A DNA stretch of 64,000 nt, taken from NCBI GenBank assembly GCA_016784605.1, contig JADHUI010000006.1, positions 2,476-66,475 of the forward strand, read 5' to 3'. Position numbers and translations under genes: made by a program. Shown here piece after piece: positions 1-64,000 of this stretch; the first letter of the stretch is position 1; the number at the start of each line of letters is the position of its first letter. This stretch comes from Fidelibacterota bacterium. Its GTDB lineage: Bacteria > Fidelibacterota > Marinisomatia > Marinisomatales > UBA1611. The notes below the pieces were generated by a model that was not told where the DNA came from, did no database searches, and worked only from the letters and a program-made list of their open reading frames with translations.

Positions 1-5
1 GTAGC

Positions 6-1250
6 ATGTGGGGAAGTGATAAATCCGTGGTTTTAGATTCTATTGCAACATCTAATGTTATTTTATATTTATTGAATAATGAAGACGTTGACACAGATGT
101 TCAGAATCTTTGGGATACGGGAGTCATTGGACACGGTGTATTGGCAACAGAAATATTTCCTGAGTCAAGTTCTGAATATTTTTCTTCATCCCAACAAGAC
201 AGAACCCAATATCGCATTTCTCATCTCATACAACAATATGGGATTCAAACTTCCATGCCGGGCCTTCAAGGTTCCATCCAATCAGCATATATAAATGCAC
301 TGGAAAATGGCTATTTTTATATTGTGGACTCGATGCCTTTTCCGGTTGAATGGTGGATGGCAGAATATGTATCTTTAGGATTAGAAAGTTATTTTGGAAA
401 TTGGGCTCACGATCCAAATGAAAATGGATGGGCAGGATTGAGTGAGTATGCTTTTATTTCACGGGAGTCCATTGCTGAAAGTGACTCACTTCTTTATAAT
501 ATTATTTCAGGATTTTATGGAGAAACACTTGAATATGAAGCGGATTGGAATATGCCTTCTGGGCTTGACTTTCTGTTGCATAGAGAAGAATCATTAGATT
601 ATACATATCGTTCCCAATATTTGAAGAATGCGCGATTAATTGGAGATAATTCCAACAATATTTTAGGAAATAATTTTGACAATATTTTGACTGGAAACGA
701 AGGATGGAATAGCCTCGCAGGATTTGGCGGTCATGACGATTTAATTGGTCAAATTGGAAATAATGATATTGCCAAATTTCAGGGCGATCTGATGGAATAT
801 ACGATTGTAGAAATAGATGATACAGATGGCCATGATGATTATTTTATTACAGATTTAATGCCTAATCGTGATTCGACCTGTCATATTGTTGATATCCATT
901 TATTAAATTTTGCTGGCATAGTCTACGAAATAGAAAATATACTGGATGTAAATGATCCACTGATTCTGCCGACAGAAACGAAGTTATTACCTGCTTACCC
1001 AAATCCGTTCAACCCGATTACCACCATTGAATATCATTTAGCAGAAAAAGGTTGGACGCAATTAACTATTTTTGATTTATTAGGACGACCTGTCCGGACA
1101 TTAATTAATCAACAAAAACCAGCCGGCAAATATCATATACAGTGGAATGGACATAATGATATTGGCAAACCCATAAGTGCAGGAATGTATTTCTATCAAT
1201 TGCAAACGCAATCCAAGATTGAAACGCATAAAATTATCCTTCTAAAATAA
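6..1250 (+). CDS. 5'-truncated secreted protein with RTX/serralysin-like Gly-Asp/Asn repeats and a C-terminal T9SS type-A-like (FlgD-Ig) sorting domain
   Basis: Frame is open to the window edge. Repeats IGDNSNNILGNNFDNILTGNEGWNSLAGFGGHDDLIG; C-terminus AYPNPFNPITTIEY..IFDLLGRPV..WNG..SAGMYFY..KIILLK. Confidence 0.7.
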   Translation: MWGSDKSVVLDSIATSNVILYLLNNEDVDTDVQNLWDTGVIGHGVLATEIFPESSSEYFSSSQQDRTQYRISHLIQQYGIQTSMPGLQGSIQSAYINALENGYFYIVDSMPFPVEWWMAEYVSLGLESYFGNWAHDPNENGWAGLSEYAFISRESIAESDSLLYNIISGFYGETLEYEADWNMPSGLDFLLHREESLDYTYRSQYLKNARLIGDNSNNILGNNFDNILTGNEGWNSLAGFGGHDDLIGQIGNNDIAKFQGDLMEYTIVEIDDTDGHDDYFITDLMPNRDSTCHIVDIHLLNFAGIVYEIENILDVNDPLILPTETKLLPAYPNPFNPITTIEYHLAEKGWTQLTIFDLLGRPVRTLINQQKPAGKYHIQWNGHNDIGKPISAGMYFYQLQTQSKIETHKIILLK

Positions 1251-1395
1251 CCCTTGAAAATAGTGAGTGATTTTCTCTCTTAACTCGTTCATTTTGTAGC
1301 GGGCGGGGGACGACTGCATCTTTTACATTATCCAGATTAAAAATTGGACCGATTTATTGAACAAATAACTTGAAGAAAAAAGGAGAAAAATCATC

Positions 1396-1809
1396 ATGAT
1401 TCAAACCAAAAAACGTGAGTCCGGATTTACCATGATTGAAATTATGGTTGTGGTTGTGATTGTCGCTATTTTAGCGGCAGTAGCCGTTCCGATCTATGTT
1501 GAATATGTTAAAAGTGCCCGTGCATCAGAAGCGCGGTCTGTTATTGGAAGTATTTCTAATTCATCTGATATGTACTTTCAAACAAATGGTGAATGGCCAT
1601 CTTCGACAGAAGATTTAGAACGAACGGGTCAATTAGATTTAAAACGATCCACCAAAGCGAAATGGCAATTTGAACTTCAGCTAAGTGATGAAGGTGGACA
1701 AATAACAGCAACCAGTACAGAAGAAATGGCTGGCGGCGGCGGTCACCAGGTAATATTAAATATCGAAACAGGACGATTCACGGGCTACGGATCTAAAAAC
1801 GAAGAATAA
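1396..1809 (+). CDS. pilA: Type IV major pilin
   Basis: Class III signal peptide KKRESG|FTMIEIMVVVVIVAILAAVAVP (Gly-1, Phe+1, Glu+5); strong SD AAGGAG; first gene of the cluster; 137 aa. Confidence 0.85.
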   Translation: MIQTKKRESGFTMIEIMVVVVIVAILAAVAVPIYVEYVKSARASEARSVIGSISNSSDMYFQTNGEWPSSTEDLERTGQLDLKRSTKAKWQFELQLSDEGGQITATSTEEMAGGGGHQVILNIETGRFTGYGSKNEE

Positions 1810-1816
1810 TTTTTGT

Positions 1817-2869
1817 ATGGATATCAAAAAATTACTTAACTATTCTCTCGAAAGTGGTGCGTCTGATTTACACTTAAGTGTCGGTTCCGTTCCAATGGTT
1901 CGAATCAATGGGACAATGAAGCCGCTAAATATGGACACATTATCTCAAGAAGATATGGAATCCATATTACCTCAAGTTATGAATGAAGATCAAATTGCTT
2001 TATTCATTGAAAATAAAGAAATGGATTTATCGGCAAAGCTTGAAGGTAAAGGCAGATTCCGTGTCAACTTCTTTAACCAAATTAATGGTTTGGCAGGAGT
2101 ATTCCGTACCATTCCGGAAGTGGTTCAAGATTTCGATGATTTAGGAATTCCGCCTATACTTAGAAAATTAGCAAACATTGATCGTGGTTTGGTTCTATTG
2201 ACCGGACCAACTGGTTCTGGAAAAAGTACCACATTAGCTGCCATGATTGACCACGTTAATACAACAAGAGCTTGCCATATTATAACGATTGAAGATCCTG
2301 TGGAATATTATCACCGATCAAAAGAAAGTTTAATCAATCAACGTGAATTGGGTGCAAATACAAAAAGTTTCTCCAATGCTTTGCGGGCAGCCTTAAGGGA
2401 AGATCCAGATGTCATTTTGGTTGGGGAAATGCGTGATTTAGAAACAATTTCGTTGGCGTTAACGGCAGCTGAAACAGGTCATTTAGTTTTGTCAACCCTT
2501 CATACATCGAGTGCTGTTAAAGCGATAGATCGAATTATTGATATCTTTCCTCCAGGTCAAAAGGACCAAATACGTTCCATGCTGTCTGAAAGTTTAGAAG
2601 CCGTTATCGCTCAAAAGTTATTACCATCAAAAGATGGAAAAGGGAGAATTCCTGCTTGTGAAGTTATGATTGCCTCAACCGCTATTCGGAATTTGATAAG
2701 AGAAGATCGGATTTACCAAATTCCATCCGTGATTCAGTCAGGTGGAGTGGATGGTATGCAAGGATTAGATCAAGATTTGCAACGACTTGTGTCTCAAGGA
2801 AAAGTTGAACGCAAAGCGGCAGCAGCCATTGCAGAAAATCCAAAATTATTTCAATCGAACGTACTCTGA
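1817..2869 (+). CDS. pilT: Type IV pilus retraction ATPase
   Basis: ASDLHL, Walker A GPTGSGKST, TIEDPVE, ALREDPDVILVGEMRD and the PilT-specific AIRNLIRE motif. Confidence 0.95.
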   Translation: MDIKKLLNYSLESGASDLHLSVGSVPMVRINGTMKPLNMDTLSQEDMESILPQVMNEDQIALFIENKEMDLSAKLEGKGRFRVNFFNQINGLAGVFRTIPEVVQDFDDLGIPPILRKLANIDRGLVLLTGPTGSGKSTTLAAMIDHVNTTRACHIITIEDPVEYYHRSKESLINQRELGANTKSFSNALRAALREDPDVILVGEMRDLETISLALTAAETGHLVLSTLHTSSAVKAIDRIIDIFPPGQKDQIRSMLSESLEAVIAQKLLPSKDGKGRIPACEVMIASTAIRNLIREDRIYQIPSVIQSGGVDGMQGLDQDLQRLVSQGKVERKAAAAIAENPKLFQSNVL

Positions 2870-2889
2870 TAAATTTGAGTTAGGCAATC

Positions 2890-3360
2890 ATGCAAACATT
2901 CATAAAAAATGAAAGCGGATTCACCTTTATTGAAGTTATGACAGCTTTTATGATTATTTCAATTGCTTCGGTTGGACTCATGATGGGTGCGGCACATGCG
3001 CAAGGTGAACTCCGGTCATTGGAATTGCGTGAAAGAGCAACCGAAGAATTGCTTAATTACACAGAATATTGGCGCGGTCGGATCGCAGATGGAAAATTAT
3101 CTCAATCAGAGATGGTTGGGAATCTTGAAGGTGAAACAGTGTATTTAAGGGGAAGTTTAACAGCTCAAAATAAAGTAGTAGCAAAAGTTTATTATGATAT
3201 AACTCATTTGGATAATGATACCGAATTTGGAAAAACGAGTTTTAATCGGTTCCAACTTGAAACATGGATAAAATGGTCTGACTTTATCCCAAAAGGAAAA
3301 TCGAAATCAGTCGCTCAGAGAGAACGACGCCTCGAAACAGTCATGGCTACTTTCAATTGA
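2890..3360 (+). CDS. Minor pilin (PilV-like)
   Basis: KNESG|FTFIEVMTAFMII prepilin motif; first of three consecutive minor pilins. Confidence 0.8.
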   Translation: MQTFIKNESGFTFIEVMTAFMIISIASVGLMMGAAHAQGELRSLELRERATEELLNYTEYWRGRIADGKLSQSEMVGNLEGETVYLRGSLTAQNKVVAKVYYDITHLDNDTEFGKTSFNRFQLETWIKWSDFIPKGKSKSVAQRERRLETVMATFN

Positions 3361-3956
3361 AAAATATATTTAAAAAATCATCTCAGGGTTTAACCTTGAT
3401 GGAATTGACTGCTGTTATGACGGTAGTGGGTGTTATTGCATTAGGGATGGGGATTGGATTTAAAAATATTCTTTACCATTATCAGCATGATGCTGTTCGT
3501 CAAGATATTCGTCATTATGGTAATATTGTTCTAAGAGAAATAAATCGAGAAATGGGGTTAGCCGAAAAAATTGAAGATGATCATTTTAATGGATTTTCTC
3601 GATTAAAAATTTATTATTATAAAGAAAATCTTATTCCCGATGTTGTTATAACCGCTTCAATGGATGATGGGGTTCTCATCAATGGAGAACTCCCTTTAGC
3701 GGGAAGTTTGAAATTGCCTAAAGATGGTCGTTTTCGTGGAGAAAATAAACGACAAATTGTGATGGGTGATTTTGATGTTGAGCGCCATGTGGATGTGCGA
3801 CAGAATTTAAGTCGGTTCTCCGAAGCTTTTTTTCATGTGAATTTGATACTAGAATTAAAATCATTTGTTTACACAGATGGCAAGAGTGTGAAAGAAGAAT
3901 TCCCATTTTATCGAACGAGTTTTATGTCAAGGTCTTATCTCAGTGAACTTCTTTAG
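3357..3956 (+). CDS. Minor pilin (PilW-like)
   Basis: KSSQG|LTLMELTAVM prepilin motif; TTGA overlap with the previous stop. Confidence 0.8.
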   Translation: MKNIFKKSSQGLTLMELTAVMTVVGVIALGMGIGFKNILYHYQHDAVRQDIRHYGNIVLREINREMGLAEKIEDDHFNGFSRLKIYYYKENLIPDVVITASMDDGVLINGELPLAGSLKLPKDGRFRGENKRQIVMGDFDVERHVDVRQNLSRFSEAFFHVNLILELKSFVYTDGKSVKEEFPFYRTSFMSRSYLSELL

Positions 3957-6174
3957 AAAACACGAATCTGGATCAGTTGCGCCTCTTGCTGTGCTCTTTA
4001 CAATGTTAAGTATGGGTTTTACGATTGCTTATTTAAGAAATAGTTCTACTGTTGCATCAATGGAACGATACCGTTTTGCAGAAGCGAAAGCGCAATACTT
4101 AGCAGAAGCGGGACTCAATGAAGCAGGGATTGTCATTTTGCCGGGAATTACATCATCTGACACAACCATGTTTCCAGAAGGTCGCGATTTTGGTGTGGAT
4201 GAACGTGGAAAAGTATTAGGTCAATATAGAAATATTCGAATGCAAACAGATTTAATTGAAAATTCTACTCGAAAGTATTATCAGGCAACGAGCGAAGGAG
4301 TTGTTAAATACAAAACACCTAGCGGAAATGAAGTGGATGTAACTCAACAAGTTTCCACAACAATGGTACCTGAAGGTTTTGAAGAATTTATGTATTTCAC
4401 CAATGAAGAATTACCCATTGGTCCGCCAAATGAAGATTTGAATGGAGGTGTTATTAATTTTGGCGGTAGCGATAAGCTTGAAGGGCGAGTGCATACAAAT
4501 GGGACCATTAACTTTAGTAATTGGGGTTGCCCAGAAATCGACCCTAATGCAGAAGTCACTATCACATATGAAGCAGTAGAAAGTGGCGGCGGAATTGGTA
4601 GTATGGGCGCATGCAGTGATGATGTATTTGAATTTGAGGACGGAGATGGTGATTCTTATACAATTTTAGACACGGTTGCTTCAATCGTTTGGCCACCTTC
4701 TACTTCAGCGCAAAATGCAAAATCCAATGCCAATAATACCATTATTTCTGATAGTAAAATTACTTTTTCGCCCTCAAAAAAAGATACAATGATTATGTCG
4801 GAAATTCATTTCGCCGACGAGGGGTATTATTTAACGCAATGGTGGTATTTAATTCCACCTGTTGGTGGACCACCTAATGAATTCTCCTATTTATGGGACG
4901 AAACGAGTGCTACGAATTTTACCATTGATGCAGGGCATTTACGCATTGGATTTGATAATACATATACTCCAGGAGTAGGATATACATTCCCTTCTTGGCT
5001 TATCGTAAATCCGCAAACTTCTGAAGGGGAAAATGTTTATTCTATCTTAAATGGTATTGCGACTGGAAACCAAATACAGATTCAAAATACTTCAGGGTCA
5101 AAAACAATGATTATTGAAGTTGGGAATCACTTAAATCCATCTGGGAATGTGGCTTATAACGTAGCAAATTTTTCATACTCTTCATCGGATGATGTTGGTT
5201 TTTCACAAGATGAAGCAGTGACTTTTATCAATTTAAGTGCTGATACAGATTTAGATCCGACGATTGAGTTTAACGCATTTGCCAATTTCCATAGCCATTC
5301 ATCAGTAGATTTCTGTCGTGTGGATGGTTTACAGCATTATGATTTAGAGTACTGGCGTGTTTCTGATATTTTTTCAAACCCAGAAGCAGTTTATACCAGT
5401 GAATATGTTGTATTTCCAAAAACATTCTTTCCTTATCCAAATAAACCACAAGTTTTATATGTGAAAGGTGGCCAAGTATTGGTCCGGGGTTCCGTCAAAG
5501 GAAAATATACAATTGTAACAGATGATTATACTGAATATAGAAGGCACGATAACCAAAGTATTGTAGATCGTGTATGGGGTAATATTTGGTTAATTGATGA
5601 TATTGTATATGAAGATTCCAACCCGGTAACGGGGGAAGTGATTCACCCTAATAATGGAGGAACGGAAAATATATTGGGCTTAATTGCCGGAGGAAATATC
5701 ATTATTGCAAATACGAAACCGAATGGCGCTCGTGCACAACAATATGGCCAAGATATTAAAATTAATGCGGCTATGATGGCCATGCATGGAGGCTTTTTAG
5801 CTCACTATTGGCAGAATACATTATCTGCATATGGAAATCCAAATACGTCAAACCCCTATAACTCCTTAGCTGATGGACAAGGACGCTATAGAAATCCGTA
5901 TTATTTAGAATCGTCTAGTCCAGGAAATACGGGGCAAAATGATATTCGCGGAACTGTATATGTATGGGGAGCAGTGGTTCAATCAAAACGTGGATACATG
6001 AAACGAAATACCGTTGGACCTTACAATGCGTCTCCCGGTGTGGGATATGATAAAGATTACCATTACGATTATAATTTAAAGGACAATCCACCACCGCATT
6101 ACCCAAATCCGGAAGATGTGAATGGAAATGTCATTTTACATATGTCATCTTATGGCATAGCAAAGAAAGAATAA
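3943..6174 (+). CDS. Large PilX-like minor pilin (743 aa)
   Basis: KHESG|SVAPLAVLF with no Glu+5 (a PilX/GspK trait); AKAQYLAEAGL; later GRVHTNG, LGLIAGGNIII, GYDKDYHYD..PPPHYP. Confidence 0.75.
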   Translation: MNFFRKHESGSVAPLAVLFTMLSMGFTIAYLRNSSTVASMERYRFAEAKAQYLAEAGLNEAGIVILPGITSSDTTMFPEGRDFGVDERGKVLGQYRNIRMQTDLIENSTRKYYQATSEGVVKYKTPSGNEVDVTQQVSTTMVPEGFEEFMYFTNEELPIGPPNEDLNGGVINFGGSDKLEGRVHTNGTINFSNWGCPEIDPNAEVTITYEAVESGGGIGSMGACSDDVFEFEDGDGDSYTILDTVASIVWPPSTSAQNAKSNANNTIISDSKITFSPSKKDTMIMSEIHFADEGYYLTQWWYLIPPVGGPPNEFSYLWDETSATNFTIDAGHLRIGFDNTYTPGVGYTFPSWLIVNPQTSEGENVYSILNGIATGNQIQIQNTSGSKTMIIEVGNHLNPSGNVAYNVANFSYSSSDDVGFSQDEAVTFINLSADTDLDPTIEFNAFANFHSHSSVDFCRVDGLQHYDLEYWRVSDIFSNPEAVYTSEYVVFPKTFFPYPNKPQVLYVKGGQVLVRGSVKGKYTIVTDDYTEYRRHDNQSIVDRVWGNIWLIDDIVYEDSNPVTGEVIHPNNGGTENILGLIAGGNIIIANTKPNGARAQQYGQDIKINAAMMAMHGGFLAHYWQNTLSAYGNPNTSNPYNSLADGQGRYRNPYYLESSSPGNTGQNDIRGTVYVWGAVVQSKRGYMKRNTVGPYNASPGVGYDKDYHYDYNLKDNPPPHYPNPEDVNGNVILHMSSYGIAKKE

Positions 6175-6180
6175 TAAAAT

Positions 6181-7233
6181 ATGATACTTGGACTCGATAT
6201 TGGGAGGCATACAATTAAATTAGTCTCCGTCGAAAAAACAAAAGAAGGATTCAAAATCCTAGATGCTGCAAGCCGATTGGTACCAGATGCGAATAGAGCG
6301 TATGATCCCGAAAAGATTGATAAACCAATGTGGATCATGGCCATAAAGGAATTAATGCGGTTACAGGGAATTAATCCCAAGCGAGTAAAAAATATTGTGA
6401 CCGGTATTGGCGGTGTTCATGCCAGTGTCAAGCAAATCACAACCTTAGATATGCCTACTGAAGAATTGCATTCATCTATGACACTTGAAGCGAGAAAACA
6501 TATACCTATGGATGGAACAGACGCCGTAATTGATTTTGAGATTTTCGGCCCAAATGCAAGAGAAGTCGATAAAATTGATGTCGGTCTTGTGGCCTGTACA
6601 AAAGGTATTCTAAATCATCATTTAGATTTATTAAAAGAATGTGGGTTTAAACCAGGAATTGTGGATGTTGAACCGATTGCAATGACCAATACTTTTTCCC
6701 ACGCAAAGGATATGCCTGAAGACGGGTTGGTGGTTTTATTAGATATAGGCGCAGTCTCTTCTGGGCTTGTCGTTTGGGGACATCAACAACAATACTTTAC
6801 GAGAGATATTCAAATTGGGGGGCATGATTTTGTTAAAGCTGTGATGGATAAAAAAGATTTATCCTATATCGATGCTCAAGATTTGCTTCAAAAAGAAGGA
6901 CTTTCTGCTATTTTGAGTCAATCTACATCCGATCATGAAAATGCTATTGGACTAGCTGAAAGAACAGTTTTTGATAATTTGGTAGAAGATATTAGACGTT
7001 CTCTCCGGTTCTATGCTAAAACAACAGGACAAAGTTTTTTCTTGAAAATTTTATTAAGTGGAGGTGTGGCAGAAACGCCTGGATTAGTTGATTATATTCA
7101 ATCGAAACTTAATGTAGATACAGCCATTATTAATCCTCTCGAATCTCTTGCGGGTATTGAAGAATTAGAGGTCTCCAATCCTTCTCAATATGCGATTGCA
7201 TTGGGTCTAGCCATCAGGGGAGGATTATCATGA
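6181..7233 (+). CDS. pilM: Type IV pilus assembly protein PilM
   Basis: Actin-like motifs GLDIGRHTIK, LLDIGA, GG, IRRSLRFY, LLSGG, ALGLAIRG. Confidence 0.93.
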   Translation: MILGLDIGRHTIKLVSVEKTKEGFKILDAASRLVPDANRAYDPEKIDKPMWIMAIKELMRLQGINPKRVKNIVTGIGGVHASVKQITTLDMPTEELHSSMTLEARKHIPMDGTDAVIDFEIFGPNAREVDKIDVGLVACTKGILNHHLDLLKECGFKPGIVDVEPIAMTNTFSHAKDMPEDGLVVLLDIGAVSSGLVVWGHQQQYFTRDIQIGGHDFVKAVMDKKDLSYIDAQDLLQKEGLSAILSQSTSDHENAIGLAERTVFDNLVEDIRRSLRFYAKTTGQSFFLKILLSGGVAETPGLVDYIQSKLNVDTAIINPLESLAGIEELEVSNPSQYAIALGLAIRGGLS

Positions 7234-7835
7234 AAAAATATATTCTCATAAACCTAAATCAATCTGAAAGTAAAGAAACGCGTCAAGAGAGATTCAATGA
7301 GCAAATACGATGGGTTCTTTTTTCTGTGTTTCTGATTTTGTTTCTAGGAGCGAATATTCGTATATGGATGATCTCGAGTGGATATGACAGAATTATTATT
7401 CAAAAAGAGAATGAAATAGAAAAAGTTAAAATGGAAATCAAAGCATTAGAAGCGAAAGGGAAAAATTTATCAAAGGATGATATTCTATCGTTTGCGGAAT
7501 TAGAACAAACACGATACTTGTGGGCGCGAAATATGGAAATGCTTGGGGAAATGACCCCTAATGATATGGCAATAACAGGGTTGAAATTCAAACATGATAA
7601 ATTGACCATCACTGGAATCGCGCCTGTATATGACGATAGAAAAGATTTTGAAATTATTAATAGTTACGTTCAAAAATTGAATAATAATTCTGAATTTGCG
7701 AATCATTTTCAACGCATTAAATATGTAGGCCATAATCGATTGAATTTTAGAGGACAAGATATTGTGAAATTTGAAGTATTAGCACCGGCAAAATACTCTT
7801 CTGGTAAGAAAAAGATTAAACGGAAGGGACGATAA
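7230..7835 (+). CDS. pilN: PilN-like protein
   Basis: N-terminal INL motif, one TM helix, coiled coil, ferredoxin-like C-terminal part; directly after pilM. Confidence 0.8.
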   Translation: MKKYILINLNQSESKETRQERFNEQIRWVLFSVFLILFLGANIRIWMISSGYDRIIIQKENEIEKVKMEIKALEAKGKNLSKDDILSFAELEQTRYLWARNMEMLGEMTPNDMAITGLKFKHDKLTITGIAPVYDDRKDFEIINSYVQKLNNNSEFANHFQRIKYVGHNRLNFRGQDIVKFEVLAPAKYSSGKKKIKRKGR

Positions 7836-8410
7836 TGGCTGAAAAAAGAAACTTAATTTTATTGTCTGTTGTTGTTTTACTAACTGTGGCTTTTTGGATG
7901 GGTTCATCTATGCTTATCGGTGAAAAGCCATTAAGCATTAAAATATTAGAACAGGAACAAGAAGAATTAAATGAGAATTTAATTAGTGCACAAATATTGG
8001 CGAGTAAACTTGATCGTGTTTATACATTATTTCAAGAGAATTTGGCTTTATCATTAAAAGATTCATTGGCTGAAGATGCTTCAATGCCTTTTCTTCGAGA
8101 TCTTACCGATAAATTGGATAAGCTCAATATTGAAGTCTTGAGCCTAAAGCCCCGAAAGCGAATTAAAGAAAAAGGATATTACAGATCCCCATATGAATTA
8201 ACGGTTAATTGTAGCTTTGATAAATTTGGTGAATTCCTAACGGAATTAGAACGTTCACCGCGTCTTATTAATATAGATGAATTTATCGTTAAAAATGGAA
8301 TTGAAAGAGTGAAGTCTAAAATGCAAGAAGAAGATTTAATTGACCAAGTTTTTGAAGTGGGCCTTTCTACAATTACCCTTGTTAAAGGAAAAGGTAGGGT
8401 TAAATCATGA
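7835..8410 (+). CDS. pilO: PilO-like protein
   Basis: TM helix plus coiled coil, F..FL..LE..PRLINI pattern; after pilN. Confidence 0.85.
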   Translation: MAEKRNLILLSVVVLLTVAFWMGSSMLIGEKPLSIKILEQEQEELNENLISAQILASKLDRVYTLFQENLALSLKDSLAEDASMPFLRDLTDKLDKLNIEVLSLKPRKRIKEKGYYRSPYELTVNCSFDKFGEFLTELERSPRLINIDEFIVKNGIERVKSKMQEEDLIDQVFEVGLSTITLVKGKGRVKS

Positions 8411-9384
8411 CAAATGAAGGACGTACACGTACTGTTTGGATGCTTGTCTCTTGGTTAAGTGTCATCTTATTGATCATTATTGGATTTAAACTATACCCAA
8501 TGAATAAAAAATGGCAAAAGATTCAAGATAGATCGTCCCAAGTAAAATTTGGTACGGATGAAGATTTAGAGAGTGTTATTACTTTTTTAGAGACTCGATT
8601 AAAGGATAGAGGCAAATTTCAATTTCAATTAGATAATACGCCTATGCGAATTACCAATGTTCTTTTCCTAACAGATGGTTCCGGTCGTCGTTTGAGACGA
8701 GATAGGTCGGCAGTGCGCGTATCTATGGTGTATCAACGCGAAAACCATTTTCAAGCTCAAATATCATATCGTGGTAAAACCGTTACAGCAAAATCTGGAG
8801 ATCATTTAATGGAATTGGGAGAAATCTTGATGATAGACCAATCAAGAGTTATTATTAAAAATGAAGGAAAAATAATGGCTTACCCCGCACCAGGATCCGA
8901 TTTAGAAAAACCAATAGAGTTGCAAAATTATGTTTTACCTAAAACACCCGAAAAAAAGATTGGGGTGCCTAAGACTGCCTCATTGAAAGAGTTGAAGACT
9001 TCAAAGGGTCAGCTTGTGGAAATTTTACCTGAAATAAATATTGATAATAGTGAGACAGATTTAAAGCCAGGCTTAAAAAAAGCTCCAGCCCTAATCAAAT
9101 TAAGTAATAAAAGTTCTAAAAATAGCCGCATTGAAACACCCGCATTCGAGCGCGATCCAAATTGGAAAAAAACGATTCAATTATCGCTAGGGACAATTCA
9201 ATTTGAATTGAGTGGTAAACCTGCAGGAAATACCTTTGAAGCGCTTAAAGAAAAAGCGATAACAAACGGTTTGAAGGATGAAATATTTAATAAACAATTT
9301 GAAGAAATTGGGTTTTTTGAATTCCAAAAATATTTGGAAAATAATCAGGAAACAATTTTTGCGCTAATTGAAAAAAATAATTAA
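8407..9384 (+). CDS. PilP/GspC-like protein with N-terminal TM and long C-terminal extension
   Basis: Lies between pilO and the secretin; AQISYRGKTVTAKSGD..GEILMIDQSRVII resembles the PilP/GspC HR domain. Confidence 0.55.
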   Translation: MTNEGRTRTVWMLVSWLSVILLIIIGFKLYPMNKKWQKIQDRSSQVKFGTDEDLESVITFLETRLKDRGKFQFQLDNTPMRITNVLFLTDGSGRRLRRDRSAVRVSMVYQRENHFQAQISYRGKTVTAKSGDHLMELGEILMIDQSRVIIKNEGKIMAYPAPGSDLEKPIELQNYVLPKTPEKKIGVPKTASLKELKTSKGQLVEILPEINIDNSETDLKPGLKKAPALIKLSNKSSKNSRIETPAFERDPNWKKTIQLSLGTIQFELSGKPAGNTFEALKEKAITNGLKDEIFNKQFEEIGFFEFQKYLENNQETIFALIEKNN

Positions 9385-9405
9385 AAGATATTACAAGGAA
9401 AAATA

Positions 9406-10794
9406 ATGAAAAATAATTTATTAAAATATAGTATGGTTCCCATTTTTGCTATTAGCTTTCTATTCGCCCAATCGTCAGCTGGGACTATTGCTTCAAGTGA
9501 GGCGGAAAGTCCTACTTTGGTAACAATTCATGCAGAAGATGCCCATTTGCCTGGAATACTTTCTATTCTAGCAAAAGAAAGTGGATATAATATTGTTACA
9601 GATCCCAATGTAAATCAGCAAGATAAAATTACGATTCATTTAGACAATGTGCCCATTGAACAAGCTATCAACTTAGTTGTGAGAGCCGTTGGGCTGAGCT
9701 ATGAAGTTGTTGGGAATTCTTTCCTTGTTGCAGAACCAAACAAACTCAGGGAAGAAGTGGGTGTTTCTTCTTATGTGCTTAATTTGAAATATGCCAATGC
9801 ATTGGAAGTTCAATCCATGTTAACAGATATCACAAAGCAAGTTCAGGTTGATACGTCTGGAAATAAACTTATTATTAATGCTTCGCCGAAAAAAATTGCA
9901 GAAATTGAAGATATGGTTCTTCAAATTGATGTGCCAGCCATTCAAATTATGTTAGAAACGCGGTTGATTGAAGTTTCCGTGGATGCAGAAGAGCAATTGG
10001 GGATAGATTGGTCAAAAATCACATCCATTTCTTCTGTCATTGGTGAAAATGCCACACCCACAACATCCAACGATGGTATTCCGGGGGCAGGTGCAGCTAC
10101 TGGGAGTCAACCTTTAGAAAAATTAAAATGGGGTTCTTGGGCGGACCAAACAATCATACCTCGATATTTCAGTCGCCAACTTATTGGATTTAATTTAGTC
10201 ATTGATATGTTATTAAAGAGCAATAAAGCAGAAATATTAGCTAATTCTCGATTAACAACTTTAAATGGGCGCCAAGCATCCATCGATTTATTGGATATCG
10301 TTCCTTACATTTTAAGTTCCGGAGGCGTTGGCGGTCAAGTTCAAGTTCAACGCGAGGAAGTGGGGATCAAATTAAAAATTCTTCCTGCGGTGAATTTGGA
10401 TGAATTTATCACAGTACGAGTTGAACCTGAAGTTTCATCCATTTTTGAGTTTATTGGGCCGGATAAAAATATTCCTAGAGTTAAAAGTAGAAAATCTTCT
10501 ACGACGATTCGAGTTAAAAATGGAGAATCTGTTATTATAGGTGGTTTATTATCTCGAGATAAAAAGAATACAACTTTTAAATTTCCAGTATTGCATAGAA
10601 TTCCATGGATTGGAAAAAAACTATTTATTAGTAATAATGTGGTGGAAAGAAAAACAGATTTAATTATTCAAATAACGCCACACATTGTAAAAGACAATTA
10701 TACAGGCATAACAAAATCGTCAGACATGGAATCGTTTGAAAACGATTCGGTTAATGAGTCTAATAAGCCTTCACAAGATGGAACAGGGGAATAA
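9406..10794 (+). CDS. pilQ: Secretin (PilQ-like, no AMIN domains)
   Basis: Signal peptide, STN-like domain, LKYANA, QIMLETRLIEV, VGIKLKILP, TTIRVKNGESVIIGGL, PVLHRIPWIGKKLF, LIIQITPHIV. Confidence 0.9.
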   Translation: MKNNLLKYSMVPIFAISFLFAQSSAGTIASSEAESPTLVTIHAEDAHLPGILSILAKESGYNIVTDPNVNQQDKITIHLDNVPIEQAINLVVRAVGLSYEVVGNSFLVAEPNKLREEVGVSSYVLNLKYANALEVQSMLTDITKQVQVDTSGNKLIINASPKKIAEIEDMVLQIDVPAIQIMLETRLIEVSVDAEEQLGIDWSKITSISSVIGENATPTTSNDGIPGAGAATGSQPLEKLKWGSWADQTIIPRYFSRQLIGFNLVIDMLLKSNKAEILANSRLTTLNGRQASIDLLDIVPYILSSGGVGGQVQVQREEVGIKLKILPAVNLDEFITVRVEPEVSSIFEFIGPDKNIPRVKSRKSSTTIRVKNGESVIIGGLLSRDKKNTTFKFPVLHRIPWIGKKLFISNNVVERKTDLIIQITPHIVKDNYTGITKSSDMESFENDSVNESNKPSQDGTGE

Positions 10795-10795
10795 C

Positions 10796-13717
10796 ATGAA
10801 ATTATTAAATCATACAAAACAGATATTTATCGTTGTTGCAATGGGAATATCACTTCAGTTCTTTGGTTGTGATGAACGAATTGCAGTAGACGAAGATGCC
10901 AATTATACAATTACTATTACACAAAAAGCATTCGTTGGATCTACATATTCTTCCTTTTCGGATGAAAATGTTGTTGGTGAAGATGTTGTTGGTGAGGCTA
11001 TTTCAACATTGATTGAAGCAAAATTAACAGATGAAGATGGAAAAGCCATCAAAGATAAAACAATTTATTTCTCAAGTAGAGATAATTACGGTTCTACGGA
11101 TATAGATGAGGGGAAAACAGGCGAAGATGGCATCATTACTGTTGTCTATACAGATGGCGCTGGTGATGGTGCTGTTGACATTGCATCCACATCTACATTT
11201 GAAGGTGTAACCGTCACGGCCAAGTATTCTGATAAAGTAACTGCAGATGCCACATTCAATGTATATAGTTCACAAAATGATGTTTGGCCTTATGCGATTA
11301 ATATTAGTACAGATAAACCGTCTATATTATTGGATGGAAGTGCAACAAATGCAAATATTTCGGTTACATTAGCAAACAAATTAGGATCGGCTGGTGGAAA
11401 TATGACTGTTGAATTTTCAGCGGATAAAGGTGGGTATAATGCAAATGGAAGTAAAACAGCTACTCTGTCAACAGATACGGACGGAAAAGGAAGTATTGTT
11501 TTTGATGAAAATAACACTTTAGAAGATTTGGGCTTAGCTATGCTTGTAGCAAGCTATACGCACTCAGGGTTTGGAGCAACGGTATCTGATACAACTTATA
11601 TTTCTATATCAGATATTTATACTGTTCAAATGAATACATATTCTGGTGCTTTCAATGAAAATAATGAATTTGTTTTAGTCGGTGAAGATATTGCAGGTGA
11701 TTATTCGCAAACTTTATTGGTTGCATCTGTATCAGACACAGCTAATAATCCAGTTTCGGGTGTTGAATTAACAATGACGACAAAAGTATCTGGCGAAGAT
11801 GTAGGCACAATCCAATATCTTAATTCAGTTACAGATTCCGAAGGGCTAATTCGTGCGTATTTTGATGATGGTGGTAATAGTTATTCTGATACGCCTGGAA
11901 CGCCAAGCTTTGAAGGTGTTATTGCGAGTGCGACCTACGGAAATAATAATGATGTATCCATTCAATTTAACGTTTACAATCAGGAAGATGTGTGGCCATA
12001 TTCGCTCATAATGACATCAGACGTCGATGTGATTTATATTGATGGTGGAGAAACAAAAGCTAAAATTACATCACGACTACTCAACGCAATGGGAAATCCT
12101 GTTGAAAATGTGTTGATTTCCTATGAATCTACATTAGGATTTATCCCGTCGGTTGGAAATGAAACAGATTCCACTGGTGTTGACTCTGTCGAATTTACCG
12201 ATTTGGGTGATCCCAACGAAGTGGGTGTATCCGAGGTAACAGGTAGCTTCATTCACCCAGGGTTCCCAGGCAATAGCATTACAAATTCTTTAGAAATTTA
12301 TATAGAAGATCAATCTTTTCAATCATGTGCTTTTATTGAAATTCCACCTTCAAATCCAGGACAAATTGTTGTAAGAGATGGGGGAGGAATTGAATCAACG
12401 ACCATTAAAGCAGAAGTATATGATGATGGGGGTAACTTAATTGATTCACCCACACCCGTAACATTTAAATTAAATCCTGTGCTTGCGGGCGCTTATCTTG
12501 AAGATGCAGGCGAATCAGAAGTAACGATTTATACGGTTAATGGTGTGGCAACCGTTTCAGTTAATAGCGGTGCAGAACCGGGTGTTATTCGCATTGAGGT
12601 AGACGTGGATTGCGATGAAGATGGAAATGTGGATTTATCTGCAAGTAAAGATCAAGCTATTATTGCTGCTGGTGCTCCATACAATATTGAACCAGAATAT
12701 GATCCTCAATCTACAGAATCAATTGGTGGTGGGTTTTACCAAACTGAAGTTGGGGCTATTGTTTATGACAAATGGTACAATCCAGTCGAATGTAGCACAT
12801 ATGTCTATTGGACAATCGATCCTACACCTCCAGATACAATAATTGATGCGTTTGTTCAAGGTGTTAGTTTTACCTGTAATGAAAATATGACGGGTGATAC
12901 CTACGATGGTGTCGCATTTTCATCCATCACTTACTCTACAGATGCCATTGGTGATATTGGTCTTGTTTCAGCTACAACTTATGGTGCAAATGGAGACACA
13001 ATTACAGCCCAAATTAATGAAGGAGACGGGGACGCTGTGATGTTTTTTGTCCCAGGAGCATTAACATTATTAGCTTCAACACAATATTGGGATTTTACTC
13101 TACCCACAGCCACGGATGAAGCTGAAATAACAATTACAGCCATGTTAATTGATTATTATGGAAATCCCGTTGTAAACGCACCTATTGCTTTCTCTGGGAT
13201 GGGGGTTTCCGAATGGCGTGAAGTGGGTTACGAATCTTATACGGATGGAAGTAATAGTTTAGCCGCTGATGGTTGTTTCACTTGGCGAGATTATGGAGCC
13301 GATGATAATCCGGAAACATTAGATATGGGGACCTTTAATAATATGCATGATGCTTTTGATACAACAGGCAATGGCGAATGGGATGTAGCGGAAGTATCTG
13401 AAACCTTTGATGATTTTGGAAAAGATGGTATTGATGGCACATTTGATGAAGGTGAAAACAATGGAAAATGGGATGGATATCCTATGATTGATTGTGGCCC
13501 GCTTGTCCTTACGGACAAAGATGGTTTTGCTCGAATCACTGCCGTTTTCCCTAAAGAATTATGTTTGTGGCAAAGCACGGATGATGAATCTGGCTTATGT
13601 ACATTTGAAGATTTCACTGGGTCTATTTCAGCTAATTTGATGATTCCGCAACAAACCGCAAGCGATCCTCTTGATATTCAATTGGTTAGATCTCAAACAA
13701 ACGTAGGATGTCCATAA
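10796..13717 (+). CDS. Invasin/intimin-like (Big_1 Ig repeat) surface lipoprotein
   Basis: Likely start is ATG 10796, giving lipobox FFGC; Ig-like repeats (A.V.D..GNPV, TD.DG); duplicated FEGV..FNVY..DVWPY unit; Cys-rich C-terminus. Confidence 0.7.
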   Translation: MKLLNHTKQIFIVVAMGISLQFFGCDERIAVDEDANYTITITQKAFVGSTYSSFSDENVVGEDVVGEAISTLIEAKLTDEDGKAIKDKTIYFSSRDNYGSTDIDEGKTGEDGIITVVYTDGAGDGAVDIASTSTFEGVTVTAKYSDKVTADATFNVYSSQNDVWPYAINISTDKPSILLDGSATNANISVTLANKLGSAGGNMTVEFSADKGGYNANGSKTATLSTDTDGKGSIVFDENNTLEDLGLAMLVASYTHSGFGATVSDTTYISISDIYTVQMNTYSGAFNENNEFVLVGEDIAGDYSQTLLVASVSDTANNPVSGVELTMTTKVSGEDVGTIQYLNSVTDSEGLIRAYFDDGGNSYSDTPGTPSFEGVIASATYGNNNDVSIQFNVYNQEDVWPYSLIMTSDVDVIYIDGGETKAKITSRLLNAMGNPVENVLISYESTLGFIPSVGNETDSTGVDSVEFTDLGDPNEVGVSEVTGSFIHPGFPGNSITNSLEIYIEDQSFQSCAFIEIPPSNPGQIVVRDGGGIESTTIKAEVYDDGGNLIDSPTPVTFKLNPVLAGAYLEDAGESEVTIYTVNGVATVSVNSGAEPGVIRIEVDVDCDEDGNVDLSASKDQAIIAAGAPYNIEPEYDPQSTESIGGGFYQTEVGAIVYDKWYNPVECSTYVYWTIDPTPPDTIIDAFVQGVSFTCNENMTGDTYDGVAFSSITYSTDAIGDIGLVSATTYGANGDTITAQINEGDGDAVMFFVPGALTLLASTQYWDFTLPTATDEAEITITAMLIDYYGNPVVNAPIAFSGMGVSEWREVGYESYTDGSNSLAADGCFTWRDYGADDNPETLDMGTFNNMHDAFDTTGNGEWDVAEVSETFDDFGKDGIDGTFDEGENNGKWDGYPMIDCGPLVLTDKDGFARITAVFPKELCLWQSTDDESGLCTFEDFTGSISANLMIPQQTASDPLDIQLVRSQTNVGCP

Positions 13718-13721
13718 AATT

Positions 13722-15443
13722 ATGACGACAAATTTCAATCCACAATTCTCCAAAATTGGAGAAATATTAATACATCTAGGGAAAATTAATGAATCTCAAA
13801 TGAATGAAGCGTTAGCTCAACAGAAGAAGAGTCATGACAAATTCGGGCAAGCATTAATTGATTTGAATATTATAGAAGAAGACGACTTTGCTTCTGCATT
13901 CGCACTGCAATTGGGAGCGAAAAAAGCAGATAATTTTCTACTACTTGAAGCGGATGTTGCCGTTGCCGCCTTGATTCCAGAAGATTTTGCTCGATCTAAT
14001 AGAGTTTTAGCTGTTAGTCGCAATGAATCCACTATTGTTGTGGCTATGGAGGACCCTGAAGATCTGGTAGCCATTGACTCAATAAAAAGATTAACAAACT
14101 TAAATCCAGAGCCATTAGTCGCAGGTGCTTCATTATTGGAAAAAGCGTTGGATAAAGTTTATGGTGATATCCAAAAAACAGCTGAAGTCAGCCAAACGAT
14201 TGATGATATTAAAATTATTTCTGGAGATGAAGGTTCACAAGAAGTCGTTGATTTGTCTCCCGATAAAGCATCTGAAGAAGATGCGCCAATTGTCAAATTA
14301 GTGAATTTGATTTTTAAGGAGGCTATTAAAGAACGGGCGACAGATATTCACGTAGAGCCACAAGAAAAAAAGGTGATTATTCGAATCCGGATTGATGGTG
14401 TATTGCAAACGATTATGACACCTCCATCTACGTCTCTTAGTGGTTTGGTGACACGTATTAAGATTTTATCAAAATTGAATATTGCAGAAAAGAGATTACC
14501 GCAAGATGGGCGTTTTTCCATTAAATCATCCCAAAAAGACATTGATGTGCGTGTTTCTATTTTACCAACAGTCTATGGCGAAAAAATAGTCATGCGATTA
14601 TTGGATAAAACGGGCTTTGATTTTAATTTAACCTCTCTTGGATTTCCTCAGGAAAATTTAAAAATATTTAAGAAAATTATCAGCCAGCCATATGGAATGG
14701 TTGTTGTTTCAGGTCCGACTGGGTCGGGTAAATCAACATCTTTGTATGCTGCTTTAAAAGAGATAAAAAGTGATTCAACCAATATCACAACAGTAGAAGA
14801 TCCAGTTGAATATCAATTGGATGGCGTGAATCAAGTTCAAGTTTTTGAAGATATTGGATTAACATTTGGCTCTACATTACGATCGATTCTTAGGCAGGAT
14901 CCAGATGTTTTACTTATTGGTGAAATCCGAGATGGGGAAACAGCGGATATTGCTGTTAAATTTTCACTGACTGGACACCTTGTATTCTCAACGGTGCATG
15001 CCAATGATGCAGCGGGTACAATCACGCGATTACTGGATATAGGCATTCAGCCATTTTTAGTAGGCTCTTGTTTAAATATGGTAATGGCTCAAAGGCTCGT
15101 TAGGCGAATTTGCAGTAATTGCAAGGAAGAGTATACACCAACGGCAGAAGAACTTGCACTGGTTGGATTAGACGTTTCAAAAGTGTCGGGACCTTTATAC
15201 CATGGAAAAGGGTGCGCAGATTGTCGAAATACTGGGTATCATGGAAGAATAGCCATTTTTGAAATGATTCCAATGGGCAGGGATATTCGAAAACTTGTTT
15301 TTGAGAATGCGAATGAAGATGAAATAAGACAAAGCGCTTTGGATGCGGGAATGGTAACCTTAAGAGATAATGGTATTCGTCGTATTTTAGATGGAACAAC
15401 CACAGTTGAAGAAATTTTACGCTCAACGGTAGAAGACTTTTAA
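13722..15443 (+). CDS. pilB: Type IV pilus extension ATPase
   Basis: ATDIHVEP, EKRLPQDGRF, GPTGSGKST, LRQDPD, Zn motif CSNC..CADC, MshEN-like N-terminus. Confidence 0.93.
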   Translation: MTTNFNPQFSKIGEILIHLGKINESQMNEALAQQKKSHDKFGQALIDLNIIEEDDFASAFALQLGAKKADNFLLLEADVAVAALIPEDFARSNRVLAVSRNESTIVVAMEDPEDLVAIDSIKRLTNLNPEPLVAGASLLEKALDKVYGDIQKTAEVSQTIDDIKIISGDEGSQEVVDLSPDKASEEDAPIVKLVNLIFKEAIKERATDIHVEPQEKKVIIRIRIDGVLQTIMTPPSTSLSGLVTRIKILSKLNIAEKRLPQDGRFSIKSSQKDIDVRVSILPTVYGEKIVMRLLDKTGFDFNLTSLGFPQENLKIFKKIISQPYGMVVVSGPTGSGKSTSLYAALKEIKSDSTNITTVEDPVEYQLDGVNQVQVFEDIGLTFGSTLRSILRQDPDVLLIGEIRDGETADIAVKFSLTGHLVFSTVHANDAAGTITRLLDIGIQPFLVGSCLNMVMAQRLVRRICSNCKEEYTPTAEELALVGLDVSKVSGPLYHGKGCADCRNTGYHGRIAIFEMIPMGRDIRKLVFENANEDEIRQSALDAGMVTLRDNGIRRILDGTTTVEEILRSTVEDF

Positions 15444-16690
15444 TGGCTGTTTTTCAATATCTAACCAAGGACGAGGATGGAAACCGTAAAGAAGGTGAAA
15501 TCCATGCTGATTCCTTAGATATTGCCGCTCAAAAGTTATCAAGTGGAGGCATGGTTGTCGTTAACTTGAAAGAAGTGGATACAACATGGGATTTTCTGGG
15601 TCCATTTCTAGATGAAGTTTCCTTGTCCATTGAACGATTTAAAAACCGTATTCCATTAAGTAATATAGTTTTCTTTACTCGGCAATTATCAACAATGTTT
15701 TCCGCAGGACTGACAATCGAACGTGCCATTATGGGTCTTGCTCTGGAAGAAAAACATAAAAAATTCAAAAAAGTATTAACAAATGTTGGTGAAAATATTC
15801 GTAAAGGGCTCAACTTGTCTGAATCGCTAGAAAGACATCCGGGAGTCTTTTCCAATTTATTTGTTGCTTTAACAAAAGCGGGTGAAGTGAGTGGAAACTT
15901 AAATGATATTTTAGATCAATTGGCCACCTATTTAGAAAACTTGGATGATACGCGACGAAAAGTTCGTTCTGCAATGAATTATCCAATTTTCATGGTTGTT
16001 TTTCTTGCGAGTATGATTGGGGCAATGTTCATATTTATTATACCAAAATTTTCAGAAGTTTATGAACAGTTAGGGGCTGGATTACCTGGAGCGACAAGAG
16101 CTCTTGTGAATTTGAGTGATTGGATAAGTTTTCATTTTTACAGCATGTCTATGGTGTTGATTATGATCATTGTTGGACTTTGGCTTATTTCAAAAACCAA
16201 AAAAGGGGGCTATATCTTTGATTCTGTTTTTTTAAAACTCCCTGTTTTCGGGCCATTAATTGACCAATCTATATTGAATAAATTTTGCAAAACATTTGGA
16301 ATACTTTTAGGAGCGGGGGTTCCAGTTTTAGATACAATGGCTTTATTAAAAAAAGTTGTAGATAATCGAGTTTACGAAAAAGCGATTGAAGATGCGGCTA
16401 ATTATATTCGAGATGGATATAATATCTCAACAGCATTAAGAAGAACGGAAGTTTTTCCTTCCATTTTACTTCAATTAGCTTCCACGGGTGAAGAAACAGG
16501 TGAACTGGATTCTCTTTTAGATCGAGCTGCAGATTATTATTTTAAACAAGTGAATGCGCTTGTTGATAGAATGACTTCCTTAATTGAGCCCATTCTAATT
16601 TTAGCTGTGGGTGCAGTCATTGCTTTGATGGTGGTTATCACTTATTTGCCCGTATTTTATTTGGGATCAGCGTTGCAGTCTGGATTATAA
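15443..16690 (+). CDS. pilC: Type IV pilus platform protein (GspF/PilC family)
   Basis: FTRQLSTMFSAGL, GEVSGNL, AMNYP, GEETGELD, LIEP. Confidence 0.93.
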   Translation: MAVFQYLTKDEDGNRKEGEIHADSLDIAAQKLSSGGMVVVNLKEVDTTWDFLGPFLDEVSLSIERFKNRIPLSNIVFFTRQLSTMFSAGLTIERAIMGLALEEKHKKFKKVLTNVGENIRKGLNLSESLERHPGVFSNLFVALTKAGEVSGNLNDILDQLATYLENLDDTRRKVRSAMNYPIFMVVFLASMIGAMFIFIIPKFSEVYEQLGAGLPGATRALVNLSDWISFHFYSMSMVLIMIIVGLWLISKTKKGGYIFDSVFLKLPVFGPLIDQSILNKFCKTFGILLGAGVPVLDTMALLKKVVDNRVYEKAIEDAANYIRDGYNISTALRRTEVFPSILLQLASTGEETGELDSLLDRAADYYFKQVNALVDRMTSLIEPILILAVGAVIALMVVITYLPVFYLGSALQSGL

Positions 16691-17340
16691 TGGATATTGT
16701 GAAAATTATTCTCCCTTTAATTCTTGGTGTGGCGGCTGCTTCAGCGATGAAATATGTTTTCATCTTTTTTAATGTAGAAAAACCTAAATCAGTATCAAAT
16801 CTGCCAATTTATGAATTAATGATGGGTCTTTTATGGGCTTGGGCTTTTGTTAAACTCCCTTTATTTGAAGCAGGATTATTTTCAATAATTACATTAATCA
16901 TAAGTGTCATTGCATGGATTGATTTAAAATCATTTAAAATTCCATTACTCCTTATCGCTCTATCAGGATTAATATTATTTGGAGCTATTTTAGTGGGGCA
17001 AATTCCATTATCGTCCGCATTATGGGGTTTAGGTATTGGCGCGATTATTCCTTGGGTTATTATGGTTGTTACATCTTTATTTACCAAACGGGATGGAATG
17101 GGAATAGGCGATTTCCAATTAGGATTCATTCTTGGCATTTGGTTAGGACCCGTTCGAATGGCACTCACATTATTTACAGCAAGTTTATTCAGCTTGTTAA
17201 CATGGACATTTATTTCTTTGTCCTTGGGATTTGATAAAGACCGCGCTTTACCATTTGCCCCTTTTTTAGTTTTCGCAGGATTAGATATTTATATAGCTAG
17301 TTATTATTACCCAAAATTTTTCCACCATTTGATGATTTAA
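16690..17340 (+). CDS. pilD: Prepilin peptidase (A24), lacking the Cys4 methyltransferase region
   Basis: WIDLKSFKIP (Asp1), GMGIGDFQL (Asp2), LPFAPF; the protein has no cysteine. Confidence 0.85.
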   Translation: MDIVKIILPLILGVAAASAMKYVFIFFNVEKPKSVSNLPIYELMMGLLWAWAFVKLPLFEAGLFSIITLIISVIAWIDLKSFKIPLLLIALSGLILFGAILVGQIPLSSALWGLGIGAIIPWVIMVVTSLFTKRDGMGIGDFQLGFILGIWLGPVRMALTLFTASLFSLLTWTFISLSLGFDKDRALPFAPFLVFAGLDIYIASYYYPKFFHHLMI

Positions 17341-17354
17341 TTAGAGAGGAATTA

Positions 17355-20300
17355 ATGAAACACAAATTATTATTAATAAGCATTTTTACAGTAGCAGTCA
17401 GTTTGGCGGCGGATATTCCAACATCAAAAGTTGAAGATGGTTTTTCATTTCGAGGGATTCAAAATGGAAAACAAACAATCGGATTTGAAAATATCAACTT
17501 TTCTTTAAAAACAATTGAACATTCTGGCAAAGTATATCAGAAACCGGAATTATCATCTGCTGGATCTGTTGCTGAAGAAGGTGAACCGTATTTACCGTCA
17601 GTTACAACCTATTATGCTATTGAGCCTGGAAAAACATTCCAAGCTCAAATTGAGATTTTGGAATCTGAAGTCATTGAAAATATCAATATCATTCCGTTCC
17701 ATGGCTGGGATAAGGATTCATTTGATCCCGAAACACCTTTAGTTAGAAATGCGTCTCTTTATTCTGTTAATCAAAATTTCCCTGATAATATTGTTCAAGT
17801 ATCTGAACCTATCGTCATGAGAGAATTAACGATGGTTAAAGTGACTATTACACCTTTTCAGTATAATCCCGTCACACAAGAATTAACGGTTATTCATGAA
17901 GCTAATATTACAATGGAAGCTAATGGAACAATTGATGCAGGGTTTCGCCCAGCAACTCGTTCACGCGCTTTTGAGCCTATGTATAAATCATTGCTTGTTA
18001 ATTATGAAGACTACAACAGAGATGGAGTCTCTTATCAGCGCCCATCTATTTTATATGTTATTCCTTCCAATATTGGCAATCTAATGTCAACGATTGAATT
18101 ATTGATGGATTGGAAACACCGATTAGGGTATGAAGTCAATTATGTATCCAGTTCAAATGTTGTAAATAACACGACCAATTTAAAAAACTACATAGAAGAT
18201 GCTTATGAAACATGGGATAATCCACCGGAATATGTGACTTTCTTTGGAGATGCTAGTGGCACGTATGATATTCCAACTTATTATGAAAATTGGAGTGGTT
18301 ATAATGGAGAAGGAGATCATCCATATTCTCAATTGGAAGGATCCGATATTTTCCCTGAAGTATTTCTCGGAAGAATGTCCTTCTCAACTCAATCTCATTT
18401 AAACACGATTGTTTCAAAAATATTGAATTATGAATCTTCACCTTATATGGGAGAAGATTGGTTTACAAGAGCCTGTTTAGTGGGCGATCCATCTACATCT
18501 GGGATTTCATGTGTTATTACAAATGAAAACATTAATTCTATTTTAGATTTAAACGGGTATACTGATGTGAATACTGTTTATAGCGGATCCTTTCCTTCTC
18601 AAATGGTTAGTGGGATAAATGAAGGAATTTCATTTTTTAATTACCGTGGATATTACGGCGTAAGTGGCTTTACAAGCTCAAATGTAAATAGCACGACGAA
18701 TGGATTTATGCTTCCCGTAGCAACGGTTATTACTTGTGGAACAGGTTCATTTGGTGGTGATTCCATTGCTGAATCATTTCTTCGAGCAGGAACAGCTTCT
18801 AATCCTAAAGGAGCTGTTGCAAGTATTGGCACAGCTACTACTGGAACGCATACCATGTTTAATAACTTAGTGGACATGGGTTTTTATTATGGAATATTTA
18901 TAGATGAAATAGAAACGGCTGGTGCGGCTTTAATGCAAGGTAAATTGTATTTAGCCAAGGGGTATCCATCAAATCCAAATGATTTTGTGTCTATTTTTAC
19001 ACACTGGAATAGTTTAATGGGAGATGCTTCGCTTCAAATGTGGACTGAATTTCCATCTACCTTTAATGTGGATTATGAAAGTTGGGTGATGTCCGGGACA
19101 AACTACATGGATATACATGTAGGTAATGGGCCTGTTTCAGTTAAAGATGCCTGGGTAACCATTCTGAGAGATGGAGACATTTTTGAATCAGGATATACAA
19201 ACCAATCTGGAAATGTAACGCTAAATATTCCTTCATCGGATGAAGGTGAAGTATTAATCACTGTTTCTAAAAGAAATCATGTCCCGTATCAAGGTTCCTT
19301 CCAAATATATAATCCCAGTGTGAATGTAAATCTCGTGGAAGATTATGTAACGTTTAACGATGATAACAATGGCCAGTCCTCTGGAAATAATGATGGAATG
19401 ATAAATGGGGGTGAAACGATTGAGTTATATATTCCATTTAAAAATTATGGAAGTGAAACAGCCAATGAATTAAGTGTATTTCTTTCAACCGATAATTCTC
19501 AAGTAAATTTTGTGAATGGTGAATTAACAATTGGAAGTATCGATGTGCAGCAAATGGTCATACCAGAAACGCCATTTGTTTTAACCATAGAAAATGGTGT
19601 AAGTGAAGGAATAGATATTCCCATTATGGTGAATATTTCTGATAATAATGGCGGCTCATGGACTGGATTAGTTCATCTTCAAACCCGAGGTAATAATATT
19701 ACAGCTCATGATGTGAATGTATTAGGAAGTAGCGATAATGTTTTAGAATCTGGGCAAACATCTCAAGTTGAAATAATTTTATCCAATAGTGGCTCAACGA
19801 ATGCGGTCGCATTAACGGGAACCATTATTAGCCCTTCTCCCATGATTGAAATTGTGGATAATATTGGTACTTGGACCATGATTGGAGCAGGTTCTGTTGG
19901 ATCAAATTCAACCAATACATTTGAAATATCTGTTTTAGAAGGGACAATCCCAGGAACAATGGTACACCTTATCATGTATCTAGAATCCAGTGATGGCTAT
20001 GAAACGAATATTGTTGTGCCAATTCAAATTGGAGTTCCATCTATTTATGATCCCTTAGGACCAGATGATTATGGCTACTATATATATGACAGCGGTGATG
20101 CCTTATATAATTTGGCTCCGTATTACTCTTGGATTGAAATTGACGACCGCCAAGGTGGACTGGGATTTCACCTTAATTCATTAACGGATTCTGGTAACAA
20201 TGGTGATGATGTTGAAACGGTTACTCTTCCATTTTCTTTCAAATTTTATGGACAATCCTATGACGAGATAAGTATTTGCAGTAATGGATGGATCGCTATG

Positions 20301-20945
20301 GGTGAATCCACTTTGGAATCTTTTAGGAATTATGAATTACCTGGACCAACAGGCCCGTCTCCAATGATAGCTGGTTTTTGGGATGATTTAAAATTAACGA
20401 ATGGGGGGCGTGTTTATACGTATTACGATCAAGCAAATCATCAATATATCGTTGAATGGTCACAAGTTAGAACATACCAAAATAATTCAACAAACACCTT
20501 TCAAATTATATTGAGAGATCCCGCTTATTATTTTGGACCAACCGGCGACGGTGAAATATTGATTCAGTATAAAGACTTTAATAACACATCCTATGGCAAT
20601 TATGGGTGGGGACAAACTCATGGAAATTATGCCACTGTAGGGATTGAAGATCATACAATGACAATTGGATTAACCTATACTTGGAATGACCAATACCCAA
20701 CAGCCGCTATGGAACTTGGAGATGAAACCGCAATCCTTATTACGACACGCGGCAGTGAAGTTCGTTTATTTGGTGATTTAAATATGGACGAAGTGATTGA
20801 CTTATTCGACATTTTAGGATTGGTTGATTATATTCTGGGTTCAGGGTCACCTATAAACCCGTATTTAGGAGATATTAACCAAGATGGAATGATCAATGTT
20901 CTTGATATGCTTGGTTTGGTCCAAATAGTGATGGGGTGGCAATAA
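17355..20945 (+). CDS. Gingipain-like C25 family protein with propeptide and C-terminal dockerin
   Basis: Signal peptide, C25 propeptide (GEPYLPS), WKHRLGY, PEYVTFFGD, DHPY, FLGRMS, NYRGY, ITCGTG, LMGD; C-terminal GDLNMD..DLFD and GDINQDG.INVLD dockerin pair. Confidence 0.85.
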   Translation: MKHKLLLISIFTVAVSLAADIPTSKVEDGFSFRGIQNGKQTIGFENINFSLKTIEHSGKVYQKPELSSAGSVAEEGEPYLPSVTTYYAIEPGKTFQAQIEILESEVIENINIIPFHGWDKDSFDPETPLVRNASLYSVNQNFPDNIVQVSEPIVMRELTMVKVTITPFQYNPVTQELTVIHEANITMEANGTIDAGFRPATRSRAFEPMYKSLLVNYEDYNRDGVSYQRPSILYVIPSNIGNLMSTIELLMDWKHRLGYEVNYVSSSNVVNNTTNLKNYIEDAYETWDNPPEYVTFFGDASGTYDIPTYYENWSGYNGEGDHPYSQLEGSDIFPEVFLGRMSFSTQSHLNTIVSKILNYESSPYMGEDWFTRACLVGDPSTSGISCVITNENINSILDLNGYTDVNTVYSGSFPSQMVSGINEGISFFNYRGYYGVSGFTSSNVNSTTNGFMLPVATVITCGTGSFGGDSIAESFLRAGTASNPKGAVASIGTATTGTHTMFNNLVDMGFYYGIFIDEIETAGAALMQGKLYLAKGYPSNPNDFVSIFTHWNSLMGDASLQMWTEFPSTFNVDYESWVMSGTNYMDIHVGNGPVSVKDAWVTILRDGDIFESGYTNQSGNVTLNIPSSDEGEVLITVSKRNHVPYQGSFQIYNPSVNVNLVEDYVTFNDDNNGQSSGNNDGMINGGETIELYIPFKNYGSETANELSVFLSTDNSQVNFVNGELTIGSIDVQQMVIPETPFVLTIENGVSEGIDIPIMVNISDNNGGSWTGLVHLQTRGNNITAHDVNVLGSSDNVLESGQTSQVEIILSNSGSTNAVALTGTIISPSPMIEIVDNIGTWTMIGAGSVGSNSTNTFEISVLEGTIPGTMVHLIMYLESSDGYETNIVVPIQIGVPSIYDPLGPDDYGYYIYDSGDALYNLAPYYSWIEIDDRQGGLGFHLNSLTDSGNNGDDVETVTLPFSFKFYGQSYDEISICSNGWIAMGESTLESFRNYELPGPTGPSPMIAGFWDDLKLTNGGRVYTYYDQANHQYIVEWSQVRTYQNNSTNTFQIILRDPAYYFGPTGDGEILIQYKDFNNTSYGNYGWGQTHGNYATVGIEDHTMTIGLTYTWNDQYPTAAMELGDETAILITTRGSEVRLFGDLNMDEVIDLFDILGLVDYILGSGSPINPYLGDINQDGMINVLDMLGLVQIVMGWQ

Positions 20946-20965
20946 CGCTATAAAATATTTGGCTA

Positions 20966-22147
20966 ATGACTGTTTTCCCATTAATCATACTTGGGTTTTT
21001 ATTGTTATTCCTGTTGGGGGCAGGTTTGCTAGAATTCCAGTTTCATCAACGTGCGATTGCCACGATTCCTTTAAGAATTCATGTAAATGGAACTCGAGGT
21101 AAATCAAGTGTAACACGGCTTATTGCAGCAGGATTGCGTGCGGGAGGTTTGCGAACATTTGCAAAAACAACTGGTACTGCTCCTCGCGTGATTGATATGG
21201 ATGGGAAAGACCGAATTATACATCGATTAAGATTACCATCCATTGGTGAACAAGTGAGACTAATGTCCTTTTTCTCGAAAGAAAAACCTGATGCAATGGT
21301 TATGGAATGCATGGCCGTCCAACCGCAATATCAATGGATAGCCGAGCATCAAATGATTCAATCCCATATTGGCGTTATTACAAATACGCGACCAGATCAT
21401 TTGGAAGAAATGGGACCAACAGAAGAAGATGTTGCATTTTCTTTATGCAATACCATACCCGAAAAAGGGTCTTTTATCACTGGAGAAGTTGAGAAATATT
21501 CCATATTAAAGAATGTAGCTGATTCATTAGATACATCATGCAAATTATCAGATGAATCCACTATAACTGAAGATGAATTGAATGGGTTCACCTATTTAGA
21601 ACATCCCCAAAATGTAGCAGTTGCGCTAGATGTTTGTAACGTAGTTGGGATCGAGAGAAATATAGCTTTAAAAGGGATGCAGAATGTGCAGCCAGACTTG
21701 GGCGCCTTAGTCGTTTGGAAATGCGGCTTTGGCGACAAAACAATATCATTCGTCAATGGAATGGCAGCCAATGATCCCGTCTCAACCTTACAAATTTGGA
21801 AATTTATTATTGACCGATATCCTGCAGAAGGTGGGACGTGTATTTTATTAAATTCACGTGAAGATCGCCCAGTTCGCACTCGGCAAATGATTGAATTAAC
21901 GCTTGAGCATATAAAACCCGATCATTTTATTGTGCGGGGGAATAAAGTAAGTGCATTGTTAGATCGTCTTCACCACCATTCACCCATGACACAATTCCAT
22001 ACGATTGGATTAGACAAACCAACACAACAAACTATCAACATGATAGACCGATTGCCCAATGATTCTTTGGTTTATGCCATTGGGAATCAAGTCGGAGCGG
22101 GACAAGAAATATTAAACCAGTTAAACCGGGTTAGAGTAAATGGTTGA
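20966..22147 (+). CDS. pgsB: Poly-gamma-glutamate synthase PgsB/CapB
   Basis: RIHVNGTRGKSSVTRLIAAGL, AKTTG, IGEQ, ECMAVQP, ITNTRPDH.EEMGPT, AANDP, NSREDR. Confidence 0.95.
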   Translation: MTVFPLIILGFLLLFLLGAGLLEFQFHQRAIATIPLRIHVNGTRGKSSVTRLIAAGLRAGGLRTFAKTTGTAPRVIDMDGKDRIIHRLRLPSIGEQVRLMSFFSKEKPDAMVMECMAVQPQYQWIAEHQMIQSHIGVITNTRPDHLEEMGPTEEDVAFSLCNTIPEKGSFITGEVEKYSILKNVADSLDTSCKLSDESTITEDELNGFTYLEHPQNVAVALDVCNVVGIERNIALKGMQNVQPDLGALVVWKCGFGDKTISFVNGMAANDPVSTLQIWKFIIDRYPAEGGTCILLNSREDRPVRTRQMIELTLEHIKPDHFIVRGNKVSALLDRLHHHSPMTQFHTIGLDKPTQQTINMIDRLPNDSLVYAIGNQVGAGQEILNQLNRVRVNG

Positions 22148-22583
22148 AGTTTCCATTGGTTTAGGCATTGTACTCAGTTTAATCTTATCTGAATCTTTAG
22201 GGGTTACAGCCGGAGGCATTATTGTTCCAGGATATATTTCTCTTTATTTACATGAACCGTTACAAGTATTAATCACGTTTGCGGTTGCTGCGATTGTATA
22301 TGGAATTATACATTTATTAAGTAAAGTGATGTTTCTGTATGGGAAAAGACGATTGGTTTTAGCTTTGATTCTAGGCTTTTTTCTGGGATATATTTCTCGA
22401 CATTTTATTTATTCCCCTTTTGATGAATTGTCATTTGCTGTGATTGGGAATATTATTCCTGGACTTATTGCAAATTGGATGGATCGCCAAGGAGTTGTGC
22501 GGACATTATCGGTTGTAATTGTAACAGCTGTCCTCGTGAAATTGCTTGTCATGATGTTTTTTGGGGGACAACTCTTTGTTTGA
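22140..22583 (+). CDS. pgsC: Poly-gamma-glutamate biosynthesis membrane protein PgsC/CapC
   Basis: GIVLSL..SE..GVTAGGIIVPGY, LYGKRR, IGNIIPGLIANWMDRQG. Confidence 0.95.
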   Translation: MVEVSIGLGIVLSLILSESLGVTAGGIIVPGYISLYLHEPLQVLITFAVAAIVYGIIHLLSKVMFLYGKRRLVLALILGFFLGYISRHFIYSPFDELSFAVIGNIIPGLIANWMDRQGVVRTLSVVIVTAVLVKLLVMMFFGGQLFV

Positions 22584-23727
22584 TTATAAAAAACAGCCCT
22601 TTATTCCAATGATTCAAAAAACATCCACTCTAGTAGGTCTTGCCCTTTTAAGCATCCTGTGTTTCACATTTGCTATTTCTAATAAAGTAATTCATGTATC
22701 TCCTACATATGATTTAAAAGTAAAAGCCGCGGAACTTATGAAACAGGGTATGGCAGACCTTAAAAAAGCACGTATGGAAAAAGGAATTTTTGTGGATTTA
22801 GAAAATGATCCCAATGAAACTGGATTGATTGGAAGCCCTTTTAGTTTGACAACAACTGACGAAGGTGACTTAGACGCTAAACTTACCACGCTTGATCCAA
22901 ATTTATCTGCTGCTATGGTTGAGTTATATCACCAAGCAGGACTCAAAGCGGGTGATACAGTTGCCGTTTTATTAACAGGTTCAATGCCTGGTGGAAATAT
23001 TGCAGTGTTAACAGCCTGTGAAACGATGGATATAACCCCAATTACAATTACATCTGTAGGCGCTTCTCAATGGGGAGCGAATCATGAAGATTTTACATGG
23101 TTAGATATGGAAAAGCACCTTTATGATAATCAATCTATTTCATTTCGAAGTATTGCTGCGTCCATTGGCGGTAGAAATGATATGGGGAGACTATTGAGTC
23201 CTAAAGGACGTGAGCTGATTACTAAGAATATTGAATTACATGATTTGCCATTAATTCATTATAATCGGTTGAAAAACAATATTCAAGAACGATTAAGACT
23301 ATTCTCGAATGTCAAAAATATTAAATCCTATGACGCATTCATTAATGTTGGTGGCGGTGTTGCAAGTTTAGGGACATCTTTTAATCACAGATTATTGCCA
23401 CCGGGAGTGGTTCATCGAAATGATGTGACCGACATTACTCGTCCGGGAGGCATCGAAGGTGTTTTATCACATTTTGCAAAACAGAATGTGCCTATTATTC
23501 ATATTTTAAACATTAAAGCACTTACTGAATCATTGAACCTCCCGTTTGCGCCCATCCCTCTTCCGGAAATTGGATCAGGTAAATTGTATGCTGATGAAAC
23601 ATATAATCTCATTATTACATTTATCGCTTTTTTGATTATTGCAGGTGCTGTGGTTGGAGTCGGTATTCATAGTAAGAAAAAAATTAAGGAACATTTATTG
23701 CAACATGAACCAGACAGTCTTTTATAG
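22576..23727 (+). CDS. pgsW: Poly-gamma-glutamate system protein (PgsW-type), TM at both ends
   Basis: DPNETGLIG, TTTDEG.L.AK.TT..PN, TGSMPG.NIA, SVGASQWGAN, SIGG..D.G, INVGGG, HILNI; start is TTG 22576 or 22561. Confidence 0.8.
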   Translation: MFDYKKQPFIPMIQKTSTLVGLALLSILCFTFAISNKVIHVSPTYDLKVKAAELMKQGMADLKKARMEKGIFVDLENDPNETGLIGSPFSLTTTDEGDLDAKLTTLDPNLSAAMVELYHQAGLKAGDTVAVLLTGSMPGGNIAVLTACETMDITPITITSVGASQWGANHEDFTWLDMEKHLYDNQSISFRSIAASIGGRNDMGRLLSPKGRELITKNIELHDLPLIHYNRLKNNIQERLRLFSNVKNIKSYDAFINVGGGVASLGTSFNHRLLPPGVVHRNDVTDITRPGGIEGVLSHFAKQNVPIIHILNIKALTESLNLPFAPIPLPEIGSGKLYADETYNLIITFIAFLIIAGAVVGVGIHSKKKIKEHLLQHEPDSLL

Positions 23728-24589
23728 AAAAACCATCTTATCCATTTTTTGTATCCTATTTACAGGTACGCTAGATGCGAAATTATTGAAACCTTCAGAA
23801 AATGGGGAAAAGAAAGAAATACTGATTATTAATAAAAAAAGACGTATTTATTATCCTATTCAAGATGAAGGATTAGTGTATTCAGTTAATGGCCCCGTAC
23901 GACTAGAATTTATTTCACGGTTCCCTGTTTTGAAAAAAAATAAAAAAAGTCATTCATTTCAGTACAAAATTATCGTGGATACTAAAGATACGATTCAAGT
24001 AAATCATCGTTACAAAATTCAAAAAAGGATTAAATCCGTTCAACATCCAAAGCATAATTATACTTATTCAGGAAATTATTTTATTAATATTCCAAAAGGG
24101 GAGCACCAAATTCAATTGCTCTCTTCGGGAAAATCTAAATACCCAGTTCTTTCGCGTGTTTTAGCAAAAGAATTTGAACAAGTTGGAGAAGATCAAAAAC
24201 GAATCATTATGCCCATGGTTCATAAATCGGCTATTCCTTTAACTATCCAGGGTAAAAAGATGGCCTATTTTGAATGTTCCCAAGATATTCCGCTACAGAT
24301 AGAATCCAAGGGACCTAAATTGATCAAAATATTAAGCCGGTTATCTTTTAATGAATGGATGGGACAAGAATCATCCTATCGTATTAGAGTTAGAAGTGGA
24401 CAAAAAGTAGTTGGAACTTTCTATTTTAATACAGAAAGATCATCTGAAACAACCATACCTGACCATCCCGAATGGGTGCCGGGGAAATGGCGATCCTGTG
24501 AAATTAAAGTTCCAAAAGGGAAACATATTTATACGATTGAAGTTCTGGATGTAAATAAAACTGTTTTGGCCCGCTTTATTGAGTATTAA
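23705..24589 (+). CDS. Exported Lys/Arg-rich protein with two tandem similar domains
   Basis: Likely start ATG 23705 with signal peptide ending GTLDA; repeated GP..SR..Y.I.V....I.(I/V)PKG.H....VL.R. Confidence 0.6.
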   Translation: MNQTVFYRKTILSIFCILFTGTLDAKLLKPSENGEKKEILIINKKRRIYYPIQDEGLVYSVNGPVRLEFISRFPVLKKNKKSHSFQYKIIVDTKDTIQVNHRYKIQKRIKSVQHPKHNYTYSGNYFINIPKGEHQIQLLSSGKSKYPVLSRVLAKEFEQVGEDQKRIIMPMVHKSAIPLTIQGKKMAYFECSQDIPLQIESKGPKLIKILSRLSFNEWMGQESSYRIRVRSGQKVVGTFYFNTERSSETTIPDHPEWVPGKWRSCEIKVPKGKHIYTIEVLDVNKTVLARFIEY

Positions 24590-25609
24590 ATGATAAAACA
24601 ACTATCATCCTTATTCTTGATTTCAGCTCTTCTGAGTAATACGCCGACCTATTGGACTTTTGGGCTAGAAAATGGCTACGATTCAAATGTTTTACGTTTC
24701 TCTGAACTAGAAAAAGGAGAAGCTGATCTATATCCTGAAATTATGGGCGGAATGAATACATTTGATTCACATGTGTTGAAAGGGTCACTTTATGGTAAAA
24801 AAGATATTTTTTTAAAGGGGAATGCACTCACAATTACAGGATTAATAGGCCTAACAAATTATTCTCAAGTTGCTTTAAAACAATACGAATCCTATCATCT
24901 GAAAGTAGCCTATAAATTAGGGTCCTATAAAAAAATTGAATATTCCATTAATCATTTAGATCAATATTACTTACGTCATTATATCAATCGAGATATTTCA
25001 TCCACATTTTTAGCGGCTTGTGCGTTTTCTGATCGAGATCAGAAAGTAGGTTTTTCACATCCTTTATTTAAGCGAACATGGGTAAATGTGTGGGGTGGGT
25101 ATTTACAACGATATTATAATGCACCTTTTACAGAATTTGATTTAGATATTTATTATGGACGAATAAAATTAAATCATTCTATACGCCGGTTTGGGAAAGT
25201 CGGGTTTCAATTTGAACAGGGAAGAGCTCATAATAGCACTTTCCAAAATACAGCAAGAGCAAGCGATTTTGATCGAAGTTATTCTTATGCTCAATTTTAT
25301 TTACCCTTGAGTAAAACAAAGCAAAACAAATGGACCGATGGAATCGGAGGGGCTATTCGAGCAGATATTCGATTATATGATGCTGAAAATTTGGGAGATC
25401 CACTCCATGCAGGCAGAAATCATGTGGATATGAAAATTGACTATTGGTTGAAGAAAAGTATAACTGAAACGATATCAATCAAATCAACAGTTCGTCATCG
25501 TTGGAGGAAAACGGACTCTCAGTTTGAGTGGGTAGAATCCCTAAAGAGTTTTAATCAATGGCAAGTTTGGTGCAAAATAGAATGGAATATGATTTATGAT
25601 CAATATTAA
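24590..25609 (+). CDS. Probable outer-membrane beta-barrel protein
   Basis: Signal peptide, N-terminal GYDSNV motif, alternating aromatic beta-strands, aromatic C-terminus WCKIEWNMIYDQY. Confidence 0.55.
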   Translation: MIKQLSSLFLISALLSNTPTYWTFGLENGYDSNVLRFSELEKGEADLYPEIMGGMNTFDSHVLKGSLYGKKDIFLKGNALTITGLIGLTNYSQVALKQYESYHLKVAYKLGSYKKIEYSINHLDQYYLRHYINRDISSTFLAACAFSDRDQKVGFSHPLFKRTWVNVWGGYLQRYYNAPFTEFDLDIYYGRIKLNHSIRRFGKVGFQFEQGRAHNSTFQNTARASDFDRSYSYAQFYLPLSKTKQNKWTDGIGGAIRADIRLYDAENLGDPLHAGRNHVDMKIDYWLKKSITETISIKSTVRHRWRKTDSQFEWVESLKSFNQWQVWCKIEWNMIYDQY

Positions 25610-26627
25610 TAAAACTTTATTAACAAGTGTAATGGGCATCCTCCTTTTATCGGGATGTTTGGAACCTAAAACAGAATCCATATGGGAAGTGGAAACAAGA
25701 TTTGTATTAGATACATCTGGTTTCTGCCGCTTTGTGGATATTCACAATGATACCGCTTATGTTGCAGCCGGACAGGCGGGGGTCCAAATTTGGGATTTGA
25801 ATTCTGTCACAAAAATTATTGGCTTAGATCAATATTCGGCTTCCCAAGACTTAAGTGATATTGCCCAAATAGAATATGCACCAACAGTGAAGAAAATATT
25901 TGCTCTTGAGAATAATAGTCGAGTAGTCATTATGGATGTGATTCATGGTGATTCTCTCGCTGTTTTAGGTGAAGAAATGAGTGAAAAAACACGCGAAATC
26001 CGCATCTTAGAAGGGAGTGAATCTTACATCATTTTAGCGGCTGATAATGATGATGGGTTAAAATGGAATAAATTTGATTATTTTGCTGATTGGGGAATAT
26101 GGTCTAATGTAGCAGGAGATGAATTATCAACTCCGGGAAAGCCCATGGGATTAGATTATTTAGATGGAAATATTGCATTAGCCGTCGATCAACAAGGTGT
26201 GGAATTGTGGCGATTAGATTCGCTGGGTGCTGACCCTGTATTTGTTAATCGATTAGATACACCAGGGAATGCTGAAAAGGTTACGCTTACGGAAACCGGT
26301 TTATTTGTAGCGTGTGATGATGCGGGCGCTCGGCATATTCCGTTAGCCGCATTCGTAGAATCGACGGGGAGAACGGAACCTGTGAATCCATACACACCAA
26401 CACAATTTGCAGAAGATTTAACCGTTGACCATATTGCTGTTTCCGGGGATATAGCCGTATTATCCGTTGGGGGGAAAGGGATTGCCATATATGATATTTC
26501 CAATCCGAGGAGTCCCGAACCGAGAGGCATATTTGATGTTGGTTATACCTACTATTCCACATTTTGGAATGAATCTTTAGTTGTTTGCACGCGCGAAGGC
26601 TTAATTATTTTAAACATTATTCAATGA
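25596..26627 (+). CDS. LVIVD-repeat beta-propeller lipoprotein
   Basis: Lipobox LLSGC; repeats AYVAAGQAGVQIWD, AVDQQGVELW, FVACDDAG, LSVGGKGIAIYDISNP. Confidence 0.75.
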   Translation: MININKTLLTSVMGILLLSGCLEPKTESIWEVETRFVLDTSGFCRFVDIHNDTAYVAAGQAGVQIWDLNSVTKIIGLDQYSASQDLSDIAQIEYAPTVKKIFALENNSRVVIMDVIHGDSLAVLGEEMSEKTREIRILEGSESYIILAADNDDGLKWNKFDYFADWGIWSNVAGDELSTPGKPMGLDYLDGNIALAVDQQGVELWRLDSLGADPVFVNRLDTPGNAEKVTLTETGLFVACDDAGARHIPLAAFVESTGRTEPVNPYTPTQFAEDLTVDHIAVSGDIAVLSVGGKGIAIYDISNPRSPEPRGIFDVGYTYYSTFWNESLVVCTREGLIILNIIQ

Positions 26628-29600
26628 AAAGACGAAAGAAAATGATAAAAAATATATTACTATTATCCCTTTATTTTTGGGGCACCTTATTTGGACAGAA
26701 TTTACTCGATGAAGCTGGTATTCCAATTCGGCAAGGGATTCACATCGAATGGTTTAAAACTGTGAGTCCTGGAACAGATGGAACAGCCATATTTGTTTGG
26801 TCAGATAACCGGTTTGGTCCACGGAATATTTTTGCTCAAAAAGTGAGTGGAGAAGGAGAATTACTTTGGGGAGAAGGTGGAGCCGTTGTAACTGATTTAC
26901 CAGGAAGACAAGAAGACCCAGTCTCTATATCAGACGGAAACGGTGGTGTTTATATTGCATGGATTGATTATCGTTTTGACGCTGAAGGGGATGTCTTTTA
27001 TCAACATGTAGATAGCAATGGGTATCGTTTATTAGAAGATAATGGTATTCCGTTAGCGTTGATTCCAGGGAGACAAATATCCATTAATATGTGTACCGAT
27101 AGTTTGGGAGGTGTTTTTGTAACGTGGCAAGATAAACGTAATCAAATTAATGAAGATATTTATGGGACGCATATTTCTGCAAATCATGAAGTTATAGAAC
27201 CAAGTGTGGGTGTTCCTATTATTATAGCTGGTGGAACTCAAGCCGAAAAAAGTATTGAATATGCTGGAAATCATGAAGCGTATATCGTTTGGTCAGATGC
27301 AAGAAATGGTGGAAATATGGATATCTATGGTCAAAGATTAGATATGAATATGAATTTACTGATGGCGACTGAAGGATTCCCCGTTGCCGTCACATCTTCA
27401 CTAGAAACGCGCCCGCGGGTGACATATATGAGCAATAATCAGTCATTTGTCACTTGGAAATCGGGCGACGAAAGTTCAGAAATTTTATATCAAATAATGG
27501 ATGAAAGTGGGTTCATCCTAACGGAGCCGGCTAAAGTTTCACAATTTGATGCAATTCAAAAATCTCCCCGAGTAAAAAGAAATGCGGATGGAGAAGTTTT
27601 CTTAAGTTGGACCGATTTAAGATATGATACAATTGATGGTCATATTTTCTTTCAAAAAATCGGATTAGATGGTTCCGTGTTGTGGGGTGATGGTGTTCAA
27701 TTAGATGACTTTGGTGAAAAACACTTAAATGGTCGATTTGCACCAGATGAAAATGGTGGATTATACGTCGTTTGGGAGCGAGGAAGTAATCCTGATACAG
27801 ATATTCCGCTTCAATATATTAATGAAGATGGGGATATGGTTTTATCAGACTTCTTTGTGACCAATGCTGATGGAAATCAAGATGCACCTAATGTGATTTT
27901 TTCTAATACGGATGGGCTCTTTACTATTTATGGGGATGCATCATCAGGAAGCGTCAATTTGTTTGTTAACAGCTATTTAAATGGCAGTAATCAATGGGCA
28001 TCCGATATTTTAGGTGCGACGGGAATGGACGGCGATGTGAAGTATATACAAGGGTTTAATTCAAATATGGATGAAATCATTCTTTTGTGGGAAGATAATC
28101 GACACGCACAAAAAATATATGCAAATCGGGCTGTCAATGAATCTTTAGAAGTAACGAATGGAAATCAAATTACCTTTTCAGATGACGATGCTTCAGACGA
28201 TGATTTATCTTATCCGGTATATTATTTTGATGGTGTCCATGTGTATGTTGCTACATTTGATGGGTCAGATACACCGAAATCAATGCGGATTAATAAATTA
28301 ACAACCGATTTTGAAAATGTATGGGGCGATTCAGGTATAGCTGTTACAAGTATAGATGACCAACGTAATGGGATGCTCTTGGGGTTTGAAGAAAGTATTG
28401 GTTGCTTTTGGAGCGAATCAACCGCAATCAGCTTAGATATCCTATTCCAAAAGTATGATTCAGACGGGAATGCATTATTAGAAGAAGGTGGTAAAGTTTT
28501 ATTGGATGGATGGAATGATGAATATGTTTTAAATGTATTCAATACGCCTGATAATAATATAATGATTGTTTGGCTCGATAATGCTTGGGGAAGTACAACC
28601 ATTAAAATAAAGAAAATTGATTTAAATGGAAATTTAGCTGTTGGATGGTCTTCCAATGGAATAAATCTGAGTGAAACGGTTTACGATATTCAAGATATAT
28701 CCGCTGAAGTCATTTCGGATGATGATGGCATTTTTGTCGTTTGGCGACAAACAACCACAACTGAAACAGAAATATTTGGACAAATTATCGATTGGGATGG
28801 AAATATTATGTGGGAAAACGGCGGTCTGTCTATTTCAAATGCAGAACATGATCAGGTTAATCCATCTATGGATGTAGATCCTATTGGAAAAACAGCTTTT
28901 ATTGCTTGGGAAGATTTACGTAATGGGAGTGATTATAATGTATTTGGACAAGAAATAGATCTAGTCAGTGGAGAATTAAATGGAGAAGCCGTTCAATTTT
29001 CTGCAGACACAACACAACAACTGAAGCCGTATGTTAAAAATATATTGCAGGACCAATATCTCATTTTATGGGAGGATGGACGTGGATTTTGGAATAATGA
29101 TCCTTTAATGACTGGTGGGGCTGACATTTATGGCAGTGGATATGCTACATGGAATGGAATGACGTCAGAAATAGATGGTTTTCCTGTTGTGGCAAACTAT
29201 CACGAACAGGGACAAGTTGAAGTCACAAATTACAATCATGAATCGCAATATTTACTCCATTGGATTGATTTACGAAGCTCAGGTAAAGAAGATATTTATA
29301 ATTATTACGGTCGAATTATTGAAGTGGCAGATTTACTAGACATTAAAGATGTGGATGAATATTGGGCCGATGATTTTACTCTTCATTCTGCATATCCGAA
29401 TCCATTCAATGGAGCCATTCAGTTTGAATTTAATATGATGGGAACTCAACCAGTGGAATTTGCCATTTATGATTTAAGTGGACGGAAAGTAAATGATCGC
29501 TTGATTCTGCCCAACTCAGCTGGGAAATATCGAATTTCGTGGAATGGCAAAGATATGAATGGTGCGAATTTATCGAGTGGAATATATTTTTATCAATTCA

Positions 29601-29647
29601 AAGTTAATGAAGTAATAATAAAAGATAAAATAACATATCTAAAGTAA
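26624..29647 (+). CDS. Secreted WxDxR-repeat (probable multi-propeller) protein with T9SS type-A-like CTD
   Basis: Start ATG 26624 (ATGA overlap) or 26642; many W.D.R...DIY.Q repeats; C-terminal YPNPFN..IYDLSGR..WNG..SSGIYF..KITYLK. Confidence 0.7.
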   Translation: MKRRKKMIKNILLLSLYFWGTLFGQNLLDEAGIPIRQGIHIEWFKTVSPGTDGTAIFVWSDNRFGPRNIFAQKVSGEGELLWGEGGAVVTDLPGRQEDPVSISDGNGGVYIAWIDYRFDAEGDVFYQHVDSNGYRLLEDNGIPLALIPGRQISINMCTDSLGGVFVTWQDKRNQINEDIYGTHISANHEVIEPSVGVPIIIAGGTQAEKSIEYAGNHEAYIVWSDARNGGNMDIYGQRLDMNMNLLMATEGFPVAVTSSLETRPRVTYMSNNQSFVTWKSGDESSEILYQIMDESGFILTEPAKVSQFDAIQKSPRVKRNADGEVFLSWTDLRYDTIDGHIFFQKIGLDGSVLWGDGVQLDDFGEKHLNGRFAPDENGGLYVVWERGSNPDTDIPLQYINEDGDMVLSDFFVTNADGNQDAPNVIFSNTDGLFTIYGDASSGSVNLFVNSYLNGSNQWASDILGATGMDGDVKYIQGFNSNMDEIILLWEDNRHAQKIYANRAVNESLEVTNGNQITFSDDDASDDDLSYPVYYFDGVHVYVATFDGSDTPKSMRINKLTTDFENVWGDSGIAVTSIDDQRNGMLLGFEESIGCFWSESTAISLDILFQKYDSDGNALLEEGGKVLLDGWNDEYVLNVFNTPDNNIMIVWLDNAWGSTTIKIKKIDLNGNLAVGWSSNGINLSETVYDIQDISAEVISDDDGIFVVWRQTTTTETEIFGQIIDWDGNIMWENGGLSISNAEHDQVNPSMDVDPIGKTAFIAWEDLRNGSDYNVFGQEIDLVSGELNGEAVQFSADTTQQLKPYVKNILQDQYLILWEDGRGFWNNDPLMTGGADIYGSGYATWNGMTSEIDGFPVVANYHEQGQVEVTNYNHESQYLLHWIDLRSSGKEDIYNYYGRIIEVADLLDIKDVDEYWADDFTLHSAYPNPFNGAIQFEFNMMGTQPVEFAIYDLSGRKVNDRLILPNSAGKYRISWNGKDMNGANLSSGIYFYQFKVNEVIIKDKITYLK

Positions 29648-29650
29648 AAC

Positions 29651-31972
29651 ATGAATAGAATATTTGCTCAATACATATTGGGTTTCTTGTGTATCTCAAT
29701 TGGATTAAGTCAAGAGCTCGATCCTCGATACCATTCATTAGACGAAATAAATGGGTATCTTGAATCTCTTAATCAGGATCCTGAAATTGATTCTTTTTTT
29801 CGAGTGGACACAATCGGGTATTCGTCCCAAGAAAGTTTGCCTATTTTAGCGGTCATTATTTCCAATAATGTAAATGAGAGGGAAGATGAAGCTCGTGTTT
29901 TATTTATTGGACAAGTTCATGCAGAAGAAGTGATTGGTGTTGAAGCTGTTTTACAATTAATTCATGATTTAACCTATCCTGAGCCATCGCAACAAAATCA
30001 TGTTAATATTTTAAGAGCCAATCTCGAAATTTGGATTATCCCAACAGCCAACCCGGAAGGTTTAAATGTCGTCCATGATGGATTAGATATGAGTTTTCGA
30101 AAAAATAAAAGAGACTTTTCTCCAGGCGGTCCCTTTGCAAATGGGATATTTGATTATGATCCTTCCGTAGGAAATGATATAGATGGTGTGGACCTTAATC
30201 GTAATTTTAATTTTAATTGGGCATTTGGAGACACATTTTTAGAACCCGACGCCAGCGATTATGCTTCTCACTATGATTATTACAAAGGAGAAGAACCCTT
30301 TTCTGAAGGGGAAGCGGTGGCCATTCGTGACTTAGCGATTCGGGAGAAATTTCTTTTTTCGATTGTATGGCATAGTTCACGGTCGGGTCGTTTATCAGAA
30401 AAAGTGTTTACATCGTGGTTGTGGGAAGGAACAAAACCTTCGCCGGATCTGGTTTATGTAAAAACATTGGCAGATAACTTCGCTTCAGAAATCGAGACTG
30501 AAGATGGCTCTGGCTCCTATTTATCTGTCTATAGTGGATCCCGTAATGGAAAGTTACATGACTGGTTTTACCGTGAAACGGGTTGCATTCAATACCTCAT
30601 TGAATGTGGAACATCGAACCTTCAACCTGACAGTACTTTATTAGAAAATACGATTGAGCGAATAAATCCAGCCATGTGGTACCTCATGGATAGATCCATT
30701 GGCTATTACATGGATGCATCTCAATTGACTGGGATTGTTACTGATGCATCCACAGGCACTCCTATTCAAGGTGCTATTATCAAAATACTAGAACACACTG
30801 GATCTGTACTAAAACCACGTAAAACGGATGAATTTGGACGATATAGACGTATTTTAGATATTGGGTCTTATACATTATCAGTTCGAGCGAAAGGATATGA
30901 TTCTCAGACAATCAATGTGGTTGTAAATAATGCAGCTATTACACATCAAAATATTGGATTAAATCCAGCAGCCATGCATACACTTAATTTGACCCTTATT
31001 GATGAAGATGAAATGCCTTTGATATATGTAGGTTATTTGACATCAGAATTTGGTGTTGATACATTGACACTCGGCGAAGGCCTGAATACACTATATTTAC
31101 CATCCGCATCTTATGATTTATTGATTCCCATCGGCGGGTTAATCATACCATGGAAACGATCATTTGATTTGGACAGAGATTTAGGTTTTACGGCACATTT
31201 TATAAATGGGGATCTACAATTATTAAGTACATCTTGGCCATGGGAGAATGCAGAAGGTCCGTGGGTGGCAGGCGATGTTATTCTTAAAACTCAGGAAGAT
31301 CTTTATTATGAAAATGGAGATACAGCATTAACCGAACAATGGATGGAATCAGAGTTGGTGGACGTGTCGGGGAAAAATCGACTTGTTTTAAAAGTGGATC
31401 ATCGATATGAAACGGAATGGGATAATGATCCTATCTCTATCTTAATATTAGATAATAATGATTCTCTTCTTGCACATAAATCGTGGACAGGTATGGCTTG
31501 GGAGAGTTTTCAAACAAATTATCTTACAGCTATACACGAAAGTGGGTTTGATAGTGTTAAAATAAAATTAAGTTTTCTACCAGATCAATCTGTGAATTAT
31601 CATGGATGGGAGTTAGAAGGATTAACTTTGTTTTCGGTTATGGACGAATATCTTGGGACAACAATATCACAAGGGGGTATTACGCCAAAAATCCCCTTAA
31701 CCTTAAATGGTATTTTTCCAAATCCATCCCGAGGACAATTTCAATTAGATATTGGTTATTGGCCCGGCGGAAAAGGTGGAATGGCTGTTTATAATCTTTT
31801 AGGGCAAGAAATAGCTCAATATCCAATAAGTCAATTGTCTGCTGGACGACATCTCATCCGATTTGACTTGGAGCAATCGGTGAATAAACTTTTAAGTTCT
31901 GGCGTCTATTTTATCGTTTTAAATACAGATAGGGAAATGGTCACACAAAAATGCGTATTTATGAAAAATTAA
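29651..31972 (+). CDS. M14 zinc carboxypeptidase with regulatory-like domain and CTD
   Basis: GQVHAEE, NPEG, RKN, GVDLNRN, PFSEGE, WHS; GIVTDASTGTPIQGA regulatory-like domain; FPNP..YNLLGQ..SGVYF CTD. Confidence 0.85.
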   Translation: MNRIFAQYILGFLCISIGLSQELDPRYHSLDEINGYLESLNQDPEIDSFFRVDTIGYSSQESLPILAVIISNNVNEREDEARVLFIGQVHAEEVIGVEAVLQLIHDLTYPEPSQQNHVNILRANLEIWIIPTANPEGLNVVHDGLDMSFRKNKRDFSPGGPFANGIFDYDPSVGNDIDGVDLNRNFNFNWAFGDTFLEPDASDYASHYDYYKGEEPFSEGEAVAIRDLAIREKFLFSIVWHSSRSGRLSEKVFTSWLWEGTKPSPDLVYVKTLADNFASEIETEDGSGSYLSVYSGSRNGKLHDWFYRETGCIQYLIECGTSNLQPDSTLLENTIERINPAMWYLMDRSIGYYMDASQLTGIVTDASTGTPIQGAIIKILEHTGSVLKPRKTDEFGRYRRILDIGSYTLSVRAKGYDSQTINVVVNNAAITHQNIGLNPAAMHTLNLTLIDEDEMPLIYVGYLTSEFGVDTLTLGEGLNTLYLPSASYDLLIPIGGLIIPWKRSFDLDRDLGFTAHFINGDLQLLSTSWPWENAEGPWVAGDVILKTQEDLYYENGDTALTEQWMESELVDVSGKNRLVLKVDHRYETEWDNDPISILILDNNDSLLAHKSWTGMAWESFQTNYLTAIHESGFDSVKIKLSFLPDQSVNYHGWELEGLTLFSVMDEYLGTTISQGGITPKIPLTLNGIFPNPSRGQFQLDIGYWPGGKGGMAVYNLLGQEIAQYPISQLSAGRHLIRFDLEQSVNKLLSSGVYFIVLNTDREMVTQKCVFMKN

Positions 31973-34900
31973 TTTTAGTCGCCTTGATGGTGAGTTTCAG
32001 TTTTGCCAATGGTTTATCTTTTCGAGGAAAAACAACTGAAAACCTCCTTCAAGAAACGATCCCATTAGCGTTTCAACATTTTGTTGAAACAGAGTTGGAT
32101 TTACCGCATTCGATGAATCTGAATCGGGGGAGTTATCTCATTATAGTCCCAGATGGTCTAGTCAATTATTTGGATCAATTTGTATCTTTTAAAAAATCGC
32201 AAGGGTTTGATGTGATCGTTTCTCTTCTTTCTGAAGCAGGGAGTAGTTCGGATAATATAAAGACCTTTATCGGGGCTACTTTGGCAGAAGACCCGATGTT
32301 AGAATATGTTCTCCTCATTGGAGATGTAGATGGATTTGCAGCTCTACCGTCCTTTTATTATGGACCTGCAAATGATGTTTCTGATCAAAAATTCACACAT
32401 TTGCTTGGAGATGATATTGTCCCGGATGTCTTTATTGGAAGAATGTCCGTTGATAATTTGACGGACTTAATTGTTATTCTTTCAAAAACAATGAAATATG
32501 CTCGAGATCCATTAGCCTTCAATCAAGATTGGTTGAATCGAGGATTGGTTGTAGCTGGAAATTATAGTAACACATATCCGATTCCCATCACACCCAAGTG
32601 GACTTCTTATTGGTTGCGAGATGAATTGCTTGATTTTGGTTATTCAAATGTGGATACTGTTTTTTATCCTCCAGTCCAACAAGGCGCTCCCCAAATTATT
32701 TCTGCAATAAATCAAGGAGCGGGCATTGTGAATTATCGTGGATGGGGAGATGCCAATGGTTGGCATTATCCTGAATTCCATGTGAGTGATGTGAATGATT
32801 TAAATAATGGATGGCTTACACCTGTATTTTTGAGTTATGTGTGCAATTCCAACGATTTCGCCAATAATGTAGATCCGTGCCTTTCAGAAGCAGTCACGCG
32901 AGCAGGAACTCCATCCGTGCCGAAAGGGGGCGTCGCTTTTGTCGGCCCATCCGATCTCCATACAAGTACAAAATACAATAATATCATTAATGCCTATATG
33001 TATGACGCTATGCTAAACCATCAAGTGGTAGAATTAGCCCCAGCCATGTTAGCGGGACAATTGGGGTTACAAAAAGAATTTCCAGAGCAAGATGATGCAG
33101 GGGAAGCGCAAGAGTTTTATACCCATGTTTATAATATTTTAGGCGATCCGTCTTTACAAGTCTATACAGGAACACCAAATTTATTTTTATTTGATATGGA
33201 TCCAGTCTATGAAAATGATGGCCTTTTAGATATTCGACTCACAAATGAAAATGAGCAAATGGTTGCCAATGCTGTTATAAGTGTTATGGCAAATGGAGAA
33301 ATCGTCGCAAAAGGATTAACCGATAATACCGGACGGTTTATAGCCAGTGTGGATGTCCAAAATAGTGTAGAAATAGACATTTATGCAAATAAGAATGGTT
33401 TTATTCAAGGCCATTCCGTTGCAAGTGTTGAAAATGCAACATCGGATATTCATTTAAGTCAATTAACTGTTTTATCTGAAGATAATGGCGAAAATGTAGC
33501 ATTAGGTGAATCCTTTGAACTTTCAATCACGCTAACAAATAATTCCAATAATGTGGCAGGTGGTTTTATAGGATCGTTATCGTTTAATGCTGGAGTAGAG
33601 CCTCAACTTATCGAAGTAAATATTCCTGAAATAAATTCAGGAGAATCAACTATTCTCGTTATATCTGATTTGGTGATTTATGAACCTTTGCACTCTAACG
33701 GTGCCACCGCTCGACTTACGGATAATAATGGAATAAAAATGGGTGATCTTGTTATTCCTATAATTATGCCCATTTTTGATATTTCATTTGGAAATACTGA
33801 CGTTACGCCGAATTCATTATTTACACCTGTTTTATCCATCCAAAGTTATACGAATGCAGATTATATTGATATTTGGGTTGATATCTCCTGTCTGAATGAT
33901 TCCATTGATTGTGTTTTGGGACCGAATGATGATTCCCAAGATAACATAACATCCATATCAGCGTTTGAAGAACAATTGTTTACAAATTACGCCGATATTG
34001 GTTTGGGGGATATTTCTTACGGAAGTGATGTCACTTTCTTGGTGGAATTTCTTAAAGATAATCGTCTATTATTTAGTCAAGAAGTTTCGCTACACATTAA
34101 ACCCCAAACTGAAAATCTTCCTGTTGCGCCATCCAATTATGGTTACTGGGCTTTTGATGATACTGATGCCGGTTTTGATCAAACACCTACTTTTGATTGG
34201 GTTGAGTTAGACCCATCATTTGGGGGAACAAACGGAACTGAATATCTTTTAGATGATGATGATCATGTCGATGTTTCTTTGCCATTTACATTCCAATATC
34301 ATGGTCAAGAGTATGATGGACTAACCATTAGTTCAAATGGATGGGCTTCTTTTGAATCCTGTTATATAGATTATTTCTGGAATTATACCATTCCCATGTT
34401 TATGGGGCCAAAAGCATTATTAGCTCCTTTTTGGGATGATTTAGAAGTCGTGGATGATAATTGGATTCGCGTCTATACGTGGCATGATGAAATCAATGGC
34501 CGATTTATTGTGGAATGGTCGCGCGTATTAAACGGTTATGACGAAGTGACAGAAGAAACATTTGAAATTATCCTTTATACGCAAGAAGCAATGTCAACTG
34601 AATCTGGCAATGGTGTAATTGATTTTCAATATTTAGAAATTGATGATGTAGATGTAACAAAAAATTATGCCACAGTGGGTATCGAATCTCCAGCAAAAAA
34701 TGATGGAATACAGTATGCGTTTAATCATGGATTCGCATCAGGAGCCGCTCCACTTGCGAATGAGCGAGTGATTCGATTTACAACAAATGCTCCAGATAAT
34801 TATGTGGCACCATTGGCTGTTGGCCCTGAACCCATTCCTACAGGATTTCATCTTTCATCTGCTTTTCCAAATCCGTTTAATCCAACGACGCATTTAAATA

Positions 34901-35118
34901 TTCATCTTCCAGTAAATAGTTTTGTATCTGTTATGATTTATGATATAATGGGCCGAGAAGTAACAACACTTATATCAAAATGGATGAATGGAGGAAATCA
35001 TTTAATCAAATGGAATGGCAAAAACCATTTGGGTGAATCTGTAGCTTCTGGAACTTATTTCATCGTGGCTAAACAGGGAAATAATACTCAAATTCAAAAA
35101 GGATTGTTTTTAAAATAA
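31951..35118 (+). CDS. Second gingipain-like C25 family protein with CTD
   Basis: YLIIVP, KKSQGF, YVLLIGD, DVFIGRMS, NYRGWG, YVCNSN, ILGDP; C-terminal FPNPFNPTT..IYDIMGREV..WNG..ASGTYF. Confidence 0.85.
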   Translation: MRIYEKLILVALMVSFSFANGLSFRGKTTENLLQETIPLAFQHFVETELDLPHSMNLNRGSYLIIVPDGLVNYLDQFVSFKKSQGFDVIVSLLSEAGSSSDNIKTFIGATLAEDPMLEYVLLIGDVDGFAALPSFYYGPANDVSDQKFTHLLGDDIVPDVFIGRMSVDNLTDLIVILSKTMKYARDPLAFNQDWLNRGLVVAGNYSNTYPIPITPKWTSYWLRDELLDFGYSNVDTVFYPPVQQGAPQIISAINQGAGIVNYRGWGDANGWHYPEFHVSDVNDLNNGWLTPVFLSYVCNSNDFANNVDPCLSEAVTRAGTPSVPKGGVAFVGPSDLHTSTKYNNIINAYMYDAMLNHQVVELAPAMLAGQLGLQKEFPEQDDAGEAQEFYTHVYNILGDPSLQVYTGTPNLFLFDMDPVYENDGLLDIRLTNENEQMVANAVISVMANGEIVAKGLTDNTGRFIASVDVQNSVEIDIYANKNGFIQGHSVASVENATSDIHLSQLTVLSEDNGENVALGESFELSITLTNNSNNVAGGFIGSLSFNAGVEPQLIEVNIPEINSGESTILVISDLVIYEPLHSNGATARLTDNNGIKMGDLVIPIIMPIFDISFGNTDVTPNSLFTPVLSIQSYTNADYIDIWVDISCLNDSIDCVLGPNDDSQDNITSISAFEEQLFTNYADIGLGDISYGSDVTFLVEFLKDNRLLFSQEVSLHIKPQTENLPVAPSNYGYWAFDDTDAGFDQTPTFDWVELDPSFGGTNGTEYLLDDDDHVDVSLPFTFQYHGQEYDGLTISSNGWASFESCYIDYFWNYTIPMFMGPKALLAPFWDDLEVVDDNWIRVYTWHDEINGRFIVEWSRVLNGYDEVTEETFEIILYTQEAMSTESGNGVIDFQYLEIDDVDVTKNYATVGIESPAKNDGIQYAFNHGFASGAAPLANERVIRFTTNAPDNYVAPLAVGPEPIPTGFHLSSAFPNPFNPTTHLNIHLPVNSFVSVMIYDIMGREVTTLISKWMNGGNHLIKWNGKNHLGESVASGTYFIVAKQGNNTQIQKGLFLK

Positions 35119-35167
35119 TTTGTAACATTCAGGCTATAGTTACATCCAATGGATAAAGGAAAATATT

Positions 35168-35404
35168 ATGATTAAAGTATATACAACAAGTTGGTGTCCT
35201 TACTGTAATAATGCAAAACGGCTATTATCTGAAAAGGGCATGAAATATGAAGAAATTAATATTGAAGAAGAAGGGATCAGTCGAGAAGGTTTAGTTGAAT
35301 TAACGGGGGGTCGATCTGTACCACAAATAGTCATTAATGATAAACCGATTGGTGGATACGATAATTTAGTCAAACTCGATCAAGCTGGGGAATTATCCGC
35401 CTGA
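35168..35404 (+). CDS. grxC: Glutaredoxin
   Basis: CPYC active site, SVPQI, IGGYD; 78 aa. Confidence 0.9.
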   Translation: MIKVYTTSWCPYCNNAKRLLSEKGMKYEEINIEEEGISREGLVELTGGRSVPQIVINDKPIGGYDNLVKLDQAGELSA

Positions 35405-36273
35405 TTCTTTCTCGTAAAACTGTCTTTAATATTGGCCTACTTACTGTTGGCTTAGTGGGGTGGACATCCTGTTCCTTTTTTAAAGTAAATATAGACCCCA
35501 TTGGCGATTTACCCTCCCTGAATGCTCATATTTTAAATACTCAGGATTGGCTCCAATCTGCTCAAAAAGAATATGATTCTTTTCAAGCCATTTTAAAGGA
35601 AGAGCAAGCGGTAAATATCAAAAAGAAATTCAAAATTTATCAGCAATTAAAAGCATTGAATCTTCGAATGGGTAAAGCATTATCGCATATAACCATTACA
35701 TTAGATGAACAAAAGAAAATGGCTCTGGAATTAAAAGGACAGCCGGGATTAGTATTTGTTGACTCTACATCGGGAGAAGCACATCCATTATTAGATTCAT
35801 TCGTGTCGAATAAACAAAGTATTATTCAATCACAATCTGTTTATGAGAGTGGAAAATTAAAATGTATCAAATTATTCAAAAAACGAAAAAAGCGACTTGT
35901 TTTTATTCGAGACCAAATAAAACCATGGCAGAATGAAGTAGCTGAATTAGCATTAAAACGGCATGAAATTCGTGAAAGTATGATTCGATTTGAACATACC
36001 CTAGGTGAAGCCGTTTTTCAGCAGGAAAATGATTTGTATCAGAAAAATATTTCTGATCTTTCCAGACGATTGAATAAAAGAATAAAAGCACTCAATCGAT
36101 TTGAAAAAAATGTCAAAAATATGAATGGAATTGCTAAAAGAGAAGTAGGCGCTTTGGTGTTTATGACTCCGATTAATGACTCAAAAAAAGAGTATGAAAA
36201 TCGATTTGAACAAGACTTAATACATTATAAAGAAACATTAGACGAATTAAAGAAAACGTTTGAATCGTTATAA
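35401..36273 (+). CDS. Coiled-coil putative lipoprotein
   Basis: Frame extends upstream of GTG 35455 to CTG 35401, giving ILSRKTVFNIGLLTVGLVGWTSC (signal plus lipobox-like Cys); helical K/E-rich body. Confidence 0.55.
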   Translation: MILSRKTVFNIGLLTVGLVGWTSCSFFKVNIDPIGDLPSLNAHILNTQDWLQSAQKEYDSFQAILKEEQAVNIKKKFKIYQQLKALNLRMGKALSHITITLDEQKKMALELKGQPGLVFVDSTSGEAHPLLDSFVSNKQSIIQSQSVYESGKLKCIKLFKKRKKRLVFIRDQIKPWQNEVAELALKRHEIRESMIRFEHTLGEAVFQQENDLYQKNISDLSRRLNKRIKALNRFEKNVKNMNGIAKREVGALVFMTPINDSKKEYENRFEQDLIHYKETLDELKKTFESL

Positions 36274-36279
36274 ATGATG

Positions 36280-37986
36280 CTACCGAATAATCGTCACTTT
36301 TTGATTAAAAGATTTTTCCTGTCCTGAAATGTGAATAAAATAAATGCCACTGGGCACATTTTGCCCAGATGTGTTTTTACCATACCAAAAAAATTGATCT
36401 GACATAGGTTCATCATACGCTTTTGAGAATGATTGAATCCATTGCCCTAATACATTATAAATGTCAATATGAATCGTTTGGGGTGTTATAACAAGTATAT
36501 CCATATTCATTGAACCGGATTCATTGGTTGAACGATAAAAGGGGTTAGGCGATAACTGAGAAAGACTATAGTCTTCTGAATATCCTTCCGATAAAACCAA
36601 ATCAAATGAATAGGATGATTGAGCGTCTGTACTTGCTGTTACAACTGCGGAAATCCAGTCGATCCCTAAGTCTGGATCTATATTAATGGAAACTCCATTC
36701 CGTACAACAATATCACCATTATCGAGTGAAAGGATAACATTCAAATCTAAATCTACATTTGAAAAAGACTCCCCCATAATCGTTAAGTCCATGGGGTCAT
36801 TCGTATAAATCGAAAAATATCGACTTCCATAATCATATACGGGGCTAGGATGTTCAATACTTGTTTCACCCGTGAAATAATAGGTTCCGGAATTGGATGG
36901 GTAAGAAATAGGGTAATCTGACGCTTCTTCGTATGTATAAGGTGCATCAGATTCATTGTTGGCTAAAAGTCGATTAGCGATAGCCATACTGGACAAAGCA
37001 TATTGAAAAGTGGAAGAATGTTCTTCTAGCCCATCCTGAATGGCAGCGAAATCTTTTGGATGATCTTGGCTTCCATAGGATTTGGAATGATTCCAAATAT
37101 GTCGAATCGTTTCATGTCCGCCAATATGTTCGCTGATATATTGAAAAAAGATGAATGAGCCGTAGCATCGAGAACAACCATTGGATTCATCATTAAGGGA
37201 TTTTTCTGGGCGACTAAACCATGAGTTCATGTATCGATATAAATCATTGATATGATCATAGATTTGATCTTCGGCCCAGACTGCGGTCGCTTCCATCATC
37301 CATATTTCTTCATAGCAATTATAACCAAATTGGATGGCATGATAAAATTCATGAGCAGCCGTTACTTGAATATTTTCTAATTCAGTTTTATCCTGAAACC
37401 AAGATGCATTATAGTTATTTCGGATTTCGATATAACTGGCGCAGGCATTTTCATCCGTTGCACCCGATGTTGTATAAGCTAATCCATAATATTGCGAGGG
37501 AAGATTAGACACATAAATATCATATTTAGACGACCCACCTTGTAAGCCGTCAGTGGGCGGTGCATCATAATTCATGGAATCCACTTCTACGGACCATACA
37601 TATTCAAATACATCTGCCACTTGATTGATATAATCTGGAATGCCATCAAAATCTATGTCTTCGGCTAATACAGCATGAGACCCACTTAAATCATAATGTA
37701 TTGCAAAATGGTTTGTTTCATAAATAAGATTTAAAGAATCATTTCTTAAATGAGATACATGGTTTGATTTAAATCGAAAACCTAATTTATTTAAATCTTG
37801 TTGAGTTTTTTCTGATAAATGATTTCCGTTACGTAGAATACCCAAAATGTGTGGTGTCCCATCAGCGGGTCCATGTTCCATCGTTTTAAATCCGAGCAGA
37901 TAATCGGCGGATATGTTTACCAGTGGCTGGTTAGCGTAAAGGGGCAGGACAAGAATTAAGCCCAAGCCAAATAGTAAATATTTCAA
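36280..37986 (-). CDS. Secreted zinc metalloprotease (MXAN_6640-like) with CTD
   Basis: F.IHY, D.DGIPDY, YDIY, TAAHEFYHAIQFGY, WMMEATAVWAED; C-terminal SPNPF..IYNVLGQ..W.G..PSGIYF..KVTIIR. Confidence 0.8.
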   Translation of the reverse strand: MKYLLFGLGLILVLPLYANQPLVNISADYLLGFKTMEHGPADGTPHILGILRNGNHLSEKTQQDLNKLGFRFKSNHVSHLRNDSLNLIYETNHFAIHYDLSGSHAVLAEDIDFDGIPDYINQVADVFEYVWSVEVDSMNYDAPPTDGLQGGSSKYDIYVSNLPSQYYGLAYTTSGATDENACASYIEIRNNYNASWFQDKTELENIQVTAAHEFYHAIQFGYNCYEEIWMMEATAVWAEDQIYDHINDLYRYMNSWFSRPEKSLNDESNGCSRCYGSFIFFQYISEHIGGHETIRHIWNHSKSYGSQDHPKDFAAIQDGLEEHSSTFQYALSSMAIANRLLANNESDAPYTYEEASDYPISYPSNSGTYYFTGETSIEHPSPVYDYGSRYFSIYTNDPMDLTIMGESFSNVDLDLNVILSLDNGDIVVRNGVSINIDPDLGIDWISAVVTASTDAQSSYSFDLVLSEGYSEDYSLSQLSPNPFYRSTNESGSMNMDILVITPQTIHIDIYNVLGQWIQSFSKAYDEPMSDQFFWYGKNTSGQNVPSGIYFIHISGQEKSFNQKVTIIR

Positions 37987-37994
37987 AGGAATGT

Positions 37995-38087
37995 TTATTT
38001 TTTTCGTTTAAAAAATCGATAATACAATCCCATGAGAACAAGTCCAAATGCGTAAAAAAGGGCAAAATAGAAAAAATATTCTGACAT
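37995..38087 (-). CDS. 30-aa single-TM small protein (not in the ORF track)
   Basis: Hand translation MSEYFFYFALFYAFGLVLMGLYYRFFKRKK*; AAGGT upstream; fills the gap between two minus-strand genes. Confidence 0.55.
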   Translation of the reverse strand: MSEYFFYFALFYAFGLVLMGLYYRFFKRKK

Positions 38088-38121
38088 GAATTTGTAACCT
38101 TAAGTATGAAGTGTTTTTTTA

Positions 38122-38772
38122 CTAAAATATCTTATCTAGAATATACGTCGTTATAAGAATGATTACGCCTGTGGATAATTCATTATTTTGGGATTCGGGA
38201 TCTTTCTCTTGTTGAACCAATCCAGATACCGTCAATGTTGTCCCTAAAAAATAGCCAATTGTTTTAACTCGTTTCCAAGAAAAGGACATTTCTGGTTCTT
38301 CTGGTGGAGTCTGAATAACAATATCCTTTCTTGTACCAAATTTTTTATCGGGAGGTCTTTTTTTATCTGCTAGGAAAGGCACTCTTTCAACAGGGTAGCG
38401 CAATGAAACAAGGATTTCCGGTGGAGAATCAGATAAATAAAATTCATATTGATCAACGTTTTTTGCCAGTTTAATGCCAATTTGTGAAGATTCGTCCATT
38501 GTGATTGTTTGGAAATCTCGTACTGGGTATTTGAATGCCGTTTTTGCTAATCGGTCAGAATCGGCCACGGCATCGTATAATGTGACATAAAACCATCCAT
38601 TAATTGCATTCCATCCTGTAATATTATCCTGCGGGATAGATTGATCTAAACGAATGGTCATAACGAGCCCATTTTCTCTCGTTTCAATCCCAACAGAACG
38701 GACTTCTGCTTGAGCAACCAATAAATGGGTGAGTCCAAGCCATAAAACGTACTTTAAAAAGGGATAATTCAT
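38122..38772 (-). CDS. Exported hypothetical protein, AMIN-like N-domain with hydrophobic C-terminal helices
   Basis: Signal peptide; beta-sandwich pattern VRSV....GLVMTI..FYVTLYDA..VRD....SQIGI.L..ILVSL. Confidence 0.45.
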   Translation of the reverse strand: MNYPFLKYVLWLGLTHLLVAQAEVRSVGIETRENGLVMTIRLDQSIPQDNITGWNAINGWFYVTLYDAVADSDRLAKTAFKYPVRDFQTITMDESSQIGIKLAKNVDQYEFYLSDSPPEILVSLRYPVERVPFLADKKRPPDKKFGTRKDIVIQTPPEEPEMSFSWKRVKTIGYFLGTTLTVSGLVQQEKDPESQNNELSTGVIILITTYILDKIF

Positions 38773-38888
38773 CTTAGAAAATTAATACACTAATCGTTAA
38801 AAATAGTTTCTTATAAAATTAAGGTTAAACGAATATGGAATAATAACTATTTTTTTAAAATGTCATTGCGATCCAAAAATGAAAGCAT

Positions 38889-38919
38889 TTGTCGTCACAT
38901 CTAATGATGATGTAATTTC
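38889..38919 (+). promoter_or_regulatory. Putative sigma70-type promoter of yebC
   Basis: TTGTCG-18 nt-TAATTT; same arrangement upstream of ffh and yicC. Confidence 0.45.
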
Positions 38920-38943
38920 AGCGTTCAAAATATAAGGAAATTT

Positions 38944-39687
38944 ATGGCAGGACATAGTAAGTGGGCCAATATTAAACACCGTAAAGGTGCCCAAGATGCA
39001 AAACGTGGAAAAATTTTCACAAAAATAATTAAAGAAATTACAGTAGCTGCTCGAATGGGAGGCGGCGATCCAGGCTCGAACCCACGTTTACGTAAAGCTG
39101 TTTCTAATGGCCGTGCCAATAATTTACCTGTTGATAATATTAAGCGTGCAATTCAAAAAGGAACAGGTGAATTGCCAGGTGTGTCCTATGAAGAAGCAAC
39201 ATATGAAGGTTATGGTCCGGGAGGTGTTGCAATCATGATGGAAATTATCACCGATAACAAAAATCGTACTGTAGCTGAGATTCGCCACCTTATGAGTAAG
39301 AATAATGGAAATTTAGGCGAAAATGGAAGTGTTGCATGGATGTTCGATCGTAAAGGTCAAATTATTATGGATGCATCCGTTGGAGAAGAAGATGCGGTTT
39401 TTGAAGATGCTCTCGAAGCAGGGGCAGATGATTTTGAATCCGAAGATGGTTTATACACTGTGGTAACGGAACCAACAAACCTTATGGATGTTCGAGATAG
39501 GCTAGAAGCAAAAGGCTATGAAATTAAGAGTGCCGAATTGGATCTCATTCCCAAAAATCTACAAAAAGTTGAAACGAACGATGTGCCAAAAATATTGAAA
39601 TTAATGGAAGCATTGGATGATAATGATGATATTAGTCATGTATATGCCAATTTTGATATTGATGAATCAGATATGCCGCAGGAATAA
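38944..39687 (+). CDS. yebC: YebC/PmpR family protein
   Basis: MAGHSKWANIKHRK, YEGYGPGG, TDNKNRT. Confidence 0.97.
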   Translation: MAGHSKWANIKHRKGAQDAKRGKIFTKIIKEITVAARMGGGDPGSNPRLRKAVSNGRANNLPVDNIKRAIQKGTGELPGVSYEEATYEGYGPGGVAIMMEIITDNKNRTVAEIRHLMSKNNGNLGENGSVAWMFDRKGQIIMDASVGEEDAVFEDALEAGADDFESEDGLYTVVTEPTNLMDVRDRLEAKGYEIKSAELDLIPKNLQKVETNDVPKILKLMEALDDNDDISHVYANFDIDESDMPQE

Positions 39688-39689
39688 AT

Positions 39690-40175
39690 GTGGTTCGAGT
39701 GATAGGGATTGATCCGGGAATTGGGGTTACAGGGTTTGGCATTGTTGATGGACAAAATGGAAAAACACGATTACATAGTTATGGCACCATTACACCTCCC
39801 AAAAAAGATTCAATTCACATACGATTAAAATATTTATACAATGAAGTTCAAAAATTGATAAAAACGTATCAACCATCTATTATGGCTATTGAAGATTCCT
39901 TTTATAGCAAAAATGTGAAGTCAGCTTTAACATTAGGCCAAGCCCGTGGCGCACTTATGTTAGCAGCCGCTAATGAAGGATTAGATGTAAAGCAATATGC
40001 ACCTAGAAAAGTAAAACAATCGATTACGGGAAATGGTGCTGCAACAAAGGAGCAAATTCAATTTATGGTTACTCAAATTTTAAAATTAAAAACGCCTCCT
40101 AAACCATTAGATATAACCGATGCTATTGCCGTAGCTCTCACCTATTATAACCAAGCCAAATTTGAAACATTATGA
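39690..40175 (+). CDS. ruvC: Holliday junction resolvase RuvC
   Basis: GIDPG, AIED, LGQARG, VKQSITGNGAATKEQ, D.TDAIA. Confidence 0.96.
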   Translation: MVRVIGIDPGIGVTGFGIVDGQNGKTRLHSYGTITPPKKDSIHIRLKYLYNEVQKLIKTYQPSIMAIEDSFYSKNVKSALTLGQARGALMLAAANEGLDVKQYAPRKVKQSITGNGAATKEQIQFMVTQILKLKTPPKPLDITDAIAVALTYYNQAKFETL

Positions 40176-40771
40176 TTGAAACTCTAACGGGCATTATTCA
40201 GAAAAAAACGCCACACTACATAGTTGTCAATGTTGGCGGTATTGGACTTAAATGTGTATGTAGTATTACCACGATGCAATCCATTCCAAAAGAAGGTGAA
40301 AAAGCAACGCTATCAACTTATTTGCACGTTAGAGAAGATATTTTAGATTTATACGGATTCAGTCATGAAGAAGAAAGAAAAGCTTTTTTACTTTTAATCG
40401 GTATTAGTGGTATTGGGCCAAAATTGGCCATTACAATATTATCGGGCATAAATACAGAAAGTTTAAAAAATAAAATTGTCGCAGGAGATGTAAGTGCTTT
40501 AACGGCTATTTCAGGTGTGGGACCCAAAACGGCCAAAAGAATTATTATTGAATTAAAAGAAAAATTTATCAAAATGGATATTGATTCATTGGGTTTTGAT
40601 GAATCTGGTGAGTTGGAATCAAGACTTGTAAGGGATGCAGTTCAAGCGCTTGTGTCTTTAGGATATAAGCAACAAATAGCAAGCCAAATTCTAAGGCAAA
40701 TGGAAAAGGACGGGAAGACTGAGGGGGATTTAGCAACAGTGATAAAACAAGCATTAGCCAAAATAGGATAA
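40172..40771 (+). CDS. ruvA: Holliday junction branch migration protein RuvA
   Basis: VREDILDLYGF, ISGIGPKLA, GVGPKTAKRIIIEL, ALVSLGY. Confidence 0.96.
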   Translation: MIETLTGIIQKKTPHYIVVNVGGIGLKCVCSITTMQSIPKEGEKATLSTYLHVREDILDLYGFSHEEERKAFLLLIGISGIGPKLAITILSGINTESLKNKIVAGDVSALTAISGVGPKTAKRIIIELKEKFIKMDIDSLGFDESGELESRLVRDAVQALVSLGYKQQIASQILRQMEKDGKTEGDLATVIKQALAKIG

Positions 40772-40774
40772 AAA

Positions 40775-41974
40775 ATGAAATTAGCAAACAGATTAGAACA
40801 ACTCGGAACTGAAACAGCTTTTGCCGTTTCTTTATTAGCAAAATCTTGGTCAGAAAAAGGGCACAGAGTTTATCCCTTTCATCTGGGAGATATGAATTTG
40901 CCCACACCGGAAAATATTATAGAAGCTACCATCAAAGCCATTCGAAATGGTCATACAGGATATGCTCCGGCACAAGGTATCATGCCATTAAGAGAAGCAT
41001 TAGCCCACAACATTGGTTCTATGCGTGGCGTAGAATATACACCTGAAAACGTGGCTGTACAACCTGGCGGAAAACCAACAGTATGGAAATTTATAGCTGT
41101 AGTTATGAATCCAGGTGACGAAGTATTATACCCTAACCCTGGATATCCAATCTATGAATCGCAAATTGAATTCCAAGGCGGAGTTGCTGTTCCTTATGGA
41201 TATACAGAAACAACATCGGGATTTGCCATTGACCTAGAAAAATTAGAAGCATCCATTACACCCAAGACAAAGGCGATTATTTATAATAACTATCAAAATC
41301 CCATTAGTGCAGCGTCATCAAAGGAAGAAATGGAAGCCATTGCCGCTTTAGCCATAAAGCATAATCTTTGGGTTATGGCGGACGATGCCTATTTTGAAAT
41401 TCGGTATTCTGACTCGGACCCATTATCGATTGTTTCAATTCCTGGCATGAAAGAACGAACCGTAATTTTGTATACATTTTCTAAAAAATATGCGATGACA
41501 GGTTGGCGCCTAGGTGCAACGATTGGTCCAAAACATTTTATTGATATGGTGGCAAAACTCAATGTAAATGATGAATCGTGTTCAAACCATTTTATCCAAC
41601 ACGCCATGGTGGAAGGTCTCGTTGGAGACCAATCGGGGTTTCAAGCTATATTGGCAGAATTAAAACGTCGTAGAAATGCTGCAGTTAGTGCATTAAATGA
41701 AATAAATGGCATTTCAATCCCGACACCTGAGAGCACATTCTATTTGTTTCCAAATATATCGGAAATAATGGATCGAAAAGGATTTACAAATGTAGGCCAA
41801 CTACAAGAGGGATCATTAGAGAATACAGGTGTATCTTTTTGTACGAGAAACCATTTTGGACGTCCCATTGATGGTGAAAAAGATTGCTTTATACGATTTG
41901 CTTATTCGGGTATTTCAGTTGAAGACATTCAAGAAGGTTTAGCCTTATTAAAGACCTATTTTGAACAATCATGA
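40775..41974 (+). CDS. PLP-dependent aminotransferase, class I/II
   Basis: GY...QG...LRE, PNPGYPIY, NNYQNP, DDAY, FSKKYAMTGWRLG, IRFAY. Confidence 0.9.
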   Translation: MKLANRLEQLGTETAFAVSLLAKSWSEKGHRVYPFHLGDMNLPTPENIIEATIKAIRNGHTGYAPAQGIMPLREALAHNIGSMRGVEYTPENVAVQPGGKPTVWKFIAVVMNPGDEVLYPNPGYPIYESQIEFQGGVAVPYGYTETTSGFAIDLEKLEASITPKTKAIIYNNYQNPISAASSKEEMEAIAALAIKHNLWVMADDAYFEIRYSDSDPLSIVSIPGMKERTVILYTFSKKYAMTGWRLGATIGPKHFIDMVAKLNVNDESCSNHFIQHAMVEGLVGDQSGFQAILAELKRRRNAAVSALNEINGISIPTPESTFYLFPNISEIMDRKGFTNVGQLQEGSLENTGVSFCTRNHFGRPIDGEKDCFIRFAYSGISVEDIQEGLALLKTYFEQS

Positions 41975-43067
41975 ATTAAAAATATCCCCCATCCACAAAC
42001 GCCATTTAGCCTTGGACGCAAAGATGGTTTCATTTGCCGGATATTCAATGCCAATTCAATATGAAGGCATCGTTAGTGAACATGAATCTGTAAGAAATAC
42101 TGCTGGACTTTTTGATGTAAGTCATATGGGCGAAATAAGTATTTCCGGATCAGAAGCAGAATCCTTTTTAAATAAACTAACGATTAATGATGTATCTAAT
42201 CTTGAAATTGGTCAAGCGCAATATACAGCAATGTGTAACGAAAATGGCGGCATTATTGACGATGTGATTCTCTATAAATATAATAATTATTATTTGATGG
42301 TAACGAATGCGGCGAATCATGAAAAAGATTTAGAATGGCTCAAATTGCATCAATACAAAAATGTACATATAAGAGATATAAGCCAATCTTTAGGATTAAT
42401 AGCAATTCAAGGTCCCAAATCGCGTGAAATATTGCAACAATGTACTTTTGCCGATTTAAACCAAATTTCTTTTTATCATTTTATTGAAGCCGAAATTTCT
42501 GGAGCAAGCGGAACGATTTCTCGTACAGGATACACAGGGGAACTCGGGTTTGAATTGTATTTTGATTCAGATAGTATTGGAACTATTTGGGATAATATTA
42601 TGAATGTGGGTTCATCCATGGGACTTAAACCCGTTGGTCTTGGCGCGCGAGATACGCTGCGAATGGAAATGAAATATTGTTTATATGGAAATGATATTAA
42701 TGAAAATACGAATCCTTTTGAAGCGGGGCTTGGGTGGATAACTAAAATGAATAAAAATTCATCATTTATAGGTCAACCTGCATTAATTGAAATAAAACCA
42801 AAATTATCTAGGCGATTCGTTTCATTCGAGATGACAGAACGTGCAATACCTCGCACAGAAAATATAATTTATTGTAATGATGAACAAATAGGCATAGTGA
42901 CCAGTGGCACCCAGTCCCCATCATTAAAGAAGGGAATTGGGCTTGGTTATATCGATAAACCATTTGATAAAAAGGGACAAGTTATTGAAATCGATATCCG
43001 AGGTAAGCGAAAAGAAGCTATTATTGTAAAACCACCTTTTTACAAAAATGGATCTAACTTGAATTAA
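41961..43067 (+). CDS. gcvT: Glycine cleavage system aminomethyltransferase T
   Basis: FAGYSMP, FDVSHMG, IAIQGP, SRTGYTGELGFE, GLGARDTLRME, VTSGT.SP. Confidence 0.95.
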   Translation: MNNHELKISPIHKRHLALDAKMVSFAGYSMPIQYEGIVSEHESVRNTAGLFDVSHMGEISISGSEAESFLNKLTINDVSNLEIGQAQYTAMCNENGGIIDDVILYKYNNYYLMVTNAANHEKDLEWLKLHQYKNVHIRDISQSLGLIAIQGPKSREILQQCTFADLNQISFYHFIEAEISGASGTISRTGYTGELGFELYFDSDSIGTIWDNIMNVGSSMGLKPVGLGARDTLRMEMKYCLYGNDINENTNPFEAGLGWITKMNKNSSFIGQPALIEIKPKLSRRFVSFEMTERAIPRTENIIYCNDEQIGIVTSGTQSPSLKKGIGLGYIDKPFDKKGQVIEIDIRGKRKEAIIVKPPFYKNGSNLN

Positions 43068-43129
43068 CAATTTGGCGTAAACGGCCATTCGTTTGACAAT
43101 AAACCTTGTTTTTTAATCAAAATTAAAAT

Positions 43130-43159
43130 TTGTCTTATGAAAAAGAGCCGTGTAATTTC
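43130..43159 (+). promoter_or_regulatory. Putative sigma70-type promoter of the ffh operon
   Basis: TTGTCT-17 nt-TAATTT; shares ATTTGTC and TGTAATTTC with the yebC upstream region. Confidence 0.45.
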
Positions 43160-43185
43160 CAAGGCTCTAAACCTATTGAAAAACT

Positions 43186-44517
43186 ATGTTTGACCAAATA
43201 ACAGATAAATTCGATTCCGTTTTCCGAAATCTTCGTGGACTAGGAAAAATAACAGATCGAAATATAAACGAAACTACGCGAGAAGTACGCCGTGTCCTAT
43301 TGGATGCAGACGTTAATTTTCGTGTTGCCCGTGATTTTATCAAAAGAGTACAGGAACGTGCTCAGGGAACTAAAGTTACAAAATCTGTAAAACCAGGTCA
43401 GCAGTTTATAAAAATTATCCATGATGAAATGGTCCAGCTATTGGGTGGGTCTGCTCAAAAATTAGAATTAAATCAAAGTCCATCTGTTATTCTGATGGCA
43501 GGTTTGCAGGGGTCTGGTAAAACAACATCATCTGCGAAATTAGGTTCATTATTAAAGAAGCAAGGTAAGACTGTTTTATTAGTCGCGGCAGATGTTTATC
43601 GTCCTGCAGCGATTGACCAATTGAAAAAAATGGGAGAAAAAGCAAATTTACCTGTCTATGATGAAGGAGCTGGAAATCCAATATCTATTTGTAAAAATGC
43701 GATTTCACACGCGAAGTCAAATGAGATAGATGTGGTAATCTTGGATACAGCTGGTCGGTTGCATATCGATGGTGAAATGATGATGGAAATTCAAGCCATT
43801 GCTGAAGATTCAACACCCGATGAGATTTTATTTGTTGCGGATGGCATGACTGGCCAAGATGCTGTTAATTCAGCGAAAATATTTAATGAAGCATTATCCT
43901 TGTCTGGTGTAATATTAACCAAGATGGATGGTGATGCGCGAGGTGGAGCTGCAGTATCCATTCGGGAAGTCACAGGTAAACCTATTAAATACATCGGTAT
44001 ATCTGAAAAATTAGATGGACTACAGCTTTTTGAACCTAAACGAATTGCCGATCGTATTTTAGGATTTGGCGATGTTGTGACTCTTGTGGAAAAAGCACAA
44101 ACAATTGTGAATGAAAAAGATGCAGAAGCTCTTCGAAAGAAGATGATTAAAAACACTTTTGATTTAGAAGATTTTCGCAATCAAATGCAACAATTGAAGA
44201 AAATGGGTTCTATGAAGCAATTGATGGGTATGATGCCTGGTGTCAATCGAAAAATGTTAAAAGGAATGAATTTAGACGATAAGCAAATGGATTGGACTGA
44301 GGCGATCATCAACTCAATGACTCTTTTTGAAAGATCAAACCCGAAAATGATTAATGGCAGTCGTCGGATGCGAATAAGTAAAGGATCTGGACGACCGGTT
44401 CATGAAATTAATGCACTTATAAAACAATTCACAGAAATGCAGAAAATGATGAAAAAATTTGGTAATATGAAATCACCAAAATTCCCAGGAATGGGATCTT
44501 TTGTAGGAATTAACTAA
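43186..44517 (+). CDS. ffh: Signal recognition particle protein
   Basis: GLQGSGKTT, DTAGR, TKMDGDARGG, Met-rich M domain with SRRMRI. Confidence 0.97.
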   Translation: MFDQITDKFDSVFRNLRGLGKITDRNINETTREVRRVLLDADVNFRVARDFIKRVQERAQGTKVTKSVKPGQQFIKIIHDEMVQLLGGSAQKLELNQSPSVILMAGLQGSGKTTSSAKLGSLLKKQGKTVLLVAADVYRPAAIDQLKKMGEKANLPVYDEGAGNPISICKNAISHAKSNEIDVVILDTAGRLHIDGEMMMEIQAIAEDSTPDEILFVADGMTGQDAVNSAKIFNEALSLSGVILTKMDGDARGGAAVSIREVTGKPIKYIGISEKLDGLQLFEPKRIADRILGFGDVVTLVEKAQTIVNEKDAEALRKKMIKNTFDLEDFRNQMQQLKKMGSMKQLMGMMPGVNRKMLKGMNLDDKQMDWTEAIINSMTLFERSNPKMINGSRRMRISKGSGRPVHEINALIKQFTEMQKMMKKFGNMKSPKFPGMGSFVGIN

Positions 44518-44528
44518 GGAGAAACGCG

Positions 44529-45203
44529 TTGGCGACTAAAATTAGATTTAAACGTATTGGAAGACGAAACAGACCATTCTACAGAATGGTTGCTATTGAT
44601 TCTCGGAAACGGCGAGATGGAGCAGCTATAGAAGAATTAGGATGGCTTAACCCGATTGATAAAGAAAAATCATATTCTTTAAAGGAAGATCGAATCCTTT
44701 ATTGGCTTGGTGAAGGTGCTACACCATCCGATGCTGCTCATGCATTATTGAAAAGAGCTGGTATTGCTTATAAGTGGCATTTGATTAGCCAGGGTTTAGA
44801 TACAGCAACCATTCAAAAAGAAATGATGAAATGGTCAATGAATCGTGAAGATATTATTAAAAGCAAAAATGAACGTGCAGAAAAGAAGGCAGAAGAAAAG
44901 TTAGCTGCTGTAGCACCTGCTGAAGAAGAAGCACCTGCCGAAGAAGAAGCACCTGCTGAAGAAGAAGCACCTGCTGAAGAAGAAGCACCTGCTGAAGAAG
45001 TAGCACCCGCTGAAGAAGAAGCACCTGCCGAAGAAGTAGCACCTGCTGAAGAAGAAGCGCCAGCTGAAGAAGAAGCACCTGCCGAAGAAGAAGCACCTGC
45101 TGAAGAAGAAGCACCTGCCGAAGAAGAAGCACCCGCTGAAGAAGAAGCGCATGCTGAAGACGAAGTACCAGCGGAAGAAAAAGCATCAGCGGAAGAAGAA
45201 TAA
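44529..45203 (+). CDS. rpsP: 30S ribosomal protein S16 with acidic repeat tail
   Basis: KIRFKRIGRRNRPFYRMVAIDSR.RRDG, YWLGEGATPSD; TTG start with SD AAGGAG. Confidence 0.95.
   Translation: MATKIRFKRIGRRNRPFYRMVAIDSRKRRDGAAIEELGWLNPIDKEKSYSLKEDRILYWLGEGATPSDAAHALLKRAGIAYKWHLISQGLDTATIQKEMMKWSMNREDIIKSKNERAEKKAEEKLAAVAPAEEEAPAEEEAPAEEEAPAEEEAPAEEVAPAEEEAPAEEVAPAEEEAPAEEEAPAEEEAPAEEEAPAEEEAPAEEEAHAEDEVPAEEKASAEEE
44913..45200 (+). repeat. Coding tandem repeat, 16 x 18 bp (APAEEE)
   Basis: GCACCTGCTGAAGAAGAA units with synonymous variants; 288 bp; the last three units are degenerate. Confidence 0.95.
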
Positions 45204-45254
45204 ACTGGAAATTTATCTAGTTTAGATTGAATGTTTAGCTGATTGGAGGAAGCC

Positions 45255-45488
45255 ATGCAGGAATTCATTGAAAATGCAGTAAAACTATTAGTAGATAAAC
45301 CGGATGAAGTTCAGGTGAATGTTGTAGAGACTGAGCAACGGATTATATATGAATTGACAGTTGGCGAAGGCGACTTTGGAATGGTCATTGGAAAACAAGG
45401 TAGAAATATTTCTGCAATACGCACAATTGTATTCGCTATCAATGCCAAAGAAGGTGGTAAAAGAGCTCGACTGGATATTATAGACTAA
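45255..45488 (+). CDS. khpA: KH-domain RNA-binding protein
   Basis: LVDKPDEV, GMVIGKQGR; between rpsP and rimM; ATG 45255 follows GGAGG. Confidence 0.9.
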   Translation: MQEFIENAVKLLVDKPDEVQVNVVETEQRIIYELTVGEGDFGMVIGKQGRNISAIRTIVFAINAKEGGKRARLDIID

Positions 45489-45498
45489 ATATTTTTAT

Positions 45499-45999
45499 AT
45501 GTCACGAATTCACCCCATAGCAAAAATCACAACCACTTCAGGGTTAAAAGGAGAAGTTCGGCTACGTCCGCTTTCTCGTTACTTTGAAGAATATGTGAAA
45601 GATAAATCGTTAATGATTGGTTTCTCACCCGATACATCTACAGACTTGTTGGTTGAAAAAACCATTGGTTCGGGTAAAAAAGTTCGTTTCAAATTTGAAG
45701 GGATTAATTCAATTGATGAAGCTGAGAGGCTTATTGGTCAAACAATTTTTGTTGAAGCATCTGATTTTGATGCTATTAATATGATTTCAATTGAATTGAT
45801 TGGTTCTTCGGTCATTACGGATGAAGGTAAAATGGTTGGTGTTCTTCAAGATGTTATTTGGTTGCCAAATAACGATGTATATGTGATTAATGATGGCGAT
45901 AAGGAAAGATTAATTCCTGTCATTCCTGAAGTGGTGAAAGGGATTGACTATGAAGATAAAATTATTTTAATCACACCTATGGACGGTTTACTCGATTGA
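45499..45999 (+). CDS. rimM: Ribosome maturation factor RimM
   Basis: GLKGEV, KFEGIN, NDVYVI, LIP, PMDGLLD; synteny. Confidence 0.93.
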   Translation: MSRIHPIAKITTTSGLKGEVRLRPLSRYFEEYVKDKSLMIGFSPDTSTDLLVEKTIGSGKKVRFKFEGINSIDEAERLIGQTIFVEASDFDAINMISIELIGSSVITDEGKMVGVLQDVIWLPNNDVYVINDGDKERLIPVIPEVVKGIDYEDKIILITPMDGLLD

Positions 46000-46715
46000 A
46001 ACATATTGCCCTGATTACACCAGTTCCGGGCACCATAGAAACGCTTATTGAAAATAGTATTTTGCGTAAGGCAAGATCGGAGGGAATAGTTCAATTTCAC
46101 ATTATTGATCTACGCGACTTTGGAAAAGGTAATTATCGTCAAATTGATGATAAACCATTTGGCGGTGGCGAAGGAATGGTCTTAATGGCAGAACCTTTGC
46201 AGCAAGCTTTAGAAGTTGCATTAGTAAAAGTGGGTGGTCTCGATGGTACAAGAATAATTTATCCATCCCCAAGTGGAAATGAATGGTCGCAAAAATTGGC
46301 TGATGAATGTAGCCAGGATAATAGTTTTATCTTTATTTGTGGTCATTACAAAGGAATTGATGAACGTATTATTGATAAATATGTGACACATGAGTATTCT
46401 ATTGGAGATTTTGTTCTAACGAGTGGTGAAATGCCAGCTATGTTGATGGCTGACAGTATTGTTCGATTAATTCCGGGCGTGCTGAATTCAATCGAATCGG
46501 CTCTATCGGATACATTTCCGAGTGGATTGTTGGATCATCCTCATTATACGCAACCACGTGTTGTAGATGGGATGGAAGTACCCGATGTGTTATTAAGCGG
46601 TCATCATGCCAAAATACAAGAATGGAAAAAAGAAAAAAGAGAAGAAAGGACGAAGGAATTTCGTCCAGATCTTTGGAAAAAATATTTAAACGAAAAAAAT
46701 GAAAATGGAGATTAG
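45996..46715 (+). CDS. trmD: tRNA (guanine-N1)-methyltransferase
   Basis: [45 protein letters not shown]. Confidence 0.97.
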
Positions 46716-46717
46716 GA

Positions 46718-47062
46718 ATGGACAAATTATTTGAAGCGGCAAAAGATCAGTTAAAAAGTGATGTGCCTGATTTTAATTCTGGGGATACAGTTGTCGTAGA
46801 CGTTCGTGTCCGAGAAGGTAACAAAGAAAGAATTCAGCAATTTCAAGGTGTTGTGATTGGACGTCATGGTAAAAAAACCATTGATGCTACATTCACGGTA
46901 CGAAAAATATCCAATGGTGTTGGTGTGGAGAGAATTTTCCCACTTCATTCACCAATGGTTGCAGACATTCATGTCAAACGTCGTGGAAAAGTACGTCGTG
47001 CTAAATTAAATTACCTTAGAAATCTAACAGGTAAAGCAACGCGTATTGCTGAAAAACGATAA
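46718..47062 (+). CDS. rplS: 50S ribosomal protein L19
   Basis: GDTV.V...[28 protein letters not shown]. Confidence 0.98.
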
Positions 47063-47084
47063 TTATTTTCAGTTTTCAATTAAT

Positions 47085-47119
47085 AGCCCCTCTATGTTAA
47101 CATAGCAGGGGCTTTTTTA
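47085..47119 (+). terminator. Intrinsic terminator after rplS
   Basis: Hairpin AGCCCCT-CTATG-ttaa-CATAG-c-AGGGGCT followed by a T-tract. Confidence 0.8.
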
Positions 47120-47122
47120 TTT

Positions 47123-48286
47123 ATGAATAAGAACGAAAAGATCATTCTGGGTATAACGGGATTTTCCCACCTATCCGTCCATATTTTAATGTTGATATTT
47201 CCAGCATTATTTATTGTTGTACAGAAGGAATTTAATCTTGGAATGGGCCAACTTGGTTTAATGGCATCCATAAGTGCATTTATGTTTGGTGCTGGCGCTA
47301 TACCAGCCGGATATTTTGAATCTAAAATTGGTGGACGTTCTTTATTACTCGTATATCTTTTAGGAACGGGTCTCTTTTCGATTGGAATGATTTGGGTTCA
47401 TTCCATTTTTATGCTTTCGATATTTCTTGGGTTTATGGGCCTATTATCAAGCATTTATCATCCGGCTGGACTCACTTTAATTTCACATCGTGTAAAGCAT
47501 TTAAGTAAAGGAATGGCATATCATGGTATAGCCGGTTCTATTGGGCTAGCAATCGGTCCTTTATTTGCGTCCATATTATCAGAATCCTTTTATTGGCAAA
47601 TGCCCTATATCGTTATGGGCGTTTTAAATTTATTCCTTTCAATTGTTGTTTTAGTGATGATACCCATATCAAAATCCAATTCAAGTGAAAGAGAAATTGA
47701 CAAACATCCAGGTACGAACAAACAGGGTCTTTTTTATTATTATGGATTCTCCATGACAATGGGCTTTGTCTTTGGCGGGTTTTCTACTTTTATGCCTGCT
47801 CATTTTGGTCAACACACACAAGAAGTGTTTCCATTTTTATCTCCAGTTATTAAGGGCGGTCTATTTACATCTTTAGTTTTTAGCGCAGGAGCCATTGGGC
47901 AAATAATGGGTGGTTATACGGGTTTACGCTATCCCAAACCCCTTATCTTAATGTGGGTAGCAATACTCAATATTCCTGTATTATTTTTAATGGGATTAAC
48001 CACAGGTATCCCTTTAGTATTTGTAAGCCTATTTTTAGGAGTTTTTTATTTTACAAGCCAACCAGTTGGTAATGCTCTTGTTGCGGATTTGACGCATCAT
48101 GGTCATCGTGGAATAGGATATGGCATTAGTTTTTTTCTAAGTTTTGGCATTGGTGGCGTATCTGCAGCCGCAGGAGGCTGGTTAGCAGAAATGATGAATA
48201 TTTCCACTGTATTTATATTTATGGGATTTGCACTTTTCCCAGCAGTGTTTTTTGCCAAAAAATTATCTAAAAAAGTCAATCCTTGA
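47123..48286 (+). CDS. MFS transporter
   Basis: About 12 hydrophobic segments, G.FESKIGGR loop, SIYHPAG. Confidence 0.85.
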   Translation: MNKNEKIILGITGFSHLSVHILMLIFPALFIVVQKEFNLGMGQLGLMASISAFMFGAGAIPAGYFESKIGGRSLLLVYLLGTGLFSIGMIWVHSIFMLSIFLGFMGLLSSIYHPAGLTLISHRVKHLSKGMAYHGIAGSIGLAIGPLFASILSESFYWQMPYIVMGVLNLFLSIVVLVMIPISKSNSSEREIDKHPGTNKQGLFYYYGFSMTMGFVFGGFSTFMPAHFGQHTQEVFPFLSPVIKGGLFTSLVFSAGAIGQIMGGYTGLRYPKPLILMWVAILNIPVLFLMGLTTGIPLVFVSLFLGVFYFTSQPVGNALVADLTHHGHRGIGYGISFFLSFGIGGVSAAAGGWLAEMMNISTVFIFMGFALFPAVFFAKKLSKKVNP

Positions 48287-48321
48287 ATTGATGAAAAATC
48301 GGTCTGAATTTCCCATTGTAT

Positions 48322-49689
48322 ATGAGTAAGAAAGAATTACAAAAGATTCCGCAAGTAAATGAAGTAATACTTGAAGTAAGTAAGAGTATAACACTGCATA
48401 ATAGCTATGTAACGAGAATAGTACAAAGAGAAATTAAAAAAATACGAGCTCAAATATTAAAAAATAAACTTTCATCGACTCGGGAAAAATATTTTAAACA
48501 TATAGTAAAACACGTACTGCAAGATATAGATCATTCCTTAAAAAATGTTATTAATGGAACAGGTGTGGTTTTGCACACGGGCTTGGGACGAGCACCCTTT
48601 CAAGGGAAATTATTAAAGAAAATAGCTCAAAACCTCGATGGATATGTCAATTTAGAATTAAATCTAAAAACGGGAAAACGTGGTGAAAGACAATCACATG
48701 TTGATCCAATGATTTCAGCCATAACGGGGACAGAATCATCCTTAGTCGTAAATAATAATGCCGCAGCAGTATTATTAACATTAAATACGATGGCGGAGGG
48801 GAAAGAAGTTATAATCTCTCGAGGGCAAATGGTTGAAATTGGTGGCTCATTCCGTATTCCCGATATTATTGAAAAGAGCGGATGTATATTAAAAGAAGTG
48901 GGTTCTACAAATAGAACACATGTGAAAGATTATGAAAAAGCGATAAATAGAAATACCGGATTAATTTTATGGGTTCATACCAGCAATTATATTGTGGATG
49001 GCTTTACGAAAGAAGTTTCACTGAAAGAACTTGCTTCACTCGGAAAAAAATCGAAGATTCCCGTATTAGCTGACCTTGGTAGCGGAGCGCTTATCGAGAT
49101 GGATTCCATGGGTTTACCAGCAGAATTGCCCGTTACAAATATCGTAGATTCCGGTCCAACCATTACAACATTTTCAGGCGATAAATTGTTAGGTGGTCCT
49201 CAGTCTGGTATAATCGTTGGTAAAAAGAAATGGATAAATCGATTTCATTCAAACCCACTATATCGAGCCGTTCGATCCGATAAAATAACTTTATCTTTGT
49301 TGGATGAAACTTTAAGACAATATCAAAAAACATCCGTCAATAAAAACAACATAGCTTTAACGCTTTTATCGACCAAGAAATCCACATTAAAAAAACGAGG
49401 TGAGAAAATTCTTTCCTTGATTACAAAAAAGAAAATAAAATCATTAGGGTTGACATTAAATGATTCTTTTGTTGAAGCTGGGAGTGGCTCATTACCTGTT
49501 CAAAATCTTGAAAGTATGGCACTTAAATTTGAATGTAAAACAATTAAACCGAATGATTTATCAAAGTTATTTAGAATGGCAAATCACCCAGTATTGGGCT
49601 ATATCAATCGGGGTAATTACTATATTGATTTAAAAGCAGTTATGCCGTCACAAATTGATGAATTAGCTCATATAATTTCAGCGATTTAA
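48322..49689 (+). CDS. selA: L-seryl-tRNA(Sec) selenium transferase
   Basis: INGTGVVLHTGLGRA, VNNNAAA, SRGQMVEIGGSFR, HTSNY, DLGSG, SGDKLLGGPQ; start ATG 48322 or TTG 48316. Confidence 0.95.
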   Translation: MSKKELQKIPQVNEVILEVSKSITLHNSYVTRIVQREIKKIRAQILKNKLSSTREKYFKHIVKHVLQDIDHSLKNVINGTGVVLHTGLGRAPFQGKLLKKIAQNLDGYVNLELNLKTGKRGERQSHVDPMISAITGTESSLVVNNNAAAVLLTLNTMAEGKEVIISRGQMVEIGGSFRIPDIIEKSGCILKEVGSTNRTHVKDYEKAINRNTGLILWVHTSNYIVDGFTKEVSLKELASLGKKSKIPVLADLGSGALIEMDSMGLPAELPVTNIVDSGPTITTFSGDKLLGGPQSGIIVGKKKWINRFHSNPLYRAVRSDKITLSLLDETLRQYQKTSVNKNNIALTLLSTKKSTLKKRGEKILSLITKKKIKSLGLTLNDSFVEAGSGSLPVQNLESMALKFECKTIKPNDLSKLFRMANHPVLGYINRGNYYIDLKAVMPSQIDELAHIISAI

Positions 49690-51563
49690 TGATGCAACAA
49701 ATTGTGGTTGGAACAGCCGGTCATATAGACCATGGAAAAACATCTCTTGTGAAAGCATTAACCGGAACCGATACGGATTCTTTACCTCAGGAAAAAGCAA
49801 GAGGAATGACGATTGATCTTGGCTTTGCATATTTAAATGAAGATGTGACAATTATTGATGTTCCCGGCCATGAAAAGTTTATTCGAAACATGGCTGCTGG
49901 AGCTGCTTCTGTTCATGTGGGATTAATGGTTATCGCTGCTGATGATGGTATTATGCCCCAAACACGAGAACATTTGGAAATTCTCAATATTATGGGTATT
50001 CAAAAAGGAATCATCGCCATTACAAAAATTGATTTAGTGGATGATCCTGAATGGATAGAATTAGTGGAATTAGATATTTTAGCTTTAACAGAAGGATCTA
50101 TCCTAGATGGAGCACCGATATGTCGAGTGTCCACCGAGACGGGAGAAGGAATAGATTCATTAAAGGAATTATTACATACCGTCGTAAAAGATGTTAAGCC
50201 AGAAACCAAATCTAGATTATTTAAGATGAATGTTGATCGTGTATTTTCAAAACAAGGATTTGGCGTTATTGTTACTGGAACGGTGGGATCAGGTGTCATA
50301 AATAAAAATGACAGTATTGAATGTTTACCGGGAAATATTGCTTGTCATGTGCGCGGAATTCAGAGTCATGGCGGTGATGTGGAGCAAGCTCTGATTGGAG
50401 ATAGAGCCGCATTGAATTTAACTCATATTGAAAAAAGCGATATTCGTCGTGGAAGTATTTTAGTGTCGAAAGGGGCCTTAAAAACCACAGATAAAATTAT
50501 TGCTCAAATTCATATGTTAAAAAAGACAAATTGGGTCATTAAAAATAAGCAACGACTTCGTCTTAATGTTGGTACGAATGAAATATTAGCTCGCACCAAT
50601 CTAATTGGGGACCCCGTAAAAAATGGAGAAATAAAAAATATTTTATTAACATTAGAAAAACCAATTGCTGTGGCTTCTGACGAACCATTTGTTATTCGGT
50701 CATATTCTCCAATGGAAACAATTGCCGGAGGAATTGTTCTAGACAGTAACCCAGGACAATGGCGAGTCGAAAAAAATAAGATTCACCTTTTACCGCGAAT
50801 GCCAAAAGATCGATTCCATTATTGGGTGAATTCAAATTGGCAATCACCTAAAACTCTCCTAGAATGGTCAAAGGCATTTTTTGTTTCTCAATCGTATATT
50901 TTAAAGTGGATAAATGATTATGATTTAATGCAAGATGAAAAAACGGGTATTGTTTATAGTTCAATCATGGAAGAATCCGCCCAAAAAGCAATTTTAGATT
51001 CGATTCGTATTTCATATGAAAAAAATCCATTAAGGAATGTAATCCCGGGAGACTCAATATTAGAGGATTGTAATATATCAAGCATCTGGGGGCAAGAATT
51101 ATTGCAGAGTATGGTTAATAATACCCTTTTAGAAAAGTTGGGAAAAGGATTTTCTTTGGTCGGATATAAGTATTCAATCAGTAAATCGGATCAAGTGGAT
51201 ATGGATAAAATTATTTCCTTATTTATATCCGATCGTTTTGACCCAATATCCATAAAAGAAATTCAAGAAATCACAAAGCTTTCCCCAAAGCGATTGAGTG
51301 ATATGCTTCATTTGTTAAAAGAAAATGGCAAATTAATCCCCATCGGCGGTAACCTTTGGCTTGGTATTAAAACAAAACAAAAATTATTAGAATTGATTTC
51401 AACTTATTATAATACCAATCAATTATTATCGGTGAGTGATTTTAAATCTATGACAAATCAATCTAGAAAAGGGGCGATTCCATTACTTGAATATTGTGAC
51501 ATGATTGGTTGGACACAACGTGACGGTAATGTAAGAATAAAAGGGGCGGAACTCAATGAGTAG
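49689..51563 (+). CDS. selB: Selenocysteine-specific elongation factor
   Basis: GTAGHIDHGKT, RGMTIDLG, DVPGHEKF, winged-helix tail SRK.AIPLLEY.D. Confidence 0.96.
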   Translation: MMQQIVVGTAGHIDHGKTSLVKALTGTDTDSLPQEKARGMTIDLGFAYLNEDVTIIDVPGHEKFIRNMAAGAASVHVGLMVIAADDGIMPQTREHLEILNIMGIQKGIIAITKIDLVDDPEWIELVELDILALTEGSILDGAPICRVSTETGEGIDSLKELLHTVVKDVKPETKSRLFKMNVDRVFSKQGFGVIVTGTVGSGVINKNDSIECLPGNIACHVRGIQSHGGDVEQALIGDRAALNLTHIEKSDIRRGSILVSKGALKTTDKIIAQIHMLKKTNWVIKNKQRLRLNVGTNEILARTNLIGDPVKNGEIKNILLTLEKPIAVASDEPFVIRSYSPMETIAGGIVLDSNPGQWRVEKNKIHLLPRMPKDRFHYWVNSNWQSPKTLLEWSKAFFVSQSYILKWINDYDLMQDEKTGIVYSSIMEESAQKAILDSIRISYEKNPLRNVIPGDSILEDCNISSIWGQELLQSMVNNTLLEKLGKGFSLVGYKYSISKSDQVDMDKIISLFISDRFDPISIKEIQEITKLSPKRLSDMLHLLKENGKLIPIGGNLWLGIKTKQKLLELISTYYNTNQLLSVSDFKSMTNQSRKGAIPLLEYCDMIGWTQRDGNVRIKGAELNE

Positions 51564-54159
51564 TACTTTAAAGGCAGCCACACCCTTAATGAAACAATTT
51601 CTGGAAATAAAAAATAAATATCCGGATACATTACTTCTATTTCGGATGGGCGACTTTTATGAAACTTTTGATGAAGATGCAAAATTAACCGCCAAAATAT
51701 TGGGAATCGTTTTAACAAAAAGATCTAATGGGACTGCTTCAGATGTGCCTTTAGCAGGATTTCCATATCATGCCATAGATAATTATTTACCCAAGTTGGT
51801 AAAAGCAGGCCATCGAATTGCCATTTGTGAACAAATCGAAGATCCGAAATTGGCCAAAGGAATTGTTAAACGAGATGTTGTTGAAATTGTTACACCAGGA
51901 ACATTGATTTCCGACCAAGCATTGAATCAAAAATCCAATAAATATATTGCATCTCTCTATTTTAACTCCAAGAACAATCGTGTCGGTTATGCTATATTGG
52001 ACCAATCAACAGGTGAATTTTTTCTAGGTGAATCAATGATGGATAATTTGCTTGATCCATTACGAAAGTTTGGACCAAGTGAAGTATTATTAAGCAAGGA
52101 TGTTGTTTACTCTTTTTCTGATTGGTACAAAGAATTGCGTCCATTTATTACACAATTAGATCCATATGATTTTTATTATGATCAAGGATTAAGATTATTA
52201 ACAGATCATTTTAACGTTAAATCTCTTAAAGGGTTTGGATGTGAAAAAATGGTTGATGGCATTTCAGCTGCGGGCGGATTATTTTTCCATGTAACTCAAA
52301 ATTTAAGTTCAACACTCAACCATGTGTCGAAGATTCAGAAAGTTCAGAATGATGAATTAATGGGCTTAGACGGATTTACCATAAAAAATTTAGAGGTATT
52401 TCATTCTTTGGCTACCCAAGGAACACATGGTACTCTGATAGATACAATTGATGGCACGTTTACTCCAGGTGGAGGCCGCCTTCTTAAACGTTGGTTATTT
52501 CAACCTATTACAGATAGGAAAGTATTGAATAAGCGGTTAGATGTGATTGAATCTTTTTTGGGTGAAAAACGATTATTGAAACAACTTCAACTACGATTGA
52601 AGAATACAACAGATATTGAGCGTATTTTAGGAAAATTAAATAAAGAAAAATGTTCACCTCGGGAAATGGTTGGTCTATCTCAAACATTGTCTATAATGAC
52701 TGAATTAAAAGGGATGCTTAAGGAAACAAATCACGCGTCCTTAAAATCTTTTTCATCTTCCTTTGTGAACGCTAAATTAATCATTACAAAAGTCGATTCA
52801 ACCATTAATGAAAATGCGCCTATTAATTTAAAAGATGGGGGTGTCATTCAGGATGGCATTCATTCTGAGTTAGATGAATTGCGAGGATTATTAAAAGGGG
52901 GTAAAGATTGGATAAAATCGTTTGAAGTCGAAGAAAAAGAGCGATTGAAAATTTCTTCTCTTAAAGTGAGTTTTAATAAAGTTTTCGGTTATTACATTGA
53001 AGTCACAAAAGTGCACGCTGAAAAAGTTCCTGATTCCTATATTCGGAAACAAACATTAGTTAATAGTGAACGGTATATCACGGAAGAATTAAAACTGTAT
53101 GAAGATAAAGTATTAAATGCTGAAGAAAAAATATTCGATATTGAATCAAAGTTATTTGCTGAATTAAGTACATTTGTTTTAGAAAATTCATCCATTATTC
53201 AAACAAATGCCTATGGCTTGAATCGATTAGATTTATTGGCCAATTTTGCCAACCTTGCTTTGACCAAAAAATATTGCCGCCCTATACTCACGGATGGTCC
53301 AGAGTTAGATATTAAAGGTGGAAGGCATCCTGTGGTAGAAGAATTGCTTCCATCAACAGAAAAATTTATCCCCAATGATTTAAGCTTAAACGGTCAATCA
53401 AGTCAAATCCATTTAATCACGGGGCCAAATATGGCAGGAAAATCTACTTTCTTGCGGCAAACAGGTCTCATTGTGCTCTTAGCGCAGATTGGGTCATTTG
53501 TACCCGCAAAACAGGCGAAAATAGGGATTGTAGATCAATTGTTTACTCGAGTTGGCGCCAGTGATAACCTTGCGGGCGGTGAAAGTACTTTTTTAGTCGA
53601 AATGAATGAAGCAGCCAATATCTTAAATAATGCAACGTCAAAAAGTTTAGTATTATTAGATGAAATTGGGCGAGGAACGGCAACCTTTGATGGTTTATCT
53701 CTTGCGTGGGCCATTACAGAATATCTTCATAATGAACCTTCGATTACGGCTAGAACATTATTTGCAACACATTATCATGAATTATCTGATTTAGAAAATA
53801 CATTAGATCGATTAGAAAATTATCACGTAGAAGTTCAAGAGTTTGGCGATAAAATTGTTTTTTTAAGAAAAATATCTAAAGGATCTGGTGATAAAAGTTA
53901 TGGAATTCATGTAGCGAAAATGGCTGGTTTACCGCTAAAAGTCATTAATAGGGCCAAAGAAATTTTGCATTATCATGTATCAAATCAATCAGCGGAAAGT
54001 GGAAACAAATTAATCACTCCAGCGTCTAACCAAGTATCTTTATTCGATCAACAAGAATCAAAATTAAAAGAAGCATTATCTTTATTGGATATCAATAAAA
54101 TGACACCACTGCAAGCATTAGAAAAATTAGATGAAATTAAAAAGGACCATGGTCTATAG
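51556..54159 (+). CDS. mutS: DNA mismatch repair protein MutS
   Basis: TPLMKQF, FRMGDFYETF, GPNMAGKST, STFLVEM, DEIGRGT, SYGIHVA. Confidence 0.98.
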   Translation: MSSTLKAATPLMKQFLEIKNKYPDTLLLFRMGDFYETFDEDAKLTAKILGIVLTKRSNGTASDVPLAGFPYHAIDNYLPKLVKAGHRIAICEQIEDPKLAKGIVKRDVVEIVTPGTLISDQALNQKSNKYIASLYFNSKNNRVGYAILDQSTGEFFLGESMMDNLLDPLRKFGPSEVLLSKDVVYSFSDWYKELRPFITQLDPYDFYYDQGLRLLTDHFNVKSLKGFGCEKMVDGISAAGGLFFHVTQNLSSTLNHVSKIQKVQNDELMGLDGFTIKNLEVFHSLATQGTHGTLIDTIDGTFTPGGGRLLKRWLFQPITDRKVLNKRLDVIESFLGEKRLLKQLQLRLKNTTDIERILGKLNKEKCSPREMVGLSQTLSIMTELKGMLKETNHASLKSFSSSFVNAKLIITKVDSTINENAPINLKDGGVIQDGIHSELDELRGLLKGGKDWIKSFEVEEKERLKISSLKVSFNKVFGYYIEVTKVHAEKVPDSYIRKQTLVNSERYITEELKLYEDKVLNAEEKIFDIESKLFAELSTFVLENSSIIQTNAYGLNRLDLLANFANLALTKKYCRPILTDGPELDIKGGRHPVVEELLPSTEKFIPNDLSLNGQSSQIHLITGPNMAGKSTFLRQTGLIVLLAQIGSFVPAKQAKIGIVDQLFTRVGASDNLAGGESTFLVEMNEAANILNNATSKSLVLLDEIGRGTATFDGLSLAWAITEYLHNEPSITARTLFATHYHELSDLENTLDRLENYHVEVQEFGDKIVFLRKISKGSGDKSYGIHVAKMAGLPLKVINRAKEILHYHVSNQSAESGNKLITPASNQVSLFDQQESKLKEALSLLDINKMTPLQALEKLDEIKKDHGL

Positions 54160-55204
54160 ACGTTTTCTATTTTCAATCATCTTTATTCTGAATAGTCTTT
54201 TTGGAGATAACTATTGGGTAAAATATGGTTGGGAATTATTTAATACGGGCGGTGCTGCACCTTCGATTGCATTGGGAAATGCATTAACAGCTTATCATGG
54301 TGGCTATGTTGGATCCTATTTAGTAAATCCAGCTCATCCAATTGTTCAAAACCAAACTTGGACATTTTCACACCAAAGTCGATTTGCCGGTATGATTAAT
54401 CGCGAAATGATTGGATTCCCGATGAAGGTTAATCAACGTACAATTCATTCGATATTTATTTATGAAGGGATTGGCCAAATTCCCGATACGAGAAATATGC
54501 TGTTGGACTGGGGGCTAGACGGTCAATTTGGAACAAATGATTTAGGAGAAGGAAATGGCATTCTTGATGAAGGTGAGAGGCTAGATCCTAATAAACTCGA
54601 TTATTTTGGACAACATCAATTTGGCGCATATTTTTCTACGCCCATTTCTATTTTAAATCAAAAAGGAGGTATTGGCTTAAAAGTTTTATACCATTCTATC
54701 GGAGAAAATACAGGCGTAGGTGTTGGTTTTAATATCGGCATTGTTAAACCGCTTGGAAAAGGACATGTAGGTGTAACGATAAAAGATGTCCCATCATCGG
54801 GGGTCTTATGGGACAATGGAACCATTGAAAATTCTATACCATCGGCTTCAATCGGTTATTCTCTCCCAATCGCTCTTGAGAAATTCCCTATTCATGTTTT
54901 TTATAATATAGGATCACATATAGAGCCCAATAACCGGAATTTATATAGCACAATTGGAACGGGAAATTTGGGTATTTCTTTTGATGGAAGTATGGAATGG
55001 ATATACCAGGAAAAAATATCTTTTCAGTTGGGACGATCTAAGGATGGGTTTATTTCAAGCGGGTTGGGTTTAACGTTTGATGAAATATCCATAAATTATG
55101 CATTTCTTTTAACGGAACCGGCCACACAACTTGGAAATAATCATTATATTTCAATTACGTTTCAACCGAGTTGGATTATTCAAAAGATCATTCCTCAAGA
55201 ATAA
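54149..55204 (+). CDS. PorV/PorQ-like outer-membrane barrel
   Basis: Start ATG 54149 after AAGGA; signal peptide; GGAAPSIALGNA..VNPA, G.GLK, G.GFNIG, GLGL..I.YAF..LGN.H.ISI pattern of PorV-family proteins. Confidence 0.6.
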   Translation: MVYRRFLFSIIFILNSLFGDNYWVKYGWELFNTGGAAPSIALGNALTAYHGGYVGSYLVNPAHPIVQNQTWTFSHQSRFAGMINREMIGFPMKVNQRTIHSIFIYEGIGQIPDTRNMLLDWGLDGQFGTNDLGEGNGILDEGERLDPNKLDYFGQHQFGAYFSTPISILNQKGGIGLKVLYHSIGENTGVGVGFNIGIVKPLGKGHVGVTIKDVPSSGVLWDNGTIENSIPSASIGYSLPIALEKFPIHVFYNIGSHIEPNNRNLYSTIGTGNLGISFDGSMEWIYQEKISFQLGRSKDGFISSGLGLTFDEISINYAFLLTEPATQLGNNHYISITFQPSWIIQKIIPQE

Positions 55205-55248
55205 TTTGCATTAATGAATAAAAAATAAGGATTTATATGCCTTCATCA

Positions 55249-55280
55249 TTGCGAATATTCTCTAAAAATGTGTAGTTTTG
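55249..55280 (+). promoter_or_regulatory. Putative promoter of the yicC-gmk operon
   Basis: TTGCGA-18 nt-TAGTTT; TAGTTTTG also fits the Bacteroidota-type TAnnTTTG box. Confidence 0.4.
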
Positions 55281-55305
55281 CCGGCATTTTTAGAGACAAA
55301 ATTAT

Positions 55306-56166
55306 ATGATTAAAAGTATGACAGGATTCGGCAGGGGATCGGCCGGAAAAAACAATCAAAAAGTAAACGCAGAAATACGTGCGGTTAATTCACGGTTTCT
55401 GGAATTAAAAATTAGGGGAATGCCCCTAAGCCCGCGGCTAGAAGGATTAGTACGGGAGAAAATATCGGATACTCTACAACGAGGGAATATTCATCTGAAA
55501 CTTGATTTCCCCGCAACTCAAGACCCGAGTGCGATGGAATTTAATCGTGAACGATTCGAAAAATTGAAATCGGTTATTCAAGAAATACATGTTGAGTATG
55601 GACAAAGATTAGATATAAGTGATATCATTTCTGCGAATGATCTTATAGCCGTTCCGGAACCTTCTGATTTAAATACAAAGGTATTGTTGGATGCGGTCTC
55701 CAATGCATTAAATCAAGTGAATCAAATGCGTGAAAAAGAAGGGGAAAAACTTAAAAACGATTTGCAGGATCGAATAAATCGGATTGACGAAAAAATAGCC
55801 ATTATTGAAGGTGAAGTGAAGAAATTCAGTGATGAAAAGACACAATCATTAAGGAAAAAGGTTTCTGATTTATTGTCTGACGGAAACTTAGATGAAAATC
55901 GTCTAATTCAAGAAGTTGCTTATATTGTCGAGAGAGCGGACATTACTGAAGAATTGGTTAGGTGTAGTAGTCATTTCGAACAATTTGATTCTTTTCTTAA
56001 GGCGGATGAACCCGTTGGAAAACGATTGAACTTTCTATTACAAGAAATTGGTAGAGAAACAAATACGATTGGGTCTAAAAGCCCAATGTCTCAAGTGACA
56101 CTTTTAATCGTTGACATTAAAGGTGAGCTGGAAAAAATAAGAGAACAGGTTCAGAACGTATTGTGA
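55306..56166 (+). CDS. yicC: YicC/YloC family endoribonuclease
   Basis: MIKSMTGFG, VNSRFLE, DITEE..R..SH, GKRLNFLLQE..RETNTIGSK, EKIREQVQN. Confidence 0.95.
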   Translation: MIKSMTGFGRGSAGKNNQKVNAEIRAVNSRFLELKIRGMPLSPRLEGLVREKISDTLQRGNIHLKLDFPATQDPSAMEFNRERFEKLKSVIQEIHVEYGQRLDISDIISANDLIAVPEPSDLNTKVLLDAVSNALNQVNQMREKEGEKLKNDLQDRINRIDEKIAIIEGEVKKFSDEKTQSLRKKVSDLLSDGNLDENRLIQEVAYIVERADITEELVRCSSHFEQFDSFLKADEPVGKRLNFLLQEIGRETNTIGSKSPMSQVTLLIVDIKGELEKIREQVQNVL

Positions 56167-56738
56167 TTAATATCATTTGTATATCAGCACCATCTGGTTC
56201 AGGCAAAACGACCTTATGTCGGGCGCTACAAAAAGAACATCCCGAAGTAAAATGGTCCGTTTCACGCACCACGCGTCCCCCAAGACCATTTGAAGTGAAT
56301 GGAGTTGATTATGTGTTTATTTCACATGATGAATTCGAAGGAAAAATAGATGCGGGTGAATTTGCTGAATATGAAGATGTTCATGGTGAATATTATGGCA
56401 CATTGAAAACAACGCTTGATAATACCATTGGAGCTGAATCTTTTTTGCTGTTAGAATTGGATGTAAAAGGGTCAATGAGTATTAAAAAATTATATCCAAA
56501 TAACACTTTTCTTATTTTTATTTTACCACCTAGCATGGATCATTTAAGAGATCGCCTTCGTAAACGCGGTGCAGATTCAGAAGAAAGAATTGAAAAGAGA
56601 TTACAACGATTTGAAGAAGAATTAGGTTACAAAGACAAATTTGATTACATTCTTATAAATGAGGATGTACAAGATGCAACTCAAGAATTACTTGAAGTAG
56701 TAAATCAACTAAACACAGGAGTCCTACATGGCACTTAG
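56163..56738 (+). CDS. gmk: Guanylate kinase
   Basis: SAPSGSGKTT, SVSRTTRPPR..E.NGVDY.F, YYGT, PPS. Confidence 0.97.
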   Translation: MINIICISAPSGSGKTTLCRALQKEHPEVKWSVSRTTRPPRPFEVNGVDYVFISHDEFEGKIDAGEFAEYEDVHGEYYGTLKTTLDNTIGAESFLLLELDVKGSMSIKKLYPNNTFLIFILPPSMDHLRDRLRKRGADSEERIEKRLQRFEEELGYKDKFDYILINEDVQDATQELLEVVNQLNTGVLHGT

Positions 56739-57003
56739 AACCATCCCTTTTAGGGACATTGAAAATAAAACAGAAAATATGTACGAAGCAGTCGCTGCAA
56801 TGTCAAGCCAAGCTAAACGTATATTGTACGAACGCGTAGTCGATGCAACATTAAAAGATACTGATAATGATGAATTTGGTGTATTTGATGAAGTAGAAGA
56901 ACCATCACCTGAAGAATATGTAGAATTGGAAAAACCAACTACCCTCGCAGTAGGTCAATTTTTAGAAGGTGACTATACGTGGAATAAACCAATAACTGAA
57001 TAA
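56728..57003 (+). CDS. rpoZ: RNA polymerase omega subunit (FCB type)
   Basis: N.YEAV..MS.QA..I, EKPT..A; directly after gmk. Confidence 0.75.
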   Translation: MALRTIPFRDIENKTENMYEAVAAMSSQAKRILYERVVDATLKDTDNDEFGVFDEVEEPSPEEYVELEKPTTLAVGQFLEGDYTWNKPITE

Positions 57004-57008
57004 AACAA

Positions 57009-57680
57009 ATGCCCGACATAAATCTTGCTCAAAAATATTTGGAACAAACAAAATCACTGTTTGGTAATGAATTATTTGTGCAAGATGAAAAGGTAGATAT
57101 GATAATGGAAGATGGGAGTATTGGACCAAAATCCCTTTCGGATTATCATCTTCAAATATCTGATTGCTTGAAGTGCGGTCTGGGAGAGAAGCGCGATAAG
57201 TTTGTATTTGGTGTTGGTGACCCAAATGCAAATCTATTACTCATTGGTGAAGCACCTGGCGCACAAGAAGATTTAGAAGGAGAACCTTTTGTGGGGCGCG
57301 CGGGGAAATTGTTAGATAAAATTCTAAAAGCCATAAATCGTTCACGAGACAAGGATGTTTACATTTGTAATGTATTGAAATGTCGCCCACCGAATAATAG
57401 AGATCCTTTACCGTCCGAAGTAGAACAATGCGAATCTTATCTTCATATGCAAATAAACCTAATTCAACCGAAATTGATTGTGGCTTTAGGGAGGGTGGCA
57501 GGAAAAACATTACTGGGATTAGATGTGCAACTCAAAGATATGAGACATGAAACACACGAATACAAGGGGATTCCACTCCGAGTGACGTACCATCCCGCTG
57601 CATTATTAAGAAATTCAAATTTTAAAGCAGCCGCATGGGATGATTTTAAGTGGATTCGAGAATTTTTAGACAAAAATTAA
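57009..57680 (+). CDS. udg: Family 4 uracil-DNA glycosylase
   Basis: CLKCGL, GEAPG..ED..GEPFVG.AG, NVLKCRPP.NRDP, TYHPAALL. Confidence 0.93.
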   Translation: MPDINLAQKYLEQTKSLFGNELFVQDEKVDMIMEDGSIGPKSLSDYHLQISDCLKCGLGEKRDKFVFGVGDPNANLLLIGEAPGAQEDLEGEPFVGRAGKLLDKILKAINRSRDKDVYICNVLKCRPPNNRDPLPSEVEQCESYLHMQINLIQPKLIVALGRVAGKTLLGLDVQLKDMRHETHEYKGIPLRVTYHPAALLRNSNFKAAAWDDFKWIREFLDKN

Positions 57681-57683
57681 ATT

Positions 57684-59036
57684 ATGGCATCTGGAAATAA
57701 AGAAAAGTTATTAAATGTTCAGCCGCATTCTGATGAAGCGGAACAATCCGTATTAGGATCAATGCTTGCTCAGAAGGAAGCTGTCAGTAAAGCGATTCAA
57801 TGGCTTACGCCAGATGCTTTTTATAAAGATGCACATGCAAAAATATATTCAGTCATGATTCAATTATTCAATCAAGGTGACCCCATTGATTCTGTTTCTG
57901 TGATGGATCGATTGAAAAAGAATAATGAATTAGAGAAAGTAGGCGGAGCCTATTATATCACCGGTTTGGTAGAGGCTGTGCCGACTGCGGCGCACATAGA
58001 ACGATATATCAAAATTGTCATGGAGAAATCCATCTTAAGGCGATTAATCAGTCTATCCCACAATATCGCCCAAGAAGCCTATGATGATTCTCAAGAAATA
58101 GGTGATATACTTGATTCGGTAGAACGATCCATTTTTCAAATTACCCAAAATCAGATGAAAGGCGGCTTTGTTGAACTTGAATCTGTCCTTCATGATACAT
58201 TTGAAAAAATAGACAAATTAAGCCATCAAAAAGGATCTGTTATTGGTGTTCCAACAGGTTTACTGGATTTGGATGAAATGACTTCAGGATTTCAAGAAGG
58301 TGATTTAGTCATTATTGCAGGTCGGCCGGGGATGGGTAAAACATCTTTAGCTTTAACCATGATGAGAAATGCGGCTGTCGATTATGAAGCTGGTATTGGT
58401 ATGTTTAGTTTAGAAATGTCCAACCATCAGTTAGCGATGCGATTATTGTGTTCTGAAGCTCGAGTAGATAATCATTTAGTTCGAACCGGAAAACTTCCAA
58501 AAGCACATTGGAAACAATTAAGTGTTGCTGTCGGTCCATTATCGGGCGCTCCCATATTTTTAGATGATACTCCCGGGTTATCCGTTTTAGAATTACGAGC
58601 AAAAGCTCGTCGGCTTAAAGCGGAGCACAACATTAAAATGATTGTCGTTGATTATTTGCAATTAATGTCAGGACCAAAAGGCATGGAAAGTCGACAACAA
58701 GAAATTTCTACTATTTCACGATCTTTAAAAGGATTAGCCAAAGAATTAGATATTCCAGTCATTGCATTATCCCAGCTATCTCGTGCAGTGGAAAACCGCG
58801 CAGACAAACGTCCGCAATTATCCGATTTGAGAGAAAGTGGAGCGATTGAACAAGATGCAGATATTGTTGTTTTTCTTTATCGCCCTGAACTTTATAGTGA
58901 AGATGAAGAAGATGAAGGAAAAGCTCAAATTATTATAGCTAAGCAAAGAAATGGTCCAACAGGACAAGTGGATGTCTCATTTATTAAACGATATACAAGG
59001 TTTGAGAATTTGTCAAAAATGGCTGAACCTTTTTAA
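57684..59036 (+). CDS. dnaB: Replicative DNA helicase
   Basis: AEQSVLG, GRPGMGKT, FSLEM, VDYLQL, LSQLSR, SDLRESGAIEQDAD, KQRNGPTG. Confidence 0.98.
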   Translation: MASGNKEKLLNVQPHSDEAEQSVLGSMLAQKEAVSKAIQWLTPDAFYKDAHAKIYSVMIQLFNQGDPIDSVSVMDRLKKNNELEKVGGAYYITGLVEAVPTAAHIERYIKIVMEKSILRRLISLSHNIAQEAYDDSQEIGDILDSVERSIFQITQNQMKGGFVELESVLHDTFEKIDKLSHQKGSVIGVPTGLLDLDEMTSGFQEGDLVIIAGRPGMGKTSLALTMMRNAAVDYEAGIGMFSLEMSNHQLAMRLLCSEARVDNHLVRTGKLPKAHWKQLSVAVGPLSGAPIFLDDTPGLSVLELRAKARRLKAEHNIKMIVVDYLQLMSGPKGMESRQQEISTISRSLKGLAKELDIPVIALSQLSRAVENRADKRPQLSDLRESGAIEQDADIVVFLYRPELYSEDEEDEGKAQIIIAKQRNGPTGQVDVSFIKRYTRFENLSKMAEPF

Positions 59037-61231
59037 TGGAAAACCCCCTTTCTAAATTAGCCCCCCAGCTATTTGGAGAATATCCAAAACCATTCTTAAA
59101 TCTCTTTAAAAAAGTTTCAATTCCTCCCGAAACGTCAGAAGATTGGGTCAAAACTCAATTATGGGAAGCTTACCAGTATGGGTCTCAAAAGCACGAAGGC
59201 CAAAAACGTAAATCGGGTGAACCCTACTTTGTGCACTGTGTAAATGTTGCTGAAACACTTGCCAGCTGGCATATGGATTTAACAACGATTATTGCAGGGT
59301 TACTTCATGATACAATTGAGGACACAGATGTCACCGTTTCGGAACTAGAATCTCGGTTTGGTGAAGATTTAGCTCGTTTGGTTAATGGTGTGACAAAAAT
59401 TGGTGAATTGGAGTTGTCGTCTCGCCGAGAGAAGCAGGCTGGGAATTTTATGAAAATGTTATTTTCTGTCGCAAAAGATTTGAGAGTTGTTATTATTAAG
59501 TTTGCAGATCGTCTTCATAATATGCAAACAATCGAATATATGACCAAAATGAAACAACGTCGAATTGCAGTAGAAACACGAGATGTTTTTGCCCCATTAG
59601 CGCATCGACTTGGAATGGCGCAGGTGAAGACGCAGTTAGAAGATCTCGTCTTGAAAACACTCCACCCAAAAACTTATAAAGAGATTGATTCCAAAATAAA
59701 ATCATCCAAAAAGCAACGAGAAAAATTTATACAGGGAATTATTCACCCTGTTGAAGCAGAATTAAAAACGTATAAAATACACCCAACTATTTATGGTCGT
59801 TCAAAATCTCATGCATCGATTTATGGTAAAATGTTAAAAAGAGATAAATCTTTTGAAGATATTTATGATTTATATGCGATTCGCATTATTGTTGATAAAG
59901 TTGAACAATGCTATTTAGCTCTTGGGATAGTTCACAGTATTTACACACCCATCCAGGAACGGTTTAAAGATTTTATTGCTACACCAAAATCCAACGGTTA
60001 TCAATCTGTCCATACAACGGTTGTTGGCCCAAAGGGTCAAATGGTTGAAATCCAAATTCGAACTGAAGAAATGGAAAATACAGCAGAAATTGGTGTGGCT
60101 GCTCATTGGGTGTATAAGGAAGGTGACCATAAATCTAAAGATTTGGATGTGAGTGTAAAATGGTTACGCGAATTATTAGAAATTCTCCAAAGTGAATCTT
60201 CCGATTCAGTTGAATTTATGAATTTGTTAAAAATCGATTTATTTAATGATGAAATATTTGTTTTTACTCCCAATGGCGATTTAGTTCAATTACCCGCAGG
60301 ATCATCCCCAGTAGATTTTGCTTATGAAGTTCATTCTGAAGTGGGTTTTCATTGTATTGGAGCAAAAATAAATCATCAAGTAACACCATTAAATACAAAA
60401 TTAAAAAATGGGGATAGGATTGAAATTATCACAAGTAAAAATCAGACTCCAAGTTTTGGTTGGCAAAAATTTGTTGTAACAAGTAAAGCTCGAAATGCCA
60501 TTTCAAAATACCTTCGTAAGACTCGGATGGAAGAAAGCATTAAACTTGGCGATGAAATATTGGTCAAAACACTTCGACGCTTAAAGCGACTTAAAGACAA
60601 AGATGAAATTAAATTATCCTTTGAAAAATTTGCATTCAAAAACCCGGATGAATTAATGAGCGCCATTGGGGAAGGTCGGATAACTGTTAGAGAAATCTTT
60701 CAAAAATTACGTCCACAAGAAGAAATCAAAATGGATGTAACTGAAGAAGATAAATCAAATCGGTTTTTGAATTTTGCCCGATCAAAAACAGAGGGTATCG
60801 TACTGGACGGTATAACCGATTTAATGGTGAATTTCGGTAAATGTTGCAACCCAATCCCGGGTGATCAGATGATTGGGTTTATAACGCGAGGTCGCGGCAT
60901 TACGGTTCATAGATCAAATTGCAATAGTTTACCATTATTAAGTCATGAATCAGACAGATTATTACCCGTTGATTGGAATGTGAAAAAGAAAGATTTATTT
61001 AGTGTACGGATAAAAGTTGTTGGCCATGATTCTACTGGTATGTTAAAAGATTTATCCGAAGCAATTTCTAATATGAAAATTAATATTTCAAGCGTGGATT
61101 CAAAAATAATTGACAATATTGCAACAACCTATTTCATTGTATCTGTAAATAATAACCGCCAATTAAACCGATTAGTTCGAAAATTAGCGACCATAAAAAA
61201 TGTCGATTTTGTTGAAAGGACTGCAAGATAA
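59036..61231 (+). CDS. relA: Bifunctional (p)ppGpp synthetase/hydrolase (Rel)
   Basis: H.GQ.RKSGEPY, LHDT.ED, DRLHNM, KSNGYQS.HT, EIQIRT, TGS domain, CC.P.PGD, ACT domain. Confidence 0.95.
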   Translation: MENPLSKLAPQLFGEYPKPFLNLFKKVSIPPETSEDWVKTQLWEAYQYGSQKHEGQKRKSGEPYFVHCVNVAETLASWHMDLTTIIAGLLHDTIEDTDVTVSELESRFGEDLARLVNGVTKIGELELSSRREKQAGNFMKMLFSVAKDLRVVIIKFADRLHNMQTIEYMTKMKQRRIAVETRDVFAPLAHRLGMAQVKTQLEDLVLKTLHPKTYKEIDSKIKSSKKQREKFIQGIIHPVEAELKTYKIHPTIYGRSKSHASIYGKMLKRDKSFEDIYDLYAIRIIVDKVEQCYLALGIVHSIYTPIQERFKDFIATPKSNGYQSVHTTVVGPKGQMVEIQIRTEEMENTAEIGVAAHWVYKEGDHKSKDLDVSVKWLRELLEILQSESSDSVEFMNLLKIDLFNDEIFVFTPNGDLVQLPAGSSPVDFAYEVHSEVGFHCIGAKINHQVTPLNTKLKNGDRIEIITSKNQTPSFGWQKFVVTSKARNAISKYLRKTRMEESIKLGDEILVKTLRRLKRLKDKDEIKLSFEKFAFKNPDELMSAIGEGRITVREIFQKLRPQEEIKMDVTEEDKSNRFLNFARSKTEGIVLDGITDLMVNFGKCCNPIPGDQMIGFITRGRGITVHRSNCNSLPLLSHESDRLLPVDWNVKKKDLFSVRIKVVGHDSTGMLKDLSEAISNMKINISSVDSKIIDNIATTYFIVSVNNNRQLNRLVRKLATIKNVDFVERTAR

Positions 61232-61542
61232 TGAAAGTAAAAACATATACAAAAAAAGATGTGGCTATTGAAATGGCTGAACGTCATAATTTGAGCTTAC
61301 GGAATTCACATGCTGTTGTAGACGATTTTTTTGATATTCTTAGAGGGTATTTATTAGAGGATAAACCTTATATTAGAATTGAAATTCGAAACTTTGGTGT
61401 ATTTGAATCCAAACCAACAAAAGCTAAACCAAAAGCTCGAAATCCGAGAACAAATGAAGAAATATTTGTTCCTGCACATAAAAAGACTCGCTTTAAAGCT
61501 GGAAAAATCCTAAAAGAACATCTCAGAAAACCCCTTAAATAA
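61231..61542 (+). CDS. HU/IHF family DNA-binding protein
   Basis: IEIRNFGVF, ARNPRTNEEIFVPA, FKAGK.LK. Confidence 0.92.
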   Translation: MKVKTYTKKDVAIEMAERHNLSLRNSHAVVDDFFDILRGYLLEDKPYIRIEIRNFGVFESKPTKAKPKARNPRTNEEIFVPAHKKTRFKAGKILKEHLRKPLK

Positions 61543-61952
61543 TGGGAAGGATATTAGGAATTGATTATGGTGATCGCCGAGTGGGTATCGCCTTAAGTGA
61601 TCCCCTGAAAATGATTGCTTCTCCTAAAGAGACTTTACTCATTCAATCGGATGAAGATTTATTAAACCAACTTAAACATATTATTGTTGAATATGATGTA
61701 GAAGCTATTGTGATTGGATTGCCTATCGGAATGAAGGGAAATGAAACAAAACAAACGATTCATGTAAAAACCTTTTCCCTCAAATTGAGCCAATTTGATT
61801 TGCCCGTATTCTTAGAAGATGAACGTCTTTCATCCGTATCTGCCAAAAAAAGTTTACACCTGCAAAATATAAAAACAGGTCACGAAAAAGGGCAAGTTGA
61901 TAAAGTAGCTGCATCCATATTACTTCAACAATATTTGGATAAAAATTATTAA
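61542..61952 (+). CDS. ruvX: RuvX/YqgF family nuclease
   Basis: LGIDYGDRRVGIALSD, VIGLP, DERLSS, VDKVAA..LLQ.YL. Confidence 0.95.
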   Translation: MGRILGIDYGDRRVGIALSDPLKMIASPKETLLIQSDEDLLNQLKHIIVEYDVEAIVIGLPIGMKGNETKQTIHVKTFSLKLSQFDLPVFLEDERLSSVSAKKSLHLQNIKTGHEKGQVDKVAASILLQQYLDKNY

Positions 61953-63445
61953 TGGGCGGTCTTTTTAAACGACCACATTGGCAATTAGCCATTATTTCCG
62001 GGATACTCATGGGAGTAGCAACGCAGCCATTCTCTCTTGGTTTTATTGCTTGGTTTGGATTAGTCCCACTCATGCATGTTCTATTGAATTCGAGCCCAAA
62101 AAACAGTGCAAGAAATGCTTTTATTTTTGGATTAACCTTTCATTTTATTTCGGTTTATTGGATTGGGAACAATTCAGGCGCCTCATTTGGGGTTGCATTT
62201 GCTTCCCTAATAGCTGCCGTGATTTATTTATCAATATTTTGGATGGTTTTGGGATTCCTTTTTTCACTCATTGCGAATAAAAAAAGTGAAATTCTTTATC
62301 TATTTCCATTTTTTGTGGTTTCGATGGAATGGTTTAGAAGTTTTGGACCGATGGGATTTCCGTGGTTGAACCTTGCTTTAACTCAAAGTCATTATTTGCC
62401 ATTAATCCAAATGATGGAAATCACAGGAACGTATGGTGTCACATTTTGGGTAGTTGCCATAAATGGAATATTATACATTGCATTGACAAATATAGGTTTA
62501 GCGAAAAATGTTTATATTGCCACAGGCGTATTCTTTATCAGTCTGTATTTAGCTGGATCGGCCAGAATGAACCATCTTGGAGAATACAATAAAACTGTGT
62601 CGATTGGTGTGATTCAACCCAATATAGACCCAAATGAAAAATGGGATCGGTCATCAAGAGAAAAAACAATCGCGACGATGGATTCATTGCATCAAGTTGC
62701 AATTGGATTAAATCCAGATTTAATTTTATGGCCTGAAGCTGCGCTCCCTATTTATTTTAGAATTAATAGCCACCATAAAAAACGACTTCAATCAATTGTT
62801 GATCAATCAGATATTCCAATGTTAACGGGTATTGTGGATCGTAGAATTATTGATAAAGAAAGACACTATTTTAACGGATCCATGTTTTTTACGCCTAAGG
62901 AAAAACAATTATTTTACAATAAAGTTCATCTTGTTCCTTTCGCAGAATATATTCCATTGTCTGGAAAATTCCCTAAATTGAAATCTTTGAATTTTGGGCA
63001 AGGCAACTTTACCCATGGATCTGAATTTACCGTATTCTATATTGACTCTATCCCGTTTTCAAATATGATTTGTTATGAATCAAGTATGCCTAGAATTGCA
63101 CGATCTTTTGTGAAAGCTGGGGCGCAATTATTAACCATTGAAGCGAATGATGGCTATTTAGGAAATACAGCTGGTCCATATCAACATTTTGAACTTGCCC
63201 GGTTGAGAGCCATTGAAAATCGAGTCCCCATAGTTCGTTCGGCTAATACGGGTATTTCCGGATTAATCTTACCCAGCGGAATAGTCGAAAATAAGATTAT
63301 GTTAGGCGAACAATCGGTTTTTTTATCACAAGTATTTATTGGAAATGGTGGAAGCATTTATTCTGACTTTGGAGATATATTTGCCATCATTTGTTTTATG
63401 TTTCTATTACTAATTGGAATTCACACATGGCGAAATTATTCATAA
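61952..63445 (+). CDS. lnt: Apolipoprotein N-acyltransferase
   Basis: N-terminal TM helices, GFPW, QPNI, WPEAA, YNK.HLVPFAE, ICYE, RAIEN, ANTGIS. Confidence 0.95.
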   Translation: MGGLFKRPHWQLAIISGILMGVATQPFSLGFIAWFGLVPLMHVLLNSSPKNSARNAFIFGLTFHFISVYWIGNNSGASFGVAFASLIAAVIYLSIFWMVLGFLFSLIANKKSEILYLFPFFVVSMEWFRSFGPMGFPWLNLALTQSHYLPLIQMMEITGTYGVTFWVVAINGILYIALTNIGLAKNVYIATGVFFISLYLAGSARMNHLGEYNKTVSIGVIQPNIDPNEKWDRSSREKTIATMDSLHQVAIGLNPDLILWPEAALPIYFRINSHHKKRLQSIVDQSDIPMLTGIVDRRIIDKERHYFNGSMFFTPKEKQLFYNKVHLVPFAEYIPLSGKFPKLKSLNFGQGNFTHGSEFTVFYIDSIPFSNMICYESSMPRIARSFVKAGAQLLTIEANDGYLGNTAGPYQHFELARLRAIENRVPIVRSANTGISGLILPSGIVENKIMLGEQSVFLSQVFIGNGGSIYSDFGDIFAIICFMFLLLIGIHTWRNYS

Positions 63446-64000
63446 ATATCATTATTATTATTGGGACCATCATTCCCATGATGGCACAAGAAAGTGCAAA
63501 ATCAAGCTCAATCTCTCCAATTCTCAAATCATTTATTTTACCTGGAACGGGAGAATATGCCTTAGGAAACACATCGCGGGGACGAACATTTATTCTTTCA
63601 GAAATTGCATTAGTATTTAGTGCCGTTGGTGCGTATCACTTTTCGAACTTAAATGAGCAGAAATACATCGCATTTGCAGCTGAACATTCTGGGGTACAAT
63701 CTGCGGGTAAAGATCACCATTATTGGGTCGATATCGGCAACTATATGTCTATTCATGATTTCAATGAAGAACATCTTCGATTCAGAGAAAATGATGCTTT
63801 ATACGAAGAAACAGATGAATGGAATTGGGAGTGGGATACCGAATCAAACCGATCCGAATTTGAATCCACTCGCATTACAAGTGATAAATGGAAACTAGGC
63901 GGAAAATTCATCATTGGCGGACTGGTCGTTAATCACATTATTTCTGCTATTGACGTATTATATCTTACCAAAATTTCTAAATTGAATAAAATTGGATTCG
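63427..64000 (+). CDS. 3'-truncated exported/membrane hypothetical protein (not in the ORF track)
   Basis: Hand translation from ATG 63427: MAKLFINIIIIIGTIIPMMAQ..LKSFILPGTGEYALG..NHIISAIDVL; open to the window end. Confidence 0.65.
   Translation, partial: MAKLFINIIIIIGTIIPMMAQESAKSSSISPILKSFILPGTGEYALGNTSRGRTFILSEIALVFSAVGAYHFSNLNEQKYIAFAAEHSGVQSAGKDHHYWVDIGNYMSIHDFNEEHLRFRENDALYEETDEWNWEWDTESNRSEFESTRITSDKWKLGGKFIIGGLVVNHIISAIDVLYLTKISKLNKIGF

Follow-up and report, generated by a model that had tools for sequence, protein, structure and literature searches.

What connects a set of poly-gamma-glutamate (PGA) synthesis genes with the type IVa pilus (T4aP) genes that stand directly before them? 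The question is raised by a 64,000-nt stretch of a Fidelibacterota genome (hereafter, the window), in which 24 same-strand ORFs occupy 1396-35118 (+): a complete type IVa pilus cluster, then PgsB, PgsC, a TIGR04332 protein, and seven accessory genes (Table 1). A preliminary description of this DNA had noted 24 same-strand genes with gaps of at most about 21 nt, and the ORF list bears this out. The widest gaps are 21 nt (9384/9406), 20 nt (2869/2890 and 20945/20966), and 14 nt (17340/17355), and the other junctions are overlaps or gaps of at most 7 nt. The caveat that genes are tightly packed elsewhere holds for strand, as the window is also one-stranded outside the block, but not for spacing. 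Gaps of 60-310 nt interrupt the rest of the window every 2-6 genes, so a run of 24 genes in which no gap exceeds 21 nt is unusual even here.

Table 1 Features of the array and its 3' end (positions in the window).
Feature	Position	Strand	Evidence
Major pilin PilA	1396-1809	+	N_methyl 34.8 bits; GspG/PilA-type matches weaker, below cut-offs
Retraction ATPase PilT	1817-2869	+	TIGR01420 478.5 bits (cut-off 319.1); T2SSE 169.6 bits
Two minor pilins	2890-3360 and 3357-3956	+	N_methyl/TIGR02532 prepilin motif
743-aa pilus-cluster protein	3943-6174	+	No Pfam or NCBIfam match
PilM, PilN, PilO	6181-8410	+	PilM_2 146.8 bits, PilN 24.3 bits, PilO 37.8 bits
325-aa membrane-anchored protein, PilP position	8407-9384	+	No family match
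Secretin PilQ	9406-10794	+	Secretin 128.4 bits, Secretin_N 37.9 bits, STN 32.9 bits
993-aa acidic Big_1 repeat protein, lipobox-like N-terminus	10736-13717	+	Big_1 64 bits, 5 stretches; pI 4.1
Extension ATPase PilB, MshEN c-di-GMP-binding N-terminus	13722-15443	+	T2SSE 450.5 bits; MshEN 57.5 bits
Platform protein PilC	15443-16690	+	T2SSF 194.9 bits, two stretches
Prepilin peptidase PilD, A24 domain only	16690-17340	+	Peptidase_A24 39 bits
C25a, gingipain-like, no catalytic His	17355-20945	+	Peptidase_C25 169.9, Propeptide_C25 87, Dockerin_1 30.1 bits
PgsB, PGA synthase ligase subunit	20966-22147	+	TIGR04012 407.1 bits (cut-off 222.7)
PgsC	22140-22583	+	TIGR04011 118.7 bits (cut-off 96.45); Caps_synth_CapC 115.7 bits
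TIGR04332 'poly-gamma-glutamate system protein'	22561-23727	+	302.8 bits (cut-off 100)
Basic secreted protein, 294-316 aa, pI 9.8	23705-24589	+	Signal-peptide-like N-terminus
Probable outer-membrane beta-barrel, 339 aa	24590-25609	+	Weak EpsL and TonB-receptor matches
LVIVD-repeat lipoprotein	25596-26627	+	LVIVD 22.3 bits (cut-off 20.2); lipobox-like LLLSGC in N-terminus
1020-aa T9SS cargo	26585-29647	+	Por_Secre_tail 37.1 bits
M14 zinc carboxypeptidase, CarboxypepD_reg, T9SS CTD	29651-31972	+	Peptidase_M14 115.7 bits
C25b, second His-less C25 protein, T9SS CTD	31951-35118	+	Peptidase_C25 191.3 bits
Glutaredoxin (CPYC), 78 aa, 25th same-strand gene	35168-35404	+	Pfam Glutaredoxin 75.5 bits
Terminator-like hairpin and T-run, candidate array end	35457-35475	+	Consensus scan

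The first part of the block (Module A, 1396-17340) has profile matches to pilin, minor pilins, PilMNO, PilQ, PilB, PilC, PilD, and PilT, which confirm the type IVa pilus identity proposed earlier from pilin to PilD, including the TIGR01420 match of PilT. PilB scores 52.4 bits with NF053729 (cut-off 38) and 612.9 bits with TIGR02538, below the equivalog cut-off of 675.65. The second minor pilin matches N_methyl/TIGR02532 at or just under the Pfam cut-off. The 743-aa protein occupies a constant place in relatives' pil clusters, also in other orders, and judging from this position it may be a large minor pilin or tip protein. By the same kind of argument, the 325-aa protein, whose N-terminal part is conserved among relatives, may have a PilP-like role. 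The gene for the Big_1 protein lies between pilQ and pilB in relatives as well, and pilD is absent from its usual place in two genomes (G030 and G037).

The second part (Module B, 17355-35118) contains the PGA genes. Their earlier identification stands, as both PgsB and PgsC score above the cut-offs of TIGR04012 and TIGR04011. The earlier label 'pgsW' for the third gene did not turn up in the relevant papers searched, and the protein belongs to NCBIfam TIGR04332. It has hydrophobic stretches close to both ends. A profile search found no PGA_cap/PgsA domain in this protein or in the whole 89% complete genome. The mechanical ORF of the basic protein begins at 23639, with ATG 23705 as the likely start. 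Its signal-peptide-like N-terminus is conserved in 25 orthologues, its only domain match is weak and Ig-like (MtxA_IG-like in 11/25 members, E up to 1), and no PDB relative was found. The product of 24590-25609 is probably an outer-membrane beta-barrel, with a conserved aromatic C-terminus and 11 amphipathic period-2 segments. It resembles the small barrels BBP2_2/EpsL and Slam (SlipAM) in length, in the aromatic C-terminus, and in its feature-based atlas look-alikes (beta-barrel, BBP2_2, and SlipAM; leads only), with the weak EpsL match besides, but a Pfam match is absent from all 26 orthologues and no PDB relative was found. In Slam-substrate pairs, the gene next to the barrel encodes a lipoprotein, and a lipoprotein gene likewise stands next to the barrel gene in the window.

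The PgsB and PgsC genes of the Bacillus operon are described as adjacent and overlapping (PMC5751247). In comparison with the Bacillus PgsBCA(E)/CapBCADE systems, pgsB and pgsC of the window are likewise adjacent and overlapping, and both proteins fall within the equivalog models. Bacillus has PgsA/CapA, whereas the window genome lacks a PGA_cap gene and has the TIGR04332 protein in third place. Unlike the Bacillus systems, the locus has no CapD or PgdS, and a gamma-glutamyltranspeptidase homologue lies on another contig. The host also differs in being diderm, with a candidate outer-membrane barrel, T9SS cargo, an M14 protein, and two His-less C25 proteins. Fusobacterium nucleatum is reportedly the first Gram-negative producer of polyglutamate. 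PGA in a diderm is what we propose for the window too.

C25a and C25b are similar to RgpB in the C25 domain (E 7e-23 and 1.4e-22, respectively). C25a consists of a propeptide, C25, Ig-like, NIDO, and C-terminal dockerin domains, and shares the C25 domain, gingipain-type propeptide, and Ig-like domain with the gingipains RgpB and Kgp. C25b shares the C25 domain and T9SS CTD with gingipains and PorU. While gingipains and PorU keep the catalytic His, C25a and C25b have Tyr, Phe, or Trp there, and only the Cys is kept. NYRG[YFW] replaces NYTGHG in 28/28 C25a orthologues, and the C25b motif is NYRGWG in 16/16, with the Cys conserved in both sets. Because the catalytic His and the equivalents of RgpB Glu152 and Asp163 (residue numbers that we take to be these, consistent with the count along chain 1cvr_A) are absent, ordinary gingipain-type peptidase activity is unlikely for both proteins. 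A genome search found three C25 genes: C25a, C25b, and PorU, the last on another contig (614 bits) with its His kept in NYIGHG. The PorU model gives the C25 proteins of the block at most 45.4 bits (C25b) versus a cut-off of 420 and does not match the C25 part of C25a. We therefore rejected C25a and C25b as PorU, and the earlier analogy with this sortase fails. In public records, C25a orthologues are a 'C25 family cysteine peptidase' or hypothetical.

The M14 protein has intact catalytic residues, as its counterparts of HxxE, NRN, His, and Glu line up with those of carboxypeptidase T, which is, along with carboxypeptidase D domain II, its best PDB match. The matrix 'decorated with hydrolases' of the preliminary description is thus reduced to M14 at most. 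PghP, a PGA hydrolase, is described as structurally related to carboxypeptidase A (PMC4497714), and the window likewise has a predicted zinc carboxypeptidase beside PGA genes. Unlike PghP, this protein has 773 aa with a CarboxypepD_reg domain and a CTD, and the Pfam scan gave no PghP-family match. Domain searches of the 1020-aa protein, formerly read as a 'CTD propeller', matched only the T9SS CTD and no propeller repeat. Beside the three in the block, at least 49 T9SS CTD matches are present elsewhere in the genome.

The pil-PGA neighbourhood is real and conserved, and apparently undescribed so far. Judged by gene content, the PGA module (C25a, pgsBC, TIGR04332, basic protein, probable barrel, CTD protein, M14, and C25b) is a deeply conserved unit. 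In the regions around pgsB, the order from pil to C25b is kept in 21/31 relatives. Another 5/31 have C25a-pgsBC-TIGR04332-basic protein-barrel-CTD protein without pil nearby, with M14 and C25b alongside in two of these loci (G025 and G028), and 5/31 regions end at contig edges. The separation of the modules in G025 and G033 is confirmed by long contigs. More distant loci have a His-less C25 gene within the module, 3' of the LVIVD gene, and no arrangement was seen in which the PGA module lacks such a gene.

Among the 126 genomes with both pilC and pgsB in the matches listed, 56 have pilC in the same orientation as pgsB and 3-4 kb upstream of it, and 3 have it 8 kb upstream. In 10 it is inverted, at a distance of 17-28 kb, and in the other 57 the two genes are on different, often short, contigs. 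The two blocks are therefore not unlinked in most relatives, the outcome named beforehand as speaking against the earlier reading: 69/126 genomes carry pilC 3-28 kb ahead of pgsB on a single contig, and the linkage extends to other orders. The whole pil block is inverted and divergent from C25a in G046, G349, and G258 (other orders) and co-directional with the PGA module in G237 (another order) and G301 (family f16 of the window's own order). In the 33-60 kb regions of these five genomes, none of 17 control proteins from the window's flanks had a match. Among genomes of the same order as the window, synteny extends to the flanking genes, and adjacency there could be inertia. No sampled genome of families f2, f6, f10, f24, and f29 has the pil and PGA modules on one contig.

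The two systems also co-occur across the phylum, as had been put forward for checking. Among 401 genomes, 143 have both and 216 neither, versus 42 with a single system (30 PgsB only and 12 PilC only), in raw tallies of incomplete MAGs that ignore kinship. PgsB and PilC move together by family (f12, 0/37 and 0/37; f8, 0/13 and 0/13), and within f9 the genera g31, g32, and g36 have both systems and g23 neither. Both are kept though never on one contig in f2 (4/4 and 4/4), f10 (4/4 and 4/4), and f29 (3/4 and 3/4). Family f24, with modules never on one contig, has 15 genomes with both, 4 with PgsB only, 3 with PilC only, and 4 with neither (a genome-level split tallied by hand), which is no marked association. 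The pil-PGA link is not obligatory: in f4 and f5, PgsB is present in 6/6 sampled genomes and a PilC orthologue in 0/6, the whole PGA module is present in both genomes examined (G027 and G028), and a T2SSF-family gene is absent from 4/5 genomes searched. The 12 PilC-only genomes are scattered over families otherwise having both, and no family was seen to have this pilus without the PGA module. Families with neither system include genomes of about 1 Mb (e.g., f12), so lifestyle confounds the co-occurrence.

A short element is shared by the two modules in other lineages. The 15-nt sequence TTACANNTTGWTACA, derived from five of its eight exact sites, has these 8 exact copies in 174 loci, all just upstream of pilA, a C25a copy, or pgsB, and copies with one mismatch stand at corresponding places in L155, L157, and L171. 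Whole genomes contain 1-8 exact copies, versus 0-1 for the reversed control, and in at least 5 genomes both pilA and the PGA module have the element in front of them. It is not in the window, where 12 matches with at most two mismatches compare with 9.35 expected. Since unrelated genes, such as a citrate-synthase-like gene, are also preceded by it, the element may represent a consensus of strong promoters instead of a dedicated operator.

We propose, with a probability of roughly 0.55, that two conserved modules lie end to end and form not one machine but a surface and attachment programme in which pili and a polyanionic coat are jointly regulated. Module B would be a diderm version of the PGA system. 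As their family membership suggests, PgsB and PgsC would polymerize glutamate at the inner membrane, with the TIGR04332 protein in place of Bacillus PgsA. The basic periplasmic protein and the small outer-membrane barrel possibly carry the polyanion across the envelope, and surface-exposed M14, C25a, and C25b, reaching the cell surface via a T9SS CTD or dockerin, may hold or trim it. The roles given to the barrel, the basic protein, and the C25 proteins follow from position and weak similarity. The two modules remain adjacent despite inversion and the loss of flank synteny and are present or absent together, which would point to joint regulation, and the PGA module presumably works without pili in some lineages. 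Co-regulation is plausible, and mechanical dependence between pilus and PGA is unlikely. The colonization system proposed earlier gains from adjacency and co-occurrence and loses from the f4/f5 genomes and the failed PorU analogy. In Myxococcus xanthus, retractile T4aP function is tied to secreted exopolysaccharide, and the pil genes form one large cluster; its eps and pil loci are not known to form a single array. The window likewise has a large pil cluster and retractile T4aP, with a putative polymer tie. The Myxococcus polymer is a polysaccharide, whereas that of the window would be a polyamide with a hypothetical pilus interaction. In Marinimicrobia (Neomarinimicrobiota), the abundant ocean group to which the window genome belongs, a pairing kept across many lineages hints at an undescribed shared attachment programme.

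A possible, though rather unlikely, alternative is that the modules are independent surface systems, neighbours by ancestry in slowly rearranging, streamlined genomes, and that particle-free reduced lineages lose all systems of this kind, and so both together. The synteny of flanking genes within the order, the densely one-stranded genome, and the 1-Mb genomes in families lacking both (f12) fit this account, as do the five families without a one-contig case and the f24 split; where the modules are linked, a single deletion would remove both. Against it, adjacency outlasts flank synteny across orders and an inversion at the junction, f2, f10, and f29 keep both systems without linkage, and the rare element is shared before pilA and the PGA module. 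It is doubtful that C25a, C25b, M14, and the CTD protein are foraging peptidases merely sharing an operon with pgsBC. All four carry secretion signals, three of them CTDs like many others in the genome, the M14 active site is complete, and the public annotation of C25a points the same way; but the His is missing in all C25a and C25b orthologues examined and in the distant forms, as are the Glu152/Asp163 equivalents, these are the sole C25 genes besides PorU, and a His-less C25 gene stays with the PGA module throughout.

Export of PGA or dockerin-ended C25a through the PilQ secretin and a pseudopilus, in the manner of type II secretion, is very improbable. In its favour, C25a of the window's family has a terminal dockerin where a T9SS CTD would account for outer-membrane passage, only 14 nt separate pilD from C25a, and the PilC-only genomes are scattered. 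However, PilT and PilMNO are marks of retractile T4aP, the PGA module has its own candidate barrel, and PGA modules are present in genomes without any T2SSF gene. The correlation of dockerin with pil also fails in both directions: G301 has a CTD-type C25a yet linked pil, and in L137-L153 the ends are of the dockerin type although no pil genes lie within reach.

For the joint programme in the window, the simplest reading of genes so tightly packed would be a single long transcription unit that starts at the pilA promoter, covering the 24 genes and probably the glutaredoxin gene. In scans against shuffles, terminator-like sites (13 vs 12.3, sd 3.4) and promoter-like sites (18 vs 12.0, sd 3.0) are at shuffle level. 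The only sequencing runs that contain this sequence are labelled metatranscriptomic but flagged as probably DNA, and none of their pieces spans pilD/C25a or C25a/pgsB. Where a gap had been supposed 3' of the last C25 gene, there is the glutaredoxin gene and then the hairpin and T-run, a weak terminator candidate because folding of 35100-35500 gives no greater stability than shuffles (z 0.55). Although not found after C25b in the regions fetched from other orders, the glutaredoxin gene lies directly 3' of C25b in 15 loci, all from the same order as the window.

The locus combines a predicted diderm poly-gamma-glutamate (PGA) system with novel accessory proteins, in a conserved neighbourhood with a type IVa pilus (T4aP) cluster. 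The uninterrupted array of 24 same-strand genes (window positions 1396-35118) proposed in the preliminary description was borne out by the ORF listing, in which the largest gaps measure 21, 20, 20 and 14 nt and many neighbouring genes overlap. The accompanying caution that genes are tightly packed elsewhere in the window was partly justified: the remainder is also one-stranded, but gaps of 60-310 nt recur in it after every few genes, and the 33.7-kb run therefore stands out. GC content is even across the block (0.35-0.40), and promoter-like and terminator-like consensus sites occur in it at the level of shuffled sequence, with no excess of terminators. The gene packing suggests that the block may be co-transcribed in this genome. 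No RNA data set was listed as containing the sequence. Three runs labelled as metatranscriptomic, all from one study and flagged as probably DNA, gave small shares and identical contigs of 151-343 nt that fall on pilB, pilC, the first C25 gene (C25a), pgsB, pgsC/TIGR04332, the basic protein, the barrel and LVIVD; of these probable DNA contigs, not one extends for 31 letters on both sides of the 17340/17355 or 20945/20966 junction. Mechanically assigned TTG starts at 10736, 22561, 23639 and 26585 overlap the preceding genes by 23-89 nt, and for these four ORFs later ATG starts followed by signal-peptide-like sequence are a better fit, such as 23705 for the basic protein.

Two adjacent genes overlapping by 8 nt encode the PGA ligase and its membrane subunit, both above equivalog cut-offs: PgsB scores 407.1 bits (TIGR04012, cut-off 222.7) and PgsC 118.7 bits (TIGR04011, cut-off 96.45). 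This synthase core is of the Bacillus PgsBC type, as far as that type is set out in PMC5751247. Compared with the Bacillus system, the core is the same and the third subunit is different. Here the product of the third gene scores above the cut-off for TIGR04332 ("poly-gamma-glutamate system protein"), and no match to PgsA/CapA (PGA_cap, PF09587) was found in the locus or in the source genome, a MAG of 2.17 Mb that is 89% complete. The accessory gene set, which is fixed in this phylum, has no known counterpart in the Bacillus systems. Neither TIGR04332 nor its product name appeared in any paper in our literature search, and for the name pgsW, used in the preliminary description, the uses that the search found were all unrelated. 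A gamma-glutamyltranspeptidase homologue is encoded in the genome, but on another contig.

The accessory proteins begin with a basic secreted protein (pI 9.8), which gave at most a weak Ig-like signal in a Pfam scan of all alignment members. The 339-aa protein that follows has an aromatic C-terminus and weak matches to EpsL and TonB-receptor models, and its look-alikes in the Atlas are named beta-barrel, BBP2_2 and SlipAM. These weak matches, the Atlas lead and a crude amphipathicity count make it a candidate outer-membrane barrel. No Pfam family was detected in a scan of all aligned orthologues of the barrel, and PDB profile searches had no hit for either the barrel or the basic protein; for the TIGR04332 protein, all matches were at chance level. 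Downstream of the barrel are an LVIVD lipoprotein, a 1020-aa protein whose only recognisable part is a T9SS C-terminal domain (CTD), and an M14 peptidase (Peptidase_M14, 115.7 bits), which also ends in a T9SS CTD. Alignment of the M14 protein to carboxypeptidase T revealed the equivalents VHAEE, NRN, WHSS and IEC, with the zinc ligands and the catalytic Glu intact. For the genes downstream of the synthase core, no described counterpart was found in the literature.

The PGA module (17355-35118) contains two C25 genes, C25a immediately upstream of pgsB and C25b at its 3' end. Their products are predicted to share the C25 domain fold (Peptidase_C25, 169.9 bits for C25a and 191.3 bits for C25b), with a propeptide domain in C25a only (Propeptide_C25, 87 bits). 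An analogy with PorU had been drawn for these proteins and failed: C25b scores 45.4 bits against a PorU model cut-off of 420, the C25 part of C25a is unmatched, and the genome's PorU (613.8 bits, same cut-off) is encoded elsewhere, C25a, C25b and PorU being its three C25 genes. In an alignment with RgpB, the nucleophile Cys is kept in both C25a and C25b, and the catalytic His is replaced by Tyr in C25a and by Trp in C25b. Where RgpB has Glu152 and Asp163, residue numbers that agree with a count along chain 1cvr_A, C25a shows a gap and Val, respectively, and C25b shows Tyr and Pro. PorU keeps NYIGHG; NYRG followed by Y, F or W stands in place of NYTGHG in all orthologues of C25a (28/28) and C25b (16/16), and also in the C25 genes of distant PGA modules. 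A gingipain-type His-Cys dyad is thus absent, the Cys being conserved and the His replaced by an aromatic residue. On the basis of these scores and alignments, the C25 proteins of the block are neither PorU nor ordinary gingipains. A homologue search with the catalytic region of C25a retrieved close marine orthologues only, among the best 120 matches listed. Tandem C25a paralogues (three or four) precede pgsB in two genomes of family f17, G046 and G237, and in G046 terminator-like T-runs and a 15-nt element described below lie between the copies.

The 1020-aa protein, the M14 peptidase and C25b all carry the CTD (Por_Secre_tail) and the genome encodes a T9SS, which identifies them as type A cargo. 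SprA scores 592 bits, and a PorV-like gene falls below its cut-off. PorU, these genes and at least 49 further genome matches to the CTD part of the PorU model together point to a heavy reliance on T9SS cargo. Within the window, the block is flanked by three more CTD proteins. In the window's family, a dockerin forms the C-terminus of C25a; in families f2, f4 and f5 the protein measures 1760-1825 aa, lacks a dockerin and has a T9SS CTD at its end. Four cohesin-domain matches in the source genome pass the Pfam cut-off, two of them within open frames that match the T9SS CTD as well, and these cohesin proteins are possible partners of the terminal dockerin. A correspondence of dockerin-ended C25a with pil linkage, and of CTD-ended C25a with its absence, was considered and rejected: genome G301 has a CTD-type C25a with the pil cluster linked, and the distant loci L137-L153 have dockerin-type ends with no pil gene within reach. 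The coordinates of these and other features are listed in the table.

Features of the locus, the source genome and related genomes. Positions without a prefix are window coordinates, the window being G000:C15:2476-66475; G000 is the source MAG, other G handles are sampled genomes of the phylum, and L handles are loci fetched from the same genome collection.
Feature	Location	Strand	Remark
Half-site of TGTGA-N6-TCACA	about 1258-1275		window's genus
PilB	13722-15443
C25a	17355-20945
Basic protein	23705-24589
Barrel	24590-25609
C25b	31951-35118
Glutaredoxin	35168-35404	+	78 aa, CPYC; 49 nt after C25b, inside the supposed 336-nt gap
Hairpin and T-run	35457-35475	+	consensus scan; after the glutaredoxin gene
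Three further CTD proteins	6-1250 and 36280-37986	-	flank the block
PorU	G000:C11:18675-21899
SprA	G000:C14:175795-181755
PorV-like gene	G000:C16:30113-31462
Cohesin-domain match	G000:C14:72725-73009
Cohesin-domain match	G000:C3:2868-3182
Cohesin-domain match	G000:C14:473-808
Cohesin-domain match	G000:C27:22408-22731
Second T2SSF paralogue	G000:C23:63257-64459
Tandem C25a paralogues	G046:C1:88087-99932		ahead of pgsB
Tandem C25a paralogues	G237:C2:17107-24626		ahead of pgsB
TTACANNTTGWTACA sites	G046:C1:87885-95366		other orders
TTACANNTTGWTACA sites	G349:C17:17746-17808		other orders
TTACANNTTGWTACA site	G258:C35:34169-34183		other orders
TTACANNTTGWTACA sites	L148, L149, L155, L157, L171		other orders

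The pil cluster (1396-17340) encodes a prepilin (PilA, N_methyl 34.8 bits) with two minor pilins beside it, as identified by family searches, and a prepilin peptidase (PilD, Peptidase_A24, 39 bits). The T4aP core is represented by T2SSE (450.5 bits), T2SSF (194.9), PilM_2 (146.8), PilN (24.3), PilO (37.8) and Secretin (128.4), the secretin carrying STN and N domains. PilB reaches 612.9 bits with the equivalog model, under the cut-off of 675.65. No family match to PilP was found in the pil cluster, and a 325-aa protein without an assigned family holds the PilP position. A dedicated PilT separates T4aP from type II secretion systems, and the retraction ATPase is present here (TIGR01420, PilT/PilU subfamily, 478.5 bits against a cut-off of 319.1). 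As judged from this gene content, the cluster is a complete retractile T4aP and not a type II secretion system. In PilB, a c-di-GMP-binding motif of the MshEN type scores 52.4 bits (NF053729, domain cut-off 38), and through it c-di-GMP may govern pilus extension. The 325-aa protein, a 743-aa protein after the minor pilins and an acidic 993-aa protein with Big_1 between pilQ and pilB are without assignable function; all three hold the same places in the pil clusters of relatives, including those of other orders. A second T2SSF paralogue, approximately 30% identical to PilC, is present in the source genome and in most relatives, and may belong to a type II secretion system or a second pilus system. 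One in-frame TAA was observed in each PilC match of four genomes of genus g16 (G025, G040, G200 and G218) and of five others (G150, G243, G246, G330 and G332), which could reflect a split gene, decay or read-through.

We compared 20 kb on each side of pgsB with 30 window proteins in all 31 relatives of the window's order that have PgsB above the cut-off. The order pil...pilC-(pilD)-C25a-pgsBC-TIGR04332-(basic protein)-barrel-LVIVD-CTD protein-M14-C25b is kept in 21, and five others are cut by contig ends. The remaining five (G025, G027, G028, G029 and G033) have no upstream pil gene, with about 13-15 kb of upstream sequence available in four and 1.3 kb in G029; all retain C25a-pgsBC-TIGR04332-basic protein-barrel-CTD protein, and in G025 and G028 M14 and C25b are found next to this set, on the opposite strand. 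Among the best 80 of 560 confirmed TIGR04332 relatives, nearly all Marinimicrobia-like, pilB/pilC lie upstream on the same strand in 47 loci and in an inverted pil block in two. No pil gene was seen in 31, of which at least 12 begin inside the module and at least eight have a full 10 kb upstream without pil. The 80 loci and the sampled genomes share one source collection, and the 80 are therefore not independent of the count of 31 relatives. In the distant loci L137-L153, the His-less C25 gene is placed after the LVIVD gene. The two surveys thus point to the PGA module with its own C25 gene as the constant core. A glutaredoxin gene directly 3' of C25b is also kept in 15 loci of the window's order. 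The hairpin that follows it in the window overlaps the GTG start (35455) of the next ORF, a start that is therefore probably wrong; the computed fold of 35100-35500 is not unusually stable.

Linkage of the pil and pgs genes in relatives, which the preliminary description required, was found to be widespread and not universal. PgsB exceeds its family cut-off in 172 of 401 genomes sampled across the phylum. With thresholds of E up to 1e-60 for PgsB and up to 1e-100 for the PilC orthologue, both were found in 143 genomes, PgsB only in 30, PilC only in 12 and neither in 216; these counts ignore kinship, and relatedness, MAG incompleteness and lifestyle (small free-living genomes without both) can inflate the association. 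Family tallies of PgsB and PilC run in parallel (37/43 for each in f1, and 0/37, 0/13 and 0/16 for each in f12, f8 and f21), and within f9 genera g31, g32 and g36 have both and g23 neither. The 12 genomes with PilC only are spread over families in which both genes are otherwise present, and may simply be incomplete. In the 126 genomes with both genes listed, pilC lies 3-4 kb upstream of pgsB on the same strand in 56 (f1, f7, f9, f11 and f14), 8 kb upstream in three, 17-28 kb upstream on the opposite strand in 10 (f17-f20), and on a different contig in 57, including all sampled members of f2, f6, f10, f24 and f29. The pil block of G046, G349 and G258 is inverted as a whole, and pilA and C25a diverge there across a spacer of 290-530 nt; G237 and G301 are co-directional like the window. 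The flanks are conserved as well within the window's own order. None of 17 flank-control proteins of the window had a match in the 33-60-kb regions of these five genomes, which indicates that the pil-PGA adjacency outlasts the surrounding synteny in other orders.

Adjacency of this kind could mean that pili and synthase form a single machine, or that PGA leaves the cell through the pilus secretin. Families f4 and f5 bear directly on both ideas: PgsB is present in all six of their genomes and the PilC orthologue in none, and in four of five genomes searched (88-97% complete) no gene of the T2SSF family was present. G027 and G028 gave no match to PilC or PilQ, and in G025 and G033 the two modules are on different long contigs. 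As judged from gene content, some lineages clearly have a PGA module that works without pili, which makes a single machine, or export via the secretin, unlikely.

We propose a pathway for PGA in which the two modules remain separable. PGA would be made at the inner membrane by the PgsBC system, as its family membership suggests, and passed outward through the basic protein and the barrel. The M14 and C25-like proteins would hold or trim it at the surface, and pili and coat would be expressed as one surface programme. A more ambitious version is that the His-less C25 proteins form a new gingipain/PorU branch that binds, caps or covalently anchors PGA on the outer face of a diderm, in a sortase-like or receptor-like arrangement that serves a polyamide coat, and that the adjoining retractile pili use this coat as Myxococcus pili use exopolysaccharide, giving one attachment organ by which this abundant phylum of the dark ocean would cling to sinking particles. 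We regard this as improbable in its entirety, with a chance of roughly one in seven.

Like the preliminary description, which knew of no locus combining T4aP and PGA, our literature search came upon no locus with a pilus and PGA, or with C25 and PGA, in the papers listed, and upon no paper combining poly-gamma-glutamate with Marinimicrobia. The words pili, pilus, polyglutamate, capsul- and gingipain are absent from the main text of the Marinimicrobia papers examined; supplements may list such genes. Few uncultured bacteria of the dark ocean are as abundant as Marinimicrobia (SAR406). In this phylum, PgsB comes with a fixed accessory set and usually adjoins a complete retractile pilus cluster. 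If real, the proposed system would provide diderms with a way of exporting and holding a capsule of polyamide, would put a C25 fold that lacks the catalytic His to a new use, and would connect pili with a polyanionic coat, in a testable manner, in the colonisation of particles and in carbon export.

Possible control elements were found around the pil genes. A 15-nt element, TTACANNTTGWTACA, was seen once in each orientation in the divergent pilA/C25a spacers. Eight exact copies occur in 174 fetched loci (2.55 Mb), all just upstream of pilA, a C25a copy or pgsB, the pattern having been defined from five of these eight sites. One-mismatch copies are present at equivalent places in L155 and L157, and G237 has them ahead of the third C25a copy and in the interval from pilD to C25a. 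Genome-wide, exact copies number two in G349 (both at the locus), one in G258 (at the locus), eight in G046 (three at the locus) and none in G237, against 0, 0, 0 and 1 in G349, G258, G046 and G237 for the reversed pattern. With one mismatch allowed, the counts are 29 against 11 in G046 and 17 against 10 in G349. Elsewhere in G046, copies stand before the gene of a large secreted protein and before one that is citrate-synthase-like. Because the element looks like an extended -10 box, it may mark strong promoters and not a dedicated regulator. It is absent from the window, where matches are at chance level. In the window, the 145 nt in front of pilA form the sole long non-coding stretch ahead of the array. 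In four f1 genomes (loci L029, L031, L042 and L050 of G010, G013, G005 and G024, respectively), a perfect TGTGA-N6-TCACA palindrome, apparently of the CRP/FNR type, lies upstream of pilA, and only a half-site is found in the window's genus.
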